A DNA stretch of 64,000 nucleotides from Saprospiraceae bacterium (GCA_031424115.1 JANPGW010000172.1:2561-66560), one strand, 5' to 3'; positions 1-64,000 are shown, numbered from the stretch's first letter. Numbers and translations: made by a program. The notes: generated by a model from the letters alone, not told the origin.

Positions 1-1902
1 GCTCGCGGACAAAACGGTACTTACATCGGGACGGTTGATGTGACCCGCACCGGAGCTGCCTATATCGTTTGTGAAGGGTTGGAAAATGATGTGTACGTCA
101 ATATGAAGTCCCTTAATGGTGCTTTACACGGTGATAAAGTCAAAATTGCGGCTTATTTCTCTAATCGCCGCCGTCCCGATGGCGAAGTATTGGAAGTATT
201 GGAACGGGCAACCGACCATTTCATTGGCACTTTTATGAATCAACGCCGTTTTGCTATTGTCATGCCCGACCGTATGGGGATGCCGGAAATATTTATCGAA
301 GAAGCAGATACTAAAGGTGCTCAGCACGGCGAAAAAGTTACAGTTAGGGTAACTAAATGGCTGAGTCGCGCCAATAAAAAATTAACCGGCGTTGTCACAA
401 CCGTTTTGGGTAAACCGGGTACAAGCGATATTGAAATGAAATCCATCTTAATAAATGGTGGTTTCAACATAGAGTTTCCCGACGATGTGTTGGCTGAAAC
501 GGCGAAAATCAAAGATGATATTGCCGCCGAAGTCTCTAAACGCCGCGATTTCAGGGATATCAATACGTTCACGATTGACCCGCACGATGCCAAAGACTTT
601 GATGATGCGCTGTCATACCGCGTTTTAGAGAATGGTAACACAGAAGTCGGTGTTCATATCGCTGATGTGACGCATTATATTTTCCCCAATACAGCCCTCG
701 ACAAAGAAGCATTTCTTCGCTCGACTTCCGTGTATTTAGTTGACCGTGTCTGCCCGATGTTGCCTGAAAGGCTATCAAATGAACTGTGTTCATTGCGTCC
801 CAATGAGGACAAATTGACTTTTTCGGCAGTTTTTACTTTCAATGATAAACATGAAATTGTCGATAAGTGGTTCGGAAAAACCATCATTCACTCTAATCGG
901 CGGTATGCTTATGAAGAGGCTCAGGCAATATTGGAAGCCGGTGAAGGAGACTTCGCTGATGAACTCATGAAACTCAATCAGATTGCCCATCATTTGCGCA
1001 AAAAACGCTTCAAAAATGGGGCAATCAATTTTGAAGTAGATGAAATCAAATTCAGATTGGATGAACACGGCGTGCCGATCGAGGTTTATGTCAAAGAGCG
1101 CAAAGACGCCCACTTGCTTATTGAGGATTTTATGCTTTTAGCCAATAAAGAAGTGGCAACCTACATGGCAAAAAAAGACCCCTCAGTAGAGGTGCCTTAT
1201 ACCTATCGGATTCACGATTTGCCGAATATGGATAAGCTTGAAAATTTCGCTCTTTTCGCCCGCGAAATGGGGGTGAAAATGAACTTGGATACGCCTAAAA
1301 ATATCGCCAAATCTTTTGATGACTTGATTAAAAAAGCGGAAAAAGACGAGGCCTTGAAAATATTGATGCCGCTAGCCATCAGAACGATGGCAAAAGCAGA
1401 GTATTCGACTAACAATATTGGGCACTATGGTTTGGCTTTCGAGTATTATAGCCATTTCACATCGCCAATTAGACGGTATTCAGACGTATTAGCGCATCGG
1501 ATTTTATTCGAAAATTTGAATAAAACCAAACGTTTTGAAAAAGAAAAACTGGAAGAGCAATGCAAATACATCTCTAAGCAAGAACGCAAAGCAGCTGAAG
1601 CAGAGCGTGAAAGCATCAAATACAAGCAGGTTGAATACATGAAAAAACACGTCGGCGATGAATTTGACGGTATTGTTTCGGGTATGCTTGACCGTGGTAT
1701 TTTTGTGGAGATAAAAGGTATGCTGGCTGAAGGCATGGTCACGTTTGACCGGATGGCAGAATCATTTGAAGTAGAAAGCTCTCGCTTGCGCGCGAAAGGA
1801 CTGCGCTCAGGAAAGATTTATAAAATGGGCGATCCGGTAAGAGTCAGAATTTTGAACGCCGACTTGGAGAAAAAACAAATTGAGATGGGATTGGCTGAAT
1901 AA
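1..1902 (+). CDS. rnr: Ribonuclease R (3'-5' exoribonuclease), 5' end cut by window edge
   Basis: Frame 1 is open from base 1, and the track ORF 40..1902 starts at an internal GTG. RNB-domain motifs DPHDAKDFDDA and HIADVTHY are present, with a C-terminal S1 domain (GIVSGMLDRGIFVEI). Confidence 0.9.
   Translation, partial: ARGQNGTYIGTVDVTRTGAAYIVCEGLENDVYVNMKSLNGALHGDKVKIAAYFSNRRRPDGEVLEVLERATDHFIGTFMNQRRFAIVMPDRMGMPEIFIEEADTKGAQHGEKVTVRVTKWLSRANKKLTGVVTTVLGKPGTSDIEMKSILINGGFNIEFPDDVLAETAKIKDDIAAEVSKRRDFRDINTFTIDPHDAKDFDDALSYRVLENGNTEVGVHIADVTHYIFPNTALDKEAFLRSTSVYLVDRVCPMLPERLSNELCSLRPNEDKLTFSAVFTFNDKHEIVDKWFGKTIIHSNRRYAYEEAQAILEAGEGDFADELMKLNQIAHHLRKKRFKNGAINFEVDEIKFRLDEHGVPIEVYVKERKDAHLLIEDFMLLANKEVATYMAKKDPSVEVPYTYRIHDLPNMDKLENFALFAREMGVKMNLDTPKNIAKSFDDLIKKAEKDEALKILMPLAIRTMAKAEYSTNNIGHYGLAFEYYSHFTSPIRRYSDVLAHRILFENLNKTKRFEKEKLEEQCKYISKQERKAAEAERESIKYKQVEYMKKHVGDEFDGIVSGMLDRGIFVEIKGMLAEGMVTFDRMAESFEVESSRLRAKGLRSGKIYKMGDPVRVRILNADLEKKQIEMGLAE
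1179..1188 (-). repeat. 10-nt core TACTGAGGGG of the abundant word (11th base C instead of A)
   Basis: + strand reads CCCCTCAGTAg. It lies inside rnr, and the sense frame reads P-S-V. Confidence 0.9.
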
Positions 1903-1988
1903 TGCACATTGAAATAAATTTCCCCAAACCGTCTTTTTAAATCCGCTAAAAGGGGAAATAAATCTACAAAATAATTAATTTTTGTGAA

Positions 1989-2027
1989 GCCTGAGAATTG
2001 AACATTCTTAGGCTTTGTCTTTTTTTG
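1989..2027 (+). terminator. Rho-independent terminator after rnr
   Basis: GCCTGAGAAT-tgaac-ATTCTTAGGC stem (one G-U pair) followed by a T-rich run TTTGTCTTTTTTTG. Confidence 0.6.
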
Positions 2028-2108
2028 CAAATTGGCAATGTTTTTTCATAGAAAGTCATGATTTATGTTTATTTTGCAAAACTTTACATATCGCACAAGA
2101 ATTATTGA

Positions 2109-5100
2109 ATGAATAGACTGTTACCGATTATTATTTTGCTTTGGTGGGCGGACGTAGTACAAGCGCAAAAAAACTACTTTCAACAGGAAACCAACTTTAA
2201 CATCAACGTCACTCTCGACGATGAAAAGCATGTGCTATCGGGCAACGAAACTATCGAATACATCAACCATTCACCGGATAAACTTACCTATATTTATTTT
2301 CATTTATGGAACAACGCCTACAGTAATAAAAATTCGGCTTTTGCCCAACAAGAGTTAAGGAATGGTAATATGCGTTTTTATTTTGCCGAAAATGATGAAA
2401 TGGGCGCAATAACGGATTTGGATTTTAAAGTAGACGGTCAAAAATGTGAGGTGGAAATTGACAAAGATAATCCTGATATTGCCAAACTTATCCTCTCCCA
2501 GCCACTCCAATCCGGTGCTAAAATCACCATCACAACACCTTTTAAAGTCAAAATTCCTTATACTTTCTCACGGGGCGGGCATGTCGGGCAACAATACTTG
2601 ATGACGCAATGGTTTCCCAAACCGGCAGTATATGATGCTGAAAAATGGCACCCGATGCCATATCTGAATCAAGGTGAATTTTATTCGGAATTTGGACATT
2701 TTGATGTAACTATGACGCTCCCTGAAAATTATATCGTTGGTGCAACGGGTATATTGCAAACACATTCAGAAAAAGAGTTTATCGACAATAGAACTCAGCA
2801 AGAAATAGGCGATTCAGTGCCGCCGTCTTCAAAACAAATGAAAACCATTCGTTTTACGGCTGAAAACGTCCACGATTTTGCTTGGTTTGCGGATAAAGCG
2901 TTCAACGTCAGAAAAAGTGAAGTCATTTTAAAAAATGGTAAAAAGGTAGAAACGTATGCATATTTCCGCCACAAATATCTTCAACAATGGCAAAAAGCAC
3001 CGGAATACGTCAATCGTGCCGTCCAATATTATTCTGACTTGGTAGGTGATTATCCGCATCCGCACGCTTCGACTGTCATGGCAGACGGGGGATATGCGGG
3101 TGGCATGGAATATCCGATGATAACAGTTTTGGCAGGAAGATTTTCGGATAAAGATTTGGACGTAACATTGGCTCATGAAGTAGGGCATAATTGGTTTCAA
3201 GGCATTTTAGGCAGTAATGAACGCGACCACGCTTGGATGGACGAAGGCATCAACTCGTATTATGACCATCGCTATACCGCTCAATTTTATCCCCGTACTG
3301 AGGGGTCTAATCCCGAAACCTCAGGGGGATATGGATTACCTAAATTTATTTCCAAAAATACAGATTACACGTTAGAAGAGATTGCATTACAGTATCAGGA
3401 TTTTAACCATAAAAATCAACCGATAGCAACCACCTCCAATGCCTTGACGCAGACCAATTATTTCATGAATGCTTACGAAAAACCCGCAAGGCTTCTGAAA
3501 ATATTAGAAAATTATTACGGTCAAAAGCGTTTTGATGATATTATGCAAGCTTATTATAACGGTTGGAAATTCAAACATCCGCAACCGACTGATTTCAGAA
3601 AACACTGGGAAATTGCCACGGGAGATGATTTTTCATGGCTTTTTGATGGGTTAATGAAAGAAGTAAAAGCAGTAGATTATAAAATTTCAGATATTAAAGA
3701 TAATGGTACAGAATGGTTATTGACCATCAATAATCTAAGTGGTGTGACAGTGCCTTTTGATATCAGTTGCTTAAAAAAAGGTGCAGTAGTATCTAAAAAA
3801 TCTTATAAAGGCATTGACAAACAACAAGTTATACAAATCTCAAAAGGAGATTTTGACCTTATTGCTTTAGATAACAATCATCTGTTGCCCGACCTAAATC
3901 GCGCCAACAACTACGCCCGAACAAAGGGAAAGGGGTCAACAGCTTTGCCTTGGGAAATGACTTTTTTAGGAGGCATTGACAATTCAAAGAAAAACACTGT
4001 GTATTGGTCACCTGCGGTAGGAATCAATAAATATGACGGGGCATTGGTAGGATTACTTTTACATAATGGGTTTGTTCCACAAAAAAAATGGAGCTGGGCA
4101 ATCGCACCCTTTTATGGTGCTAATTCGAGAAATCTAACCGGCGTTGTAGATATTGATTATAGTTTTTTTAATAAAAATCATAAAATCACGTTGAGTGCGG
4201 GGGGAAAACGCTTTAGTTTTGCCAAGAAGCCCAATAAAAACTTTTTAACCTACACCCGTATATCTCCCTCCGTGACAATAGATTTTTGGAAAAGACCTTT
4301 AAGCCAATTCACCCAGAGTTTGTCTATTCGCCATTTATCTATCAATGAAGAAAATCTTTTACAAGACACCATTGAGAGAATTTCCATCAAAAATAGACTA
4401 TCCAACAGCAGCGAAATCAGCTATTCAGGCACTATTAAGAATGGTTTAACTCCTACAAGTTTTAGGTTATGCGTAGAAAATTATCGCTATCAGGTTTTTG
4501 AAAAGCGACAAAAATTCATTAAAACGACCTTCGAACTGTCTCAGGATTATATGTATCGGGAAAACAGAAAATTTTCCGCCCGATTGTTTATCGGCGGTTT
4601 TCCGGTCAATTCTGGGCGCAATTCCGGATTTGGTTTCACAAGAGGCTTTTTGGGCTTATCTGCTCGGGGTTTTGCAGACTACCGCTACGAAGATTATTAC
4701 TTTGGTAGAAATGAATCTAAGGGCTTTGCCTCACAACAAATCGCGTCCAATACTGAGGGGGGGCTAAAATTTACTTTACCGGAAGGGGAAGAGACCCGAA
4801 TCGGATACAGCAATAATTTTGTCGCTTCGCTGAATTTGAAAGCACAATTGCCTTTCAAATTTCCTTTAGATATTAAGCCCTATTTTGACATTGGCTTTTT
4901 CAGCGATACCCGCCCGGGTGGAGAGCGCACAACGTCTCAATGGCTTATGAGCGGTGGCTTGGCTTGGGAAGTGAACGATTACTTAGGGGTTTACGTTCCA
5001 CTTTATTTTTCCGGCAAAAAAGATGACCCCAACAGTTTTCAATCCATTATGACAAGGCGCGGTGGTTTTTTATCTCGCATCACTTTCAGTATCAATATGA

Positions 5101-5138
5101 AAAAGTTGGATTTGAGGCGATTGATTGAAAATTTATAA
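2109..5138 (+). CDS. Secreted M1-family (gluzincin) zinc metallopeptidase with long C-terminal extension
   Basis: N-terminal signal peptide. HEVGHNWF...WMDEG gives an HExxH-x18-E zinc site. Confidence 0.8.
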   Translation: MNRLLPIIILLWWADVVQAQKNYFQQETNFNINVTLDDEKHVLSGNETIEYINHSPDKLTYIYFHLWNNAYSNKNSAFAQQELRNGNMRFYFAENDEMGAITDLDFKVDGQKCEVEIDKDNPDIAKLILSQPLQSGAKITITTPFKVKIPYTFSRGGHVGQQYLMTQWFPKPAVYDAEKWHPMPYLNQGEFYSEFGHFDVTMTLPENYIVGATGILQTHSEKEFIDNRTQQEIGDSVPPSSKQMKTIRFTAENVHDFAWFADKAFNVRKSEVILKNGKKVETYAYFRHKYLQQWQKAPEYVNRAVQYYSDLVGDYPHPHASTVMADGGYAGGMEYPMITVLAGRFSDKDLDVTLAHEVGHNWFQGILGSNERDHAWMDEGINSYYDHRYTAQFYPRTEGSNPETSGGYGLPKFISKNTDYTLEEIALQYQDFNHKNQPIATTSNALTQTNYFMNAYEKPARLLKILENYYGQKRFDDIMQAYYNGWKFKHPQPTDFRKHWEIATGDDFSWLFDGLMKEVKAVDYKISDIKDNGTEWLLTINNLSGVTVPFDISCLKKGAVVSKKSYKGIDKQQVIQISKGDFDLIALDNNHLLPDLNRANNYARTKGKGSTALPWEMTFLGGIDNSKKNTVYWSPAVGINKYDGALVGLLLHNGFVPQKKWSWAIAPFYGANSRNLTGVVDIDYSFFNKNHKITLSAGGKRFSFAKKPNKNFLTYTRISPSVTIDFWKRPLSQFTQSLSIRHLSINEENLLQDTIERISIKNRLSNSSEISYSGTIKNGLTPTSFRLCVENYRYQVFEKRQKFIKTTFELSQDYMYRENRKFSARLFIGGFPVNSGRNSGFGFTRGFLGLSARGFADYRYEDYYFGRNESKGFASQQIASNTEGGLKFTLPEGEETRIGYSNNFVASLNLKAQLPFKFPLDIKPYFDIGFFSDTRPGGERTTSQWLMSGGLAWEVNDYLGVYVPLYFSGKKDDPNSFQSIMTRRGGFLSRITFSINMKKLDLRRLIENL
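3296..3305 (+). repeat. 10-nt core TACTGAGGGG (preceded by G)
   Basis: Inside the M1 peptidase gene. The sense frame reads T-E-G. Confidence 0.9.
4750..4760 (+). repeat. ATACTGAGGGG exact copy
   Basis: Inside the M1 peptidase gene. Reads N-T-E-G-G. The G-tract is extended to 7. Confidence 0.95.
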
Positions 5139-5199
5139 GAGCCCATGAGTGTAGGGTAATCAGTGCTTAGTATTCAGACCCAATTAACTTCCCAATACC

Positions 5200-8082
5200 C
5201 TATAACTTTTCTTTCACAAAATATCCTGTCAAAGATTTCTCTTCTTTGGCTAAACCTTCAGGCGTCCCTTGAAAAACCAGATGCCCTCCGTTTTTGCCAC
5301 CTTCGGGACCCAAATCAATCACCCAATCAGCTGACTTAATCACTTCCATGTTGTGCTCAACTACCAACACTGAATGCCCTTTTTCAACCAAAGCGTTCAA
5401 AGCATCTAAGAGTTTTTTAATGTCGTGAAAATGCAAACCGGTGGTGGGTTCATCAAAAATGAAAAAAATGTGATCTTTATTCCCTTCTTTCCCAAGGAAA
5501 GAGGCTAATTTAATCCTTTGTGCTTCGCCACCGGATAGGGTTGAACTCGACTGTCCCAACTGAACATAGCCTAACCCCACATCATTCAGCGGTTTTAATT
5601 TTTGAACAATGCCTTTGTCTTCCTTGAAAAAATCAAGGGCTTCTTCAACACTCATTTGCAAGACTTCAAAAATATTTTTACCCATGTAAGTCACATCTAA
5701 AGTTTCTGCTTTAAACCGTTTGCCATGACATTCTTCACATTCTAAACGCACATCTGCGAGGAATTGCATTTCCACAATTTGCTCGCCTTCCCCTTTACAA
5801 GTTTCACAACGCCCCCCCTCAGTATTGAAAGAAAAAATACCGGGTTTATAACCTCTGATTTTGGATAGTTGCTGTTTGGAAAACAAATCCCGAATTTCAT
5901 CATAGGCTTTGACATACGTCACGGGATTGGAACGCGACGATTTACCGATGGGTGACTGATTAATCATCTCGATACCCGATAGTCGCTTGATATCGCCTTC
6001 CAAGCCGTCAAAATGTCCCGGCACGGTGGAAGCTGTCGGGTCAATTTCACGCTGTAAGGCAGGATATAAAATCTGTTTCACCAAAGTCGTCTTGCCACTG
6101 CCCGACACACCGCTCACAACCGTCATCGTATTGAGTGGAATTTTGACCGAAACATTCTTCAAATTGTGTTGCCTTGCCCCTTTTACTTCAAGCCAATGAA
6201 CACCCTTACGGCGTACGGAGGGGGTCGGAATTTGAAGGCTTCCGTTCATGTAGCGTGTGGTAAGGCTTTGTTTGGCATCACTGAAAATCTTTTCATAAGC
6301 CCCGGCAAACACCACTTCGCCGCCGTGAATACCCGCTTCGGGACCCATATCAATCAAATAATCGGCATTTTTTATAATATCTTCCTCATGTTCCACTACC
6401 ACAACCGTGTTGCCCAAATCTCGCAAAGCCTTCAAAACAGTGACCAAACGCCCCGTATCGCGCGGATGTAAGCCCACACTCGGTTCATCCAAAATGTACA
6501 TCGAACTGGTCAAATTAGAGCCTAAAGTACGAGTCAAATTGATGCGTTGAGTCTCGCCACCACTCAATGTCGAACTGATACGGCTCAGCGTCAAATAGCC
6601 CAGACCGACATTTATCATAAAATGCAAACGGTTGGTGATTTCTAAAATCAATCTCTTGCCTACTTGCAAATCACTCTCTGATAAATGAATAGTATCGAAA
6701 AAAGCGGAAACTTCGTCAATCGGAATATCTACCAACTCCGTGATATTTTTACTGCTCATTTTTACATAAGTCGCTTCCTGCCGCAAACGACCGCCCTCAC
6801 AGGTGGGACAAGCCGTACGCCCGCGATAGCGCGCCAACATAACCCGGTTCTGAATTTTATACGTTTGCTCTTCGAGCATGGAGAAAAAACGATTGATACC
6901 CTCAAAATAGGCATTGCCATTCCAGAGCAGTTTGCGTTCATCTTTGGTCAAATCTTGATAAGCCCGATGAACGGGAAAATCAAATTTATGAGCTGCCCGT
7001 AAAAAAGCATCTTGCCATTCACTCGATTTCTCGCCTTTCCAACAGGCAACAGCACCCTCAAAAACCGAAAGTGTTTTATTCGGAATCACTTTATCCTCGT
7101 CAATACCCATCACTTTGCCGTATCCTTCGCAGGTTGGGCAAGCACCATAGGGATTGTTATAATTGAACAGTTGTGGAGACGGGTCTAAAAACACTACCCC
7201 GTCTAACTCAAATCTATTGTTAAAATGCCGCGTTTCACCGCCCATAATTTCCAATATGGCTTCCCCTTCCGATTCGTAAAAAGCAGTTTGAACGGAGTCC
7301 GCTATTCGTTTTATATTTTCAGAAGGCTCGTCGATATTATCAAAATCTTCTTTTTTCAACACAAAGCGATCAATCAAAATGCGCAAATCAGCCTCTTTGA
7401 ACTTATCCACGGTTTGCGTCAAATCCAAGTCCGCTTCAACACCTTTATCACTAAAAATATCTTCAATTTGTATTAATTGCCCCTCCTTCCAAAGGCGGGT
7501 ATAGCCTTTTTGCAATAATAGATTAAGTTCCGCTTCTAAAGTGCGATCATTGTATTTCGTCGGTAAAGGGATAAACAGGAGTACTTTATCTTCTTCTTTT
7601 TGTTGGATGATAAAATCCACTACATCAGAAACCTGATGTCTTTTAACCACATCTCCAGAAATAGGGGAAATGGTTTTACCAATTCTGGCGTATAAAAGTC
7701 TTAAAAAATCATACACTTCCGTCATGGAACCAACTGTCGAGCGGTTATTGCCCGTTGTTACTTTTTGCTCAATGGCGATAGCGGGGCAGATGCCTTTGAT
7801 ATAATCCACATCCGGTTTTTTCATCCGCATCAAAAATTGCCGCGCATAACTTGATAGACTCTCCACATATCGGCGTTGCCCTTCAGCAAAGAGCGTATCC
7901 ATAGTAATAGATGACTTACCACTGCCCGAAACACCCGTAACGACGACGAGTTGGTTTTTAGGTATAGTTAAATCAATATTTTTCAGATTGTTACTTCTCG
8001 CACCTTTGATGAAAATAACATTCTCGCCCTCTCTCGCTTGCCCATTTTGAGGTTTTTTTAAATCTTTTACAGCCATTAACAT
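5200..8082 (-). CDS. uvrA: Excinuclease ABC subunit A
   Basis: 960 aa with two ABC ATPase modules (GVSGSGKS twice, LSGGE twice) and CxxC zinc-finger pairs. Confidence 0.95.
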   Translation of the reverse strand: MLMAVKDLKKPQNGQAREGENVIFIKGARSNNLKNIDLTIPKNQLVVVTGVSGSGKSSITMDTLFAEGQRRYVESLSSYARQFLMRMKKPDVDYIKGICPAIAIEQKVTTGNNRSTVGSMTEVYDFLRLLYARIGKTISPISGDVVKRHQVSDVVDFIIQQKEEDKVLLFIPLPTKYNDRTLEAELNLLLQKGYTRLWKEGQLIQIEDIFSDKGVEADLDLTQTVDKFKEADLRILIDRFVLKKEDFDNIDEPSENIKRIADSVQTAFYESEGEAILEIMGGETRHFNNRFELDGVVFLDPSPQLFNYNNPYGACPTCEGYGKVMGIDEDKVIPNKTLSVFEGAVACWKGEKSSEWQDAFLRAAHKFDFPVHRAYQDLTKDERKLLWNGNAYFEGINRFFSMLEEQTYKIQNRVMLARYRGRTACPTCEGGRLRQEATYVKMSSKNITELVDIPIDEVSAFFDTIHLSESDLQVGKRLILEITNRLHFMINVGLGYLTLSRISSTLSGGETQRINLTRTLGSNLTSSMYILDEPSVGLHPRDTGRLVTVLKALRDLGNTVVVVEHEEDIIKNADYLIDMGPEAGIHGGEVVFAGAYEKIFSDAKQSLTTRYMNGSLQIPTPSVRRKGVHWLEVKGARQHNLKNVSVKIPLNTMTVVSGVSGSGKTTLVKQILYPALQREIDPTASTVPGHFDGLEGDIKRLSGIEMINQSPIGKSSRSNPVTYVKAYDEIRDLFSKQQLSKIRGYKPGIFSFNTEGGRCETCKGEGEQIVEMQFLADVRLECEECHGKRFKAETLDVTYMGKNIFEVLQMSVEEALDFFKEDKGIVQKLKPLNDVGLGYVQLGQSSSTLSGGEAQRIKLASFLGKEGNKDHIFFIFDEPTTGLHFHDIKKLLDALNALVEKGHSVLVVEHNMEVIKSADWVIDLGPEGGKNGGHLVFQGTPEGLAKEEKSLTGYFVKEKL
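5815..5825 (-). repeat. ATACTGAGGGG exact copy
   Basis: Inside uvrA. The sense frame reads N-T-E-G-G. G-tract 7. Confidence 0.95.
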
Positions 8083-8244
8083 GTCATTTTAATTCAAAAC
8101 AAATTTTAAGATACGAGGTTCTGACAAAACGCAAATATAGTGATATTCAGTGTTTTATAAAACGATTTGTTGAAAATAGTGTTAAAATGTTTTAATAAAT
8201 ACAACAATATTAAAATGTCTGGTACTTTGAAAATATCAGGCATT

Positions 8245-8273
8245 AAAAAAGCTATGAGTAAAACCCATAGCTT
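8245..8273 (-). terminator. Rho-independent terminator after the YqeY-ybeY pair
   Basis: On the minus strand, the AGCTATG / CATAGCT stem is followed by TTTTTT. Confidence 0.55.
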
Positions 8274-8365
8274 CTTCTTTAATAAATAAGAGTTTCGACG
8301 CTTTACATAGTTTTAATTTGTCGAGTAATAATGATAAATTTCTTTGTTTGCAATATAGTTTTAAA

Positions 8366-8797
8366 TCAAACTCCCAAATCCAACGCTCCCAAATACCCAT
8401 CCTCTTTTTCTCTCATCTCCGTCTCTTCCTCATCCGTTTCATCACTATATCCGCACAAATGCAAAACGCCGTGAATCATCACGCGATGTAGTTCAGCCTG
8501 AAAAGAGACACCCAAATCTTCAGCATTGTCTTTCACACGGTCTATACTGATAAAAATATCGCCTTCAATAGGGTCGTCGTTGTATGGAAAAGTAATGACA
8601 TCGGTCAAAGTATCATGTTCGAGGTATTCGACATTCATTTGGTGAAGATAATCATCGCTGCAAAAAATGTAGCTGATTGTACCGAGTTCATACCCTTCTG
8701 ACTCAATCGCTTTTTCAATCCATATACTGAGGGGCTCTTCATCGGCCAACTGAAAATCAATGTCTTCGACGTTGTATATTATTTTAATGTCTTCCAT
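8366..8797 (-). CDS. ybeY: rRNA maturation endoribonuclease YbeY
   Basis: 143 aa with the HRVMIHGVLHLCGY histidine triad. Confidence 0.9.
   Translation of the reverse strand: MEDIKIIYNVEDIDFQLADEEPLSIWIEKAIESEGYELGTISYIFCSDDYLHQMNVEYLEHDTLTDVITFPYNDDPIEGDIFISIDRVKDNAEDLGVSFQAELHRVMIHGVLHLCGYSDETDEEETEMREKEDGYLGALDLGV
8724..8734 (+). repeat. ATACTGAGGGG exact copy
   Basis: Inside ybeY (- strand). The gene sense reads P-L-S-I. Confidence 0.95.
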
Positions 8798-8802
8798 GAA
8801 AA

Positions 8803-9249
8803 TCAGCTCAATAATCTTTTCACAACCCCTGAAATAACCGCTCCTTCCGCTTGACCGGCGAGTTGTTTATTGGCTGCACCAATGACTTTACCCATTTCCT
8901 TCATGTTGGTTGCGCCCGTTTCAGCAATAATTTGTTTCACAACCGCTTCAATTTCCGCTTCGCCCAATTGTTTTGGCAAATAGCGTTCGATGACTTCAAT
9001 TTCTTCGCGTTCTGTCTGAGCCAGTTCTGCCCGATTATTTTGTTCAAATATAGTAAGAGACTCTTTGCGTTGTTTCACTAATTTTTGAAGAATTTTTATT
9101 TCGTCTTCATCTGTCACCTCAACGGCTGCACCACTTGTTTTATGTAAAAGAATGGCAGATTTGATAGCTCTTATTCCACGCAAGCCTTTTTCATCTTTGG
9201 CTTTCATTGCCTCTTTGAGGTCATTATTTATTTTAGCTTCTAAATTCAT
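8803..9249 (-). CDS. GatB/YqeY domain protein
   Basis: 148 aa with full-length resemblance to the YqeY family. It sits 5 nt upstream of ybeY on the same strand. Confidence 0.8.
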   Translation of the reverse strand: MNLEAKINNDLKEAMKAKDEKGLRGIRAIKSAILLHKTSGAAVEVTDEDEIKILQKLVKQRKESLTIFEQNNRAELAQTEREEIEVIERYLPKQLGEAEIEAVVKQIIAETGATNMKEMGKVIGAANKQLAGQAEGAVISGVVKRLLS

Positions 9250-9272
9250 TGTTTTATTTTTTAATCAAAATT

Positions 9273-9818
9273 TTATTTTTTCTTCTTCTTTTCGGTCTGT
9301 CCCTTTTCCGTTGCTAAATCTCTCTTCATCCCTTTGTCCACAATTTTTAAAGCAATATTGTTGATACCTGCCAATGACTCCACACGCATATATTGCTCAA
9401 GCGTAATGGTATGTAAACCGTTGGCATTAAAAAAAGCATTCGGTTGAATCGGAATTTCAAATACACATTCCGAGCCGCTGCAATTGCCAGCCCATTTGCC
9501 CGTATTATCTGCCAAATCAATATTAAGTTGCTGCTTAATACGTTCGCCCGAAGGGAATTTTGTGTAGATATTGGTATAAATATTTTGCATCGGATACTGA
9601 GGGGTATGCTTTATGGTCAAGACGATGTCATAAATCTCCATCGTATCGGCAATATTGAAAGCAAAATCTAAAGTGTCGGCATACGTCCATTGCCCGTTTT
9701 TAAGGTCGTATTTTTTCTCGAAAATAATCTTCTCTTTACCACACGAGACAAAAGCGATACTGAGTGGGAGGGCTAAAAGTATAAAAAAAAGGCGTTTTAT
9801 TAAATTCACGTTATTCAT
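9273..9818 (-). CDS. gldH: Gliding-motility lipoprotein GldH-like
   Basis: Signal peptide with lipobox (FVSCGK). Size and sequence pattern are typical of GldH. The call rests on recognition only. Confidence 0.55.
   Translation of the reverse strand: MNNVNLIKRLFFILLALPLSIAFVSCGKEKIIFEKKYDLKNGQWTYADTLDFAFNIADTMEIYDIVLTIKHTPQYPMQNIYTNIYTKFPSGERIKQQLNIDLADNTGKWAGNCSGSECVFEIPIQPNAFFNANGLHTITLEQYMRVESLAGINNIALKIVDKGMKRDLATEKGQTEKKKKK
9594..9604 (+). repeat. ATACTGAGGGG exact copy
   Basis: Inside the gldH-like gene (-). The gene sense reads P-Q-Y. It is followed by TAT, giving ATAC-N6-GTAT. Confidence 0.95.
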
Positions 9819-9912
9819 TTTAAAAAATCCAAGAATCGTTTAAAACGAATTCTTGGATTTTAATATTATCAATGAAAGAGATAGAAACAAAGTTAAGGTG
9901 TCTTTACCTCTT

Positions 9913-11088
9913 TTATTTAAACATATCTTTCAATCTGTCAAACAGTCCCTTATCCTCTTTGTCCGGATTAGGCTGGAAATTAGGCATTGAGCGAAGGCGT
10001 TCCAACAAAACCCGTTCATCTTCATTGACCTTCTTAGGCGTCCAAATATTGACATGTACCAATTGATCGCCTTTTCCATAACTTTGCACAGAAGGAAGCC
10101 CTTTGCCTTCCAATCTGAATACCTTACCGGCTTGCATGCCTGCCGGAATTTTAATACGCACCCGCCCGTCTAAAGTAGGTACTTCCACACTTGTTCCCAA
10201 TGCAGCATCAGCAAAATTGACGTACAATTCATGGTGCACGTTCATCCCTTCACGCTGAAAATGCTCATGAGGAGCTTCTTCGATACTAATTATTAAATCA
10301 CCGGCACCACCACCTTTCGCACCGGCATTACCTTTGCCACTGAGTTGAAGTTGCATGCCATCGGCAACACCTGCCGGTATTTGCAAATCTATCATTTCCT
10401 CACCAAATAATGTGCCTTCACCCTTACAATTACTACAATTAGCTGTAACGACCCTTCCGTTACCTTTACAAGTTGGACACGCTGAAGTAGTTGCCATCTG
10501 GCCTAAAAAAGTATTGCGCACCTGACGGACATAACCGGAGCCTTTACAGGTATTACAAGTCGTCACTGAATTTGAATCTTTTGCTCCTGAACCATGACAC
10601 ACGTTACAAGAGATTTGCTTCTTCACTTTTATTTTCTTAGTGACGCCCTGCGCAATTTCTTCAAGTGAAAGACGCACTTTGATTCTCAAATTAGAGCCGC
10701 GTTGACCCTGAGGGCGTCTTTGTCCGCCACCGCCACCACTGCCGCCAAAAAAAGATTCGAATGGGCTACCGCCGCCCATCTCGCCAAAAATGTCGCCAAA
10801 AGCACTAAAAATATCTTCGGCACTATTAAAGTGACCGCCGCCACCGCCGTATCCGCTATTGCCGTCCACACCTGCATGACCCAATCTATCGTATCGAGCC
10901 CGCTTATCAGCATCACTCAGCACTTCGTAAGCCTCAGCTGCTTCTTTAAATTTATCTTCTGAAGCTTTATCTCCGGGGTTGCGATCCGGGTGATATTGCA
11001 TAGCAAGTTTGCGATATGATTGTTTTATCGTATCGCCGTCAGCATTTTTTGCAACGCCAAGCACTTCGTAATAGTCTCTTTTAGCCAT
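9913..11088 (-). CDS. dnaJ: Chaperone DnaJ
   Basis: J domain with HPD, a G/F-rich linker and four CxxCxGxG zinc-finger repeats. I prefer the start at MAKRDYYEVLGV (11088); the track ORF extends to 11115. Confidence 0.95.
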   Translation of the reverse strand: MAKRDYYEVLGVAKNADGDTIKQSYRKLAMQYHPDRNPGDKASEDKFKEAAEAYEVLSDADKRARYDRLGHAGVDGNSGYGGGGGHFNSAEDIFSAFGDIFGEMGGGSPFESFFGGSGGGGGQRRPQGQRGSNLRIKVRLSLEEIAQGVTKKIKVKKQISCNVCHGSGAKDSNSVTTCNTCKGSGYVRQVRNTFLGQMATTSACPTCKGNGRVVTANCSNCKGEGTLFGEEMIDLQIPAGVADGMQLQLSGKGNAGAKGGGAGDLIISIEEAPHEHFQREGMNVHHELYVNFADAALGTSVEVPTLDGRVRIKIPAGMQAGKVFRLEGKGLPSVQSYGKGDQLVHVNIWTPKKVNEDERVLLERLRSMPNFQPNPDKEDKGLFDRLKDMFK

Positions 11089-11146
11089 ATTTATATACAT
11101 TATGGGTTTTGACATCAGCTACAAACCGACATAAAACGCCTCTTAC

Positions 11147-11707
11147 TTACTTACCAACAACAACTTTTGCAAAACGAATAATTTTATCACTGAGTAAATA
11201 TCCTTTTTCTAAAGTATCTACAACTTTTCCTACCAGTTCATCACCAGCCGGCACTTCGGTAATAGCTTCGTGCTGGTCAGGGTCAAAATCAGAACCCGGC
11301 GGCGTTTCCATCTCTTTCAAGCCTTTGCTTTTGAGTGTAGAAATAAGTTTTAACCACACTAAATTGACCCCCTCAGTAAATTGCTCATTTTTTGACGCCC
11401 TGTCAAAATCGTCTAAAACGGGTAAAAGTGCTGTCAAAGTGTCACGCGAAGCCAGCGCAATCACTTCTGCTTTTTCCTTCATCGTCCGCTTTCTGAAATT
11501 ATCAAACTCAGCTTGTTGATAAAGCATTTTATTTTTCAAGTCGCTAACTTGCTCTTGCAAAGCCAACATTTCCTTTTTAAAATCCTCGGTAACAGCAGCT
11601 TCAGCGTTATTTCCGGTTGCCTCGATTGTCTCGTCTTGCATCAAATCTTCGTTTTGAAATGCATCTTTATTTTCCATACGCTTGTTTTTAAACCATTTTT
11701 TAAACAT
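11147..11707 (-). CDS. grpE: Nucleotide exchange factor GrpE
   Basis: 186 aa GrpE-like sequence directly upstream of dnaJ. Confidence 0.9.
   Translation of the reverse strand: MFKKWFKNKRMENKDAFQNEDLMQDETIEATGNNAEAAVTEDFKKEMLALQEQVSDLKNKMLYQQAEFDNFRKRTMKEKAEVIALASRDTLTALLPVLDDFDRASKNEQFTEGVNLVWLKLISTLKSKGLKEMETPPGSDFDPDQHEAITEVPAGDELVGKVVDTLEKGYLLSDKIIRFAKVVVGK
11369..11378 (-). repeat. 10-nt core TACTGAGGGG (preceded by T)
   Basis: Inside grpE. The sense frame reads T-E-G. Confidence 0.9.
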
Positions 11708-11766
11708 AAATCATTTGTTTAACTCAAAATGTCTGCCATAGGCATAAAAATGACAAATTGGCAGTT

Positions 11767-12399
11767 TTAGCCGTGTTTCAAAAAAGCTACTTTGAGTCCT
11801 AATAATATGAGAATACCGCCCGTTATTTTATTTTGCCAAAAACTGAAAGCAGGATATTGCTTTAAAAAATTACCTGCTTTGCCAAAAGCCCACGCTACGC
11901 CGAAATTGACTATTGTCCCTGAAATATTGAACCATAAACCCAAAAGTAAAATCTGCAAACCGATTGATTGATTCTGGGTATTGATAAATTGCGGCAAAAA
12001 AGCCAGAAAGAATAAAGCTACTTTGGGGTTCAAGACATTAGTAAAAATGCCTTGTTTCAATATGACGCCATCCGAAACAGGCGCTTTATCAGATGAGATA
12101 TCAAAAGACTGTGTTTTTGATACTATTGCTTTGATACCGATATATATCAAGTAGGCTGCACCCAAATATTTTATGACATCAAAGAGAACCGCTGATTGCG
12201 CAATGATAGCTGAAATACCCAAAACAGCCGCTATAATATGAACCACACAACCCAAAGCAATCCCTAATGCTGCCATCATTCCGGCTCGAATGCCGTGGCT
12301 CGTCGAATGGGTTGCTACAAATATCATATCATTGCCAGGTGTGATATTCAGCATCAAAGAAGCCAAGGCAAACAATAGAAATTGTTGAAAATCCAACAT
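11767..12399 (-). CDS. LysE/RhtB family amino-acid exporter
   Basis: 210 aa multi-pass membrane protein with the N-terminal PGNDM-type motif of the LysE family. Confidence 0.8.
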   Translation of the reverse strand: MLDFQQFLLFALASLMLNITPGNDMIFVATHSTSHGIRAGMMAALGIALGCVVHIIAAVLGISAIIAQSAVLFDVIKYLGAAYLIYIGIKAIVSKTQSFDISSDKAPVSDGVILKQGIFTNVLNPKVALFFLAFLPQFINTQNQSIGLQILLLGLWFNISGTIVNFGVAWAFGKAGNFLKQYPAFSFWQNKITGGILILLGLKVAFLKHG

Positions 12400-12424
12400 A
12401 GCCGAAAGAATTTTAAGAGTTTAT

Positions 12425-12958
12425 TTATTGTAACTTACTTGTCAAAACTTTTTCAATGTCTTTCAAAGATTGGTTGACGCCAATTATCACCCCCTCAGTA
12501 TTCAAAAGAAATTTAGTTGGAATCACTCTAACGCCATATTGTTTGGCAATGGGAGAATCCAGATTCTTAAAATCTGAAATATGGAATCGCCAAGTCATAT
12601 TGTACCGCTGAATCGCTGATAGCCAACGATCTTTGTCGCTTTCGATACCCACGCTAACAATTTCGAAACCTTTGGCGTCTTTGAAGTTCTTGCCATGAAA
12701 TGAATCGTATACATATTTCAAATCCGGCGCTTCCGCAAGGCAAGGTGCGCACCAACTACCCCAAAAATCCAATAATACATATTGTCCTTTCAGGTCTGAT
12801 AATTTCATAGCTGAACCATCGGGCATCATACCTGTAAAATCGGGCGCATCGGCTCCGTTGATATACTTTGGCTGCTTGTAAAAATATTTGCCTATAAAAT
12901 ATATGACAATCAAGGCTAAGACAATCCAACTCCAATTTTTCCTAATCGTTTCCATCAT
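12425..12958 (-). CDS. TlpA/ResA-like thiol:disulfide oxidoreductase (thioredoxin fold), membrane anchored
   Basis: N-terminal TM helix and a WCAPC active site. Confidence 0.8.
   Translation of the reverse strand: MMETIRKNWSWIVLALIVIYFIGKYFYKQPKYINGADAPDFTGMMPDGSAMKLSDLKGQYVLLDFWGSWCAPCLAEAPDLKYVYDSFHGKNFKDAKGFEIVSVGIESDKDRWLSAIQRYNMTWRFHISDFKNLDSPIAKQYGVRVIPTKFLLNTEGVIIGVNQSLKDIEKVLTSKLQ
12491..12501 (-). repeat. ATACTGAGGGG exact copy
   Basis: Inside the TlpA-like gene. The sense frame reads N-T-E-G. Confidence 0.95.
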
Positions 12959-12996
12959 ATTCAGAATTGAGTATCTATTTTTTTCAAATAAGTCTG

Positions 12997-13004
12997 CAAA
13001 GTTA
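12997..13004 (-). promoter_or_regulatory. Candidate Bacteroidota -7 box (TAnnTTTG)
   Basis: The minus strand reads TAACTTTG, 38 nt upstream of the TlpA-like start codon. Confidence 0.35.
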
Positions 13005-13214
13005 TAAATCTATTTTGATAAATAGCGTCAAACCTGCCCCGCGTCAGTATGATAAAGCCTTTTTTTTAAAAAGAGAGCCTATTACATCTCCGCAATAGAC
13101 TCTCAATAATATTATTTATATACAAAATTGATTCAAGTGTTGAAAGAGAGGACATAATCGAAAATTTGCCCGAGCACCTGTTTAAAAACAACTTCAATCT
13201 GGTGAAAAGAGATT

Positions 13215-13580
13215 TTAATCCACTACTTCCCCTTCAATAATCAATTTTTCCGGTTTGCGCTGTTCTTTTATCCAAACGGTTAACTTTTTATAAAATGCAC
13301 CGCTTTTCGCAGCATCATACGTCACCGTTATTTTACCAGTTTTAGAAGGCTCTACGGGGTCTTGCTCCCAGTCAGAAGCCGTACAGCCACATTCAGCTCG
13401 CACATTTTCAATAACAAGGGGCTCGTTTGTTGCATTTTTAAATTCAAAAACGTGTTTGACAGGCTGTTTTTTGAAAATTTCACCAAAATCATGGGTAGTA
13501 GGCGTTATCCATACTAATTTTGAATCATTAGCAACTAAAGCCTGAAACAAGGAAAAAATAATAGCCAGTATCATATTCAA
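13215..13580 (-). CDS. DUF1573 domain protein, secreted
   Basis: Signal peptide and the HDFG...CGCT pattern typical of DUF1573. Confidence 0.7.
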   Translation of the reverse strand: MNMILAIIFSLFQALVANDSKLVWITPTTHDFGEIFKKQPVKHVFEFKNATNEPLVIENVRAECGCTASDWEQDPVEPSKTGKITVTYDAAKSGAFYKKLTVWIKEQRKPEKLIIEGEVVD

Positions 13581-13635
13581 GATAGAATTGTTATTAATTA
13601 CTCAAATTAAAACGCACGATGCCTGAAAAAGATTA

Positions 13636-13643
13636 TATTTTTG
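13636..13643 (+). promoter_or_regulatory. Candidate -7 box (TAnnTTTG)
   Basis: TATTTTTG lies 50 nt upstream of the ybaB start codon. Confidence 0.35.
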
Positions 13644-13693
13644 CAATGTAAACGATATTAATCTTTTCTTAAAAATTTTAAAAAACAGCTACT

Positions 13694-13999
13694 ATGTTTG
13701 GAAATTTATTGGGCGATTTTGAAAAAAAACAAAAAGAAGTCATGGATAAGGCGGCTGAAATCGTCGTATCTTCCGAAACTGAAGGTGTCAAAGTGACTGT
13801 TAACGGTAAAAAGGAAGTCGTCAACATCTCCGTTGATGCTTCCCTGATGACCGATAAAGAGCAACTTGAAGATCTTCTTGTGGTTACTATCAATCGAGCA
13901 CTTGATGAAGCAGGCGAGAAAGCCGCTTCTCAAGCAAAGGAATTGATGCAAAGTATGCTCCCTCCGGGATTAGGCGACCTTTTTAAAGGGGTGATGTAA
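13694..13999 (+). CDS. ybaB: YbaB/EbfC family nucleoid-associated protein
   Basis: 101 aa with a family-typical sequence (GKKEVVNISVD..., INRALDEA). Confidence 0.8.
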   Translation: MFGNLLGDFEKKQKEVMDKAAEIVVSSETEGVKVTVNGKKEVVNISVDASLMTDKEQLEDLLVVTINRALDEAGEKAASQAKELMQSMLPPGLGDLFKGVM

Positions 14000-14144
14000 A
14001 ACTTTAATTTTTTAGTGCTGAAAATATTTTATTTTCTCTCAACGTTTAGAAAGTATGATTTAAAAAAACTTTTTTATACTGAGGGTGGTAAAATATAGGC
14101 TACATTTTTGCCTATCAAAAAAGAACCGATAATTTTTTATATAC

Positions 14145-15380
14145 ATGAAATTTCTGAACATAATTGTTTGCCTAATCATTACTTGCACACTTTCTGCACA
14201 AAAAGTAAATATTAATGACGGTTTAGTAGCACATTTCCCATTTGATAGTTACCCCATTGTGGATAAAAGCGGGAATGGCAACAAAGCTATTTTAGGCGGT
14301 GATACGACATTGAGCTGTGGTGTTGAAAGTAATGCCCTCCGATTTGACGGCATTTCCACCGAAATTATTTTTATTGGACCCGCTATTTTTGATAATTTCA
14401 AAACTGCGGATTTTAGTGTGAGTTTTTATATAAAGCCCTCTTCTCAAAGTGGGTCAATAGCGACATTTGATATTTTGGCTAAGCGGAAAAAATGTACAAC
14501 TGATAGTTCTTTTGCCATTCGTTACACACCGGCAGCCAATCAATTGAGTATCGAACTGAGTGAAAATGTCAGGACTCGCCATGTCATGGTTCAAAAACTT
14601 GATTTTGCGCGTTGTTGGCAACACATTGTGATAACAAGAGCCTTCAATAAACTATCGCTTTACGTAAATGGCAGATTGGTTCAAGTCAACTACTCCACTA
14701 AACGGGTTGCTATTAACAATGACGCTCCTTTGACTATGTCAAAAAGTCCTTGCTTAGGCAGTACTGACCGTAAGTTTTTGGGAAATATTGATGAATTGCG
14801 CATTTATGAACGCGCTATTAATGAAGGGGAAGTTGCTGCGCTATACTCATCGCCTGATCGTATTGCCAACCGAGATACGATTATCTTTTTAGGTGGCAAT
14901 GTCAAGATAAATATAACCAATACCTGTTCTTCTGACTTTACATGGTCACCAAAGGAAGATATTTCAGACCCTAAAAGCGCGAATGCGACGATAACACCTT
15001 CCAAAGGTGGCGAATTCAGCTATATTTTAGCCATGAAAGAAGCCCAATGTACATCGTTAGATACGATAAAAGTGAAAGTCGTTGACCCAAAAGACCTGGA
15101 ATGTAAAAATGTATTTCTACCAAAAGCCTTCACGCCCAATGCCGATGGACTGAACGACCAATTTTTTATCTCTAATCCTTATGCTATTGACCAAGTGATT
15201 TCTTTTGAAGTTTTGGATGGCTGGGGTGGTCGCGTTTTTTACACAACGGATAAATTTGAACGGTGGGACGGTACTTTTAGTGGGCAAAAAGTTAATCCGG
15301 GGGTGTATCTCTGGAAAGCTAAATATACTTGTAAAGGTACTGAAATGTCCGATTTTGGGAGTGTGACAGTGTTGAAGTAG
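14145..15380 (+). CDS. LamG-like jelly-roll protein with T9SS type-B (gliding-motility-associated) C-terminal sorting domain
   Basis: Signal peptide. LamG-type region (LGNIDELRIYERAL-like) and C-terminal FTPNADGLNDQFFI...WDG...GVYLW sorting-domain signature. Confidence 0.75.
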   Translation: MKFLNIIVCLIITCTLSAQKVNINDGLVAHFPFDSYPIVDKSGNGNKAILGGDTTLSCGVESNALRFDGISTEIIFIGPAIFDNFKTADFSVSFYIKPSSQSGSIATFDILAKRKKCTTDSSFAIRYTPAANQLSIELSENVRTRHVMVQKLDFARCWQHIVITRAFNKLSLYVNGRLVQVNYSTKRVAINNDAPLTMSKSPCLGSTDRKFLGNIDELRIYERAINEGEVAALYSSPDRIANRDTIIFLGGNVKINITNTCSSDFTWSPKEDISDPKSANATITPSKGGEFSYILAMKEAQCTSLDTIKVKVVDPKDLECKNVFLPKAFTPNADGLNDQFFISNPYAIDQVISFEVLDGWGGRVFYTTDKFERWDGTFSGQKVNPGVYLWKAKYTCKGTEMSDFGSVTVLK

Positions 15381-15450
15381 GTTCAAAGTAGTCAGTTGGT
15401 TAGTAGTCAGACGTTAGCTCTCTGACTACTGACCAACTGACTACTGAACC
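15380..15450. repeat. Long imperfect inverted repeat built from TAGTCAG-type heptamers; probable bidirectional terminator
   Basis: The left arm GGTTCAaaGTAGTCAGTTGGTTAGTAGTCAGA pairs with the right arm TCTGACTACTGACCAACTGACTACTGAACC. That gives about 30 bp with one wobble and a 2-nt bulge, around the 9-nt loop cgttagctc. It lies between convergent genes. Confidence 0.8.
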
Positions 15451-15464
15451 TACTAACTACTCCC

Positions 15465-16181
15465 TTATTCATTCAAAAAAACCACTTTGCCCGTCTCGAT
15501 ATTATAAATACCGGTCACTAAATTCATTTCACCTCTTTCAAACTTACCCCTCAGTATAGCACTCGATGTTCTAATTTTTTCGGTCATCAGTTGCAGATAT
15601 TCCCTCGTTACGAGGGAAATCAAATCATCTTTTTTCCATTTTTTCCAATTAGGGTCACGTTTGATGTTTTGTATCGTCGGGCGAATGTGATAATTGATAG
15701 CGGCAAAGTTACCCGCATTATTGTCATCAATGGCCGCTTCGATGTATGGGTCTTTGGTTTGAAGCAATAGGACAATGACTTTGCTCCCAATTTCTCTGGC
15801 AGCATGCTCCATGGCTCCCAGGTTTTCAGGCGTCACGATACTCGCCGGAGAGCGCAGGCAAAATATATCCCCCAAACCTTGATTAAAAATCAACTCCGGC
15901 GATACCCGTGAGTCCGTTCCGCACAACACAACAGCTGGTGGATAAGCTCCTTTTTTGCCCAATTGAAAACGCTGGTCGTCAAGACGGTATGATTTTAACC
16001 GATTATTGCTGAACCGATTATTGCCATCAATCAACCGTTGTAAGGCTTGGCTGGGTGTCATTTTAAGAAGGGTTTCTTTAGTAACCACATCAGCAGCAAA
16101 ACCACAGGATTCTAAAAAGAGGATGCTCAATAAGCCAATAAGATACAATATTTTTTGACGACTAAGAGGTAGGTATTTCAT
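15465..16181 (-). CDS. Beta-carbonic-anhydrase-like lipoprotein (divergent metal site)
   Basis: Lipobox LESCG and a CGTDSRVSPE motif (CxDxR). The expected GHxxCG zinc-ligand segment reads LQTKDP by eye alignment. Confidence 0.65.
   Translation of the reverse strand: MKYLPLSRQKILYLIGLLSILFLESCGFAADVVTKETLLKMTPSQALQRLIDGNNRFSNNRLKSYRLDDQRFQLGKKGAYPPAVVLCGTDSRVSPELIFNQGLGDIFCLRSPASIVTPENLGAMEHAAREIGSKVIVLLLQTKDPYIEAAIDDNNAGNFAAINYHIRPTIQNIKRDPNWKKWKKDDLISLVTREYLQLMTEKIRTSSAILRGKFERGEMNLVTGIYNIETGKVVFLNE
15547..15557 (-). repeat. ATACTGAGGGG exact copy
   Basis: Inside the carbonic-anhydrase-like gene. The sense frame reads I-L-R-G. Confidence 0.95.
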
Positions 16182-16313
16182 AATTTATGTGTGTAGTTGG
16201 TGAATAAAATTTTCAATGATTTTGTAAAAATATTACATTTCTGGATTGATTTCTTTTATTTTTTACACCTGTGGATATTTTTTTTAGCGACGAATTATTA
16301 GGTGAGCTTCAAC

Positions 16314-16343
16314 AAAAAAAGCAACCACTGACGAGGTGATTGC
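16314..16343 (-). terminator. Rho-independent terminator after the blaI-blaR1-like operon
   Basis: On the minus strand, the GCAATCAC-ctcgtca-GTGGTTGC stem (one G-U pair) is followed by TTTTTTT. Confidence 0.6.
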
Positions 16344-16379
16344 TTCTTAATAGTTGTTTTGAAGATTTTCAAATACTGC

Positions 16380-17945
16380 TTATGATAATTTAAACTTGAT
16401 AGGCAATGTGTATGCGACACGGACTGCTTTACCTTTGTGCTTGCCCGGCTTCCATTTTGGCATTATGGCAATAACACGGATAGCTTCATCATCTAAATCT
16501 TCTCCTCTGATATTTTGAACAATTTTTGTTCTACTAACATATGTAACCGGGTCAATTTGTTGAATAGTATCAATAGATGTTTGTTTGGCACTTCTTTTAA
16601 CTGAAATATTTGAAATACTGCCATCTTTTTCAATCACGAAGCCAATATACGCTGTACCTTCATCGCCATTCTCTTTTGCATTTTTAGGGTATTTTATATT
16701 TTCGCCCAACCATTTAAAAAGTTCTTGCATACCTCCTTTGAATTCTGGCACCTCATCAACCACTGTCATCACATCATCTTTAATGGTATCGGTTGCGATA
16801 TCTAAATTTAACCTTTGACGCTCTTGAGGCATAGTAGAACGAATTGGTTCGTTGGGTTGAATGGTGGGCGGCACGTCGTATAAATTATGTGATTGTTTAA
16901 GCTCCTGAGCGATATACTCTTGATTCAAAAGCGGTTTAGCTGAATCAGAAATTAATTTAAAGGGCTTTGGAGCATCAGATTGGGGATTCGGTGCTTCATC
17001 AATTGTATTTACCTTTCTGACTACCTTTTCACCTAAATCCATCGTTTTTGCCATAATTTCATTGTTAGGAATAGCAAAAAGGGTGAGTAAAACCGTAAAA
17101 AGGGGAAAAGCAATTACATATTTGAGCAGCGAAGCCCGTTGCGAACGATTACGAGTCATCATTATAATTCGTTTTTTAAGTTGTGAAAAAATAAAGTGAT
17201 TTGCTAAAGCCAACGCAGGTCCGGACTGTGCTTGCTTAATGAGTAGCCGTCCGTAAACGGGTCTTTCAACCCATTCCAAAACCGCCGCATCCGCCAAATA
17301 TTCGTGGATATTTCTTAAAGAATGTCTATAAAAATAAATGATGGGATTCCACCAAAAAATGATTTTGAGCACTTCTAAAAGCATGACATCGTAAGAGTGC
17401 CCTTGCTGAACGTGTGTGCGTTCATGCTCCATAATTTGCGGAATATCCTGTTTATCCAGTACATTTTCATTGATAAAAATGCCATTAAAAAACGAAAAAG
17501 GTAAATGCCCTTTTGCTGAAAAATCAGGATCTAAGCCATCCGTATAAACCAATGTAAAACTGTCTTGAAAAACTTTTTTACCTTTTCTATAAATTGTCAA
17601 TATTCTAAAAAGTCCGATAAAAAACCTCAATGACATGACCCCAACTCCCAACCAATAAATCAGTTGAATAAAAAACTGAAGCGATAATACCCCCTCAGTA
17701 TCAGCGTTCAAATTTTTCTGAAAAGCATTTGCTGTTACCACAAATGTCTCCAACATTATCACCGTAGAACTGGATGTTTCTACCTCGATAAAAAACTGAC
17801 CAAAAGGCGCAAACAAACCACACAATAGACTGATTATCAAATAGATACGGTTGAGACGGAAGAACGTCTCGCGGCTCAACAGGCTATAATACAAGCCATA
17901 AAATACGAGCCAACAAAGGCTGACTTGGAGGAAGTAAGTGAGCAT
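16380..17945 (-). CDS. BlaR1/MecR1-type M56 peptidase fused to a TonB C-terminal domain
   Basis: Multi-pass N-terminus, HERTH (HExxH) motif and a C-terminal TonB-like domain (PEFKGG...YPKNAKENGDEGTAYIGFVIEKDG). Confidence 0.8.
   Translation of the reverse strand: MLTYFLQVSLCWLVFYGLYYSLLSRETFFRLNRIYLIISLLCGLFAPFGQFFIEVETSSSTVIMLETFVVTANAFQKNLNADTEGVLSLQFFIQLIYWLGVGVMSLRFFIGLFRILTIYRKGKKVFQDSFTLVYTDGLDPDFSAKGHLPFSFFNGIFINENVLDKQDIPQIMEHERTHVQQGHSYDVMLLEVLKIIFWWNPIIYFYRHSLRNIHEYLADAAVLEWVERPVYGRLLIKQAQSGPALALANHFIFSQLKKRIIMMTRNRSQRASLLKYVIAFPLFTVLLTLFAIPNNEIMAKTMDLGEKVVRKVNTIDEAPNPQSDAPKPFKLISDSAKPLLNQEYIAQELKQSHNLYDVPPTIQPNEPIRSTMPQERQRLNLDIATDTIKDDVMTVVDEVPEFKGGMQELFKWLGENIKYPKNAKENGDEGTAYIGFVIEKDGSISNISVKRSAKQTSIDTIQQIDPVTYVSRTKIVQNIRGEDLDDEAIRVIAIMPKWKPGKHKGKAVRVAYTLPIKFKLS
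17691..17701 (-). repeat. ATACTGAGGGG exact copy
   Basis: Inside the BlaR1-TonB gene. The sense frame reads T-E-G. It is followed by GTAT. Confidence 0.95.
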
Positions 17946-17975
17946 GTGTTAATTATTGACAGTTAAAAAATGGTT

Positions 17976-18344
17976 TTATTTATCCAACATATACAAAAGT
18001 TTTTTCAATTCATCGGCATTGAGTTTTTCATCTTTTACTAAAGCTGAAACGAGATTTGAAGCTGAACCTTCAAAATAATCGGTGATGAATTTAGAGAGGG
18101 TTTTTGTACTATAATCGTCCTTCTCAACTATTGGAAAATACTCATACGTTTTACCATACGCCTTATGGTCAAGAAACTTTTTTTCTTCCAAAATACGGAC
18201 GATTGTAGAAATACTGCTGTGAGGCGGTCGCCCACGTTGAGTATCTGTCTTTTCTATCACATCTAAAATATCACTGACGGTGCAACGCCCAAGCTGCCAA
18301 ATGATGTGCATAATTTCTTCTTCTGTCTTCGTTAATCTCTGCAT
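17976..18344 (-). CDS. BlaI/MecI/CopY family transcriptional repressor
   Basis: 122 aa winged-helix protein immediately upstream of the M56 gene on the same strand. Confidence 0.85.
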   Translation of the reverse strand: MQRLTKTEEEIMHIIWQLGRCTVSDILDVIEKTDTQRGRPPHSSISTIVRILEEKKFLDHKAYGKTYEYFPIVEKDDYSTKTLSKFITDYFEGSASNLVSALVKDEKLNADELKKLLYMLDK

Positions 18345-18460
18345 TATTATCGTTCTTTTTTTATCAATTATTTCTATAACGTAAAATTAAGTTGTAATTT
18401 TTATTTATGCAACTTTTTTAATAGTTTTTTAACTAAAAAATACGTTATAATATTTTATCA

Positions 18461-18503
18461 AAAAAAATCGTCGTACAAACATTGAAGCTGTACGACGATT
18501 TTT
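18461..18503 (-). terminator. Rho-independent terminator after hflX
   Basis: Perfect 11-bp stem ATCGTCGTACA / TGTACGACGAT flanked by an A7 run and a T-run, so it could work in either direction. Confidence 0.7.
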
Positions 18504-18527
18504 GAATGCATCATGCGAATAACGAAA

Positions 18528-19754
18528 TCACCATTGTTTCGCCTGATGTGGATAACGAATCACATATTGTTCTTTTATCATGTGCATCATGATATCCTTC
18601 AATTCATCGATATTGTCGCGGTCAGTGGCGGATATAAAAACACTGTTTTGACCATATTTATTCCTAATATTTTCCTCGAATTCTAATTCTATTTCACGCT
18701 TGGTTTGAGCATCCAAGAGTTCATCATAATATCTTTGACGGTATAAATCCATTTTATTGAACACCATCAATATAGGTTTATCATCTACTTTCAACTCTTT
18801 TAATGTGCTTTGCACAGTGGCAATATGATCTTCGTATTGAGGATGAGAAATATCAACTACATGCAAAAGAATATCACTTTCACGGGTTTCATCGAGGGTA
18901 GATTTAAAGCTTTCTACCAAATGATGCGGTAATTTTCGAATAAAACCGACTGTATCACTTAACAGAAATGGTACGGCATCAACCACCACTTTGCGAACGG
19001 TGGTGTCCAAAGTGGCAAAAAGTTTATTTTCAGCAAATACATCCGATTTTGAAAGCAGATTCATTAGGGTAGATTTCCCAACGTTGGTATAGCCCACCAA
19101 AGCCACCCGAATCATTGTGCCGCGTTGCTTGCGCTGCGTTTGGTTTTGGCGGTCAATGGTTTCAAGGTCTTTTTTGAGCGCGGATATTTTATCGCGTACA
19201 ATACGACGGTCGGTTTCAATCTCCTTTTCACCTGGTCCCCGCATACCGATACCTCCCCTTTGTCGTTCTAAGTGCGACCACAAACCTCTCAAACGCGGCA
19301 ATAAATACTGTAACTGAGCCAATTCGACCTGTGTTCTGGCTTGAGCCGTTTGAGCACGACCGGCAAAAATATCCAAAATCAAACTGGACCGGTCTAATAC
19401 TTTTACTTTAAGGTTTTCTTCCAGAATTCCTTGTTGCTTTGGTGAAAGATCATCGTCAAAAATGGCTATATTGATGTCTTCGTGCGATTCGATATACTTT
19501 TGAATTTCCTCCATTTTACCCTTTCCGATAAAATGGCGTGAATCAACATGGGGTAGCCTTTGGACGAAGCGTCTGACAGTTTCAGCGCCTGCGGTGTGGG
19601 CTAGAAATTCCAATTCGTCTAAATACTCTGTTACCTGTTCTTCATTTTGATTGGGTAAATGCACGGATACCAATACCGTTTTTTCGATACCTTTTGCGAT
19701 ACCTTTACCTCGTTCATTTTTACCAACTTGATACTTAAAAACTTTATCGTCCAA
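18528..19754 (-). CDS. hflX: GTPase HflX
   Basis: HflX N-terminal domain plus G domain (GYTNVGKST, DTVGF, NKMD). Confidence 0.9.
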   Translation of the reverse strand: MDDKVFKYQVGKNERGKGIAKGIEKTVLVSVHLPNQNEEQVTEYLDELEFLAHTAGAETVRRFVQRLPHVDSRHFIGKGKMEEIQKYIESHEDINIAIFDDDLSPKQQGILEENLKVKVLDRSSLILDIFAGRAQTAQARTQVELAQLQYLLPRLRGLWSHLERQRGGIGMRGPGEKEIETDRRIVRDKISALKKDLETIDRQNQTQRKQRGTMIRVALVGYTNVGKSTLMNLLSKSDVFAENKLFATLDTTVRKVVVDAVPFLLSDTVGFIRKLPHHLVESFKSTLDETRESDILLHVVDISHPQYEDHIATVQSTLKELKVDDKPILMVFNKMDLYRQRYYDELLDAQTKREIELEFEENIRNKYGQNSVFISATDRDNIDELKDIMMHMIKEQYVIRYPHQAKQW

Positions 19755-19806
19755 AATAATTATATTTATACGTAAATGATTGAATATTGTGATTTTTTAT
19801 AGGGTA

Positions 19807-19834
19807 ACTTTTCACTTTTCACTTTTCACTCTTT
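19807..19834. repeat. Tandem heptamer (ACTTTTC)x3 plus a degenerate fourth unit
   Basis: Read directly from the sequence. It spans the last codons and the stop of yidD (minus-strand GAAAAGT units encode ...VKSEK*). Confidence 0.8.
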
Positions 19835-20069
19835 TAGGAATCGGGTCAAGATGCTGATGTTTTGACCACGGATGACAACGGAAAATGCGTTTTATCCCCA
19901 GCCACATACCCCTCAGTATACCCCATTCCATAATAGCATCTATCATATATTTTGAACAAGTCGGGTTGTATCGGCATTTATTAGCACCCAAAAAAGGTGA
20001 AATGAAAAAGCGATAAAACCGAATAGGTAAAACTACGATATTCTTTAATAATTGGTTCATTTTAATCAT
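19812..20069 (-). CDS. yidD: Membrane protein insertion efficiency factor YidD
   Basis: 85 aa with the C(R)YxPTCS signature (CRYNPTCSKY). Confidence 0.9.
   Translation of the reverse strand: MIKMNQLLKNIVVLPIRFYRFFISPFLGANKCRYNPTCSKYMIDAIMEWGILRGMWLGIKRIFRCHPWSKHQHLDPIPKRVKSEK
19909..19919 (-). repeat. ATACTGAGGGG exact copy
   Basis: Inside yidD. The sense frame reads I-L-R-G. It has the palindromic extension ATACCCCTCAGTAT. Confidence 0.95.
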
Positions 20070-20079
20070 AGAAGGAGCA

Positions 20080-20631
20080 TCAAAATTGAGCCGTATCGCT
20101 CGTTTTATTTTTATCCAATAAAAAATAGCCCTGTTTCTTAGAAGGTATATTAATCTGAACTATATTTTTTTGGTCAGTAAAGACTTCGGTCAAAACCTTA
20201 TTTTCCACAAAAATGTTCCTCAGTTCTTTCACATTTTTAATTTCCATGTAAATATAAAGTGCTTGTCGGTCATTTGTGGTCTCTTTTCCGAGTATTTCAT
20301 AGATCACATCCTTATTATTAACCTTGATGGAAAGATGGCTGAATAGATACTGACAAATGTAGGTGTTCGCTTCTTTTTTCTCTTTATCAGTGCCTACAAA
20401 TAATGATTTTTGCCCTTGTTTTTCCAGTCCCTGCTCCAAATCATCAATAAAAATATGCATAGTAATTTGCACCGACTTTTCTTTCGGATTAAAAACCATA
20501 TCCGTTTTAGAAATGTGGAAAGCATGCAAACCGCCATCATTGATTGGACTGGCGTTACCAAGCATATTTATTAATACTATGATGATAATAATGATAAAAA
20601 AAGAGCGAAATTTTAATATATTGAATGTCAT
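20080..20631 (-). CDS. Hypothetical secreted/membrane-anchored protein
   Basis: Clean 183 aa ORF with a hydrophobic N-terminus, tightly packed between yidD and the HupE-like gene. I do not recognise a confident family. Confidence 0.5.
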   Translation of the reverse strand: MTFNILKFRSFFIIIIIIVLINMLGNASPINDGGLHAFHISKTDMVFNPKEKSVQITMHIFIDDLEQGLEKQGQKSLFVGTDKEKKEANTYICQYLFSHLSIKVNNKDVIYEILGKETTNDRQALYIYMEIKNVKELRNIFVENKVLTEVFTDQKNIVQINIPSKKQGYFLLDKNKTSDTAQF

Positions 20632-20646
20632 TATTTTAAATTTTAA

Positions 20647-21234
20647 TTATCCAATGAGTAAGGTTACTGCTATTCCAAACGCAGCACCGGATATAAACTG
20701 TGTCCACGAACGCTGCGAAATTTTAAAAACATTGAAAGCAAGAAAGGATACAACCAAAATAAAAGTAACAATTGTTAATTGCCCTGCCTCAATACCCACA
20801 TTAAAGGCAAAAAGAGGTTGAATAATATCCGCTTCATTCCCCAAAAGTTCTTTAAAATAATTTGAAAAACCCAAACCATGAATCAGCCCAAAAAACAGAG
20901 CAAAAAAGTAGTTGATATTCACGCTTTTCGAGAACATTTGAGTTATATCTGTATTATCAGGTTTTACGACATTGTAAATAGCCGTTATACAAATGGTGAT
21001 AGGTATCAGCATTTCGACGATGTTATACTGAGGGGTGACCATTTTCAAAGCTGCCATCGCCAAAGTGATGCTATGCCCGATTGTGAAAGCAGTAACCAAT
21101 ACGACAACGCGCCGCCATTCAGCTAACCGATAAATCGCACATAGAGCGATGATGAAAACAATATGATCGTAAGCTTTTGGGTCTGCAATATGGTGTAAGC
21201 CCAACGAAAAATAAGTTGAAAATTGAGATTGCAT
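20647..21234 (-). CDS. HupE/UreJ family membrane protein
   Basis: 195 aa multi-pass protein with an N-terminal GLHHI-type histidine motif. Confidence 0.75.
   Translation of the reverse strand: MQSQFSTYFSLGLHHIADPKAYDHIVFIIALCAIYRLAEWRRVVVLVTAFTIGHSITLAMAALKMVTPQYNIVEMLIPITICITAIYNVVKPDNTDITQMFSKSVNINYFFALFFGLIHGLGFSNYFKELLGNEADIIQPLFAFNVGIEAGQLTIVTFILVVSFLAFNVFKISQRSWTQFISGAAFGIAVTLLIG
21025..21035 (+). repeat. ATACTGAGGGG exact copy
   Basis: Inside the HupE-like gene (-). The gene sense reads P-Q-Y. Confidence 0.95.
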
Positions 21235-21392
21235 AGTTTTTTAAGTAATTGATAGTTATGGAACTGTAAAGCAGTGTTAATCAATGTTTCAAAATTCATT
21301 ACACTCCTTTTATCATTCATCCTAAATTTACGTTTTCTTTTTCTTTTCGGATTTTATTTTAAACATTTACCTTTACAAAAAATTTCTTGATT

Positions 21393-21833
21393 ATGAAAAT
21401 GATGACAATAGCTATTGGTTGCGACCATGCCGGGTTTACATATAAAAATCCAATTATTAAACACCTTAGAGCAAAAGGATATGACGTTCTTGATTTTGGA
21501 ACAGATAGTTCAAATTCGGCAGATTATCCTGATTTTGCCCACCCTACTGCTGAAGCTGTGGAGTCGGGCAAAGCCGATATGGGTGTTCTAATTTGTGGCA
21601 GTGGCAATGGTGTAGCGATTACTGCTAACAAACATCAGCAAATACGCTGTGCTTTGTGTTGGTTTGACGAAATTGCTTCCCTTTCCAGATTGCACAATGA
21701 TGCCAATATGATTGCTATTCCTGCCCGTTTTGTTGATATAAAAACGGCATTGAGAATGATTGACATTTTTTTAACCACTGAATTTGAAGGGGGTAGGCAT
21801 GCCAATCGTGTGAATAAAATTGCGTGTACTTAA
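21393..21833 (+). CDS. rpiB: Ribose-5-phosphate isomerase B
   Basis: IAIGCDHAG...ICGSGNG signature. The first ATG is at 21393; the track ORF begins at a TTG at 21387. Confidence 0.9.
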   Translation: MKMMTIAIGCDHAGFTYKNPIIKHLRAKGYDVLDFGTDSSNSADYPDFAHPTAEAVESGKADMGVLICGSGNGVAITANKHQQIRCALCWFDEIASLSRLHNDANMIAIPARFVDIKTALRMIDIFLTTEFEGGRHANRVNKIACT

Positions 21834-21835
21834 TG

Positions 21836-21899
21836 CATGATGAATTCTTATAAATCATTGATAATCAAAATTTTATGGAATTCATCATGGCTTATTTAA
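21836..21899. terminator. 12-bp perfect inverted repeat between convergent rpiB and smpB
   Basis: CATGATGAATTC ... GAATTCATCATG with a 40-nt AT-rich loop. The long loop lowers confidence. Confidence 0.4.
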
Positions 21900-21915
21900 C
21901 GTAGGAAAAAGGTAA

Positions 21916-22389
21916 TTATAATTTAATTTTTTTCAGTCTATCCATTTCGCGTTTGTTTTCCCTGTCTTTTATCGTATCGCGTTTGTCATAAGATTTTTTG
22001 CCTTGCGCCAGAGCAATTTCTAACTTGGCAAAACCTCTATCCGTAAAATATAAGCGATAAGGAACAATCGTAAAGCCTTTTTCACTCACTCGCTTCAATA
22101 AACTCTTTAATTCTGACGCCCTTAATAAGAGTTTTCTCACACGTCGTGCTTCATGGTTGTAAATATTGCCTTGTGAATATTCCGCTACATACATGTTTTT
22201 AACAAATAACTCCTCGCCAATGAAATAGCAAAAAGCATCATTCAAATTCGCCATACCCTCTCTCAAAGCCTTTACTTCTGTGCCTTGAAGCATCACTCCC
22301 GCCTCGTATTTCTTAACAAAATAGTATTCGTACTCCGCTTTCCGATTCACTATTTGTGCACTTTTAAATCGTTTCTTTTTGTCTGACAT
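21916..22389 (-). CDS. smpB: SsrA-binding protein SmpB
   Basis: 157 aa with a typical SmpB sequence (NRKAEYEYY..., LLLRASELK). Confidence 0.9.
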   Translation of the reverse strand: MSDKKKRFKSAQIVNRKAEYEYYFVKKYEAGVMLQGTEVKALREGMANLNDAFCYFIGEELFVKNMYVAEYSQGNIYNHEARRVRKLLLRASELKSLLKRVSEKGFTIVPYRLYFTDRGFAKLEIALAQGKKSYDKRDTIKDRENKREMDRLKKIKL

Positions 22390-22437
22390 ATTGCTTTATG
22401 TTGCTATTTAAAACATTATATTTTGTACCTGCCGTCT

Positions 22438-23490
22438 CTACAACCATCTTTTTCTGTAAAAATAAATCAATTGAGCAACAGCTATAAAAATCATTAACCC
22501 CCAAACCCAATAGTAAGCGTTATGAGCATGCAACTCTGGTAAATTATCAAAATTCATCCCATAAACACCTACGATAAATGTCAAGGGAATAAAAATTGAC
22601 GACACAATAGTCAGCACTTTCATCACATGATTCGCTCTATTGGCTTGCTCAGAGTTAAATAAATCATCTAAGTTATTAAGCATATCGCGTTGGTTTTCAA
22701 CCATTTCTATCACTCTGATGACATGGTCATGAAGGTCACGCACAAATATGATAGTGGTGGGATGCACGAATTCACTTTCTTCGCGCACAAACCTGCCGAG
22801 CACATCTCGTAAAGGCATCACAGCCCGCCTGATTTCCGATATAAGACGTTTGAGTTTATAAATATCTGAACGAGATGAATGTTTAAAATCGGCTAAAATT
22901 TTAGTTTCGAGCGCTTCAATGCCCTCTTCAGTTCTATCTAATATTAAAAAATATTCATCTACAATACTATCGAGCAAAGCATACGTTAAATAATCGACCC
23001 CTTTTTGGCGAATTTTACCTAAACTTCGGTGCAATCTCTCTCGTACAGCCGCAAAAAGATCCTCTTCGTCTTCTTGAAAAGTAATAACAAAATCCGAATT
23101 AAAAAAGAAAGCAATCTGCTCGGTAATTATTTCTGAATTTTTTTCATTCAGCCGCAAAGCACGCGCAATCAAAAAGATACCATTGTGATAATCCTCCCAT
23201 TTTGGCCTTTGCGATGTGTTTAAGACATCTTCTAATGCCAACGGATGAATATGCAGCTTTTGACCAATTGATTCAATCAACTTTACACTATTCAAACCCC
23301 GCACATCATACCAAATGACCTCGCCATTAGTTGAAGGCAACTGTACATGACCTTTTAACAATTTTTCCGAAATATTAGTTTCGTTATAACGCATCACCGT
23401 CACATTGGGATTCGTTACTTCAGTTTCGCCTGTGAATACTAATGACTCCGGCGGCAAACCCGTTTTTCGCTTTTTTTTCCTTCTCGACAT
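22438..23490 (-). CDS. corA: Magnesium/cobalt transporter CorA
   Basis: 350 aa with the YGMNF motif before the two C-terminal TM helices. Confidence 0.9.
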   Translation of the reverse strand: MSRRKKKRKTGLPPESLVFTGETEVTNPNVTVMRYNETNISEKLLKGHVQLPSTNGEVIWYDVRGLNSVKLIESIGQKLHIHPLALEDVLNTSQRPKWEDYHNGIFLIARALRLNEKNSEIITEQIAFFFNSDFVITFQEDEEDLFAAVRERLHRSLGKIRQKGVDYLTYALLDSIVDEYFLILDRTEEGIEALETKILADFKHSSRSDIYKLKRLISEIRRAVMPLRDVLGRFVREESEFVHPTTIIFVRDLHDHVIRVIEMVENQRDMLNNLDDLFNSEQANRANHVMKVLTIVSSIFIPLTFIVGVYGMNFDNLPELHAHNAYYWVWGLMIFIAVAQLIYFYRKRWL

Positions 23491-23493
23491 TAT

Positions 23494-24237
23494 TTATTTT
23501 ACCCCTTCAACAATGACAGAAATACCCACTCGATTACATACTATTCTATCCATTATTTTGAAAACAGGCACTAATGAGTTGTATATTTTCATCTGACCGT
23601 TCGGAATAATGTCATTTTTTAAGATTTTTCCGGAAAACCACCAACCACCAATCGCCGCCAAATTAAAATACTGTGAGTGTGTAATGTGAAAATTATTTTT
23701 TTGAAACATAGATTTTAGCCCCCCCTCAGTATAACGCCGATAATGCTCCAAAGCTCGGTCAAAATTATTATAAAGAGTCTGATAAGCCGGCACTAAGATA
23801 ACCAATCTGCCGTTTTTTTTCAAGAGTTTCCGAGCATTTGCTATTGCCTGTCCATCTTCTTTGATATGCTCCACGACATTGAGGGCAAAAATGCCATCGA
23901 AACTATCAAAATATTCATGATATTCGGAATCAAAATCTGGGTGTACCAAGTCAATTTTTAAGACGCCTCCGCAAGATGGTTCCTGAGCATATCTATTTTC
24001 CAGATATTGACAATAAACATCTCGAATATCGCTCAGCACAATGGATCGTTTATCGCGTAGATAATATTCCGAGATATTGCCTATCCCGCTCCCGATTTCC
24101 AGAATGCGCCCCGTCAACCGGGCACTTGTTACATTGTACATCCATTCATTGAATCTCGTAGCATTAGCAATTGATTCGAGCGTTGCCATGCCCTCTATGT
24201 CTAATTCTTTGAAAAGAAATGCGTTATCTACACTCAT
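23494..24237 (-). CDS. Class I SAM-dependent methyltransferase
   Basis: [13 protein letters not shown]-binding motif. There is a 4-nt overlap with the upstream GT2 gene. Confidence 0.8.
23722..23732 (-). repeat. ATACTGAGGGG exact copy
   Basis: Inside the methyltransferase gene. The sense frame reads Y-T-E-G-G. G-tract 7. Confidence 0.95.
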
Positions 24238-24953
24238 TTTTTAAATACATTGTATTTTATGATACAATAAATGGCTCTAAAACCATCTTTCCAACCAATT
24301 TTTTTCCCTTCAGCATAAGACCGCCCATAATACGAAATGCCCACTTCATAGATACGGATATTCGGGATGCGCGAAATCTTAGCGGTGACTTCCGGTTCAA
24401 ATCCAAATCTTTTCTCTTCAAGAAACAAGCTTTGGATTATTTTTCGTTCAAAAAGTTTATAACAGGTTTCCATATCAGTCAGGTTCAGATTAGTTAACAT
24501 ATTGGATAGACCTGTTAACCATTTATTGCCTATAGAATGCCAGTAAAATAGAATTCGGTGAGGCTTACCGCCCACAAACCTTGACCCATAAATCACATCG
24601 GCAAAACCATCTAAAATCGGCTGCAATAAAATATTATACTCTTGAGGGTCGTATTCGAGGTCAGCATCTTGAATAATGACATAATCGCCGGTAGCATGTC
24701 GAATGCCGGTATGCAAGGCAGCCCCTTTCCCCTGATTTTGTTCATGCTTCAAATACCGGATATTGAGTTCCGAATGAGCCTTGATATAGCGCAAAATAGC
24801 CCCTTCAGTATCATCTGATGAACAATCGTTGGTAATAATGATTTCTTTCGTCAGACCGCCAATTAGTTCAACCGCTTTCACACGGTCAAGTATTAGATGA
24901 ATTGTACGCTCCTCATTATAAGCAGGAATGACAATAGAGAGTTTTCTAATCAT
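24234..24953 (-). CDS. Family 2 glycosyltransferase
   Basis: [10 protein letters not shown]...DADLEYDP motifs of GT2 enzymes (dolichyl-phosphate-sugar synthase-like). Confidence 0.85.
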
Positions 24954-24976
24954 AAAAAAATGTCTTAAATTGTGTG

Positions 24977-24984
24977 CAAAGATA
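24977..24984 (-). promoter_or_regulatory. Candidate -7 box for the GT2-methyltransferase-corA string
   Basis: The minus strand reads TATCTTTG, 23 nt upstream of the GT2 start codon. Confidence 0.4.
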
Positions 24985-25146
24985 CATTTTTGAAGCAGTC
25001 AAACAGCAATGAATTTGAAATTAAGATGTCTGAATTGAGTTAAAATAAAAAGAAAAATCACTCAATGCTCTTTTTTTAAAATAAAATCTCAGATTTTTAC
25101 CACTGCAGGAGCAAATAAATTATTATTACCTAATACATATTGTCAG

Positions 25147-25917
25147 ATGTTTCAAAAAGATCTTTTTAATAATAAAACAGTCCTCGTCACTGGTGGCGGC
25201 ACGGGCATCGGTTTCGAAATAGCCAAACAGTTCCTAAATTATGGCGCTGAAGTGTATATCGCTTCCCGTAAAAAAGAGAAACTCGAACAAGCTGTAATGC
25301 AACTCAAAAGTTTTGGCGGCGTCAAAGCCTTTGAAATGGATATTCGAGAAACAGAAAGTATTCGGCATTTGGGAGACTTGATTGAATCTCAAAGTGGCAA
25401 ACTCGACATCTTGATTAATAATGCGGGCGGACAATTCCCTTCACCCGCCGAAGCTATTAGTGAAAATGGTTGGAAGGCGGTCATCAATACTAATCTGAAT
25501 GGCACTTGGTTCGTGACTCAAGAGATGGCAAAACGCTTTTTTTTCAGGCAAGAATCGGGCAGCATTGTCAATATTGTTTTGAATAACTACAAAGGCTTTC
25601 CCGGTATGAGCCATTCGGCAGCTGCGCGCGCCGGCGTGATGAATCTTTCAAAAACGCTGGCAATCGAATGGGTAAATAAGGGCATTACCATCAATTGTGT
25701 AGCACCCGGTATTATTCAATCTTCGGGCTTAGAAAATTATCCTCCTCAGTTGGTAGAAAGTGTTTCAGCCAAAATACCCATGAAACGATTTGGCACCTGC
25801 GAAGAAGTAGCTGAGTTGACACTTTTTCTGGCAGCATCCAAATACATCACGGGAGAAACGGTCTATATTGATGGAGGCAACCGATTGTGGGGAGATATGT
25901 GGGATATAAGTTCATAA
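25147..25917 (+). CDS. Short-chain dehydrogenase/reductase (SDR)
   Basis: TGGGTGIG cofactor motif and NNAG motif. Length is 256 aa. Confidence 0.85.
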   Translation: MFQKDLFNNKTVLVTGGGTGIGFEIAKQFLNYGAEVYIASRKKEKLEQAVMQLKSFGGVKAFEMDIRETESIRHLGDLIESQSGKLDILINNAGGQFPSPAEAISENGWKAVINTNLNGTWFVTQEMAKRFFFRQESGSIVNIVLNNYKGFPGMSHSAAARAGVMNLSKTLAIEWVNKGITINCVAPGIIQSSGLENYPPQLVESVSAKIPMKRFGTCEEVAELTLFLAASKYITGETVYIDGGNRLWGDMWDISS

Positions 25918-25924
25918 TCTCCCC

Positions 25925-25935
25925 CCCCTCAGTAT
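25925..25935 (-). repeat. ATACTGAGGGG exact copy
   Basis: Intergenic, starting 8 nt after the SDR stop codon and ending 12 nt before the terminator stem. It has a C8 tract on the + strand. Confidence 0.95.
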
Positions 25936-25947
25936 AGCTGTCAAAAA

Positions 25948-25980
25948 AGCAAGTTGGACATCCCAATTTGCTTTTTTTTT
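25948..25980 (+). terminator. Rho-independent terminator after the SDR gene
   Basis: AGCAAGTTGG-acatc-CCAATTTGCT stem (one G-U pair) followed by T9. Confidence 0.75.
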
Positions 25981-26025
25981 ATGTAAAATTATTAGTTCTT
26001 AAAACCAATTCAGCGTGAAAAGTGT

Positions 26026-26033
26026 TACTTTTG
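26026..26033 (+). promoter_or_regulatory. Candidate -7 box upstream of iscS
   Basis: TACTTTTG lies 86 nt upstream of the ATG, downstream of the SDR terminator. Confidence 0.35.
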
Positions 26034-26119
26034 CAGTTACGATTGGACTAAATCTAAATAAGAAACGTATAATCGATATTCAATAAACGTAAACTGTTGA
26101 TTTTTAAATATTTATATAA

Positions 26120-27340
26120 ATGAGTAAGAAACTAATTTATCTTGATAATAATGCGACTACGCCTGTAGATCCGCGAGTAGTGGATGCAATGCTTCCTTAT
26201 TTCACTCAACATTTTGGTAACGCTGCGAGCCGTAACCATCCTTTTGGATGGGTTGCCGAAGAAGCAGTAGATTATGCACGCGAGCAAGTGGCAAAACTTA
26301 TCGGTGCTGAAGATAAAGAAATTATTTTCACATCCGGTGCCACCGAGTCCATTAATTTGGCTTTGAAAGGGGCTTTTGAAATGTATTCAAAAAAAGGCAA
26401 TCATATCATCACCATCAAAACTGAGCATAAAGCAGTTTTAGATACTTGCAAGCACATTGAAAAAATGGGTGGTGAAGTGACATATTTGGATGTGGAATAT
26501 GATGCCACTATTGATATCGCCGAATTGGAAGCGGCTATTCAGCCTAACACTATTATGGTGTGCGTTATGTATGCCAATAATGAGACAGGTGTGATTCAAC
26601 CGATGAAAGAGATTGGTCAGATTTGTGAAAAACACGGCGTGTTATTCATGTCGGATATTACACAAGCAGCCGGTAAAATACCGGTCAATGTAAAAGAATT
26701 GGGTATTCACTTAGCGGCATTTACTGCTCACAAAATGTACGGGCCTAAGGGAGTGGGTGCACTTTTCGTGAATCGTATCAAACCTCGTGTAAAGGTTGTG
26801 GCTCAAATGGACGGCGGAGGGCACGAACGTGGCATGCGTTCGGGCACAATGAACGTTCCGGGTATCGTCGGTTTCGGTAAGGCTGCTGAAATTGCGATGA
26901 ATGAAATGCACCAAGATGCTGAACGTCTCAGCAAGCTACGAGATAAACTTCAAACAGCGTTGATGGAAACACTTGAAGAAGTTACCATCAATGGTAATGT
27001 GAACAGCCGTATGCCGCACGTCACCAATATGTCGTTCAAACATGTTGAAGGCGAAGGCTTGATGATGACTTTCAATCAGGAAATCGGTCTATCTTCGGGT
27101 TCGGCTTGTACATCAGCTTCATTAGAGCCTTCTTACGTTTTGGTAGCGATGGGATTAGGCGATGATTTAGCACATTCTTCTTTGCGTTTTTCTTTAGGTC
27201 GTTTTACCACAGAAGAAGATATAGATTATACAATTGAGGCTATTCGCAACGGTGTCAATCACATGCGCGACCTTAGCCCAATTTGGGAAATGTATAAAGA
27301 AGGAGTTGATTTGAATAAAGTAGAGTGGAGCGAGCATTAG
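26120..27340 (+). CDS. iscS: Cysteine desulfurase IscS/NifS type
   Basis: PLP-dependent class V fold and the SSGSACTS active-site cysteine loop. It is followed by iscU and iscA. Confidence 0.9.
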   Translation: MSKKLIYLDNNATTPVDPRVVDAMLPYFTQHFGNAASRNHPFGWVAEEAVDYAREQVAKLIGAEDKEIIFTSGATESINLALKGAFEMYSKKGNHIITIKTEHKAVLDTCKHIEKMGGEVTYLDVEYDATIDIAELEAAIQPNTIMVCVMYANNETGVIQPMKEIGQICEKHGVLFMSDITQAAGKIPVNVKELGIHLAAFTAHKMYGPKGVGALFVNRIKPRVKVVAQMDGGGHERGMRSGTMNVPGIVGFGKAAEIAMNEMHQDAERLSKLRDKLQTALMETLEEVTINGNVNSRMPHVTNMSFKHVEGEGLMMTFNQEIGLSSGSACTSASLEPSYVLVAMGLGDDLAHSSLRFSLGRFTTEEDIDYTIEAIRNGVNHMRDLSPIWEMYKEGVDLNKVEWSEH

Positions 27341-27354
27341 TTATTTGCGGTTTG

Positions 27355-27385
27355 GTTAGACGTTATTCGTTGAATGACGTCTAAC
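27355..27385 (+). other. Hairpin in the iscS-iscU spacer
   Basis: GTTAGACGT / ACGTCTAAC 9-bp stem with a 13-nt loop and no T-run. An alternative TATTCG / CGAATA pairing overlaps it. Confidence 0.4.
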
Positions 27386-27481
27386 GAATATCCGATAACA
27401 AAAAAGAACTTGTTTCTAAGTAAATTTGTTAGTAACTTTGACTTAGAATTAATCTAAATAACAATCTAAAAAAATAAAGCA

Positions 27482-27895
27482 ATGGCATACTCAGAAAAAG
27501 TAATGGAACATTTCCATAATCCACGGAATGTAGGCACTTTGGATAAAAGCAACAAAAACGTTGGAACAGGTCTCGTCGGTGCGCCTGAATGTGGTGACGT
27601 GATGCGCCTTCAAATAGAAGTAGATGAAGAAAGTGGTCTTATCAAAGACGCTAAATTCAAAACTTTCGGTTGTGGTTCGGCAATTGCTTCTTCATCACTC
27701 GCTACTGAATGGTTGAAAGGCAAATCAGTTGAAGAAGCTTTGAAAATTGATAATATGGACATTGTGGAAGAATTGGCTTTACCTCCCGTAAAAATCCACT
27801 GTTCAGTTTTAGCTGAAGATGCAATTAAAGCAGCAATTAAAGATTATCAGCAAAAAAATGGTATTGAAGTGACTGCCACAGTTGCTGCTCACTAA
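27482..27895 (+). CDS. iscU: Fe-S cluster scaffold IscU
   Basis: Conserved cysteines in GAPECGD, FGCGSAIAS and IHCS. Confidence 0.9.
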   Translation: MAYSEKVMEHFHNPRNVGTLDKSNKNVGTGLVGAPECGDVMRLQIEVDEESGLIKDAKFKTFGCGSAIASSSLATEWLKGKSVEEALKIDNMDIVEELALPPVKIHCSVLAEDAIKAAIKDYQQKNGIEVTATVAAH

Positions 27896-27931
27896 TTTTT
27901 ACATACAAGAATCACTAAATAGAGTAGTAAA

Positions 27932-28258
27932 ATGATTTTCGTAGCAGATTCCGCTAAGGAAAAAATAGAAGAAATTCGCAGACAAGAGCATATGGGCAAC
28001 AACCACTTCGTGCGCGTCAGCGTTGTGAGTGGTGGTTGTTCAGGTTTGTCATATAAAATGGACTTTGACACTGAAAGCAGACCTAACGATCAGGTATTTG
28101 AGCATAATGGCGAGAAAATCGTCACGGACTTGAAAAGTTTTCTATATCTTTTCAATACAACTCTTGAGTTTTCAGGTGGTTTGGATGGTAAAGGTTTTGT
28201 GTTCAATAATCCGAATGCTGCTCGAACTTGTGGCTGTGGAGAAAGTTTCGCTGTTTAG
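27932..28258 (+). CDS. iscA: A-type Fe-S carrier (IscA/HesB family)
   Basis: 108 aa with GGCSG and the C-terminal CGCGESF motif. Confidence 0.85.
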   Translation: MIFVADSAKEKIEEIRRQEHMGNNHFVRVSVVSGGCSGLSYKMDFDTESRPNDQVFEHNGEKIVTDLKSFLYLFNTTLEFSGGLDGKGFVFNNPNAARTCGCGESFAV

Positions 28259-28286
28259 AATCATAGAGCATTCATATGATGCTATC

Positions 28287-28317
28287 ATCCGATGTGTAAA
28301 AACGCATCGGATTTTTT
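28287..28317 (+). terminator. Rho-independent terminator after iscA
   Basis: ATCCGATG / CATCGGAT stem followed by TTTTTT. Confidence 0.65.
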
Positions 28318-28406
28318 ATTTTAGATGATATTAAAAGACATAAAAAAACAGCGAGCCAAGTTTACAACTTCGCCCACTGCTTTGTAGATATTAACAAGTC
28401 TTAAAA

Positions 28407-29411
28407 TTATTTCAATTCAAAATCGCTCTTACCGGCAAGGTATCCTTTGTTATACACTTCAATAAGGTATTTACCTTTGACGAGTGTAGCATTACCTTTT
28501 GAATCCCAGTTCAAGCAAACATTTTGCATATCGTTTTTGAAATCCGCTTTAGAAGTAGTTGTATATTGAACTTCTCTACCATCGTTGAGTTTCAATACAC
28601 CACCACCACCTGAAGTAGAAGCAATAGCAACACCCGTAGGGTCAATAACACGAACATAAAAAGTTTCGCTACCGGCATAAATCACTCGGTTTTCAAGAGC
28701 ATCGAAACACCACTTGATGCGATCAATATTCTTAGCTTGTGTTTTTTCTTTTAACTTACCTTTTTCGCTAACAGAATAACCTGTTGTAGAGATGTTAGTG
28801 ATGCGAACCACTGAACCGATTTCAGTCTTTTTAGCCAAAACAGCTTTTTCTTCTTCAATTTTAGCTTTCTCTTGCTCAATGGCAGTTTTCGCAGTCAAAA
28901 CTTGCTCTTTATCAGCCCGTTCTTTCGTGAAATCTTCCTGCAACTTAGTTTTCTCAGTTGTCAAAGTAGCGACATTTTCAGATAAGTTTTTCTTATCTTG
29001 CTCAAGCAGAGCAATTTGATCAACATATTTCTGGACAGTACCTTTCATCATAGACAACTCGCTGCGAGCAGAAACTAAATCTTTTTTCACATTAATAAGA
29101 CCTGAAATTTTGTCTTTTTGAGCAGTCAATTCAGCTTTTTGTTGGTCAATCAAAGAATTGAGTTCGGTATTTTTACCTTTCATTTCTTCTAATTGAGCAA
29201 TAGCATCTTTATACTGCTGATCGAGCTGTGCGTTAAGATCTTCTTCTTTTTTCAACTCAACTTGAGTGGTCGTCAAATCAGATTTTTTGCTGTTCAAACC
29301 TACAAAAGTTGCAATGTTTGTTCCGACGAGGGCCACGATAGCGGCGATTGCCCAAGGCAATAATTTTTTGGCTCTGTTATCACCTGAGCCATTAGAATAG
29401 TTCGTACTCAT
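28407..29411 (-). CDS. Membrane-anchored coiled-coil protein, function unknown
   Basis: N-terminal TM helix, about 170 aa of heptad-like K/E/Q/L-rich sequence, then a beta-rich C-terminal domain. Confidence 0.5.
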   Translation of the reverse strand: MSTNYSNGSGDNRAKKLLPWAIAAIVALVGTNIATFVGLNSKKSDLTTTQVELKKEEDLNAQLDQQYKDAIAQLEEMKGKNTELNSLIDQQKAELTAQKDKISGLINVKKDLVSARSELSMMKGTVQKYVDQIALLEQDKKNLSENVATLTTEKTKLQEDFTKERADKEQVLTAKTAIEQEKAKIEEEKAVLAKKTEIGSVVRITNISTTGYSVSEKGKLKEKTQAKNIDRIKWCFDALENRVIYAGSETFYVRVIDPTGVAIASTSGGGGVLKLNDGREVQYTTTSKADFKNDMQNVCLNWDSKGNATLVKGKYLIEVYNKGYLAGKSDFELK

Positions 29412-29514
29412 ACTAATTGTTTTTAAAAAAATGGTTCTCGAATAATGTTTTTATCTCTAAATTGTGGACTTCAAAAAATTCAATTCATAAAGGACACAGT
29501 TGCGTCCTTTGACA

Positions 29515-29522
29515 CAAATATA
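29515..29522 (-). promoter_or_regulatory. Candidate -7 box for the coiled-coil gene
   Basis: The minus strand reads TATATTTG, about 100 nt upstream of the ATG at 29411. Confidence 0.25.
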
Positions 29523-29925
29523 AATGGTCTTTTACCTGAATCTTAAGAATGTGTAAAGTTTTATCCGATTAGCAACTTATTTTTTTAGTTTTAGAATACG
29601 ATTAAAGTAAAAGACCGATATTCAAAAAAAGGTCACATGTATTGCGAGATTTAAGAAATGATTATTTTCTCATAGCCTAATTTTTTCTTAACCTTGCATT
29701 TTACTTGCTTGTATTGGCAAGTAAAGACGAATGAAAAACGCAACCTGCTTTTTTTTAGTATTTCAAAACCTGCTTTTTTAAAAACATTTTTTATTTTATA
29801 AAACATAAAACATTGATTTTCAAATACTTTTGAATAAATATTTTTTTTACTAAATTAATTAAATATTTAGCTTTGGGGTATGTATCAATCCTTAAACATC
29901 ATTTTTCATCATTTAAATTAAAATA

Positions 29926-30687
29926 ATGCTCGATTATATTGACATCACTAACATCCTTTTTCTCGATATTGAGACCGTGCCGGGCACCCCTCAGTATAGC
30001 GACCTCGACGAGACTTTTCAAACTCTTTGGAAACATAAGGCTAAATCCATTTTGAAAAAAAACGGCGAAGATGCAACCAATGAAGAAGGTGACGAAACCT
30101 ACAACCGTGCCGGCATTTATGCCGAATTTGGTAAAATTATTTGTATATCTGTCGGTATTTTTCACCGTGACAAGGAAACGATGGGGTGGAAGACTCGACT
30201 AAAGTCTTTTGCAGATGATGATGAAGTTGTCCTATTAAAAGAGTTTTCGGAGATGCTCAATAAAAGATATAACAATCCGAATGTTCATTTCCTTTGTGGA
30301 CACAATATAAAAGAGTTCGACATTCCATACATTTGTCGCCGAATGCTTATTCATCAGCTACCGTACCCTTCACTTTTGGATATATCCGGTAAAAAACCAT
30401 GGGAAACGAAACATCTTTTGGATACGATGGAACTTTGGAAGTTTGGCGATGTGAAGTCCTTCAGTTCCGTCAAGTTGTTAGCGGCAGTGTTTGGTTTCCC
30501 TTCGCCCAAAGATGATATTGATGGCTCGGATGTAGCGCGGGTATATTATGAAGAAAAAGATTTACAGCGCATTGCTCGGTATTGTGAAAAAGACGTGGTA
30601 GCAGTGATGCAACTCATGTTGAAGTTCAAGCGTATGCCTTTAAAATTAACCATTGACGGCATAGTGATTGACGAATCTCATGTCTAA
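29926..30687 (+). CDS. DEDD 3'-5' exonuclease related to the PolB exonuclease domain (RNase H-like fold)
   Basis: FLDIETVP (ExoI-like) and GHNIKEFDIPY (ExoII-like) motifs. Confidence 0.7.
   Translation: MLDYIDITNILFLDIETVPGTPQYSDLDETFQTLWKHKAKSILKKNGEDATNEEGDETYNRAGIYAEFGKIICISVGIFHRDKETMGWKTRLKSFADDDEVVLLKEFSEMLNKRYNNPNVHFLCGHNIKEFDIPYICRRMLIHQLPYPSLLDISGKKPWETKHLLDTMELWKFGDVKSFSSVKLLAAVFGFPSPKDDIDGSDVARVYYEEKDLQRIARYCEKDVVAVMQLMLKFKRMPLKLTIDGIVIDESHV
29987..29997 (-). repeat. ATACTGAGGGG exact copy
   Basis: Inside the exonuclease gene (+). The gene sense reads P-Q-Y. Confidence 0.95.
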
Positions 30688-30714
30688 CGAATCATTTATA
30701 TTAAAAATAAAAAA

Positions 30715-31119
30715 ATGGACAATAATCTTTTAGACAGATTGGATTGGGAGGATGAAGACCACATTGAGGATGAAAATCAGAACCATACTGATAGCGGCGT
30801 CATTATGATAAAAACATTCAATACAGAAGAAGAAGCACAAGTATGTGCCGCGGCTTTAAAGAATGATGGAATTGATGCCCACGTTATCTCGTCTGCTACT
30901 TCAGGCATGACGCCTTTTGCTTATGGCAATATCCGTTTATTTGTCGCTCTGAGTCAAGAAGAGGAGGCACATAAGATTATTCAAAGATTGGAAGCAGAAA
31001 GGGAAGTGTATGATAATCCAAGTGCTTCATCTGTACATATTTTTGTAATAATAGCTATTGGGTTGCTCATCATCAGTATTATTGTTTATTTGGTTCAAGA
31101 GATTTTTAGTAGTTTGTAG
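30715..31119 (+). CDS. DUF2007-like small protein with C-terminal TM helix
   Basis: The beta-alpha-beta segment KTFNTEEEAQVCAAALKNDGIDAHV resembles DUF2007. The tail is hydrophobic. Confidence 0.5.
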   Translation: MDNNLLDRLDWEDEDHIEDENQNHTDSGVIMIKTFNTEEEAQVCAAALKNDGIDAHVISSATSGMTPFAYGNIRLFVALSQEEEAHKIIQRLEAEREVYDNPSASSVHIFVIIAIGLLIISIIVYLVQEIFSSL

Positions 31120-31131
31120 TGAGTTTTCAGT

Positions 31132-31180
31132 GTTTTAGTAGTCAGTAGTCCGCTTTTAAAATCCTTCTGACTACTAAAAC
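31132..31180. repeat. Inverted repeat of the same TAGTCAG family
   Basis: GTTTTAGTAGTCAG (31132..31145) pairs perfectly with CTGACTACTAAAAC (31167..31180). Imperfect extensions run out to about 31117 and 31195. It lies between convergent genes. Confidence 0.75.
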
Positions 31181-31205
31181 TCTGACAACTACTAAATTTC
31201 ATTTA

Positions 31206-33812
31206 CTAAGGCAGATTTTTGCCCAGCGACAACAAATTGGCAAATAAGCGATAAGCTCCCGGTACACCCATCGGTAATTGTCTGAAAAACGAGTAACCCG
31301 TATAAACGAAATACCCTTTATCTACTTTGGCTATCACTAAACCGCCGTCTTCTTTCTTTTCACCTACATCATTGCAACTCAACACTGCTTCATATTTATC
31401 GTCCCATTCGCTCAAAAAGTACAAACCGCGTTCCTGTACCCAACCCTCAAAATCTTTTTGCGTGATTTTGTTCGGCACGTTTAGCACAGAGTGATTGGGC
31501 TTTAAAATTCGGACTTCCGCATCTTCCTCAGTTGTTCTACCCCGTCCGAGTTTGAAAGGATAAGGACCAAACTGAGGCATCAATAAATCACGTCCGTTGG
31601 TATTGTATTGTACAATCAATGTACCGCCGTTTTTCACGTAATCCATTAATTGCTCGTTGTAAAACTTCAGCTTCTCTTTTGTATTATAAGCCCTTATACC
31701 CATTACAATAGCGTCAAAACGGCGCAAACCATCAGATCCCAATGATCGGGATTGAAAATCCTGATCGTTGAGTAAAGTTACTTTATAACCAATTTGCTCT
31801 AAGCAAGTCGGCATATCATCGCCGGCACCCATAAAATAGCCAATATTATTACCACGCTTTTCGATATTTAGTTTTACAACTTTAGCTTCGGCAGGCTGCA
31901 AAACCGTTTGGGTTGGAATATGATCGTACTCAATAAGCCTGACTGATTTGGTCAATACCGGTTGATATTCGACATTGTTATCGCGAACTGCCATTTTCGG
32001 TAGCATGAGTACTTGTGCGGTTAATATAGCTTCGCTTTCGTTGGGTGGTGGCAGAAGTTTGTAGGTCAAAACTTTTTCTTCTCCCTTGAGTTTTAAGTTA
32101 AAATCCAAAGCTTCAGGTTCTATTTTCCATCCTTTTCCCACTTTAGGTTTTAAAATGCCAGCTACATTATCAGCGCCTGCTTTCACTATAAAACTGACGT
32201 CCTTAGATTCATTTTCATGGAAAACATATACTTTTTCAACCAAATTGACGAATACTGAAGGGGTCAATTCGACGGGACGATATACTTCTCCTTTAGCAGG
32301 ATTGCCTGTACGGTAAACAACCGGAATTCGATAAGTCAGGTTTTGGTTGTTAATCATCAATGACACCTCAGCTTCAAGGCTGCGGGGTGTTTCAGGAAGC
32401 CCCCTCAGTATCTGCTCATTGACATTATATAAGCCCAAAGTTGCTGTTTTTTCAAGCCAGTAGGGATTAGTCGTTGCAGCATCTAAATCTATTTGAACAG
32501 TATATTTCAACATTTTTGAAATATTGTTTTTCAAATCTGCATTTATTGTTGTATCCAAAGAGGCGGACCAATTGCCTTTTGAGGCGGATTTTTGTAAAAT
32601 TTTGACATTTTTGAAAATAATCGGGGCATCAGAACGATTAATAACTTCAATTGTGATATCCGCTTTACTGTTTTGCGTCACCGAATATTCTTTTGAACTT
32701 GCTTCTATGTACAAGCCCGCACACCATTGTATCACTTTCTCAATATCCGCCAGTTTTTTATCTTTCCAATTGCTGCTTGGCAACGCTTGAATCATTTTAC
32801 GCGCTTTCAACAAATCATTGATGCTGGCAGCAGGGTTATCCAACTGGAAGTTTTTGAGTATCTCTCCTATCAATTTGCCAATAGGGTCGCCGCCTTCCAA
32901 ACGTGACCACGTTGTATTGATGCCTTCAAAAGGGTCTTTAGTGGGTTTAAATTCACCCTTAGCCACTTTCAAGACCTGTAAATATTCTGGATTTGCTCCG
33001 CGTGAACTGAGCATACCCATGGCTTGGCAACGGTGCATAGAGCGACTTTCGGCGGCTATTTCATCATTGGATTTGCCTTTTGTGGGCAAAAAGACGCCGG
33101 CATCGAAAGTGACAAATTTTTCACGTTCCGCTATTTTTTTGAAAGTGTCCTGATTGCCATAAAACCACCATGTTTGGTTGATGAATAAACGTTTAGGTTG
33201 CCAAGGTTTTACATAAGTCAATTGTTCCGGATATACTGAGGGGTCGTTAGCAATGTCAAATGCTTCATTGCTTAATATCGCAGAGCCCGTGTGGTGTCCA
33301 TGCGTATCGAAAGACGTATCAATTGAAAAGCGATTGATGACAACATCGGGTTGCACTTTTCGCATAGCCCATACTACATCCGATAATACCTCTTTTTTAT
33401 TCCACATTCTGAAAGTTTCAGCAGGACTTTTTGAGAAGCCAAAATCGTTAGCTCGGGTAAACATTTGCTTTCCGCCATCAATTGAACGAGCCATCAAAAG
33501 CTCTTGGGTGCGCAATGCCCCCAGCATTTCCCGCAATTCAGTCCCAATAAGATTTTGACCACCATCTCCTCTTGTAATGGAGAGATAAGTGATATCCATA
33601 TTCCGCGCATTGGCAAAATAGGAAATCATTCGGGTGTTTTCATCATCAGGATGTGCTGCAACATACAGTACAGAACCTAATGTCTGTAATTTCTTCAGAG
33701 CATCATATATGTCCGAAGAGTTTGGTTTTTTAGGAAATCCCTGAGCAAAAGATGCTGAGGGGATACCGAGGAAGAAAATAAATAAGAATAGAATTAAAAC
33801 CGGATATTTCAT
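31206..33812 (-). CDS. Large secreted PIG-L/LmbE family deacetylase
   Basis: Signal peptide and the AHPDDE motif of the PIG-L family near the N-terminus. Length is 868 aa. Confidence 0.75.
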   Translation of the reverse strand: MKYPVLILFLFIFFLGIPSASFAQGFPKKPNSSDIYDALKKLQTLGSVLYVAAHPDDENTRMISYFANARNMDITYLSITRGDGGQNLIGTELREMLGALRTQELLMARSIDGGKQMFTRANDFGFSKSPAETFRMWNKKEVLSDVVWAMRKVQPDVVINRFSIDTSFDTHGHHTGSAILSNEAFDIANDPSVYPEQLTYVKPWQPKRLFINQTWWFYGNQDTFKKIAEREKFVTFDAGVFLPTKGKSNDEIAAESRSMHRCQAMGMLSSRGANPEYLQVLKVAKGEFKPTKDPFEGINTTWSRLEGGDPIGKLIGEILKNFQLDNPAASINDLLKARKMIQALPSSNWKDKKLADIEKVIQWCAGLYIEASSKEYSVTQNSKADITIEVINRSDAPIIFKNVKILQKSASKGNWSASLDTTINADLKNNISKMLKYTVQIDLDAATTNPYWLEKTATLGLYNVNEQILRGLPETPRSLEAEVSLMINNQNLTYRIPVVYRTGNPAKGEVYRPVELTPSVFVNLVEKVYVFHENESKDVSFIVKAGADNVAGILKPKVGKGWKIEPEALDFNLKLKGEEKVLTYKLLPPPNESEAILTAQVLMLPKMAVRDNNVEYQPVLTKSVRLIEYDHIPTQTVLQPAEAKVVKLNIEKRGNNIGYFMGAGDDMPTCLEQIGYKVTLLNDQDFQSRSLGSDGLRRFDAIVMGIRAYNTKEKLKFYNEQLMDYVKNGGTLIVQYNTNGRDLLMPQFGPYPFKLGRGRTTEEDAEVRILKPNHSVLNVPNKITQKDFEGWVQERGLYFLSEWDDKYEAVLSCNDVGEKKEDGGLVIAKVDKGYFVYTGYSFFRQLPMGVPGAYRLFANLLSLGKNLP
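32401..32411 (-). repeat. ATACTGAGGGG exact copy
   Basis: Inside the PIG-L gene. The sense frame reads I-L-R-G. Confidence 0.95.
33233..33243 (+). repeat. ATACTGAGGGG exact copy
   Basis: Inside the PIG-L gene (-). The gene sense reads P-S-V. Confidence 0.95.
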
Positions 33813-33917
33813 TTGTATTAAATTGATTTAAATAATGGTGGTTATTTGTATTGTTTAAAAAACTGGAATAATTGAATCGAGTAGAGCACAACTTTTCCGG
33901 ATTTTCCAGATAATAAC

Positions 33918-34532
33918 TCAATGGCTTTTCGCAAACATTTTTTCTCCGGCTTCAATTTTAACTTTTAAGTGATTTTCAAACGGCGGTATGGGGCAGTTGA
34001 AGCCATCACTATAAGCACAATAAGGGTTATAACATCTGTTAAAATCCAGATAAACCGAATCTCCTTTAAATTCGCCCAATCGCAACTCCAAATATCTTCC
34101 GCCACCGTAAGTGTCACCGCCGTTACTTGAATCCTTAAATGGAATAAACAGATAATCAACGAAAGCAGGATTGTCTTTCAATATCAGATTTTTATAAACG
34201 CTTAATTCCAAGTTTTGACCCTTGAGATTAAACGATAAAATACCGTATTTGATATAGGGACGTTGCAAACCACTGTAAGTCGGCATTTTGAACTCTTGGG
34301 CATCGGGTGTCAATCGAATGTTTGCTTCTACCCGATAAGTTGAATCCGGTTCATAAAAACGGAGATATGTCAAATCTTCTTCTTTGAGCAACGATTTTGA
34401 ACCATTCAGAAATTTATCCCTATAATGGGTTCTATACTCCTCAATATTTTCTTTGAAACTTTGAGCTTTTGATACTGAGGGGGTGAATAAGAGTGTGACT
34501 ATAATTGACAATAAAAAAGATATATATTTCAT
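33918..34532 (-). CDS. DUF1684 domain protein, secreted
   Basis: Signal peptide and a C-terminal YNPYCAYS...FNCPIPP...N pattern typical of DUF1684. Confidence 0.7.
   Translation of the reverse strand: MKYISFLLSIIVTLLFTPSVSKAQSFKENIEEYRTHYRDKFLNGSKSLLKEEDLTYLRFYEPDSTYRVEANIRLTPDAQEFKMPTYSGLQRPYIKYGILSFNLKGQNLELSVYKNLILKDNPAFVDYLFIPFKDSSNGGDTYGGGRYLELRLGEFKGDSVYLDFNRCYNPYCAYSDGFNCPIPPFENHLKVKIEAGEKMFAKSH
34472..34482 (+). repeat. ATACTGAGGGG exact copy
   Basis: Inside the DUF1684 gene (-). The gene sense reads P-S-V, within the signal-peptide region. Confidence 0.95.
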
Positions 34533-34689
34533 AGGTATAGATATATGGTAAATGATGTGTAATTTTAAGATATTTTGCTAATATAAACAACGACATTTAG
34601 ATTTAAGCACAAAGATAAAAGACATAAAACTTAATAAAATCTTAAATATTTCTCTTTTAATTTTAACCGACTTATTTTACTTTTACAAA

Positions 34690-35622
34690 ATGGTGAGAAA
34701 AAAAGGAAAAAATGAACCTATCCGGTTGCTCAATCGCAACGGCGAATTAAATGTTCAGAAAGATACACTGAATTCTTTTATTGTATATAATCATTTGATA
34801 AGCGTTTCTTGGCAAATGCTGCTTTTTTATGCTTTTGCAGCTTTCCTATTGATTAATCTTATTTTTTCGGGAATGTATTATCTTGCCGGAGGTACACAAT
34901 GTTTGGAGAATATTAGCAGACACAATACTTTTTGGGAAAAACTCATGGATATTTTCTTTTTCAGTACTCAAACATTCACAACGGTGGGTTATGGTCACGT
35001 TTTTCCGAGCTGTTTAGGGGCTAATTTTGTTGCTGCTATCGAATCATTCACCGGTTGGATATTCTTCTCGGTGGTGACCGGTTTGTTTTATGCCAAATTT
35101 ACGCAGCCCCGCATTGAAGTATTATTGAGTAACAAAGCCGTGATAGAATATTTTAAAGAGGGCTTTGGCTTCAAATTTATGTTGGCTAATGAGTATGAAA
35201 ACAAGCTTGTGGATTTAGAAGTGACCCTTGATTTAATAAAATTAGAAATGATTGACGGACGGTATAAAAAACGTTTTTATCAATTGTTCCTTTTCCGAAA
35301 GCGGATTCCTTATTTGTCAGTACCATGGACTGTAGTGCATCCGATTGATGAGGATAGTCCCTTATTTGGCATAACAAAAGAAGATTTTGAAAAGCAACAT
35401 CTTGAATTTTTCATTCAAGTTAAAGCCGTTGATGAAGCACATCGGCAAATCCTGTTCAAAGAGTTTTCATATTTTGGAAAAGAAGAAGTCTTATGGGGTG
35501 AAAAATTTGTGAATATTCAGCGCTATACTGAAACCGGTGGTTTAAAACTAAATATGAAAAGATTTGGCAAAGCTACCCCCCTTGACAATTTTCCCAACCA
35601 ACTAATAAAACCTGGGGAGTGA
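34690..35622 (+). CDS. Inward-rectifier-type (KirBac-like) potassium channel, paralogue 1
   Basis: Two TM helices flank a pore helix with the TTVGYG selectivity filter. A beta-rich cytoplasmic domain follows. Confidence 0.8.
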   Translation: MVRKKGKNEPIRLLNRNGELNVQKDTLNSFIVYNHLISVSWQMLLFYAFAAFLLINLIFSGMYYLAGGTQCLENISRHNTFWEKLMDIFFFSTQTFTTVGYGHVFPSCLGANFVAAIESFTGWIFFSVVTGLFYAKFTQPRIEVLLSNKAVIEYFKEGFGFKFMLANEYENKLVDLEVTLDLIKLEMIDGRYKKRFYQLFLFRKRIPYLSVPWTVVHPIDEDSPLFGITKEDFEKQHLEFFIQVKAVDEAHRQILFKEFSYFGKEEVLWGEKFVNIQRYTETGGLKLNMKRFGKATPLDNFPNQLIKPGE

Positions 35623-35637
35623 TTGTTGGATGGTATT

Positions 35638-35685
35638 GCTGAATTGCTGTATTGTTTTTAACCCGTAACAATACAGCAATTCAGC
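35638..35685. repeat. Perfect 19-bp inverted repeat (TTG-rich family); probable bidirectional terminator
   Basis: GCTGAATTGCTGTATTGTT / AACAATACAGCAATTCAGC with a 10-nt loop, between convergent genes. Confidence 0.85.
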
Positions 35686-35696
35686 ACCACTACCAC

Positions 35697-37061
35697 TCAA
35701 TTTTTCAAATTACTGCCCTCTTTCCGCGTCTTAACTTTTTGAAGAACATAATTTCCCACATCTATACCTTGTTTAATACCATTATCGCAAGCCGGACGAT
35801 AGTGAATACCGGCATACATACGGCTGACGGCTGCCTGCTGAGCCGCCTCATCGAATGATTTGAAAGTGCGAGGCATCATCCCGAATTGAAGTTCCGTGCT
35901 ATCTGTAAAAGCAATATTCTGTCCCAGAAGCGCATTAAGTGTCGTTGCAGCGGCACCTGAAAAAACACTGTGACCACTTGGATATTCAGGAAATGGCGGT
36001 GTGACAATAATGGGTATCCAATCCGGCGCAATATATTTGCTGATATACGTTTCAGGGCGAATGACCTCTGAGCGAAATTTTTCATTCCAGCAGCTGATAC
36101 TGGCGTCGAATTCACTTATCGCTAATTTAGCGTAAATTTCCGCTACCTCATATATATTTTTCTTTTGCTGACGACTTGCATACATAGCTACGTGCAACCA
36201 ATGCCCCGGAGGCGTCACTTTTTTAATAACAAAATTAACGTGTCCTGCGTTACTGGTTGATGCGGGGCTATCATCCCAATATTGTCCGATAGCAATGCGT
36301 TCAGGAGTTGAGTCAGCTACGGTTTGATAGACCTCATGAGCTTCTTTATAAAATCTACTTGTTTTTGAAGAATCAAAAGGCGTCGCCGGAGCCGGCTTAA
36401 ATTGCGCTGCCGAGTCCATAACTAAAGGTCGAATTTTACCCCAATGTGGTTCGAGGGCATCCGCATAATCGGGTGCTGTGGGTCGCCAACGCGCTGGATT
36501 GTTGGGTGTTACGGTATATTTGGGCATGGAGCGGGTTTGGGCATAATTATCTTTTGCCGACCACATAATGATGGCGCTGCCTATCGTATCGCCATAAGCC
36601 AGTGAGCGCTCATAAACGTCTTTCGGAATGCCAATATCTTTAAATTCTTTAAAAATTTTATCTTCAAAAGCAGTAACGCTGTCTTCTGAAAAAATCAGTT
36701 TTTTACCCACTTTCAAATATGCTTTTACACTTGCTAAGGGGAAACAATATTCTTTCCCCGCCTCGGGTTTTGGCATTTGCCCCAATCCATTCAATTGACC
36801 GGAAAGACTCAAATAACCTTCCGTGTTGGGGTTGAGAGCTTCGTAAGCTGCTACGTGGGTGTAAGCGTAAATACGTGATGCAATCATTGGCGGAAATAGG
36901 TCGTGTTTAATAACCGAGGTCAATTGCAACATTGAGCGATGTAAAAATTCAGAATTAGCTGCTTCTTTCTGGAAATTAGGATTTTTCTTTTCGCAACTTA
37001 TCAGCATCAAACTGAAAAAGGAAAAAAATGTAACCGCTTTCAATGAGTTTATTTTATACAT
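35697..37061 (-). CDS. PAP2-superfamily protein, vanadium-haloperoxidase-like
   Basis: Lipoprotein-like signal (LISCEK), then PSGHS and SRMYAGIHYR acid-phosphatase/haloperoxidase motifs. Confidence 0.7.
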   Translation of the reverse strand: MYKINSLKAVTFFSFFSLMLISCEKKNPNFQKEAANSEFLHRSMLQLTSVIKHDLFPPMIASRIYAYTHVAAYEALNPNTEGYLSLSGQLNGLGQMPKPEAGKEYCFPLASVKAYLKVGKKLIFSEDSVTAFEDKIFKEFKDIGIPKDVYERSLAYGDTIGSAIIMWSAKDNYAQTRSMPKYTVTPNNPARWRPTAPDYADALEPHWGKIRPLVMDSAAQFKPAPATPFDSSKTSRFYKEAHEVYQTVADSTPERIAIGQYWDDSPASTSNAGHVNFVIKKVTPPGHWLHVAMYASRQQKKNIYEVAEIYAKLAISEFDASISCWNEKFRSEVIRPETYISKYIAPDWIPIIVTPPFPEYPSGHSVFSGAAATTLNALLGQNIAFTDSTELQFGMMPRTFKSFDEAAQQAAVSRMYAGIHYRPACDNGIKQGIDVGNYVLQKVKTRKEGSNLKN

Positions 37062-37107
37062 TCTTTGAAAATTTATGACAGTTTGTTCGATAGATGAAAT
37101 TCGAGCG

Positions 37108-37115
37108 CAAAGTTA
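37108..37115 (-). promoter_or_regulatory. Candidate -7 box for the PAP2-like gene
   Basis: The minus strand reads TAACTTTG, 46 nt upstream of the ATG at 37061. Confidence 0.35.
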
Positions 37116-37199
37116 AAAAAAAATCTACCTCAAAAGATGATAGTCATCATTAAGAAAGGTTTATTATTTTTACCCCAAAAAATAACCAAGCCAACCATT

Positions 37200-38996
37200 A
37201 TGAATCAAAAAAATCAGTATATTCTTATTATTGTATGTTCAATACTCATTGCAGCCCTTGGTTTTTGGATGACTCGCCTACCGTTATGGGGCTGGATTCC
37301 GTTGCCGTTTTTGAGTAGTATTTGGGTATTGATTGTTATTTTAAGGATAAAAAAATACAATCTCAAGTGGTTAATGCTCTCTACTTTGAGTGGATTACTT
37401 CTGGCATTGGGTTTTCCAAATTCACCATTGACGCCTTTTATGTTTGTTGGATTTGTACCACTTTTGATGGTTGAAAAAGAAGTATTTGAAAAAGGGAATA
37501 AGGACGGTGTTTTGAAATATGCCTATAATGCCTTCGTGATTTGGAATATCGGCTCTACTTGGTGGGTCTCGAATGCCGGATTGGGTCCCGGTATGATTGC
37601 CAACTTTTTGAATGCTTTTTTTATGGCTGTTCCTTTTTGGTTATTTCACAAAAGTCGATCAATTTTAAAAGGTTGGCATTTGGCGGCTTTTATTATTTAT
37701 TGGCTCTCTTTCGAATACGTGCATCTCAATTGGGAAATCAGTTGGTCTTGGCTCACCTTAGGCAATTCTTTTGCACAATATCCGTCTTGGATTCAATGGT
37801 ATGAATATACCGGTGTTTTCGGCGGTTCATTGTGGATTTTGTTGATGAATGTGTTGATTTTCAAGGTTATCAATAACAAAATTTATGCAAAGAAAAAAAG
37901 TCAAGCCATAATCATTCAATCAGTAGTGCTCTTATTTACCCCCCTCAGTATATCATCACTTATCAGCTATTTAAATGATAAAATTGACAACAAACAGAGT
38001 AATCTCACCGCTAACGTGGTAGTAGTTCAACCTAATTACGAACCGCATTATGAAAAATTTGATATACCGGAGGCTATTCAACTTACGAAATATCTCCGTT
38101 TATCAACAGAAAAAGTAGATTCGACGACGGATTATCTCGTTTTCCCGGAAACAAGTTTTGACTTCCGCCATGTCGATCGTTTACCTGAAAATCCCATCGT
38201 TCAGGAATTGAGAAACTTTGTCAATCGCTATCCCAAATTACATCTGATAACGGGTATCGATGCCCTCAAAATTTATGCTTCTTATGTCACCCAAAAGCCC
38301 GCAGGTTTGGCAGCATCGGTGCGTGAACATGATAACAATGATGGGACATTTACCTATTTTGAAACATACAACGCTGCGACACAAATGGCTTCGGGTGTAG
38401 ATTCTTTGCCCATTTATAAAAAATCCAAACTTGTGCCCGGAGCGGAAATACTACCTTATGGCAGTTTGTTTGGATGGCTGAAGCCCTTGTTTCTAAAATT
38501 TGGTGGCACCACAAGTGGCTATGGTGCGCAGCCCAATCGAGGCGTCTTTTGGAATAAAGACGGAAAAAGAGCCATCGGACCCATGATTTGCTATGAATCG
38601 GTTTTTGGCGATTTTTCAAGGGGCTATGTGCAAGCGGGTGCGAATGCGTTTTTTGTAGTGACTAACGATGGGTGGTGGGATGATACACCCGGCTATCGTC
38701 AACATCTCAAGTTTGCCTGTTTGCGTGCCATTGAATTTCGCCGCCCAGTTGTACGGTCTGCTAATACCGGCTCAAGTTGTTTTATTGACAAAAACGGTAA
38801 GGTCGAACAAGCAACAGCCTATGCAGTGGATGCCGTCATAAAAGGTACAATACAGCTCAATTCAAACATGACTTTTTATGAAAAAATGGGAGATGTTATT
38901 GGTGAAGTGGCTTCGTATTTGGGTTTAAGTTTATTGCTGATTTTTATTGTTAAATCCATTTTAGGAAAAATGAAAGCAGCCAAAAGGACTGTTTAA
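37200..38996 (+). CDS. lnt: Apolipoprotein N-acyltransferase
   Basis: Multi-pass N-terminus plus a C-terminal nitrilase-fold domain (VVQPN...FPE...ICYES). The ATG at 37200 is preferred over the track start at 37137. Confidence 0.85.
   Translation: MNQKNQYILIIVCSILIAALGFWMTRLPLWGWIPLPFLSSIWVLIVILRIKKYNLKWLMLSTLSGLLLALGFPNSPLTPFMFVGFVPLLMVEKEVFEKGNKDGVLKYAYNAFVIWNIGSTWWVSNAGLGPGMIANFLNAFFMAVPFWLFHKSRSILKGWHLAAFIIYWLSFEYVHLNWEISWSWLTLGNSFAQYPSWIQWYEYTGVFGGSLWILLMNVLIFKVINNKIYAKKKSQAIIIQSVVLLFTPLSISSLISYLNDKIDNKQSNLTANVVVVQPNYEPHYEKFDIPEAIQLTKYLRLSTEKVDSTTDYLVFPETSFDFRHVDRLPENPIVQELRNFVNRYPKLHLITGIDALKIYASYVTQKPAGLAASVREHDNNDGTFTYFETYNAATQMASGVDSLPIYKKSKLVPGAEILPYGSLFGWLKPLFLKFGGTTSGYGAQPNRGVFWNKDGKRAIGPMICYESVFGDFSRGYVQAGANAFFVVTNDGWWDDTPGYRQHLKFACLRAIEFRRPVVRSANTGSSCFIDKNGKVEQATAYAVDAVIKGTIQLNSNMTFYEKMGDVIGEVASYLGLSLLLIFIVKSILGKMKAAKRTV
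37941..37951 (-). repeat. ATACTGAGGGG exact copy
   Basis: Inside lnt (+). The gene sense reads P-L-S-I. Confidence 0.95.
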
Positions 38997-39005
38997 AACA
39001 GAAAT

Positions 39006-39362
39006 TCATAAAACTTTCAGCCCTAAAAACGTTGCTAAGAGGCACAAGAAAACGCTCAACGCCATATTCAAAGCAGCTGTTAGCGCATTGCCACTTTGAA
39101 ACAAATGCACTGTTTCGTTTGAAAAAGTTGAAAATGTACTGAAACCACCGCAGAAACCCGTCGCCCAAAGCATTTTTTGTTCATCGCTCAAAATACCTTT
39201 CAGTGTAAGGGCGGTCAAAACGCCGATGATAAAACTCGCGGTGACGTTTGAAATCAACGTTGCCAGAGGAAATGTCCATCCGAAATTTCTGATCAGTAGT
39301 GATATACCAAACCGAACCACACTGCCTAAACCGCCTCCCAGAAAAACCAATAATGCGTTCAT
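39006..39362 (-). CDS. crcB: Fluoride channel CrcB/FluC
   Basis: 118 aa with four TM helices and the GFCGGFSTFSTF motif. Confidence 0.9.
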   Translation of the reverse strand: MNALLVFLGGGLGSVVRFGISLLIRNFGWTFPLATLISNVTASFIIGVLTALTLKGILSDEQKMLWATGFCGGFSTFSTFSNETVHLFQSGNALTAALNMALSVFLCLLATFLGLKVL

Positions 39363-39442
39363 GTGCGAATTTTTTTATCAGAAAAGGTGTCCTATTTTTA
39401 CGTTTCTCAAAGGTAATTTTTTTTCTAAAAACTAAGAGTGCC

Positions 39443-39460
39443 TAAATTTGTTTAATTTTG
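39443..39460 (+). promoter_or_regulatory. Two adjacent candidate -7 boxes upstream of queD
   Basis: TAAATTTG (39443..39450) and TAATTTTG (39453..39460) lie 26 and 16 nt before the ATG. Confidence 0.4.
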
Positions 39461-39476
39461 AAATCAATCATCAGTT

Positions 39477-39887
39477 ATGAAAGTAGCAGTTTTCAGAAAA
39501 GCGCATTTTAATGCCGCACACCGTTTACACAATCCCCAATGGACTGATGAGCGCAATCGAGCGGTCTTCGGCTTGTGTAATAACCCTAATTATCATGGGC
39601 ACAATTATGAATTGGAGGTACAACTAACCGGCGAAATTGACCCGGAGACGGGTTATGTTTACGATTTAGGAAAATTAAGTGATATTGTCAAAACACAAAT
39701 TGAAAAACGTTTCGACCATAAAAACCTAAATTTGGATTGCTCCGAATTTAAAGATTTAAACCCTACTGCTGAGAACATTGTCGTTGTGATTTGGCAGATA
39801 CTGAGGGGACATATTGAAGAGCAATATGATATTAAAGTTCGCTTGTATGAGACACCCCGAAATTTTGTTGAATTTCCAGCCCTCTAA
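39477..39887 (+). CDS. queD: 6-carboxy-5,6,7,8-tetrahydropterin synthase (PTPS family)
   Basis: 136 aa with FNAAHRL and the C..NYHGHNY zinc/catalytic motifs. Confidence 0.85.
   Translation: MKVAVFRKAHFNAAHRLHNPQWTDERNRAVFGLCNNPNYHGHNYELEVQLTGEIDPETGYVYDLGKLSDIVKTQIEKRFDHKNLNLDCSEFKDLNPTAENIVVVIWQILRGHIEEQYDIKVRLYETPRNFVEFPAL
39798..39808 (+). repeat. ATACTGAGGGG exact copy
   Basis: Inside queD. The sense frame reads I-L-R-G. Confidence 0.95.
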
Positions 39888-39960
39888 CGCTTTCTGAATA
39901 ATGCCTTTAAACAAACAGAGAGCCTTTAGGAATTTGATAATATTCAATAAAAATAATCAA

Positions 39961-40959
39961 ATGGCAAAACAAAATAGATTTAAGCGCTTTGGTCAACAAG
40001 CCAGTCAAGAAGTCGGTTTCGGCAATACCAGTTCTGTCAATCAACGTTTGATGAATCCCGATGGGTCGTACAATTACGTACGCGTGGGATTGCCTTGGTA
40101 TGAAACGTTTAATATTTTCCATTTTTTTATCACCGCACCCCTCTCGCATTTTATCCTTGTCGTGATGTTGTGGTACACGACCATGAATCTTGTGTTTACG
40201 GGATTGTATTATCTGACAGGCGTTCAACACTTGACGGGTATGGTGTATGAAAATGAATTTGACCGATTTTTTGAGGTTTATTTTTTTTCTGCCCAAACGC
40301 TCACGACGGTCGGGTATGGGCGCATCAATCCGATGGGGATAACCTCCAGCTCGATTGCTTCTTTAGAGGCTTTAGTAGGATTATTGAGTTTTGCGGTGTT
40401 CACAGGCTTAGTTTATGCCCGTTTCGCAAAGCCGAAAGCCTCATTGATGTTTAGCAAAAATGCTGTAGTTGCACCTTTTAATGATATAACGGGATTGATG
40501 TTTAGATTTGCCAACAAAACGAAGTCTAATTTGATGAATATGAAAGTGCAAGTCACACTTTCGATTTTGGTAACAGATGAAAATGGGGTTCAAACCCGCA
40601 AGTTTTTTACCCCCCTCAGTCTTGAGCGCGACAGCATTGTATTTTTTCCCTCCAGTTGGACAATTGTACACCCAGTTAATGCTGATAGCCCGCTTTATGG
40701 GATGAATTGGCAAGATTTTAAGCAAGCACAACCTGAATTGCTCATTCTAACAACGGGTTTTGATGATACATTTGATGACAATGTCCATGAACGGCATGCT
40801 TATAACATAAGCGATATGGTGTGGGGTGCTAAATTTGTCAAAGTATTTGGTACGGACGACAACGGCAGACCGCAAGTAGATTTGAGTAAATTGGATACTT
40901 TTGATGAAATGCCGATTGAGCATTTGATAGGGGGACAAAATCCACAGTTAGCTACCTGA
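39961..40959 (+). CDS. Inward-rectifier-type (KirBac-like) potassium channel, paralogue 2
   Basis: TTVGYG filter and the same architecture as 34690..35622. The ATG at 39961 is preferred; the track ORF starts at 39901. Confidence 0.8.
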   Translation: MAKQNRFKRFGQQASQEVGFGNTSSVNQRLMNPDGSYNYVRVGLPWYETFNIFHFFITAPLSHFILVVMLWYTTMNLVFTGLYYLTGVQHLTGMVYENEFDRFFEVYFFSAQTLTTVGYGRINPMGITSSSIASLEALVGLLSFAVFTGLVYARFAKPKASLMFSKNAVVAPFNDITGLMFRFANKTKSNLMNMKVQVTLSILVTDENGVQTRKFFTPLSLERDSIVFFPSSWTIVHPVNADSPLYGMNWQDFKQAQPELLILTTGFDDTFDDNVHERHAYNISDMVWGAKFVKVFGTDDNGRPQVDLSKLDTFDEMPIEHLIGGQNPQLAT

Positions 40960-40963
40960 AAAA

Positions 40964-43900
40964 TTAATTTTTCTTTGTTTCCCCCCAAGCGATACCCCTC
41001 AGTATCTCCACAATACTGCGCGCACCATTGAGCGAACGAACGTTTTCTCGGATAAAAATAAAGTTTTTCTGCGACTGCTTGAACGACATTTGGCGTTCTG
41101 CACCCTTTTTCAAAACATAATTCAGAATATTTTTAAAACCAGATGTTTCGTAAAAAGAAGATTGCGGATTGCCGACAAAAAATGCTTGGAGCTTATAGTT
41201 CTTTAACACAATACGCTCAAAACCCAACTCTTTGGCAGCCCACCGCAAACGCAAACCGTCGAAAAGTTCCTCTACCTGTGGCGGGATTTTTCCAAAACGG
41301 TCAGTGAGCATGTTGGCGAAGGCAGTGATGCCCTCTTCGGTTTCAATTTCATCCAATTGCGTATAAAGGAAAAGACGCTCTTGAATGTTCGAAATGTATT
41401 CGTCCGGTATGTGCATCTCGATATCCGTATCAATAGTGACATCGGTTACATATTCTTTCTTCTTCTCCATTTCTTCTTTGAAAAGCTCTTTGAAATCCGT
41501 TTGTTTCAACTCTAAAATTGCTTCTTCCAAGATTTTTTGGTAGGTTTCGTAGCCGACATCGGTGATGAAACCGGATTGTTCGCCACCCAATAAATTACCT
41601 GCTCCTCTGATATCCAAATCTTTCATGGCTATATTGAAACCATCACCCAAGTCCGAAAATTCTTCAAGCGTTCGCAAGCGTTTTCTAGCATCATTAGACA
41701 GGACACTGAGGGGGGGGCAAAACAGATAGCAATACGCTTTTTTATTAGAACGCCCCACTCGGCCGCGCAACTGATGCAAATCCGATAAACCAAAATGATG
41801 GGCGTTGTTGATAATAATCGTATTGGCATTAGGAATATCCAAACCGGTTTCAATAATATTGGTACACACCAATACTTCATGTTTTCTATCAATAAAATCC
41901 ACCAGCGTTTCTTCCAATTTCTCCGGATCCATTTGACCGTGAGCCATAGCAATGTCCACATCAGGACATAATCCTTTCAGCAATTCGACCATCTCGGGCA
42001 AACTGGCTACCCGATTATGCACAAAAAAGACTTGTCCGCCGCGGTGCACTTCATTATAAATAGATTCTTTTATCAAATCATCGTTAAAAACGCGCACTTC
42101 GGTGTGAATGGGTTGGCGATTAGGCGGTGGCGTACGAATGACTGACAAATCACGCGCCGCCATCAATGAAAACTGCAAAGTCCGCGGAATGGGCGTTGCC
42201 GTCAACGTCAAAGTATCTACGTTGACTTTGAGTTTGCGCAATCTTTCTTTGGCTGCCACACCGAATTTTTGCTCTTCGTCAATGATAAGTAAGCCCAAAT
42301 CCTTGAATTCCATATCCTTATTCAAGATGGCATGAGTGCCAATGACCAAATCTACTTTACCCGATTTCAACTCTGACATTACTTGTTTTTTCTCCTTCGC
42401 GCTTCTAAAACGGTTGATATAGTCCACTGTTGCACCAAATTCTTCCAGCCGTTCATAGAACGTTTTGTAGTGTTGCAAAGCTAAAATGGTTGTCGGTACT
42501 AAAATGGCCACCTGTTTGCCGGCTGTAATGGCTTTGAAAGCCGCTCGGATAGCCACTTCGGTTTTGCCAAAACCGACATCGCCGCACACAAGTCGGTCCA
42601 TAGGATAGGATTTTTGCATATCTTCTTTAACATCTTGCGTGGCTTTGGATTGGTCAGGCGTATCTTCATACATAAAAGTCGCTTCCAATTCATTTTGCAA
42701 ATAACCATCTTCCGGAAATGCAAAACCCGGACTGGCTTTTCGGGCAGCATAGAGTTTAATCAACTCGGTGGCAATATCTTTGACCTTTTTCTTAGTGGCT
42801 TTTTTAAGGTTGCTCCAAGTGTCAGTCCCAAGTCGGTTGAGCTTAGGCGGAGTGCCGTCTTTGCCGACAAAACGAGCAATTTTATGAAGCGAGTTGATAG
42901 ACACATACAACAAATCATTGTTGGAATACACCAAACGCACGGCTTCCTGAATTTGCCCGTTGATATTTATTTTTTCAAGACCTGAAAACTTACCGACCCC
43001 GTGGTCAATATGCGTTACAAAATCTCCCGCTGTCAATTCTTTTAATAAACGCATATTCAAGGCTTGCTCTTTCGAAAAACCTTGCCGGAGACGATAGCGG
43101 TGATACCGTTCAAAAATTTGATGGTCGGTATAACAAGCAATGTGCAAATCATGGTCAACGAAACCCTGATGAATGGCTCTATAAACCGGTTCAACTTTGA
43201 CACGCGCACCCAAATCTTTGAAAATCGAAAATAAGCGCTGCATCTGCTTTTCATTATCCGTAAAAAGATAATTTTTCAAACGGCTGCTCTCATTTTCGTG
43301 CAAATTGGAAATGAGTAAGTTAAAATTTTTATTAAAACTCGGTTGGGCTTTTGAGTTAAACTCAATTTTAGTATAATTCTCTTTCTTAAAGTCGCCTGAA
43401 ATCCCCTCCCGAGGTTTCGGGACTATGCCCCTCAGTATAACGAGTGGTAAAGACTCCACATCATCAATCACCTCGAAAGGGCGTATGAAAGCCCGATCTC
43501 TGAAAACCTCTTTTAATTCTTCATCTTTTTCGTACATCAACTTTGAAGCAAAAGCTTCTGCCCGCTCAAAGCATATTTGCAAACGGTCTAATAAATGCTC
43601 GGTATCGCGAATCCAAATCGCCGTATTGGGTTTCAGAATTCTAAAAATAGAGACTTTTTGACTTTGTTGAAAACGGGTATTAATATTGGGAACAATGCTA
43701 ATTTTGGATATTTTTTGCTCCGAAAGTTGCGTTGTCGGGTTGAAAGTACGGATACTTTCTACCTCAACGTCAAATAACTCGATGCGATACGGCAACTCAT
43801 TGCCATACGAATACACATCAATAATACCACCCCGAATAGAAAACTGCCCCGGTTCGTACACAAATTCGGTGCGCTCGAATCCGTATTCCACGAGGATTTC

Positions 43901-44383
43901 AATCATAAAATCCACGTCGGTTTTCTCGCCGACTTTCAAGTCAATCCGTTTAGCGTCGAGATACTGAGGGGCCACTACTTTTTCAAAAAGTGCCTCCGGA
44001 TAAGTCACAACAATCTCGCCCGCCGCTGTTGACTGACTCATCTTGTTAATCGTCTCCGTTCTTTGAAGAATATTATTGGCGTTCAGTTCTTCAAAATAAG
44101 CCGGTCGCTTGAAAGAATCGGGGAAGAAGTGAATGATTTTGGAAGGCAATATATTTTGCAAATCATTTTGCATGTAAGCCGCCTCTTCTTTATCCACGGC
44201 AATGACCACGTGCGACGTTGGCGAATTGAGATAACTTCCGGCGAGGACAAAGGATTCCTGTGCACCTGTCAATCCGACGAGTTGTAATCGGGCAGGTGTG
44301 GCGGCATTTTCGAGAGCATTTCCGATTTGTTGTACCCGTTTTGAGTCTCGGTACAACATCAATAATTGATTAAGTATATCCAC
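40964..44383 (-). CDS. mfd: Transcription-repair coupling factor
   Basis: 1139 aa with a UvrB-homology region, a CarD-like domain, superfamily-2 helicase motifs (GFGKTEVA, DEEQ) and a TRCF C-terminal domain. The apparent start is GTG at 44383. Confidence 0.95.
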   Translation of the reverse strand: MDILNQLLMLYRDSKRVQQIGNALENAATPARLQLVGLTGAQESFVLAGSYLNSPTSHVVIAVDKEEAAYMQNDLQNILPSKIIHFFPDSFKRPAYFEELNANNILQRTETINKMSQSTAAGEIVVTYPEALFEKVVAPQYLDAKRIDLKVGEKTDVDFMIEILVEYGFERTEFVYEPGQFSIRGGIIDVYSYGNELPYRIELFDVEVESIRTFNPTTQLSEQKISKISIVPNINTRFQQSQKVSIFRILKPNTAIWIRDTEHLLDRLQICFERAEAFASKLMYEKDEELKEVFRDRAFIRPFEVIDDVESLPLVILRGIVPKPREGISGDFKKENYTKIEFNSKAQPSFNKNFNLLISNLHENESSRLKNYLFTDNEKQMQRLFSIFKDLGARVKVEPVYRAIHQGFVDHDLHIACYTDHQIFERYHRYRLRQGFSKEQALNMRLLKELTAGDFVTHIDHGVGKFSGLEKININGQIQEAVRLVYSNNDLLYVSINSLHKIARFVGKDGTPPKLNRLGTDTWSNLKKATKKKVKDIATELIKLYAARKASPGFAFPEDGYLQNELEATFMYEDTPDQSKATQDVKEDMQKSYPMDRLVCGDVGFGKTEVAIRAAFKAITAGKQVAILVPTTILALQHYKTFYERLEEFGATVDYINRFRSAKEKKQVMSELKSGKVDLVIGTHAILNKDMEFKDLGLLIIDEEQKFGVAAKERLRKLKVNVDTLTLTATPIPRTLQFSLMAARDLSVIRTPPPNRQPIHTEVRVFNDDLIKESIYNEVHRGGQVFFVHNRVASLPEMVELLKGLCPDVDIAMAHGQMDPEKLEETLVDFIDRKHEVLVCTNIIETGLDIPNANTIIINNAHHFGLSDLHQLRGRVGRSNKKAYCYLFCPPLSVLSNDARKRLRTLEEFSDLGDGFNIAMKDLDIRGAGNLLGGEQSGFITDVGYETYQKILEEAILELKQTDFKELFKEEMEKKKEYVTDVTIDTDIEMHIPDEYISNIQERLFLYTQLDEIETEEGITAFANMLTDRFGKIPPQVEELFDGLRLRWAAKELGFERIVLKNYKLQAFFVGNPQSSFYETSGFKNILNYVLKKGAERQMSFKQSQKNFIFIRENVRSLNGARSIVEILRGIAWGETKKN
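40995..41005 (-). repeat. ATACTGAGGGG exact copy
   Basis: Inside mfd. The sense frame reads I-L-R-G. It has the palindromic extension GATACCCCTCAGTATC. Confidence 0.95.
43428..43438 (-). repeat. ATACTGAGGGG exact copy
   Basis: Inside mfd. The sense frame reads I-L-R-G. Confidence 0.95.
43961..43971 (+). repeat. ATACTGAGGGG exact copy
   Basis: Inside mfd (-). The gene sense reads P-Q-Y. Confidence 0.95.
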
Positions 44384-44387
44384 GTTG

Positions 44388-44395
44388 CAAAGATA
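44388..44395 (-). promoter_or_regulatory. Candidate -7 box abutting the mfd start
   Basis: The minus strand reads TATCTTTG, followed by caac and then the GTG at 44383. Confidence 0.3.
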
Positions 44396-44564
44396 TGAAT
44401 AAGGCTGAAAATTGAGCTTTCTACGAAAAATTAAAGGTCAATTTTACAGTTCATCTAATAATTTAGGAGAAAAAAATAATGATACGTGTAGAATGAGTTA
44501 TAAACACCAATTGTTTATAATTTAGTCAAAAATTGACCTTTTATTATCAAACATAACATCAAAC

Positions 44565-46985
44565 ATGATTTTTTCCACAACAAGGCTGTCAGTTTTGACA
44601 GTGCTTTTCCTCTTTCATTTCACCGTTCTCAATGCCCAAAAAGGGCTTGTAAAAGGCAAAGTTATTGATGCACAAACCAATGCGCCCCTGAGTTATGCGA
44701 GTATTCGGGTGTTTAAAAATGCAGATAGCAGCTTGGTGTCAGGTGCTATTACGGATGAAAAAGGCTTATTTTCAATTGAAACGCCGACGGGGCAATTTTA
44801 CTCAATAGTTGATTTTATGGGTTATAAAGCTTTAAAAATGCCGAGTTTTACCATTTCAAAAGAACAATCCAATTATGATATGGGAACGGTAAAACTCTCA
44901 TCGGGAGCGAACACGCTCGATGAAGTGGTGATACAAGCTGAAAAAAGCACGATGGAATTATCCTTGGATAAAAAGATTTTTAACGTTGGAAAAGACCTTG
45001 CTAATGCCGGCGGGACGGCCACTGACATTCTCAGCAACATCCCCTCAGTATCCGTAGATGTAGAAGGTAATGTGAAGCTCAGAGGCAGTGACAATGTCCG
45101 CATTTTGATAGATGGCAAGCCTTCGGGATTGGTCAGTTTTAAAGGTTCTGCGGGATTGCAGCAACTGCAAGGGAGCCAAATAGAAAGAGTAGAAATTATC
45201 ACAAATCCTTCGGCTCGATACGAGGCGGAGGGCATGGCAGGTATTATCAATATTGTGTTGAAAAAGCAGCAAAAACAAGGTTTAAATGGCTCTTTTGAAA
45301 TAATTACTGGCAATCCGGTGAATTATGGCTTGGGGGCAAATATCAATTATAGGCATAAAAAAGTTAATTTTTTTGTGAACTATGGCATTGCCTATCGCAA
45401 AATTCCGGGTCTTGGCTCGCAATATCAAGAAGTGTATTCCAACGATACCACTTTCATTACAGATATGACAAGAGATGGCGGCACCACTGGATTTCACAAC
45501 AGTATTAGAGGTGGTTTGGACTATTTTTTTAATGATAAAAACAGTCTCACCGCTGCTTATCTGCTCAGGAGAAGTGACGTGCGCCGCATCACTGATTTTG
45601 TCTATAAAGATTATATCTTTAACAAAAACAACCTCAGGGTAACGACTATGCGTCAGCAAGATGAAAAGGAGCGTGAACCTAATTCTGAATATAGTTTGAC
45701 GTATAAAAAGGCATTTACTAAAAAAGGGCAAGAACTGACTGCCGATTTCCGTTTTTTGGATTATTGGGAGCGTTCCGACCAGATTTACCCTCAAACCAGC
45801 ATTTTTGCGGATGGTACGCCGAATCCACGGGATACAAAAGTGCAAAAAGCCTTGAATGATGAATTTGAAAAACAATACTTGATACAAATAGATTATACAC
45901 AACCTTTGGGCAAAGAGGGTAAGTTTGAAACGGGCGTCAGAAGTAGTTTTAGGCACATGATTAATGATTTTACGGTGACAGAACGCAATGTACAAGGCAA
46001 TTTTGAGGTGTTGCCAAATTTGAAAAATTATTTCACCTACGATGAAAATATTCATGCTTTGTACGCTATTTTAGGCAATAAAAAAGAGAAAATCTCTTAT
46101 CAAGTGGGTGTGCGAGGAGAGATAACAGATGTAACAACTAAGTTCCAATTGACGAATCAGCAGAATCCTCGCAAGTATGCTAATCTCTTTCCAAGTGCAC
46201 ATTTCACCTATAGTTTGCCTAAGGAAAATGCGATTCAGTTGAGTTATAGCCGCCGAGTACGCCGCCCGAGATATGATGATTTGAACCCGTTTGTGACTTT
46301 TAGTGATAACCGCAATTTCTTTTCCGGCAATCCTGATTTGAATCCTGAATTCAGCAATACATTTGAATTGGGGCATATCAAATATTTTGAAAAAGGCTCG
46401 CTGAGTTCTTCAATCTATTATCGTCGTACTGCTGATAAAATATTGGGTATTCGTAGGGTTGATAGTTTGGGTTATGCAAAAACCCGCCCTGAAAATTTTG
46501 CGGTTGAAAATGCTTATGGTGCGGAATTTACGAGCCAATATGCGCCTTTTAAATGGTGGAAAATGGATTATAGCTTTAATTTTTTTAGAGCCATAACGGA
46601 TGGAGGGAATATTGATGCGGCATTTCAAAGCGATACGTACAGTTGGTTTACTCGTTTGACTTCGAGGTTTACACTACCACACAATATTGATTTTCAAATG
46701 CGGGCAAATTATGAAGCGCCTCAAAAAACGCCACAAGGCACTCGAAAATCGGTATATTACGTGGATTTAGGTATGAATAAAGACGTTTTTAAAGGCAAAG
46801 GAACAATGACCTTGAACGTATCGGATGTGTTCAATTCCCGCCGAAATCGCTTCATTACAGAGGGGGCCAATTTTTTCACCGAAGGCGACTTTTTAGGTCG
46901 CCGCCGCCAGATTAATTTGACCTTTAATTATCGTTTGGATTCTTCAAGTAAAAAAACGAAGAGTTTGATAAGTGAGGAGGGGTGA
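44565..46985 (+). CDS. TonB-dependent-receptor-like outer-membrane beta-barrel protein
   Basis: Signal peptide, an N-terminal carboxypeptidase-regulatory-like domain, a plug-like region and a long beta-barrel with alternating aromatic residues. Confidence 0.8.
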   Translation: MIFSTTRLSVLTVLFLFHFTVLNAQKGLVKGKVIDAQTNAPLSYASIRVFKNADSSLVSGAITDEKGLFSIETPTGQFYSIVDFMGYKALKMPSFTISKEQSNYDMGTVKLSSGANTLDEVVIQAEKSTMELSLDKKIFNVGKDLANAGGTATDILSNIPSVSVDVEGNVKLRGSDNVRILIDGKPSGLVSFKGSAGLQQLQGSQIERVEIITNPSARYEAEGMAGIINIVLKKQQKQGLNGSFEIITGNPVNYGLGANINYRHKKVNFFVNYGIAYRKIPGLGSQYQEVYSNDTTFITDMTRDGGTTGFHNSIRGGLDYFFNDKNSLTAAYLLRRSDVRRITDFVYKDYIFNKNNLRVTTMRQQDEKEREPNSEYSLTYKKAFTKKGQELTADFRFLDYWERSDQIYPQTSIFADGTPNPRDTKVQKALNDEFEKQYLIQIDYTQPLGKEGKFETGVRSSFRHMINDFTVTERNVQGNFEVLPNLKNYFTYDENIHALYAILGNKKEKISYQVGVRGEITDVTTKFQLTNQQNPRKYANLFPSAHFTYSLPKENAIQLSYSRRVRRPRYDDLNPFVTFSDNRNFFSGNPDLNPEFSNTFELGHIKYFEKGSLSSSIYYRRTADKILGIRRVDSLGYAKTRPENFAVENAYGAEFTSQYAPFKWWKMDYSFNFFRAITDGGNIDAAFQSDTYSWFTRLTSRFTLPHNIDFQMRANYEAPQKTPQGTRKSVYYVDLGMNKDVFKGKGTMTLNVSDVFNSRRNRFITEGANFFTEGDFLGRRRQINLTFNYRLDSSSKKTKSLISEEG
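45041..45051 (-). repeat. ATACTGAGGGG exact copy
   Basis: Inside the TonB-dependent receptor gene (+). The gene sense reads P-S-V. Confidence 0.95.
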
Positions 46986-47020
46986 TTGGTTTTTCATATA
47001 GAAGTTTAAACCAAGTTTAG

Positions 47021-47067
47021 AACGGGGTTTTGTAATAAGTTTAGACCTTTTTATACAACCCCGTTTT
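47021..47067 (+). terminator. Possible terminator after the TonB-dependent receptor gene
   Basis: AACGGGGTT / AACCCCGTT 9-bp stem with a long loop and a short T-run. Confidence 0.4.
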
Positions 47068-47093
47068 GAGTGCTACAAGAAAGCTCTAACCTC

Positions 47094-47465
47094 CTATTTG
47101 ATAAGCATTAATTTAACTTTTTTTTCAGCTTTGATGGCGTGAAGAATGTCTTTGGGTAGTAAAATTATTTGCCCCTTTTTCAAGATATTAGTTTTATCTC
47201 CGATGATGACGATTGCCTCACCTTTTAGGCATTGCAAATAGGCATCCCGTGGGGTTTTATGCGCTTTAATTTCTTGACCTTTCTGCAAGGCAAACAAGAC
47301 TAAATTGAAGGCTTCATTTTTAAATAAAACTTTACTATTGAATTTTTCAGATGTAAAATCAATTTGATTCGTTATATCTAACGGCTCTGTTGATGTCGTT
47401 TGTGCGTTGATAGTCATTGAGGAGAGTATTATTAGGATGAAAGAAATAAATTTTCTAATTGTCAT
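47094..47465 (-). CDS. Cupin domain protein, secreted
   Basis: Signal peptide and a small beta-barrel with a cupin-like pattern (H.....E...G.......G...........P....H). Confidence 0.65.
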   Translation of the reverse strand: MTIRKFISFILIILSSMTINAQTTSTEPLDITNQIDFTSEKFNSKVLFKNEAFNLVLFALQKGQEIKAHKTPRDAYLQCLKGEAIVIIGDKTNILKKGQIILLPKDILHAIKAEKKVKLMLIK

Positions 47466-47558
47466 AATTTATATTTTTAGAACTAACAAAATACAAATTT
47501 CAAGGTTATTCCTTTTTGAAAAAATGACGAAGGTTGGTATTGAACATGATTTTAGTTA

Positions 47559-47569
47559 CCCCTCAGTAT
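47559..47569 (-). repeat. ATACTGAGGGG exact copy
   Basis: Intergenic, between the cupin gene and the GMC oxidoreductase gene. Confidence 0.95.
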
Positions 47570-47742
47570 CAAAAAATTTTGAGCAAAATTTTTCTCAAAA
47601 CAATGAGAAATATTTATAGATAATACAAATTTTGCTGAAATTGCGTTTCTTTCGTAAAAGCAATCGTATGATTATTTTTGATAGCACAATTGGCTATTAA
47701 AAACGAGATTAAAAATTTCATTTATATAATAGGAAACATAGT

Positions 47743-49464
47743 ATGGCTAATCTGAATACTAAATTAAACGAATCGAACACGTATGATGTCATTGTCATTG
47801 GCTCGGGTATAAGTGGGGGTTGGGCGGCTAAAGAGTTCGCAGAAAAGGGCTTGAAAACATTGGTGCTTGAAAAAGGGCGCATGGTGAATCACGTGGAGGA
47901 TTATCCAACTATGCTGCAAGACACTTGGGACATGCCACATCGGGGTGCCTTGACAGATCAAGACAAAAAAGACTATCACATCCAAATTCGGAGTGGTTTT
48001 GTGGGTGAATCCACGAAACATTTTTTTACAAAAGATGTGAATGACCCGTATATTGAGAAAAAACGCTTCGATTGGATTCGGGGCAATCATGTAGGCGGCC
48101 GCTCCATTACGTGGGGAAAACAGGTGTATCGCTGGAGCGATTTGGATTTCGAAGCGAATGCTAAAGAGAAGATTGGCGTTGATTGGCCCATTAGATACAA
48201 AGATTTGGAGTCATGGTACACGTATGTCGAGAAATTTGTGGGCGTGAGTGGTGAAAAATTGGGTTTACCGCATTTGCCCGATGGCTATTTTTTACCGCCT
48301 ATGGAGTTGAACTGCCTTGAAAAACATTTCAGAAAAGAAATGGAAACCAAGTTTAAACGCCCCGTGACTATCGGTCGGGTAGCGCATTTGACTGAGCCGA
48401 AGCCATGGCATTTAGAGTTGGGTCGCGGACAGTGCCAAAACCGGAATCGTTGTTCAAGAGGGTGTCCGTATGGTGCGTACTTTAGCAGTAATTCAGCGAC
48501 TTTACCGGCAGCGAATAGAACGGGTAATTTTGCCATTAGACCCAATTCAGTGGTTCATTCCATTATTTTGGATTCAAAAAAGAAGCGGGCTAAAGGCGTG
48601 AAAGTGATTGATAGTGAAAGCAAAAAAGAGATTGATTTTTTTGCAAAAGTGATATTCTGTTGCGCTTCAACGTTGGGTACAACCCAGATTTTATTGAATT
48701 CAAAATCCGAACGTTTCCCGAATGGCCTGGGCAATGATAGTGGTGAATTGGGGCATAATTTGATGGATCACCATTATCGCGTGGGTGCAATGGGCTCTTA
48801 CGATGGTTTTGAAGACCAATATTATAAAGGTCGTCGCCCGAATGGTTTATTCATCCCGCGCTATGTCAATTTGGATGAAAAGACTAAAAACCCTAATTTC
48901 TTGCGCGGTTATGATTTTCAAGGAGCCGGTGCAGGTCGTGGAGATTGGGGCAGAGGAGCCAATACTGAGGGGGTTGGTGCAGCGTTCAAAGATGCGCTTT
49001 TCAAGCCGGATGGTTGGGGTATGGCGTTGATGGGCTTCGGTGAAGTCTTGCCTTACCATGACAACAAGGTTGAGTTAGATGCTGAAAAAAAAGACCAGTG
49101 GGGCATTCCACTCCTCGTTTTTGACGCGGATATCAAAGACAATGAGCGCAAAATGCGGGAACAAATCAAAAAAGATGCTGCTGAAATGCTTGAAAGCGCG
49201 GGTTTTAAAAACGTCAAAACCTTCGATAATGCGGGTGGTATGGGCGTCGGTGTGCATGAAATGGGTACTGCCCGCATGGGTAAAGACCCCAAAACCTCAG
49301 TGTTAAATAGCAATAATCAGCTTCATACCGTGCCCAATGTATTCGTAACGGACGGAGCGTGTATGACCTCGGCATCGTGCGTGAATCCATCCATTACCTA
49401 TATGGCTTTGACCGCACGCGCAGCCCATTTTGCGGTGAATGAATTGAAAAAAAGGAATTTGTGA
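47743..49464 (+). CDS. GMC family FAD-dependent oxidoreductase
   Basis: N-terminal DVIVIGSGISGG FAD fold and a C-terminal GMC region (HEMGTARMG). Confidence 0.85.
   Translation: MANLNTKLNESNTYDVIVIGSGISGGWAAKEFAEKGLKTLVLEKGRMVNHVEDYPTMLQDTWDMPHRGALTDQDKKDYHIQIRSGFVGESTKHFFTKDVNDPYIEKKRFDWIRGNHVGGRSITWGKQVYRWSDLDFEANAKEKIGVDWPIRYKDLESWYTYVEKFVGVSGEKLGLPHLPDGYFLPPMELNCLEKHFRKEMETKFKRPVTIGRVAHLTEPKPWHLELGRGQCQNRNRCSRGCPYGAYFSSNSATLPAANRTGNFAIRPNSVVHSIILDSKKKRAKGVKVIDSESKKEIDFFAKVIFCCASTLGTTQILLNSKSERFPNGLGNDSGELGHNLMDHHYRVGAMGSYDGFEDQYYKGRRPNGLFIPRYVNLDEKTKNPNFLRGYDFQGAGAGRGDWGRGANTEGVGAAFKDALFKPDGWGMALMGFGEVLPYHDNKVELDAEKKDQWGIPLLVFDADIKDNERKMREQIKKDAAEMLESAGFKNVKTFDNAGGMGVGVHEMGTARMGKDPKTSVLNSNNQLHTVPNVFVTDGACMTSASCVNPSITYMALTARAAHFAVNELKKRNL
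48962..48972 (+). repeat. ATACTGAGGGG exact copy
   Basis: Inside the GMC oxidoreductase gene. The sense frame reads N-T-E-G. Confidence 0.95.
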
Positions 49465-49563
49465 GTTAGTGGTTAGTTAGTCAGTAGTCAGTAGTCAGAA
49501 TTTATTAACTGACCACTGACTAACTGACCACTGACTAACTAAATACTGACTAACTAACCACTC
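49463..49563. repeat. Expanded TAGTCAG-family inverted repeat with tandem heptamers in both arms
   Basis: The left arm carries (TAGTCAG)x3, and the right arm carries CTGACCACTGACTAA twice. The outer 17 bp TGGTTAGTTAGTCAGTA / TACTGACTAACTAACCA pair perfectly. It fills the 112-nt spacer between the GMC oxidoreductase gene and its small-subunit gene. Confidence 0.8.
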
Positions 49564-49576
49564 AAAAACTAAAGAA

Positions 49577-50179
49577 ATGGACAGAAGAGAATATCTCAAA
49601 AATACCGCTTTATTGCTTGGATATGCCGTATCAGCCGGTGCGTTATCGGAGGCTTTTATCGCTTGCAAAAGCGAGCGGGAAATCAATATTGATTGGCAAC
49701 CGACGTTTTTAAATAAAACCCAAGCACAAACTTTAAGTGAAATAACGGAGACTATTTTACCCAAAACTGCCAGTCCGGGGGCAAAAGAAATTGGCGTACC
49801 GCAGTTCATTGACAAGGTATTAAAAGACCTTCTTTCGGAAGCCGAACAGCAAGATTTCCTAAAAGGGTTGGAGACATTAGATGATATTTGCCGAGGCAAC
49901 TATGGTCGGTATTTTGAAGATTGTAGTAAAGAACAAAAGGAGCAAATTTTATCAAAATTGGATAGAGATGCCCCCAAGGCCCCCCCCTCAGTATGGGGCA
50001 TTACGTTGGTTGAAAACCCCGACCCGGTTGTGTTTTTTAGGCGCGTAAAAGCCTTGACTGTTACCGCTTACTTTACGTCGGAAAAAATCGGAAAAGAAGT
50101 ATTGAGTTATGACCCAGTGCCAGGTGAATATATTGGCTGTATGCCGTTTACGGGTCAGAATGTGTGGAGTGGGGAGTAA
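49577..50179 (+). CDS. Gluconate 2-dehydrogenase subunit 3-like small subunit (Tat signal)
   Basis: An MDRREYLK twin-arginine-type leader. Pairing downstream of a GMC oxidoreductase is the usual arrangement. Confidence 0.75.
   Translation: MDRREYLKNTALLLGYAVSAGALSEAFIACKSEREINIDWQPTFLNKTQAQTLSEITETILPKTASPGAKEIGVPQFIDKVLKDLLSEAEQQDFLKGLETLDDICRGNYGRYFEDCSKEQKEQILSKLDRDAPKAPPSVWGITLVENPDPVVFFRRVKALTVTAYFTSEKIGKEVLSYDPVPGEYIGCMPFTGQNVWSGE
49984..49994 (-). repeat. ATACTGAGGGG exact copy
   Basis: Inside the small-subunit gene (+). The gene sense reads P-P-S-V. C-tract 7. Confidence 0.95.
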
Positions 50180-50236
50180 CATCATATTTCTTTTAATCCA
50201 TAAAACATTGTTATCAAATACATTTTTTATATTAAA

Positions 50237-50749
50237 ATGCAAGCTATTCAAACTGAACGCCTTGTTCTTCGAGAGTTTACTGAAAATGATGCGCCTTTTT
50301 TATTAGAACTCCTAAATACGCCTAAATGGTTGCAATTCATCGGCGATAGAGGTGTCAGAACGGTGGAAGGAGCCAAACAATACATTACGGACAGATTTTT
50401 TAAAAGCTATCAAACATATGGCTTTGGCTTCTATGCCCTGACTTTAAAAAGTGATAATACGCCCATTGGTACATCCGGTTTAATCAAACGAGACGGGCTT
50501 GATGGCGTTGATATGGGTTTTGCCCTTTTGCCCGAATATGAGCAAAAAGGGTACGGCTTTGAAGCCGGACAAGCCGTTTTAAGCCTTGCCAAAAATGATT
50601 TTAACTTACCTTATCTTTTGGCAATCACCAATCAAGATAATCATAACTCTCAAAAACTACTCGTTAAATTGGATTTTGAAAAAAAGGACAAATTGATTGT
50701 GTTACCCAAAGATACTGTTGAATTGTTTTTGTTTGAGAAGGTCTTGTGA
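50237..50749 (+). CDS. GNAT family N-acetyltransferase (RimJ/RimL-like)
   Basis: 170 aa with an acetyl-CoA binding-like segment (QKGYGFEAGQAVL). Confidence 0.8.
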   Translation: MQAIQTERLVLREFTENDAPFLLELLNTPKWLQFIGDRGVRTVEGAKQYITDRFFKSYQTYGFGFYALTLKSDNTPIGTSGLIKRDGLDGVDMGFALLPEYEQKGYGFEAGQAVLSLAKNDFNLPYLLAITNQDNHNSQKLLVKLDFEKKDKLIVLPKDTVELFLFEKVL

Positions 50750-50774
50750 TGATAAAGTAGTAAAAAAATGTATA

Positions 50775-51347
50775 ATGAAATTTAACAAAAAACACGCTTG
50801 GATAGGTGAAATAACCGCAGTGTTGCGCGCTGAAAAAAAAGGTACATTAGAGAGTATAGCTTATCATACTTTAGAATTTGCGGACGGCGGCATAGTAGAC
50901 GATAAGCATTTTGGTTTCACGACAAAATCCACGGTTAGAGAATTAAGTCTCTATCCTCGGGGTACAATTATCCGGAATAATAGGCAATGGTCAGCCGTCA
51001 GTGAAGAAGAATTAAACGGTATTTCAGCCAAAATGGGTATTGATAATATCCATTCGGGGTGGATTGGAGCTAATTTATTGGTAAAAGGCATTCCTAATTT
51101 CACCCAACTACCCCCCCTCAGTATGTTGACGATTCGACCTGATGCCGCTGATAAAGTGGTATTGATGGTTTATGGCGATAATAAACCTTGCAAATTCGCT
51201 CACGAAAAAATTGTTGAAAAATTAGGAATCGAACCCTCTCAGAGTTTTGTAAAGGCTGCATTAGGACAACGTGGTCTGGTGGGTTGGATTGAAAAAGGCG
51301 GAAAAATATCCGTTGGCGATACAATTGCGGTCACACTTCCTCTTTAG
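50775..51347 (+). CDS. MOSC-domain-like protein (tentative)
   Basis: 190 aa from the ATG at 50775; the track ORF starts upstream at 50697 and overlaps the GNAT gene. The resemblance to the MOSC beta-barrel (...NKPCKF..., GDTIAV) is loose. Confidence 0.5.
   Translation: MKFNKKHAWIGEITAVLRAEKKGTLESIAYHTLEFADGGIVDDKHFGFTTKSTVRELSLYPRGTIIRNNRQWSAVSEEELNGISAKMGIDNIHSGWIGANLLVKGIPNFTQLPPLSMLTIRPDAADKVVLMVYGDNKPCKFAHEKIVEKLGIEPSQSFVKAALGQRGLVGWIEKGGKISVGDTIAVTLPL
51114..51124 (-). repeat. ATACTGAGGGG exact copy
   Basis: Inside the MOSC-like gene (+). The gene sense reads P-P-L-S-M. C-tract 7. Confidence 0.95.
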
Positions 51348-51392
51348 ATTTATAACAGCCAGATTACTACAGCCATATGTTAGAGCATCTGA

Positions 51393-51427
51393 AAGGGGTT
51401 TTGACTTTTACTAAATCTAAACCCCTT
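51393..51427. terminator. Hairpin between convergent genes
   Basis: AAGGGGTTT / AAACCCCTT 9-bp stem with a 17-nt loop. Confidence 0.45.
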
Positions 51428-51441
51428 GATAATTGTTGTTT

Positions 51442-52992
51442 TTAATCTAATTTAAGCACCTTTCGGGGCAATAATCCATCCCTTTGCGCCGTATGCCATA
51501 TAAAAGAAGCGATGATGGTAGCTGCTTGTTTCAAATCACTTTCTATCAAATGATCCCAGGTGTCCATATTAGAATGGTGGGTTCGGGTAGAATATTCGAT
51601 TGGGTCTTGAATAAATTGGAATGCCGGAATACCCGCCGCATCAAATGACTGATGGTCTGTACCACCTGTATTAGAAATTGACAAAGTGCTGGCTTGAAGG
51701 TCTTTAAAAGGGTCTAACCAACTTCTAAAAATGGGTCTCACCGCCTCATTATCTTGCAGATAAACGCCTCTTATTTTCCCGGTTCCGTTATCTAAATTGT
51801 AGTAGGCCGAAATTTTCGCTTGTTCCGGTTTGATGGATTGGACAGTGCGACCTTTTACATCAGCAAAATGTTGTCCCACATAGCCCATTGAGCCTAAAAG
51901 CCCTTGTTCCTCACCTGTCCACAGAGCCATTCTTAAAGTTCGCCGTGGTTGAATACCTGATTCTTTTATCATTGCCGTCAAAATACGGGCTGCTTCCATC
52001 ATCACAGCTGAGCCGGCGGCATTGTCCGTTGCACCGGTAGCAGACTGCCAAGAATCGAGATGCGCGCCAAACATCACGACTTCATCTTTCAAGTCGGTGC
52101 CGGGTATTTCAGCAATGACATTGTGTTCCAGTTTATCAGGATTGGTATAGTTAGCTTTCAAGTCCAAACTCAATTTGACTGGAATCCCTTTCTGAGATAA
52201 TCTGAATATTCTATTGTATTGTTCAACGGAAATTGTCACTTGCGGCAATATCTCTGCCCCTTCATCTCTTGCTGAGCCTTCTTTAGCTTGAGCACCGGAA
52301 ATAAAAACGGTACCGTCATCTCCTTTGAAACTGCGGTCAAGTGTGGCTAAAGGTTTTTCTTCGTACAGCATTTTTCTCATGGCTTTGCTAAACTCGCTGT
52401 CGCCAAAGCCAAAAGTCCGCAATGTGCGGGGTGTCGGTTTAGGCGCATTGGCTAATTCCAAAAGGGAAGAATCGGCAAACCTTTTGGCAGATGACTCAAA
52501 CCCTGGTTTGACAACGCGAATAGTATCCAATAAAATGAATTTACCACCCAATTTGCCTTTATATTGTGCCAATTCTTCAATTGTATTGGCTTTAAAATAA
52601 ACCACTTCGCCGGTTAAAGTCCCTTTTGTAGAAGGAGACCATACTTTGGGATAACCCAAAATGGGGAAATATGAAGGCTCAATGGCGTGTAATTCAAAAT
52701 GCTGCAATTCCCAGCCTCTACCAAAAGGACCCCACGCTTCGGTATGAACATTTTGTAACCCCCAATTAGTGAGTTGCTCTTGTGCCCATTTAGTGGCTTT
52801 ATCCAACATTGGTGAACCCGTCACACGAGGGCCATAAACATCGGTTAGGTAAAAAGCTGTTTCCATGACTTGGCTTTGTTCCATACCGTGTTTGCGGATG
52901 AGTTTATTTATTTTTTCGTCCGGCGTGTCTTGTGCTAAATTTACGTTGATGATAAAAGAAAAGAGAAGACCCGTAAAGAGTAATTTTTTCAT
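51442..52992 (-). CDS. M28 family aminopeptidase with PA-like insert
   Basis: Signal peptide and M28 zinc-site context (GAHLDSW, DNAAGSA, WTGEEQGLLGS, HHSNMD). Confidence 0.8.
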   Translation of the reverse strand: MKKLLFTGLLFSFIINVNLAQDTPDEKINKLIRKHGMEQSQVMETAFYLTDVYGPRVTGSPMLDKATKWAQEQLTNWGLQNVHTEAWGPFGRGWELQHFELHAIEPSYFPILGYPKVWSPSTKGTLTGEVVYFKANTIEELAQYKGKLGGKFILLDTIRVVKPGFESSAKRFADSSLLELANAPKPTPRTLRTFGFGDSEFSKAMRKMLYEEKPLATLDRSFKGDDGTVFISGAQAKEGSARDEGAEILPQVTISVEQYNRIFRLSQKGIPVKLSLDLKANYTNPDKLEHNVIAEIPGTDLKDEVVMFGAHLDSWQSATGATDNAAGSAVMMEAARILTAMIKESGIQPRRTLRMALWTGEEQGLLGSMGYVGQHFADVKGRTVQSIKPEQAKISAYYNLDNGTGKIRGVYLQDNEAVRPIFRSWLDPFKDLQASTLSISNTGGTDHQSFDAAGIPAFQFIQDPIEYSTRTHHSNMDTWDHLIESDLKQAATIIASFIWHTAQRDGLLPRKVLKLD

Positions 52993-53028
52993 GTTGAAGT
53001 GGTTTTATTGGTGTAGAAATAAATGAAG

Positions 53029-54453
53029 TCAATATTGAATTTTTACTAATTTTACCTTGCGCCTATCATCACTCGGAACAATGACTTCATTTGCGGATAC
53101 CTGCATAGCGTCCCTAAATCGAAGATTGATATCTTGCCCGTCTGTGTTCATAATGGCATGTCGTTCAGATTGCCCTGTCCCATTGACTACATATTCGCTC
53201 ACCGTAGTGGAGCGTTCAATTTCGTCATTAAATAAAAAACGCAAAGCAGATGGTGTTTTGACTAAAAAATAAGAGCAATACCGCGCATCATCGTCCTGCG
53301 ACGCTTGTTTTTTGAAAAAAATGGATTTCCATTGGGTTACACCCTCAGGCGAAAGCGAAATGGCAAATATGTTTTCGTAAAAATAGTCAACTGAAACCCT
53401 CATCCCATCGCCTCTCATATAAAGTCGGCTACTGGCTGTCGTCATTTGCCGTTCCACCTCTTTGACTTGTTCGATGATAGCAAGAATGCCACCATCTCTG
53501 CGGTGGACAATTTCCTGAATGCTCAAGTCAGCTATGCCCTTATTATCCATGATTTTCTTTCCGAATAAATTCGACACAAATTCATCATCAAATGATTGAT
53601 AATAGAATTTATAGGCGTTATACTGAGGGGGTATACTCAACAGGAAATATCCCAATGCCTTGAACGAATTTTTAGTTGCGTACAATCCCGCTGCGGTCAT
53701 CCGTTGATTAATATTATCATATTTGAACTTGATAGAAGCATTGGTGTATTCAGGCATCGGAATTTCAAAGGTTTTATCTCCTTCCTGACTGATTTGTTTG
53801 ATATTAAAACGATGTTTCTCAACAGAACCCCATCTATTATCTTCTTCTTCAATAAAGAATGCTTCTGCATTGTTATTGATAAGCACTTGTCGATAATTGT
53901 TGTCAAAAACAGTGTTTTTAGAATCAAAAGATTTATACCAAATCGGGCTTAAGGAGTCAAGACTAATGGCTAAAGCATTAATTTTATTAGTGCTTTCCAC
54001 TTCGTAAACCAGTATGATTTTTTTATCTTCCGAAAAGGTGGTTTGATAAGTGGGCGTCACCATATTGCGCCCCCAATCCTTGACTATTGCAGAGTCAAGC
54101 AATTTGACTTGCGCATCATATTTATGAACTTTTATAAAGTTATGCCCTTTGCGTCTGAATTGGTAAACGACATTGAAATCTTGCCTATTCCCCAATACTT
54201 CTAATACTTTTGAGCTGTTTTTACGATCCGGTTCAATGTCTTTTTCCCAAATTTTATGGAGTTTAGCGTCAAAAGATTTTAGTTTTACCTTGTTATCATC
54301 GAGGTTAAAAAAAAGGATGCGTTCATTATATTTTCCAATAATGCCATACCCTTCAGAAGTACCAATGTTGATATCATCAGATATTTCGGTTATTTGAGCT
54401 TTTAATAAAAATATATTGTGTACAAACAATAGAAGTATTACCAGTTTTTTCAT
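53029..54453 (-). CDS. Hypothetical secreted protein
   Basis: Signal peptide and a clean 474 aa ORF. No family recognised. Confidence 0.5.
   Translation of the reverse strand: MKKLVILLLFVHNIFLLKAQITEISDDINIGTSEGYGIIGKYNERILFFNLDDNKVKLKSFDAKLHKIWEKDIEPDRKNSSKVLEVLGNRQDFNVVYQFRRKGHNFIKVHKYDAQVKLLDSAIVKDWGRNMVTPTYQTTFSEDKKIILVYEVESTNKINALAISLDSLSPIWYKSFDSKNTVFDNNYRQVLINNNAEAFFIEEEDNRWGSVEKHRFNIKQISQEGDKTFEIPMPEYTNASIKFKYDNINQRMTAAGLYATKNSFKALGYFLLSIPPQYNAYKFYYQSFDDEFVSNLFGKKIMDNKGIADLSIQEIVHRRDGGILAIIEQVKEVERQMTTASSRLYMRGDGMRVSVDYFYENIFAISLSPEGVTQWKSIFFKKQASQDDDARYCSYFLVKTPSALRFLFNDEIERSTTVSEYVVNGTGQSERHAIMNTDGQDINLRFRDAMQVSANEVIVPSDDRRKVKLVKIQY
53620..53630 (+). repeat. ATACTGAGGGG exact copy
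   Basis: Inside the hypothetical gene (-). The gene sense reads P-P-Q-Y. Local context is TATACTGAGGGGGTATA. Confidence 0.95.
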
Positions 54454-54572
54454 ATTAGAGAGGTTTCAATTTAAAATAAAAGTACAATATGATTAAAGTT
54501 AAAAACAAGAATTAATTCTTTGCTCTCCATGCATTTTAGCAAATAAAGATAATCTTTTTTATTTAGTAAAAT

Positions 54573-54612
54573 AAAAAAAAACTTCCCGAAAATACCAATG
54601 ATTTTCGGGAAG
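54573..54612 (-). terminator. Rho-independent terminator after the CBS gene
   Basis: Perfect 12-bp stem CTTCCCGAAAAT / ATTTTCGGGAAG, followed by T9 on the minus strand. Confidence 0.7.
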
Positions 54613-54660
54613 TTTTGATGAGAGAGATATCCCTGAGACGTCGGGACAGGCTCTCAGTAT

Positions 54661-55329
54661 TCACACACTCAGATAGGTCATCAGCGAGTCATAATGCTCT
54701 TGTAATGAATCCATGTACTCGGATTCGCTGAAAGAAGCAGTTATATCGTAGCCAAAGCGGGTAAAAGTTGCTAAGATGGAAGAAATATCGGAGCGGTTTA
54801 TTTTTAAAGTAATTTCTAATTCAGTGGAATCGGGTGAAGAAGTAATAAAGGAGTTTAATATAATAGCACCTTCCGATTCAATAATGCGAGCAATTTGAGA
54901 AAGAGTGTAATCATGTTTATTAACAGTAAGAACAATCACGCTACCGGGTTCTGAAAAGGACGCACTTTCAGCAAAATATTTTAGAAGATCCGGTAGAGAA
55001 ACAACCCCCAAATAATTGTTGTCTTTATCTACTACCGGAATAACCGTTAAACGATATTCATTGAGCAGCCTCATGATGTCGTAAATATGGTCTCGGTCGT
55101 GAACATAAGGGTGGTGCATTTTCAAAAGATAGGAACCTACAGCTTCATTAGCATCATATTCAAATATTTCTTCTTCCGATATCAAACCAAGAAGTTGTTT
55201 GTTATTGACTATGGGTAAATGGCGGACGTGGTAATCACTCATCAGAGTTAGCGCATCTTCACCGGTGTTGGATGTCTTCAACGAGACAATGTCTTCGGAA
55301 ATCAAATCACGTGCAATCATATTCGTCAC
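54661..55329 (-). CDS. Tandem CBS domain protein with C-terminal ACT-like region
   Basis: Two CBS repeats (HLPIVNNKQLLGLISEEE and IPVVDKDNNYLGVVSLPDL). Confidence 0.75.
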   Translation of the reverse strand: MTNMIARDLISEDIVSLKTSNTGEDALTLMSDYHVRHLPIVNNKQLLGLISEEEIFEYDANEAVGSYLLKMHHPYVHDRDHIYDIMRLLNEYRLTVIPVVDKDNNYLGVVSLPDLLKYFAESASFSEPGSVIVLTVNKHDYTLSQIARIIESEGAIILNSFITSSPDSTELEITLKINRSDISSILATFTRFGYDITASFSESEYMDSLQEHYDSLMTYLSV

Positions 55330-55525
55330 TTGTTTTGGTTAAATGTACAACGTTTAGATTCTCATAATAGTTCTATCCTTGATGTTAAGGTTCCGTTAAT
55401 CATTTTCTCTATCCTGTAGTTTCAAATCTTTGACCAATTTGGGGTATTTTTCTGAAAAGACCAAATTAATATAATTATTTTTTCAATTACTGTCAAAAGT
55501 AAAATAATATTTTGACATTTGCATA

Positions 55526-55536
55526 CCCCTCAGTAT
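55526..55536 (-). repeat. ATACTGAGGGG exact copy
   Basis: Intergenic, in the divergent CBS / VanX-like region. It has the palindromic extension ATACCCCTCAGTAT. Confidence 0.95.
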
Positions 55537-55674
55537 ATAAATTAAGAATATTGATTAATTACCATAACAATATTGCTCACTGGATTGGTCTGTTTTACTT
55601 GAGTTGAAAATAAAAAAATCAAAGAAGTAAACGTGAAGCACACTATTATTGAAGGAAAAGAGGTTTATAAACGG

Positions 55675-55682
55675 TAGTTTTG
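55675..55682 (+). promoter_or_regulatory. Candidate -7 box for the VanX-like gene
   Basis: TAGTTTTG lies 34 nt upstream of the ATG at 55717. Confidence 0.35.
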
Positions 55683-55716
55683 TAAAAAATTAAATACATC
55701 GCTAAATTTAATATGT

Positions 55717-56358
55717 ATGACTCACTCTTTTAAAAGTCTTGGAATTCTGCTTCTATTCTGGTTTATTTCTTTTTCACCCTTTTGCCAAGCGCAAAATGTG
55801 GATTACGATTCTAAAAAATGGACAGAATTGACAGTTCTTGATAATACCGTAACGCTTGACATGCGGTATGCCACAACTAACAATTTTGTTAAGGCGCAGA
55901 TGTATGATTGCGGACGTTGTTTCCTACGACCCGAAGCCGCCAAAGCCGTTGGGAAAGCGCATAAGATTTTGAAAGAAAAGGGTTATGGTGGTTTGAAAAT
56001 GTTTGACTGTTATCGTCCGCGCCCCTACCAAAAGCGTTTGTGGGACAAAATGCCTGATAGTCGATACGTTACGCCGCCATGGAAAGGATCTCAACACACC
56101 AGAGGTTTGGCGGCTGATTTGACTGTGATTGACAAAAACGGCGACGAGCTTGACATGGGAACACCTTTTGACACTTTTACAGCGGAAGCACATTCCGGTT
56201 ATAAAGACCTCCCTAAACAGGTGCTCAATAATCGTCAACTACTGAAGGGGGTATTAGAAAGTGTCGGATTTAAAGGAATTACAACCGAGTGGTGGCATTT
56301 TTCATACACCATAAAAGGGTATGGTTTGTCGGATTGGGTTTGGAAATGTAAAAAATAG
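55717..56358 (+). CDS. M15-family D-alanyl-D-alanine dipeptidase (VanX-like)
   Basis: Signal peptide, then SQHTRGLAADL (SxHxxGxAxD) and EWWHF motifs. Confidence 0.8.
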   Translation: MTHSFKSLGILLLFWFISFSPFCQAQNVDYDSKKWTELTVLDNTVTLDMRYATTNNFVKAQMYDCGRCFLRPEAAKAVGKAHKILKEKGYGGLKMFDCYRPRPYQKRLWDKMPDSRYVTPPWKGSQHTRGLAADLTVIDKNGDELDMGTPFDTFTAEAHSGYKDLPKQVLNNRQLLKGVLESVGFKGITTEWWHFSYTIKGYGLSDWVWKCKK

Positions 56359-56524
56359 CGGATTGTCTGATTTGGTGAAACAAAGTCTTGACACGCAACG
56401 TTTTATTTTTACTTTTGTCTTAAATAACAATTATATTTATTGGTGTAATCTGACTATTCAATACTGTATAACTGATGCCCCACTTTTAATTGATAATAAA
56501 CCGCATTTTAAAACTCAAATATAT

Positions 56525-57499
56525 ATGTCAACAACAGCAACTTTTCGTTCGGATGTAGAAGCCGTAGATGCCTTAGCTCAATCATATCGTGACCTGTCTA
56601 AAGAAATTGGTAAAGTTATCGTAGGTCAAGATGAGGTCGTTAGAACCGTTATCATTTCATTGTTTTCAAATGGTCACAGCCTTTTAGTAGGTGTCCCGGG
56701 TTTGGCTAAAACTTTGCTTGTGAGTACAATTTCGGAGGTTTTAGACTTGGAGTTCAAGCGCATTCAGTTCACACCCGATTTGATGCCTACTGATATTACC
56801 GGTTCTGAAATATTGGATGAAGATCGCCATTTCAAATTCAATCGGGGACCTCTTTTTGCCAATATCGTTCTTGCTGATGAGATTAACCGAACGCCGCCAA
56901 AAACACAAGCTGCTTTGCTCGAAGCCATGCAAGAACGCAGTGTAACGGTAAGTGGTCATCGCCACGTTCTGCCTTCGCCATTTTTTGTTTTGGCAACCCA
57001 AAATCCGATTGAACAAGAAGGTACTTATCCGCTTCCGGAAGCTCAACTCGACCGTTTTATGTTCAATATACCCTTGGATTATCCGAGTTACCGAGAGGAA
57101 ATAGAGGTTGTAAAAGGGACTACATCAACGAAACGCGCCGAATTGAAACACATCGTAACCGGTGCGGAAATCGTTGATTTTCAACAATTGGTGAGGAAAA
57201 TACCCATTTCGGACAATGTTTTGGAATATGCTGTCAGTTTGGCGACAAAAACACGTCCAGGCACTGAAAGAGCGACTCCAATGGTCAATAATTATATTTC
57301 ATGGGGGGCTGGTCCTCGGGCATCTCAATATTTGGTTTTGGGCGCAAAATGCCATGCCGCTATTCGAGGCAAATATTCTCCGGACATCGAAGATGTTCAA
57401 GCTATTGCGAAATATGTTCTTCGCCACCGCATTGTACCAAACTACAAAGCAGAAGCAGAAGGTATTACTGCCGATAAAGTCATTGAAAGTTTGTATTAG
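56525..57499 (+). CDS. MoxR family AAA+ ATPase
   Basis: Walker A GVPGLAKT and Walker B LADEINR. The ATG at 56525 is preferred; the track ORF at 56321 overlaps the upstream gene. Confidence 0.85.
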   Translation: MSTTATFRSDVEAVDALAQSYRDLSKEIGKVIVGQDEVVRTVIISLFSNGHSLLVGVPGLAKTLLVSTISEVLDLEFKRIQFTPDLMPTDITGSEILDEDRHFKFNRGPLFANIVLADEINRTPPKTQAALLEAMQERSVTVSGHRHVLPSPFFVLATQNPIEQEGTYPLPEAQLDRFMFNIPLDYPSYREEIEVVKGTTSTKRAELKHIVTGAEIVDFQQLVRKIPISDNVLEYAVSLATKTRPGTERATPMVNNYISWGAGPRASQYLVLGAKCHAAIRGKYSPDIEDVQAIAKYVLRHRIVPNYKAEAEGITADKVIESLY

Positions 57500-57592
57500 T
57501 TTTCATAGTTTATGCCTACTATTCATTTCATTGATGAAATCGGTATTGTCATCAGGGCTTAAATAATCAATAAGCTCTGTTTGTCCAAGAAC

Positions 57593-57649
57593 GGGTCACT
57601 CTGTAAAATAACACCTTTTCTAAGGCAAGATACAGAGTGTCCCTTTTTT
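57593..57649 (+). terminator. Possible terminator after the MoxR gene
   Basis: GGGTCACTCTGTA / TACAGAGTGTCCC stem (one mismatch, 25-nt loop) followed by TTTTTT. Confidence 0.5.
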
Positions 57650-57675
57650 AACTTTGATTGATTAAGAACAATATT

Positions 57676-58305
57676 TTACCCTTGTACGTAAACAACTGCT
57701 TTTTCTTCAAAATAGGAGACTTTGAAAAATTTGGTTATTTGACTGACATCTGTGTAATGCCCTTTTCCCAACGTTTTAATCTCTTCCTTCATATTGCCGC
57801 CTTTTAATGCTAGCAAACCATTGGGTAAAGCATGAACCTGCTGTTTTTTGATTAAAAAGAAACTCCACTGTACCAATTTATCAAGGCTTGCAACAGCTCT
57901 TGTGACCACAAAATCGAACTTTCTGTTTTTAATTTCCTCGGCTCTGATATGTTTAGCTTCCACATTTTTTAAACCTAAAGCAGCCGCTATTTCCTGAACA
58001 ACCTTAATTTTTTTCCCAATACTATCCACAAGGAGGAAAGATACTGAGGGGTATAAAATTGCTAAAGGAATACCCGGAAAACCACCGCCGGTGCCCAAAT
58101 CCAAAATGTCAGCACCCTCTTTAAATGCTACAATTTTGGCTATCGCGAGAGAATGTAACACATGATGTATATACATATTATCAATATCTTTTCTGGAAAT
58201 GACGTTGATTTTTTCATTCCATTCTTTGTAAAGCGGCAACAGTTGTTCAAATTGTTGCTTTTGAACATCGGTTAGATGCGGAAAATATTTTAAAATTTCA
58301 TTCAT
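57676..58305 (-). CDS. rsmG: 16S rRNA (guanine527-N7)-methyltransferase
   Basis: 209 aa with LDLGTGGGFPGIPLAI and RAVA motifs. Confidence 0.9.
   Translation of the reverse strand: MNEILKYFPHLTDVQKQQFEQLLPLYKEWNEKINVISRKDIDNMYIHHVLHSLAIAKIVAFKEGADILDLGTGGGFPGIPLAILYPSVSFLLVDSIGKKIKVVQEIAAALGLKNVEAKHIRAEEIKNRKFDFVVTRAVASLDKLVQWSFFLIKKQQVHALPNGLLALKGGNMKEEIKTLGKGHYTDVSQITKFFKVSYFEEKAVVYVQG
58041..58051 (+). repeat. ATACTGAGGGG exact copy
   Basis: Inside rsmG (-). The gene sense reads P-S-V. It is followed by TAT. Confidence 0.95.
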
Positions 58306-58363
58306 AAAACTGTTTTTGAACTATTAATTTGAAAAAACCGGTACTTTTACACAAAATTAAAAA

Positions 58364-58744
58364 ATGGAATCAAAACGTCAGAAACAAGTTGCGGAATTAG
58401 TGAAACGCAACTTTAGTGTAGTGCTTCAAGAAGAGGCACCGAATATTTGCGGCAATAAGGTTTTAGTGACTGTTACGAATGTAAAAATAGCCCCTGACCT
58501 CAGTTACGCCAAAATATATCTCAGCATTTTTAATACTGAACATAAACAAGAGCCTCTTTTATTATTGAAAGAGGAAATCGCTACTTTGAAATCCAAACTC
58601 GCTCAACGTATCCGCAAATTGGTGCGCATCATCCCCGAAATCGCCCTTTACTATGACGATACCATTGATGAAATGTACCGGATTGATGATATGATGAAAC
58701 GTCTTGAAGCGGACGGCCAATTTGGTAAACCGGAAGAAGGATAA
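58364..58744 (+). CDS. rbfA: Ribosome-binding factor A
   Basis: 126 aa with the RbfA pattern (RQKQVAELVKR..., PDLSYAKIY). Confidence 0.9.
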   Translation: MESKRQKQVAELVKRNFSVVLQEEAPNICGNKVLVTVTNVKIAPDLSYAKIYLSIFNTEHKQEPLLLLKEEIATLKSKLAQRIRKLVRIIPEIALYYDDTIDEMYRIDDMMKRLEADGQFGKPEEG

Positions 58745-58756
58745 AGTTGTTTTGTT

Positions 58757-58819
58757 AATTGTTGAATTGTTGGATTGTTTTTGCGCCCAATTGGCACAAC
58801 AATCCAACCATCAACAATT
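58757..58819. repeat. Imperfect inverted repeat of the TTG-rich family
   Basis: AATTGTTGAATTGTTGGATTGTT pairs with AACAATCCAACCATCAACAATT (11 bp and 9 bp perfect segments). The loop contains the palindrome CCAATTGG. The left arm resembles that at 35641 (GAATTGCTGTATTGTTTTT versus GAATTGTTGGATTGTTTTT). The right arm overlaps the nagA stop codon. Confidence 0.75.
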
Positions 58820-59899
58820 CAGTTCTTCGTCTAAAAGAATAAAATTAGCCTCGTACCCTTTCGCTATTTTCCCCAATCTGTTATCTAAGCCCATAACACG
58901 TGCTGGATATACCGAAGCCATGCGCAAGGCTTCTTCAAGTGGTATGCCTACCTTTTCAACACAATTTCTCACTGCCTTTACCATGGTCAAAGCCGAACCA
59001 GAAAGAGTACCGTCGGCAATCACATATTTATCTCCTTGCAATCGGTGACTATATAAGCCATTAAGGTTTTCAGTTACAGCATCCGTAATTAAGAACATTC
59101 GTTCTAATAGTACCTTTTTACTAATGCCGATGACAGAAAAATCCACATGGTGGCCATCAGCAACGACGCTTGTTGTGATTTTATCATCATCAAAAATAGC
59201 CCCTACTACTCCTGGTGCTCGATGCCGTAAAGGAGACATAGCGTTAAAAAGGTGAGTAGCGGCATGAATACCCTTTTCGACAGCCAATTTTGCTTGTTCA
59301 TAAGTCGCGTTGGTATGTCCCATGGAAATAGTCACACCGTAGTCTTGAAGCAATGAAATGACATCATCGCTGACGACTTCAGGCGCGAGGGTCATCATTT
59401 TTATCACATCTTTACCCGCGTCAAGCAGCTTTTTTACGTCCGATACTGAGGGGTCATTTTTTATGAACTGCTTAAGGTGCGCACCTCTTTTTTCCATATT
59501 TATATATGGTCCCTCAAGATGAAGACCTAAAACGCCTTTGCCGCCTTGCTGCCAATAATCTTTCACCGCTTGAATGGCATCGTGCATGGTTTTATCAGAA
59601 TTGGTCGCCACTGTCGGCATAAAATACCCTGCACCACCAGAAAGACAATAATGATATGTGTTTTCAAGATTTTGGACAGATGGGTACTCACCGAACATCT
59701 CACCATTACCACCATATATCTGGAGATCAATTAGAGTTGGCGCTAATAGTTTGCCTTTCAAATCAATCAAAGATGCAATTGAAGGTATATCTGAGTCTTC
59801 AATAATGTCTAAAATCGTATTCCCTTCTGTCAAGACACAACTATTTTCTACTATTTCATCGCCCGTAAAAATACGACCATTGTGGTATGCTGTTATCAT
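58811..59899 (-). CDS. nagA: N-acetylglucosamine-6-phosphate deacetylase
   Basis: Amidohydrolase fold with HLEGPY, GHTNAT and THLFNAM motifs. Confidence 0.85.
   Translation of the reverse strand: MITAYHNGRIFTGDEIVENSCVLTEGNTILDIIEDSDIPSIASLIDLKGKLLAPTLIDLQIYGGNGEMFGEYPSVQNLENTYHYCLSGGAGYFMPTVATNSDKTMHDAIQAVKDYWQQGGKGVLGLHLEGPYINMEKRGAHLKQFIKNDPSVSDVKKLLDAGKDVIKMMTLAPEVVSDDVISLLQDYGVTISMGHTNATYEQAKLAVEKGIHAATHLFNAMSPLRHRAPGVVGAIFDDDKITTSVVADGHHVDFSVIGISKKVLLERMFLITDAVTENLNGLYSHRLQGDKYVIADGTLSGSALTMVKAVRNCVEKVGIPLEEALRMASVYPARVMGLDNRLGKIAKGYEANFILLDEELNC
59443..59453 (+). repeat. ATACTGAGGGG exact copy
   Basis: Inside nagA (-). The gene sense reads P-S-V. Confidence 0.95.
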
Positions 59900-59978
59900 C
59901 TTATTTATTTTTCAGTAAAAATAAAGCCTTCGATTCAGATTGACATCGAAGGCTTGAAATTTATTAGTAAAATTACAT

Positions 59979-60596
59979 TTAAGTTGTGAATACTGAGGGG
60001 GGCGAAAATTCTACATTAAAATAAATTTCATCAATATTTAATTCAAAAGGATGCGTTTTCAACTTCAAAACACCTTCTGAAACCACTTCACCGATTTCCC
60101 ATTTCCCATTTTCATTTTTATAAAATTGCTCAATATTCTTACGGTCTTGAGAAATCAAAATATATTCTTTAAAAGTTGAAATATTGCGGTACGATTTAAA
60201 TTTATCGCTTCTATCAAATTTTTCCGTAGAATCAGATAATACTTCAACTATCAAACTTGGATTGACCAAAATATCTTGCTGTTCGTCATCAAAAATTGCC
60301 CGCCCTTCTACAATTTCTACGTCTGGATAAAAGTAGTTTTTATTAGGAATATGGCTAATTGTCCGCATATCTTGGGCATAAATCAAATGGTTAGTTCGAT
60401 TTTGACGCATTTGAAGATTGAAAACAAAACATACATTTGATGTTATTAAGTTGTGATTATTTGATGCTCCGGGCATAAAAATGAGTTGGTTATTATAAAA
60501 TTCATGTTTACCAATTTTTTCTCGCAGCCCTTCCCGTTCCATTTTAAGGTAATCTTCGGCAGTTATTTTCCTTTTATTTACTATGGCTGTTGTCAT
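59979..60596 (-). CDS. Uma2 (DUF820) family endonuclease-fold protein
   Basis: 205 aa with a pattern typical of Uma2 (YLKMERE...HE....L..MPGAS..H, PD.E.V, VEVLS.S). Confidence 0.75.
   Translation of the reverse strand: MTTAIVNKRKITAEDYLKMEREGLREKIGKHEFYNNQLIFMPGASNNHNLITSNVCFVFNLQMRQNRTNHLIYAQDMRTISHIPNKNYFYPDVEIVEGRAIFDDEQQDILVNPSLIVEVLSDSTEKFDRSDKFKSYRNISTFKEYILISQDRKNIEQFYKNENGKWEIGEVVSEGVLKLKTHPFELNIDEIYFNVEFSPPSVFTT
59990..60000 (+). repeat. ATACTGAGGGG exact copy
   Basis: Inside the Uma2 gene (-), four codons before its stop. The gene sense reads P-P-S-V. Confidence 0.95.
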
Positions 60597-60640
60597 TTAT
60601 CTTAATTTTTATGTAAAAATACCTTCTTTATTTTTAAAAA

Positions 60641-61789
60641 TCAAGCAGCTTGAAACTCTCTGGCAATCGCCATTTCCATTTTTTCATATAATAAATCTAC
60701 ATCAGCCTTCGTGACACTGAGGAGGGGTAACAAACGAATTGTATTCGCTTCGCTCGACGAACCCACAAAGCATTTTTCTTCAAAAGCTAAACGTTTACGC
60801 AATGCTGCCGTTGAAAATTCCATTTCAACACCTATCATCAAGCCGATGCCACGTACTTCTTTCACACCGGGCAGTGTTTTCATTTTTTCAATCGCATAAG
60901 CACCCACTTCAGCAGCGTTTTCAATCAATTTTTCAGATTTTAAAACATCCAAAACGGCAATCGCTGCCGCACATGCCAAGTGATTACCACCGAAAGTAGT
61001 CCCCAAAAGACCATGTTTAGCCTTGAATTTTGGGTGAATCAACACGCTTCCAATTGGAAAACCGTTGCCCATGCCTTTAGCCGTTGTGATAATATCAGGT
61101 TTCAAACCATCGATATATTGATAAGCAAAGAATTTACCACTACGTCCATAACCCGATTGGATTTCATCCAATATGAAAACGGTATTTGTATGGTGGCAAA
61201 GCGCTTGCACTTCTTTCAAAAACTCAGCATTCGGCAAATGAATACCGCCAATACCTTGAATACCTTCCACAATCACAGCACAAACGTCCCCTTTTAAAAG
61301 AGATGCTTTCACCGTTTCAATATCGTTTAAGTCATGAAATTCACGTTCAAATGTCGCATTGATAGGCGCCACCAATTTCGGGTCAGGTGTAATATTCACT
61401 GCAGCCGATGTACGACCATGAAATGCTTTTTTAAAAGCGATAATTTTAGTACGTCCGTTATGAAACGACGCCAATTTTAAAGCATTTTCATTCGCTTCCG
61501 CTCCTGAATTGATGAGAAATAATTGATAATCATCGCAACCAGATAATGATCCGAGTTTATCAGCTAACTCCTGTTGCAACGAATTGATGATAGAATTGGA
61601 GTAAAAACCCAATCGGGCAACCTGCTCCGAAATCATTTTCACATAATGTGGATGAGCGTGTCCGATGCTAATAACCGCATGACCGCCATAAAAATCGAGG
61701 TATTCTACCCCATTTTTGTCCCACACTCTTGCGTTCTGTCCTTTCACAGGCTCAATGTCGTAGAGTGGATAAACGTCGAATAATTGCAT
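60641..61789 (-). CDS. argD: Acetylornithine aminotransferase (class III PLP aminotransferase)
   Basis: GGHAVISIGH, DEIQSGYGRSG and TTAKGMGNGFP (PLP lysine) motifs. The start at MQLFDVYP (61789) is preferred over the track start at 61867. Confidence 0.85.
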   Translation of the reverse strand: MQLFDVYPLYDIEPVKGQNARVWDKNGVEYLDFYGGHAVISIGHAHPHYVKMISEQVARLGFYSNSIINSLQQELADKLGSLSGCDDYQLFLINSGAEANENALKLASFHNGRTKIIAFKKAFHGRTSAAVNITPDPKLVAPINATFEREFHDLNDIETVKASLLKGDVCAVIVEGIQGIGGIHLPNAEFLKEVQALCHHTNTVFILDEIQSGYGRSGKFFAYQYIDGLKPDIITTAKGMGNGFPIGSVLIHPKFKAKHGLLGTTFGGNHLACAAAIAVLDVLKSEKLIENAAEVGAYAIEKMKTLPGVKEVRGIGLMIGVEMEFSTAALRKRLAFEEKCFVGSSSEANTIRLLPLLSVTKADVDLLYEKMEMAIAREFQAA

Positions 61790-61917
61790 GTTCTGTATAA
61801 TTGAAAATGGATAATGGATAGTGGATTTTACTTTACGTTTTAAAAAATTTGAACCCAAAATGAGCATTTTTCAGAAAAAATACCCAAATTTGTAAAAGCA
61901 AACAAAACGACCAGACT

Positions 61918-62103
61918 ATGAGCGAACAAGAACGTAACGAACATGAAAAACAATTAGCCTTAGTTTTTCAGCAATTACATTTATCTGTTATTTATGAAAG
62001 TTCCTTTTTGCAAACACTCTCAAAACAAGAACTCAATAATTTTCGAGATACGTGTTTAGACAAAATCATTTTCTTTCAAAAAAAAATTGGAATAAGACAA
62101 TGA
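61918..62103 (+). CDS. Small helical protein, unknown function (N-terminal half of a split paralogue)
   Basis: 61 aa. It aligns with residues ~1-65 of the ORF 63422..63928 (ESSFL..LSKQEL..R..LDKII versus EESFL..MSKREL..R..LDKII). Its stop overlaps the next start (ATGA at 62100). Confidence 0.45.
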   Translation: MSEQERNEHEKQLALVFQQLHLSVIYESSFLQTLSKQELNNFRDTCLDKIIFFQKKIGIRQ

Positions 62104-62387
62104 CTCAATTAGAAAAAATAAAACTTTCAGAATTGCTTACTGAATTACAAAATATGTATTCGGACGAAAATATGCACTCTTTTGCTGCTAAATGGTTTCC
62201 TTTCGTTAATAATTTGAATAAAGAAGATGCTTCTATAGCGAACCAAGCATATTTCAATATTGTATCGGATAATATTCAGTCATTAGGAGATTTAGCATTA
62301 ACTGCGACGTCAAAAGAAGATAAACAATTTTGGAAAGAAGCATTTAGTCAATTGCTTTCATTAAAATGCTACCGACTTCAACCTTAA
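62100..62387 (+). CDS. Small helical protein, unknown function (C-terminal half of a split paralogue)
   Basis: 95 aa from the ATG at 62100. It aligns with residues ~67-168 of ORF 63422..63928 (KI.L..L...Q.M..EN...FAA.W..F.N.LN..D..IA.QAYF). Its 3' end overlaps the argC 3' end by 27 nt, convergently. Confidence 0.45.
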   Translation: MTQLEKIKLSELLTELQNMYSDENMHSFAAKWFPFVNNLNKEDASIANQAYFNIVSDNIQSLGDLALTATSKEDKQFWKEAFSQLLSLKCYRLQP

Positions 62388-63332
62388 CCCCTCAGTCTGC
62401 GGCAATCCAAACATCAAATTCATATTCTCAACGGCTTGTCCGCTGGCGCCTTTTAGTAAATTGTCTATCATACTGATTATCAATGCTTTATCGCCGTGTT
62501 TTGAAACATGAATAATGGCTTTATTAGAGTTTACCACTTGTTTCAAATTCGGATTTTGCTCAGTGACGTGCGTAAAAGGTTCATCTTTATAAAACTCTTG
62601 ATACAGTTTTTTCAAATCATCTTCACACAAGCTCGTTTTTGTATAAACGCTTGCGTAAATGCCCCTTGTAAAATTACCACGCACTGGTAAGAAATTGATT
62701 TCAGCATTAAAACCTTCTTGTAATGATTTCACACTCGCTGTAATTTCTTTTAAGTGACGGTGTTTGAATGCTTCATAAATCGAAATATTATTATTTCTCC
62801 AACTGAAATGTGAAGTATCCGTTGGCTTCTGTCCTGCACCCGTTGAACCCGTAATGGCATGAACATGGACATCATCATTCAACAAACCTTGCGCGGCCAA
62901 TGGTAAAACAGCCAATTGAATAGCCGTTGCGAAACAGCCTGGATTCGCTACATATTGAGCCGTTTTGGTAGCTTCTTTATTCAATTCAGTCAAACCATAC
63001 ACCCAAGTGGTATCAGGATTGGCACCCCAACGATAATCTTGAGATAAATCAATGATTTTCAAAGATTGAGGTAAGTCCGTTTGGTCAACAAATTTCCTTG
63101 CATCACCGTGACCCACACACAGGAAAATCACATCTACGGCTTCATAATCCGCTTTATCTGTGAAAGTCAAGTCTGTTTCACCTATCAAATCAGTGTGTAC
63201 ATTACTCAATAAATTGCCCGCATTGGATGTAGAATGCACAAATTGTATTTTTACTGAGGGGTGGTTCAAAAGGATGCGTAACAACTCACCTGCTGTATAT
63301 CCTGCGCCACCTATTATTCCTACGTTTATCAT
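62361..63332 (-). CDS. argC: N-acetyl-gamma-glutamyl-phosphate reductase
   Basis: 323 aa with GGAGYTAGELLR NAD motif and the NPGCFAT catalytic cysteine. Confidence 0.9.
   Translation of the reverse strand: MINVGIIGGAGYTAGELLRILLNHPSVKIQFVHSTSNAGNLLSNVHTDLIGETDLTFTDKADYEAVDVIFLCVGHGDARKFVDQTDLPQSLKIIDLSQDYRWGANPDTTWVYGLTELNKEATKTAQYVANPGCFATAIQLAVLPLAAQGLLNDDVHVHAITGSTGAGQKPTDTSHFSWRNNNISIYEAFKHRHLKEITASVKSLQEGFNAEINFLPVRGNFTRGIYASVYTKTSLCEDDLKKLYQEFYKDEPFTHVTEQNPNLKQVVNSNKAIIHVSKHGDKALIISMIDNLLKGASGQAVENMNLMFGLPQTEGLRLKSVAF
63252..63261 (+). repeat. 10-nt core TACTGAGGGG (preceded by T)
   Basis: Inside argC (-). The gene sense reads P-S-V. Confidence 0.9.
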
Positions 63333-63337
63333 TTTAT

Positions 63338-63345
63338 CAAAAATA
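63338..63345 (-). promoter_or_regulatory. Candidate -7 box abutting the argC start
   Basis: The minus strand reads TATTTTTG, followed by 5 nt and then the ATG at 63332. Confidence 0.3.
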
Positions 63346-63383
63346 ATATTTTATAACGACCTGTTTTTATAAAAAATAAGGGT

Positions 63384-63391
63384 TAAATTTG
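63384..63391 (+). promoter_or_regulatory. Candidate -7 box for the fused unknown paralogue
   Basis: TAAATTTG lies 30 nt upstream of the ATG at 63422. The paralogous locus has cAAATTTG at the equivalent place (about 61889). Confidence 0.35.
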
Positions 63392-63421
63392 TTTTAAGAA
63401 AACTCAAAACGAAACCATACT

Positions 63422-63928
63422 ATGACTGAAACAGAAAAAAAAGATAAGCTACTTGTTTTACAAAACGCTTATCGACAAATCCAATTTAATATACTCAATG
63501 AAGAAAGCTTTCTTCTTGCAATGTCCAAACGAGAATTAGAAGAATTACGCAATGAGATTTTGGATAAAATCATTCAACTCGAAAAAGAACTTGATTTAAG
63601 AAAAAAACAATTAAAAATTATGAATAAATCTAATAAAATCCGCCTTGATGCACTCATTCTACAATCTCAAACTATGGGTACAGAAGAAAATAGTCTTGAA
63701 AAATTTGCTGCTGTTTGGCATTCTTTTCTGAACGAACTAAACGCCAATGATAGAAAAATTGCTGTTCAAGCCTATTTTCAAGGCATTAAAGATAATCTTG
63801 AAATCATCAAAAAAGGCGTTGAAGAGATTGTGCAAAATGGTACTGAAATAGATCGCCAAGCATTTTCTAATGAATTTGAAAAAATAAAAGAACTTCTAAT
63901 CTCCAGTAAAGTAAAGGCTCTGGCTTAA
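63422..63928 (+). CDS. Helical protein of unknown function (fused paralogue of 61918..62387)
   Basis: 168 aa, colinear with the two small ORFs between argD and argC. The upstream leader and promoter region are also similar. Confidence 0.55.
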   Translation: MTETEKKDKLLVLQNAYRQIQFNILNEESFLLAMSKRELEELRNEILDKIIQLEKELDLRKKQLKIMNKSNKIRLDALILQSQTMGTEENSLEKFAAVWHSFLNELNANDRKIAVQAYFQGIKDNLEIIKKGVEEIVQNGTEIDRQAFSNEFEKIKELLISSKVKALA

Positions 63929-64000
63929 TTTTCAAGTAAAATTAGTCAATTTCAAAAATATCGGAAACCGCACCGAAACCCTATTAAATTCATTCCAATA

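Follow-up and report, generated by a model that had tools for sequence, protein, structure and literature searches.

What keeps a short, non-palindromic word far above its chance frequency on both strands of a Saprospiraceae genome is the question raised by this locus. In the window, the whole 64-kb stretch of DNA that was analysed, the 11-mer ATACTGAGGGG occurs exactly 30 times (both strands), and its core TACTGAGGGG 34 times, 15 on the (+) and 19 on the (-) strand; the coordinates and counts in the initial annotation were all reproduced. That annotation had also expected almost no copies by chance, and the composition statistics agree: dinucleotide-preserving shuffles of the window gave 0.00 copies of ATACTGAGGGG and 0.04 of TACTGAGGGG, and an order-3 Markov model predicted 0.26 copies of the 9-mer ACTGAGGGG, which was observed 37 times. 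The abundance of the word is real, and the observation is confirmed.

The core differs from its own reverse complement and therefore lacks the palindromy of HIP1-type words. Beside the window copies, A is found at -1 in 30 of 34 cases and G or T at +11 in 29 of 34, with almost no information elsewhere, which bears out the unrelated flanks and the G/T preference at position 12 noted earlier. A weak preference for GTTA was also seen upstream. The proposed count of one-mismatch neighbours, carried out on the window, yielded 12 variants of the 10-mer against 1.2 expected, an approximately ten-fold enrichment. One of them, TACAGAGGGG (46856..46865, +), has a perfect copy at the orthologous position in the related locus L193 and is either a decayed or a nascent site; the other 11 start at 4980, 6214, 9758, 14077, 24801, 32253, 33753, 40612, 41704, 56240 and 62388.

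The copies are distributed over genes of very different function. Word copies in sense orientation lie in genes for an M1 peptidase (4750..4760, +, encoding TEG, where outgroups have R-EGG), UvrA (uvrA, 5815..5825, -), a redoxin (12491..12501, -), a carbonic anhydrase (15547..15557, -, LRG), a BlaR1/TonB_C protein (17691..17701, -), a methyltransferase (23722..23732, -), a PIG-L family protein (32401..32411, -, LRG) and a PTPS protein (39798..39808, +, LRG). Sense copies of the 10-mer core alone are located in the M1 peptidase gene (3296..3305, +, TEG) and in grpE (11369..11378, -). Antisense word copies were found in ybeY (8724..8734, +), gldH (9594..9604, +), a HupE/UreJ gene (21025..21035, +), a PolB-like exonuclease gene (29987..29997, -), a PIG-L family gene (33233..33243, +), a DUF1684 gene (34472..34482, +), lnt (37941..37951, -), rsmG (GidB; 58041..58051, +), a NagA-like amidohydrolase gene (59443..59453, +) and, 12 nt ahead of the gene stop, a Uma2-family gene (59990..60000, +); antisense core copies lie in the genes for RNase R (1179..1188, -) and a semialdehyde dehydrogenase (63252..63261, +). 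Intergenic copies are located between hflX and a DUF6702 gene (19909..19919, -), 8 nt past the stop of an SDR gene (25925..25935, -) and at 55526..55536 (-). The remaining copies, in mfd and downstream of it, are described below with their orthologues.

Altogether, 30 of the 34 copies fall inside long start-to-stop open reading frames and 31 inside stop-to-stop frames, the latter being the figure originally given for coding sequences. This share is about that predicted by the 90% coding density, so that genes are neither enriched in the word nor depleted of it. The copies use five reading frames and either orientation relative to the gene, which makes it a word of the DNA level; pooled over seven host loci of the clade (n=104), 48 copies are sense, 38 antisense and 18 intergenic. 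Their spacing is far more even than under random placement (CV 0.47 vs 0.97; P<=1e-4), the smallest gap between window copies being 534 nt, and each of the seven host loci tested has a CV below 1. The order of orientations along the window is random (18 runs vs 17.7 expected, 15:19), in line with the balanced, non-polar distribution described at the outset, here at local scale. Strand counts vary by locus, with 17 (+) vs 7 (-) copies in L189 and 5:10 in L195.

Orthologous sites were compared in an mfd alignment across 4-25 genomes and in the synteny block shared by the window and L193. The mfd copies encode part of a C-terminal EILRG (40995..41005, -, sense; orthologous in L001, L002, L030, L193 and L201), a linker LRG (43428..43438, -, sense; orthologous in L001, L002 and L193) and, antisense, APQY (43961..43971, +; orthologous in L001 and L002, with a one-base variant in L193). 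They fall into the same columns across genomes with 72-77% nucleotide identity, answering the question posed earlier of whether relatives carry the word at the same codons. At these columns outgroups differ from the word by 2-9 mismatches (mostly 4-8) and encode other residues, for example VAPKVL vs VAPQYL and AMLRRL vs LLRGL in outgroup and clade, respectively; all word sites compared with outgroups are variable protein positions. Between the window and L193 (87% nucleotide identity), copies are common to both in a TonB-dependent receptor gene (45041..45051, -, antisense), a GMC oxidoreductase gene (48962..48972, +, sense) and the gene for gluconate 2-dehydrogenase subunit 3 (49984..49994, -, antisense). 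The copy in a gene for a 474-aa protein of no assigned function (53620..53630, +, antisense) has three mismatches in L193, and the segments with the intergenic copy at 47559..47569 (-) and the antisense copy in a MOSC gene (51114..51124, -) are missing there. Sites that differ between the two do so by 1-3 point changes. As read from these alignments, the copies arose by substitution, with amino-acid changes at variable protein positions, and not by insertion. The linker copy is followed by a window-specific in-frame insertion of 18-21 nt, missing from L001, L002 and L193, which contains TCCCGAAACCTC (43411..43422, -) 5 nt past the word; TCCCGAAACCTC recurs at the same +5 offset from the M1 peptidase core copy (3311-3322, +).

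The word is confined to uncultured Saprospiraceae (Bacteroidota) of one narrow, genus-level clade and to the temperate phages of these bacteria. In nine host loci, where Mfd shares 75% identity or more with that of the window, the density is 0.5-1.2 copies/kb, and no copies were found in lineages with Mfd at or below 73% identity. The onset is sharp, from nil at 73% to full density at 75%, and no intermediate density was seen among the loci compared. Across the clade loci the density is about one copy per 1-2 kb on both strands: seven host loci contain 104 copies in 153 kb, and two further loci, L200 and L201, 39 copies in 42 kb, whereas the non-clade relatives used as controls have a single copy in 2.61 Mb. 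L200 and L201 form a sub-lineage with a longer dialect, ATACTGAGGGGTCC. The clade hosts are uncultured freshwater (glacier-fed stream) Saprospiraceae, known from metagenome assemblies alone. The word was found again in independent assemblies from NCBI, ENA, JGI, Logan and IMG/VR. In the window lineage there was no local polarity and no conserved flank, and none of the outcomes that the initial annotation had named as refuting its reading was encountered.

In the sister sub-lineage the word has a second context. Inverted word pairs form T-run-flanked hairpins directly downstream of genes in L200 (8337-8413) and L201 (3752-3832 and 10122-10204); such a pair also forms a hairpin in an intergenic region of L001 (1905-1945), another occurs in the phage L101, and none of terminator type is present in the 64-kb window. 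Many L200 and L201 copies are located in intergenic, 80-nt perfect palindromes AAAAAAGGGACCCCTCAGTATAAACG...CGTTTATACTGAGGGGTCCCTTTTTT directly after genes. The earlier statement that the copies are not pieces of a longer repeat stands for the window, with its uninformative flanks; the longer palindromic terminator-like elements that contain many copies in this sub-lineage had not been foreseen. These palindromes, together with the weak upstream GTTA preference in the window, are what one would expect if the copies derived from a scattered repeat of mobile or structural nature, such as a REP/MITE-like palindrome or a family of terminators, instead of being a free word. We regard this as very improbable: the hairpins have only the outer word-bearing stem in common, their inner stems varying between copies; the intragenic copies in mfd of L201 have the dialect without the palindrome; and the orthologous comparison revealed point substitutions and no insertions. 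For the window lineage the repeat reading is contradicted by single, intragenic copies (30-31 of 34) with uninformative flanks, REP/MITE traits being encountered in the L200/L201 terminator pairs only.

Two temperate phages carry the word at densities (0.84-1.02 copies/kb) equal to or above those of the hosts, with no depletion: the Mu-like myovirus L101, with 22 copies over 21.6 kb, and the integrase-bearing phage L199, with 16 over 19 kb. No copies are present in phages related to L101 by their terminase (47-65% identity). Undepleted word density fits long co-residence, and fits a benefit to the phage equally well. Temperate phages of Pasteurellaceae gather uptake signal sequences (USS) likewise (PMC6776037).

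The initial annotation had proposed a word maintained at the DNA level, more like DNA uptake sequences (DUS) than polar signals or longer repeats, and reading frames, orthology, imposed residues, clade limits, spacing, dialects, terminator pairs and phages together support this strongly. Judged by sequence, the word fits all hallmarks of DUS and USS. We estimate the probability at roughly 0.55 that it is an uptake or transfer signal accumulated through biased uptake and homologous recombination, W-TACTGAGGGG-K being, with the same probability, a lineage-specific self-DNA tag of DUS type. Cells of the clade would take up, or otherwise receive, word-bearing fragments preferentially, and homologous recombination of these fragments would convert near-matches into perfect copies and repair decayed ones. 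The word would thereby build up by molecular drive, possibly aided by selection for conspecific exchange, until about each recombination-sized fragment of 1-2 kb carries one copy. Copies would lodge where the resulting tripeptides (TEG, LRG, PSV, PQY and PLS) are tolerated in the protein, inverted pairs would be co-opted as terminator stems, and temperate phages of clade hosts would gain the word through the same process.

Several known words offer a comparison. Cyanobacterial HIP1 (GCGATCGC) is a hyper-abundant, short intragenic word with DNA-level maintenance, the mechanism of which is not established; its palindromic sequence is linked to methyltransferase sites and occurs phylum-wide, whereas the Saprospiraceae word is asymmetric and limited to a genus-level clade. 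Chi and KOPS/AIMS are likewise short, G-rich, over-represented words, which are read by DNA-processing motors, but these are 5-8 nt long, modestly enriched and strongly co-oriented with replication, unlike the more than 100-fold enriched Saprospiraceae word with its random local orientation. Closer parallels exist with Neisseriaceae DUS (GCCGTCTGAA and dialects, whose receptor is the minor pilin ComP): both are non-palindromic words of 10-12 nt at about 1/kb on both strands, with lineage-specific dialects, strictly conserved orthologous sites in permissive regions, approximately recombination-tract spacing and inverted pairs in terminators (PMC2397512, PMC3630211). DUS and USS are located in permissive regions, yet the words themselves are conserved, and neisserial spacing approximates conversion-tract size (PMC2397512). 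The Saprospiraceae word is unrelated in sequence, belongs to another phylum, is ~85-90% intragenic in the window and is known from sequence alone, whereas DUS come with the ComP receptor, a type IV pilus and competence. Pasteurellaceae USS (Hin and Apl types) are similarly mostly intragenic, use several frames, impose particular tripeptides, are evenly spaced, have clade variants and are gathered by temperate phages of the host clade, including Mu-like ones, and not by unrelated phages (PMC6776037, PMC2817400); they differ in having AT-rich flanking segments, which are not evident beside the G-rich core of 10-14 nt described here, and in being known from more than sequence.

All features found would follow from any DNA-level drive or selection on resident DNA, and none is specific to uptake. 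The 17:7 strand split in L189, the undepleted phages, the abrupt onset between 73% and 75% Mfd identity and the want of a receptor candidate also count against the uptake reading. A tentative alternative, to which we give distinctly less credence, is that the word is no uptake signal and instead the footprint of an undescribed sequence-specific system, gained by one Saprospiraceae genus, that writes or protects it in chromosome and prophage. One possibility is a drive through guided gene conversion or nick repair, another a self-recognition mark to which a nuclease or defence system responds; if such a system exists, the abrupt jump from zero to ~1 copy/kb between sister lineages would date its gain.

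Among the rival readings, it is unlikely that selection keeps the copies as binding sites of a protein particular to the clade. This protein would be a nucleoid organiser bound once per 1-2 kb, or else the word would be a 'self' mark that stops or diverts a nuclease or defence system and that phages would profit from copying. Regular spacing and strict sequence conservation suit an array of functional sites, the phage densities are at host level or higher, and the word also occurs within accessory, defence-like genes of L189. However, the USS precedent fully explains accumulation in temperate phages, terminator pairs and dialects are typical of DUS and USS, and there is no known candidate protein. 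Chi and KOPS, the established self-marks and architecture words, have a length of 5-8 nt and are few-fold enriched and strongly polar, whereas orientation in the window is random. Slightly less probable still is a DNA-level drive without uptake, by biased mismatch correction or by site-specific nicking and gene conversion of near-matches, a problem resembling that of HIP1. The enrichment of near-matches, their single-base differences from perfect copies at orthologous sites, the spread over all resident DNA including two unrelated temperate phages, the abrupt phylogenetic onset expected from the gain of one enzyme and the templated-looking insertion beside one mfd copy argue in its favour. Even spacing, with no gap below 500 nt in the window, has no evident reason under a pure mutational process, though, and no known repair system makes a non-palindromic word of 10-14 nt at >100-fold excess; HIP1, unlike this word, is palindromic, and the window revealed no candidate enzyme.

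As to the machinery that an uptake signal would need, comEC, dprA, comF, pilus and secretin genes were not found within the 64-kb window, and a prepilin-motif search by regular expression over 3 Mb of loci gave no match, a result that is uninformative either way. We found no literature on competence in Saprospiraceae. In Bacteroidota, natural competence occurs in Riemerella species, among which R. columbina shows a preference for DNA of its own kind, with no specific word found by k-mer counting (PMC7965970). No word of uptake type was found reported for this phylum. If the word is such a signal, an uptake-type word in Bacteroidota would be new, as these words are otherwise known from relatives of Neisseria and Haemophilus only.

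Recounting the word reproduced exactly the coordinates and counts of the initial annotation: the window holds 30 copies of the 11-mer ATACTGAGGGG and 34 of its 10-mer core TACTGAGGGG, 15 on the forward and 19 on the reverse strand. Dinucleotide-preserving shuffles of the window yielded 0.00 and 0.04 copies, respectively; for the 9-mer core, an order-3 Markov model predicted 0.26 occurrences and the observed count was 37, and one-mismatch variants numbered 12 versus 1.2 expected. No other non-trivial k-mer of the window approached this abundance in k-mer counts. With 25 nt on each side aligned on the word, the flanks were almost information-free except for position -1 (A in 30 of 34 copies) and the position directly 3' (G or T in 29 of 34), so the copies are not pieces of a longer repeat. 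The word was found again in independent assemblies from five sources, which excludes chance or artefact; an assembly or adaptor artefact is ruled out by the agreement of these assemblies together with the in-frame copies. Many window copies extend into longer G tracts, up to G8 (e.g., 4750-4763, 5812-5825, 23719-23732, 25919-25935, 49981-49994 and 51111-51124), and ATACTGAGGGGGGG occurs six times; most of these extensions are intragenic, so that they may represent coding-sequence homopolymers prone to slippage.

The window consists of ordinary chromosomal DNA, with genes for RNase R, UvrA, DnaJ/GrpE, HflX, SmpB, IscS/NifU, Lnt, Mfd and GldH, and for a CHU_C (type IX secretion) protein. Its placement in the Saprospiraceae rests on the relatives of its Mfd, and its closest sequences come from glacier-fed-stream metagenomes. 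Rfam and tRNA scans revealed no RNA genes in the window, and no competence, pilus or DNA-modification genes were found within these 64 kb. A prepilin-motif regular expression run over all loci gave no match, a result that is uninformative. Two paralogous inward-rectifier-type potassium channel genes (34690-35622 and 39901-40959, both forward strand; IRK_C plus ion-channel domain) lie less than 5 kb apart.

Long ORFs contain 30 of the 34 window copies (31 by a stop-to-stop definition), an intragenic share that equals the expectation from 90% coding density. Sense copies occupy both frames without an in-frame TGA (TEG, LRG) and antisense copies all three frames (PSV, PQY, PLS). Relative to genes, 14 window copies are sense and 17 antisense; seven host loci pooled gave 48 sense, 38 antisense and 18 intergenic copies. 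The use of five reading frames and both strands rules out a protein motif, and the equal use of sense and antisense an RNA element or other RNA-level signal. The copies are also evenly spaced: gaps range from 534 to 4062 nt (mean 1881) with a CV of 0.47, against 0.97 for random placement, and such regularity arose in fewer than 1 of 10,000 simulations. The probability of a minimum gap of at least 534 nt is 2e-5 in the window, and each of the seven host loci tested had a CV under 1. The order of orientations along the window is random (18 runs versus 17.7 expected).

An Mfd genome scan returned 80 species-level loci. The word occurred in just three of them, the closest by Mfd (78-86% identity), with densities of 0.6-1.2 copies per kb; the remaining 77 had zero copies. 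Further contigs were fetched along a gradient of Mfd identity to the window. The word was present at 98% (L193, 7 copies in 13.8 kb), 87% (L195, 15 in 22.5 kb), 77% (L189, 24 in 23.4 kb), 76% (L200, 23 in 23.4 kb) and 75% (L201, 16 in 18.5 kb), and had 0 copies at 73% (L190, L202) and 70% (L191, L192). The 166 loci outside this clade (2.61 Mb) contain one copy in total. When metagenomes were scanned with the M1 peptidase, no relative exceeded 45% identity, and those returned were used as negative controls alone. The phylogenetic onset of the word is sharp, so the responsible machinery should be findable. Adjoining mfd in L189 (14705-23025) are genes for two large LRR-Roc-COR-EAD11 proteins (a defence-like STAND/GTPase architecture), a ParE toxin and a YhcG-type nuclease; they carry normal word density, thus accessory-looking genes are not depleted of the word.

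No substitute word was found in the sister lineages; ATTACGAAT, a seeming replacement in the 73% lineage, is a heptamer tandem repeat in inverted arrays. Tandem arrays of heptanucleotides are a recurrent feature of these Saprospiraceae contigs and of their phages (L101 1-165; L190 520-560; L202 3340-3415; one array in L191; L106 5752-19250) and mimic abundant words in k-mer counts; the types are (CATACYT)n, inverted arrays of (ATTACGA)n, and (AACTCAT)n, the last about 16 times. Frequent k-mers of L006, L041, L053 and L059 proved to be local or protein-domain repeats. Dispersed words of their own, less dense than this one, may exist in other Bacteroidota lineages. L035 carries ACTGTAACA seven times in 13.9 kb (139-8834; uncorrected Markov P about 9e-9) and L122 four times, and ATAATCGCC is present seven times in 23 kb of L006 (4976-23343) and three times in L118; the flanks are unrelated, and the statistics are marginal once multiple testing is considered.

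How word sites evolve was visible in a codon-level mfd alignment of the window and the clade loci L001, L002 and L030 (72-77% nucleotide identity), where the word occupies identical columns. A fourth shared site reads TTGCTGAAAGG in the window, hence point changes, rather than an indel, account for the difference. In 20-odd outgroups these columns show 2-9 mismatches (mostly 4-8) and encode other residues (VAPKVL or VAPEAL versus VAPQYL in the clade; AMLRRL versus LLRGL), all the sites being hosted by variable protein positions. Word sites of the M1 peptidase gene follow the same pattern. Comparison of the window with syntenic L193 (87% nucleotide identity) gave five shared sites, two with a single-base difference and one with three differences; the rest fall in indels. 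These comparisons indicate that the word arises by substitution, overriding neutral protein drift, and is then maintained. Two window segments, each with one word copy, are missing from L193: 46991-47590, comprising a cupin gene and its intergenic DNA, and 50751-51446, with a MOSC-domain gene. A 12-mer, TCCCGAAACCTC, lies at exactly +5 after two word copies (3311-3322, forward; 43411-43422, reverse), with no further copy in any clade locus. In mfd it is inside an in-frame insertion of 18-21 nt with GGGG flanks; this is absent from L001, L002 and L193 (Mfd 98% identical), and therefore recent, and could represent templated insertion with the word as its anchor.

A sub-lineage represented by L200 and L201 uses a longer form, ATACTGAGGGGTCC (14 of 16 copies in L201), also within its mfd. 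Many of its copies are inverted pairs in perfect 80-nt hairpins with flanking A- and T-runs, positioned directly downstream of genes and with predicted energies of -50 to -70 kcal/mol. The outer stem with the word is their sole common part, the inner stem being variable; L001 has a simpler inverted pair of the same kind. Viral contigs were scanned with the hairpin pattern in two orientations, in which 18 of 20 and 2 of 3 matches were unrelated hairpins with just the two copies, and two word-rich viruses emerged. A Mu-like myovirus (L101; terminase, portal, protease, major head, sheath, tape-measure and baseplate genes) has 22 copies in 21.6 kb, and an unrelated phage (L199), encoding an integrase and a tape-measure protein, 16 in 19 kb. 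Phages with terminases 47-65% identical to that of L101 had no copies. CATACTTCA, a seeming second word of L101, is a heptamer tandem repeat.

To our knowledge, DNA uptake sequences are known from just two proteobacterial families, and the origin of uptake specificity is a long-standing question. Every sequence-level feature found here is documented for the Neisseriaceae (DUS) and Pasteurellaceae (USS) signals: conservation in permissive regions, conversion-tract-like spacing and inverted pairs in terminators (PMC2397512), build-up in temperate phages, including Mu-like ones, that marks host association (PMC6776037), dialects (PMC3630211) and coevolution with proteomes (PMC2817400). In sequence, the Saprospiraceae word is unrelated to either. 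Natural competence is known within Bacteroidota for Riemerella species, and R. columbina favours its own DNA, but k-mer counting there gave only A/T-rich low-complexity words and no signal (PMC7965970). Our literature searches matched the word only to PCR primers, and found no report of a specific uptake word in Bacteroidota or of competence in Saprospiraceae.

The word is a genuine, strongly non-random feature, and at the sequence level its behaviour matches that of DNA uptake sequences, here in a phylum new to them. The best-supported reading, with a probability of roughly 0.55, is that it would be a DUS/USS-like uptake or transfer signal accumulated via biased uptake and homologous recombination; the sequence features are observed, and competence, an uptake bias and a receptor are inferred. 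Selected protein-binding or self-mark sites would agree with the spacing and the phage density, but the word shows no polarity in the window, and its length and enrichment are unlike those of Chi or KOPS, leaving this explanation doubtful. A DNA-level drive other than uptake, the problem also posed by cyanobacterial HIP1, accounts poorly for the even spacing and seems unlikely. Only the terminator pairs of L200 and L201 agree with a REP/MITE-like element, which is highly improbable given the intragenic singletons; a MITE is excluded for the window lineage.

A sister lineage entirely without the word and a sub-lineage with a longer dialect are useful properties of this case, and a comparison of the clades flanking the 75%/73% Mfd boundary offers a direct route to the putative receptor. 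The word is also a natural bar-code by which phages in stream-biofilm metagenomes could be assigned to uncultured Saprospiraceae hosts. Should it have a role other than uptake signalling, the system behind it would be even stranger; a third independent case of uptake sequences, in another phylum, would show the phenomenon to be general.
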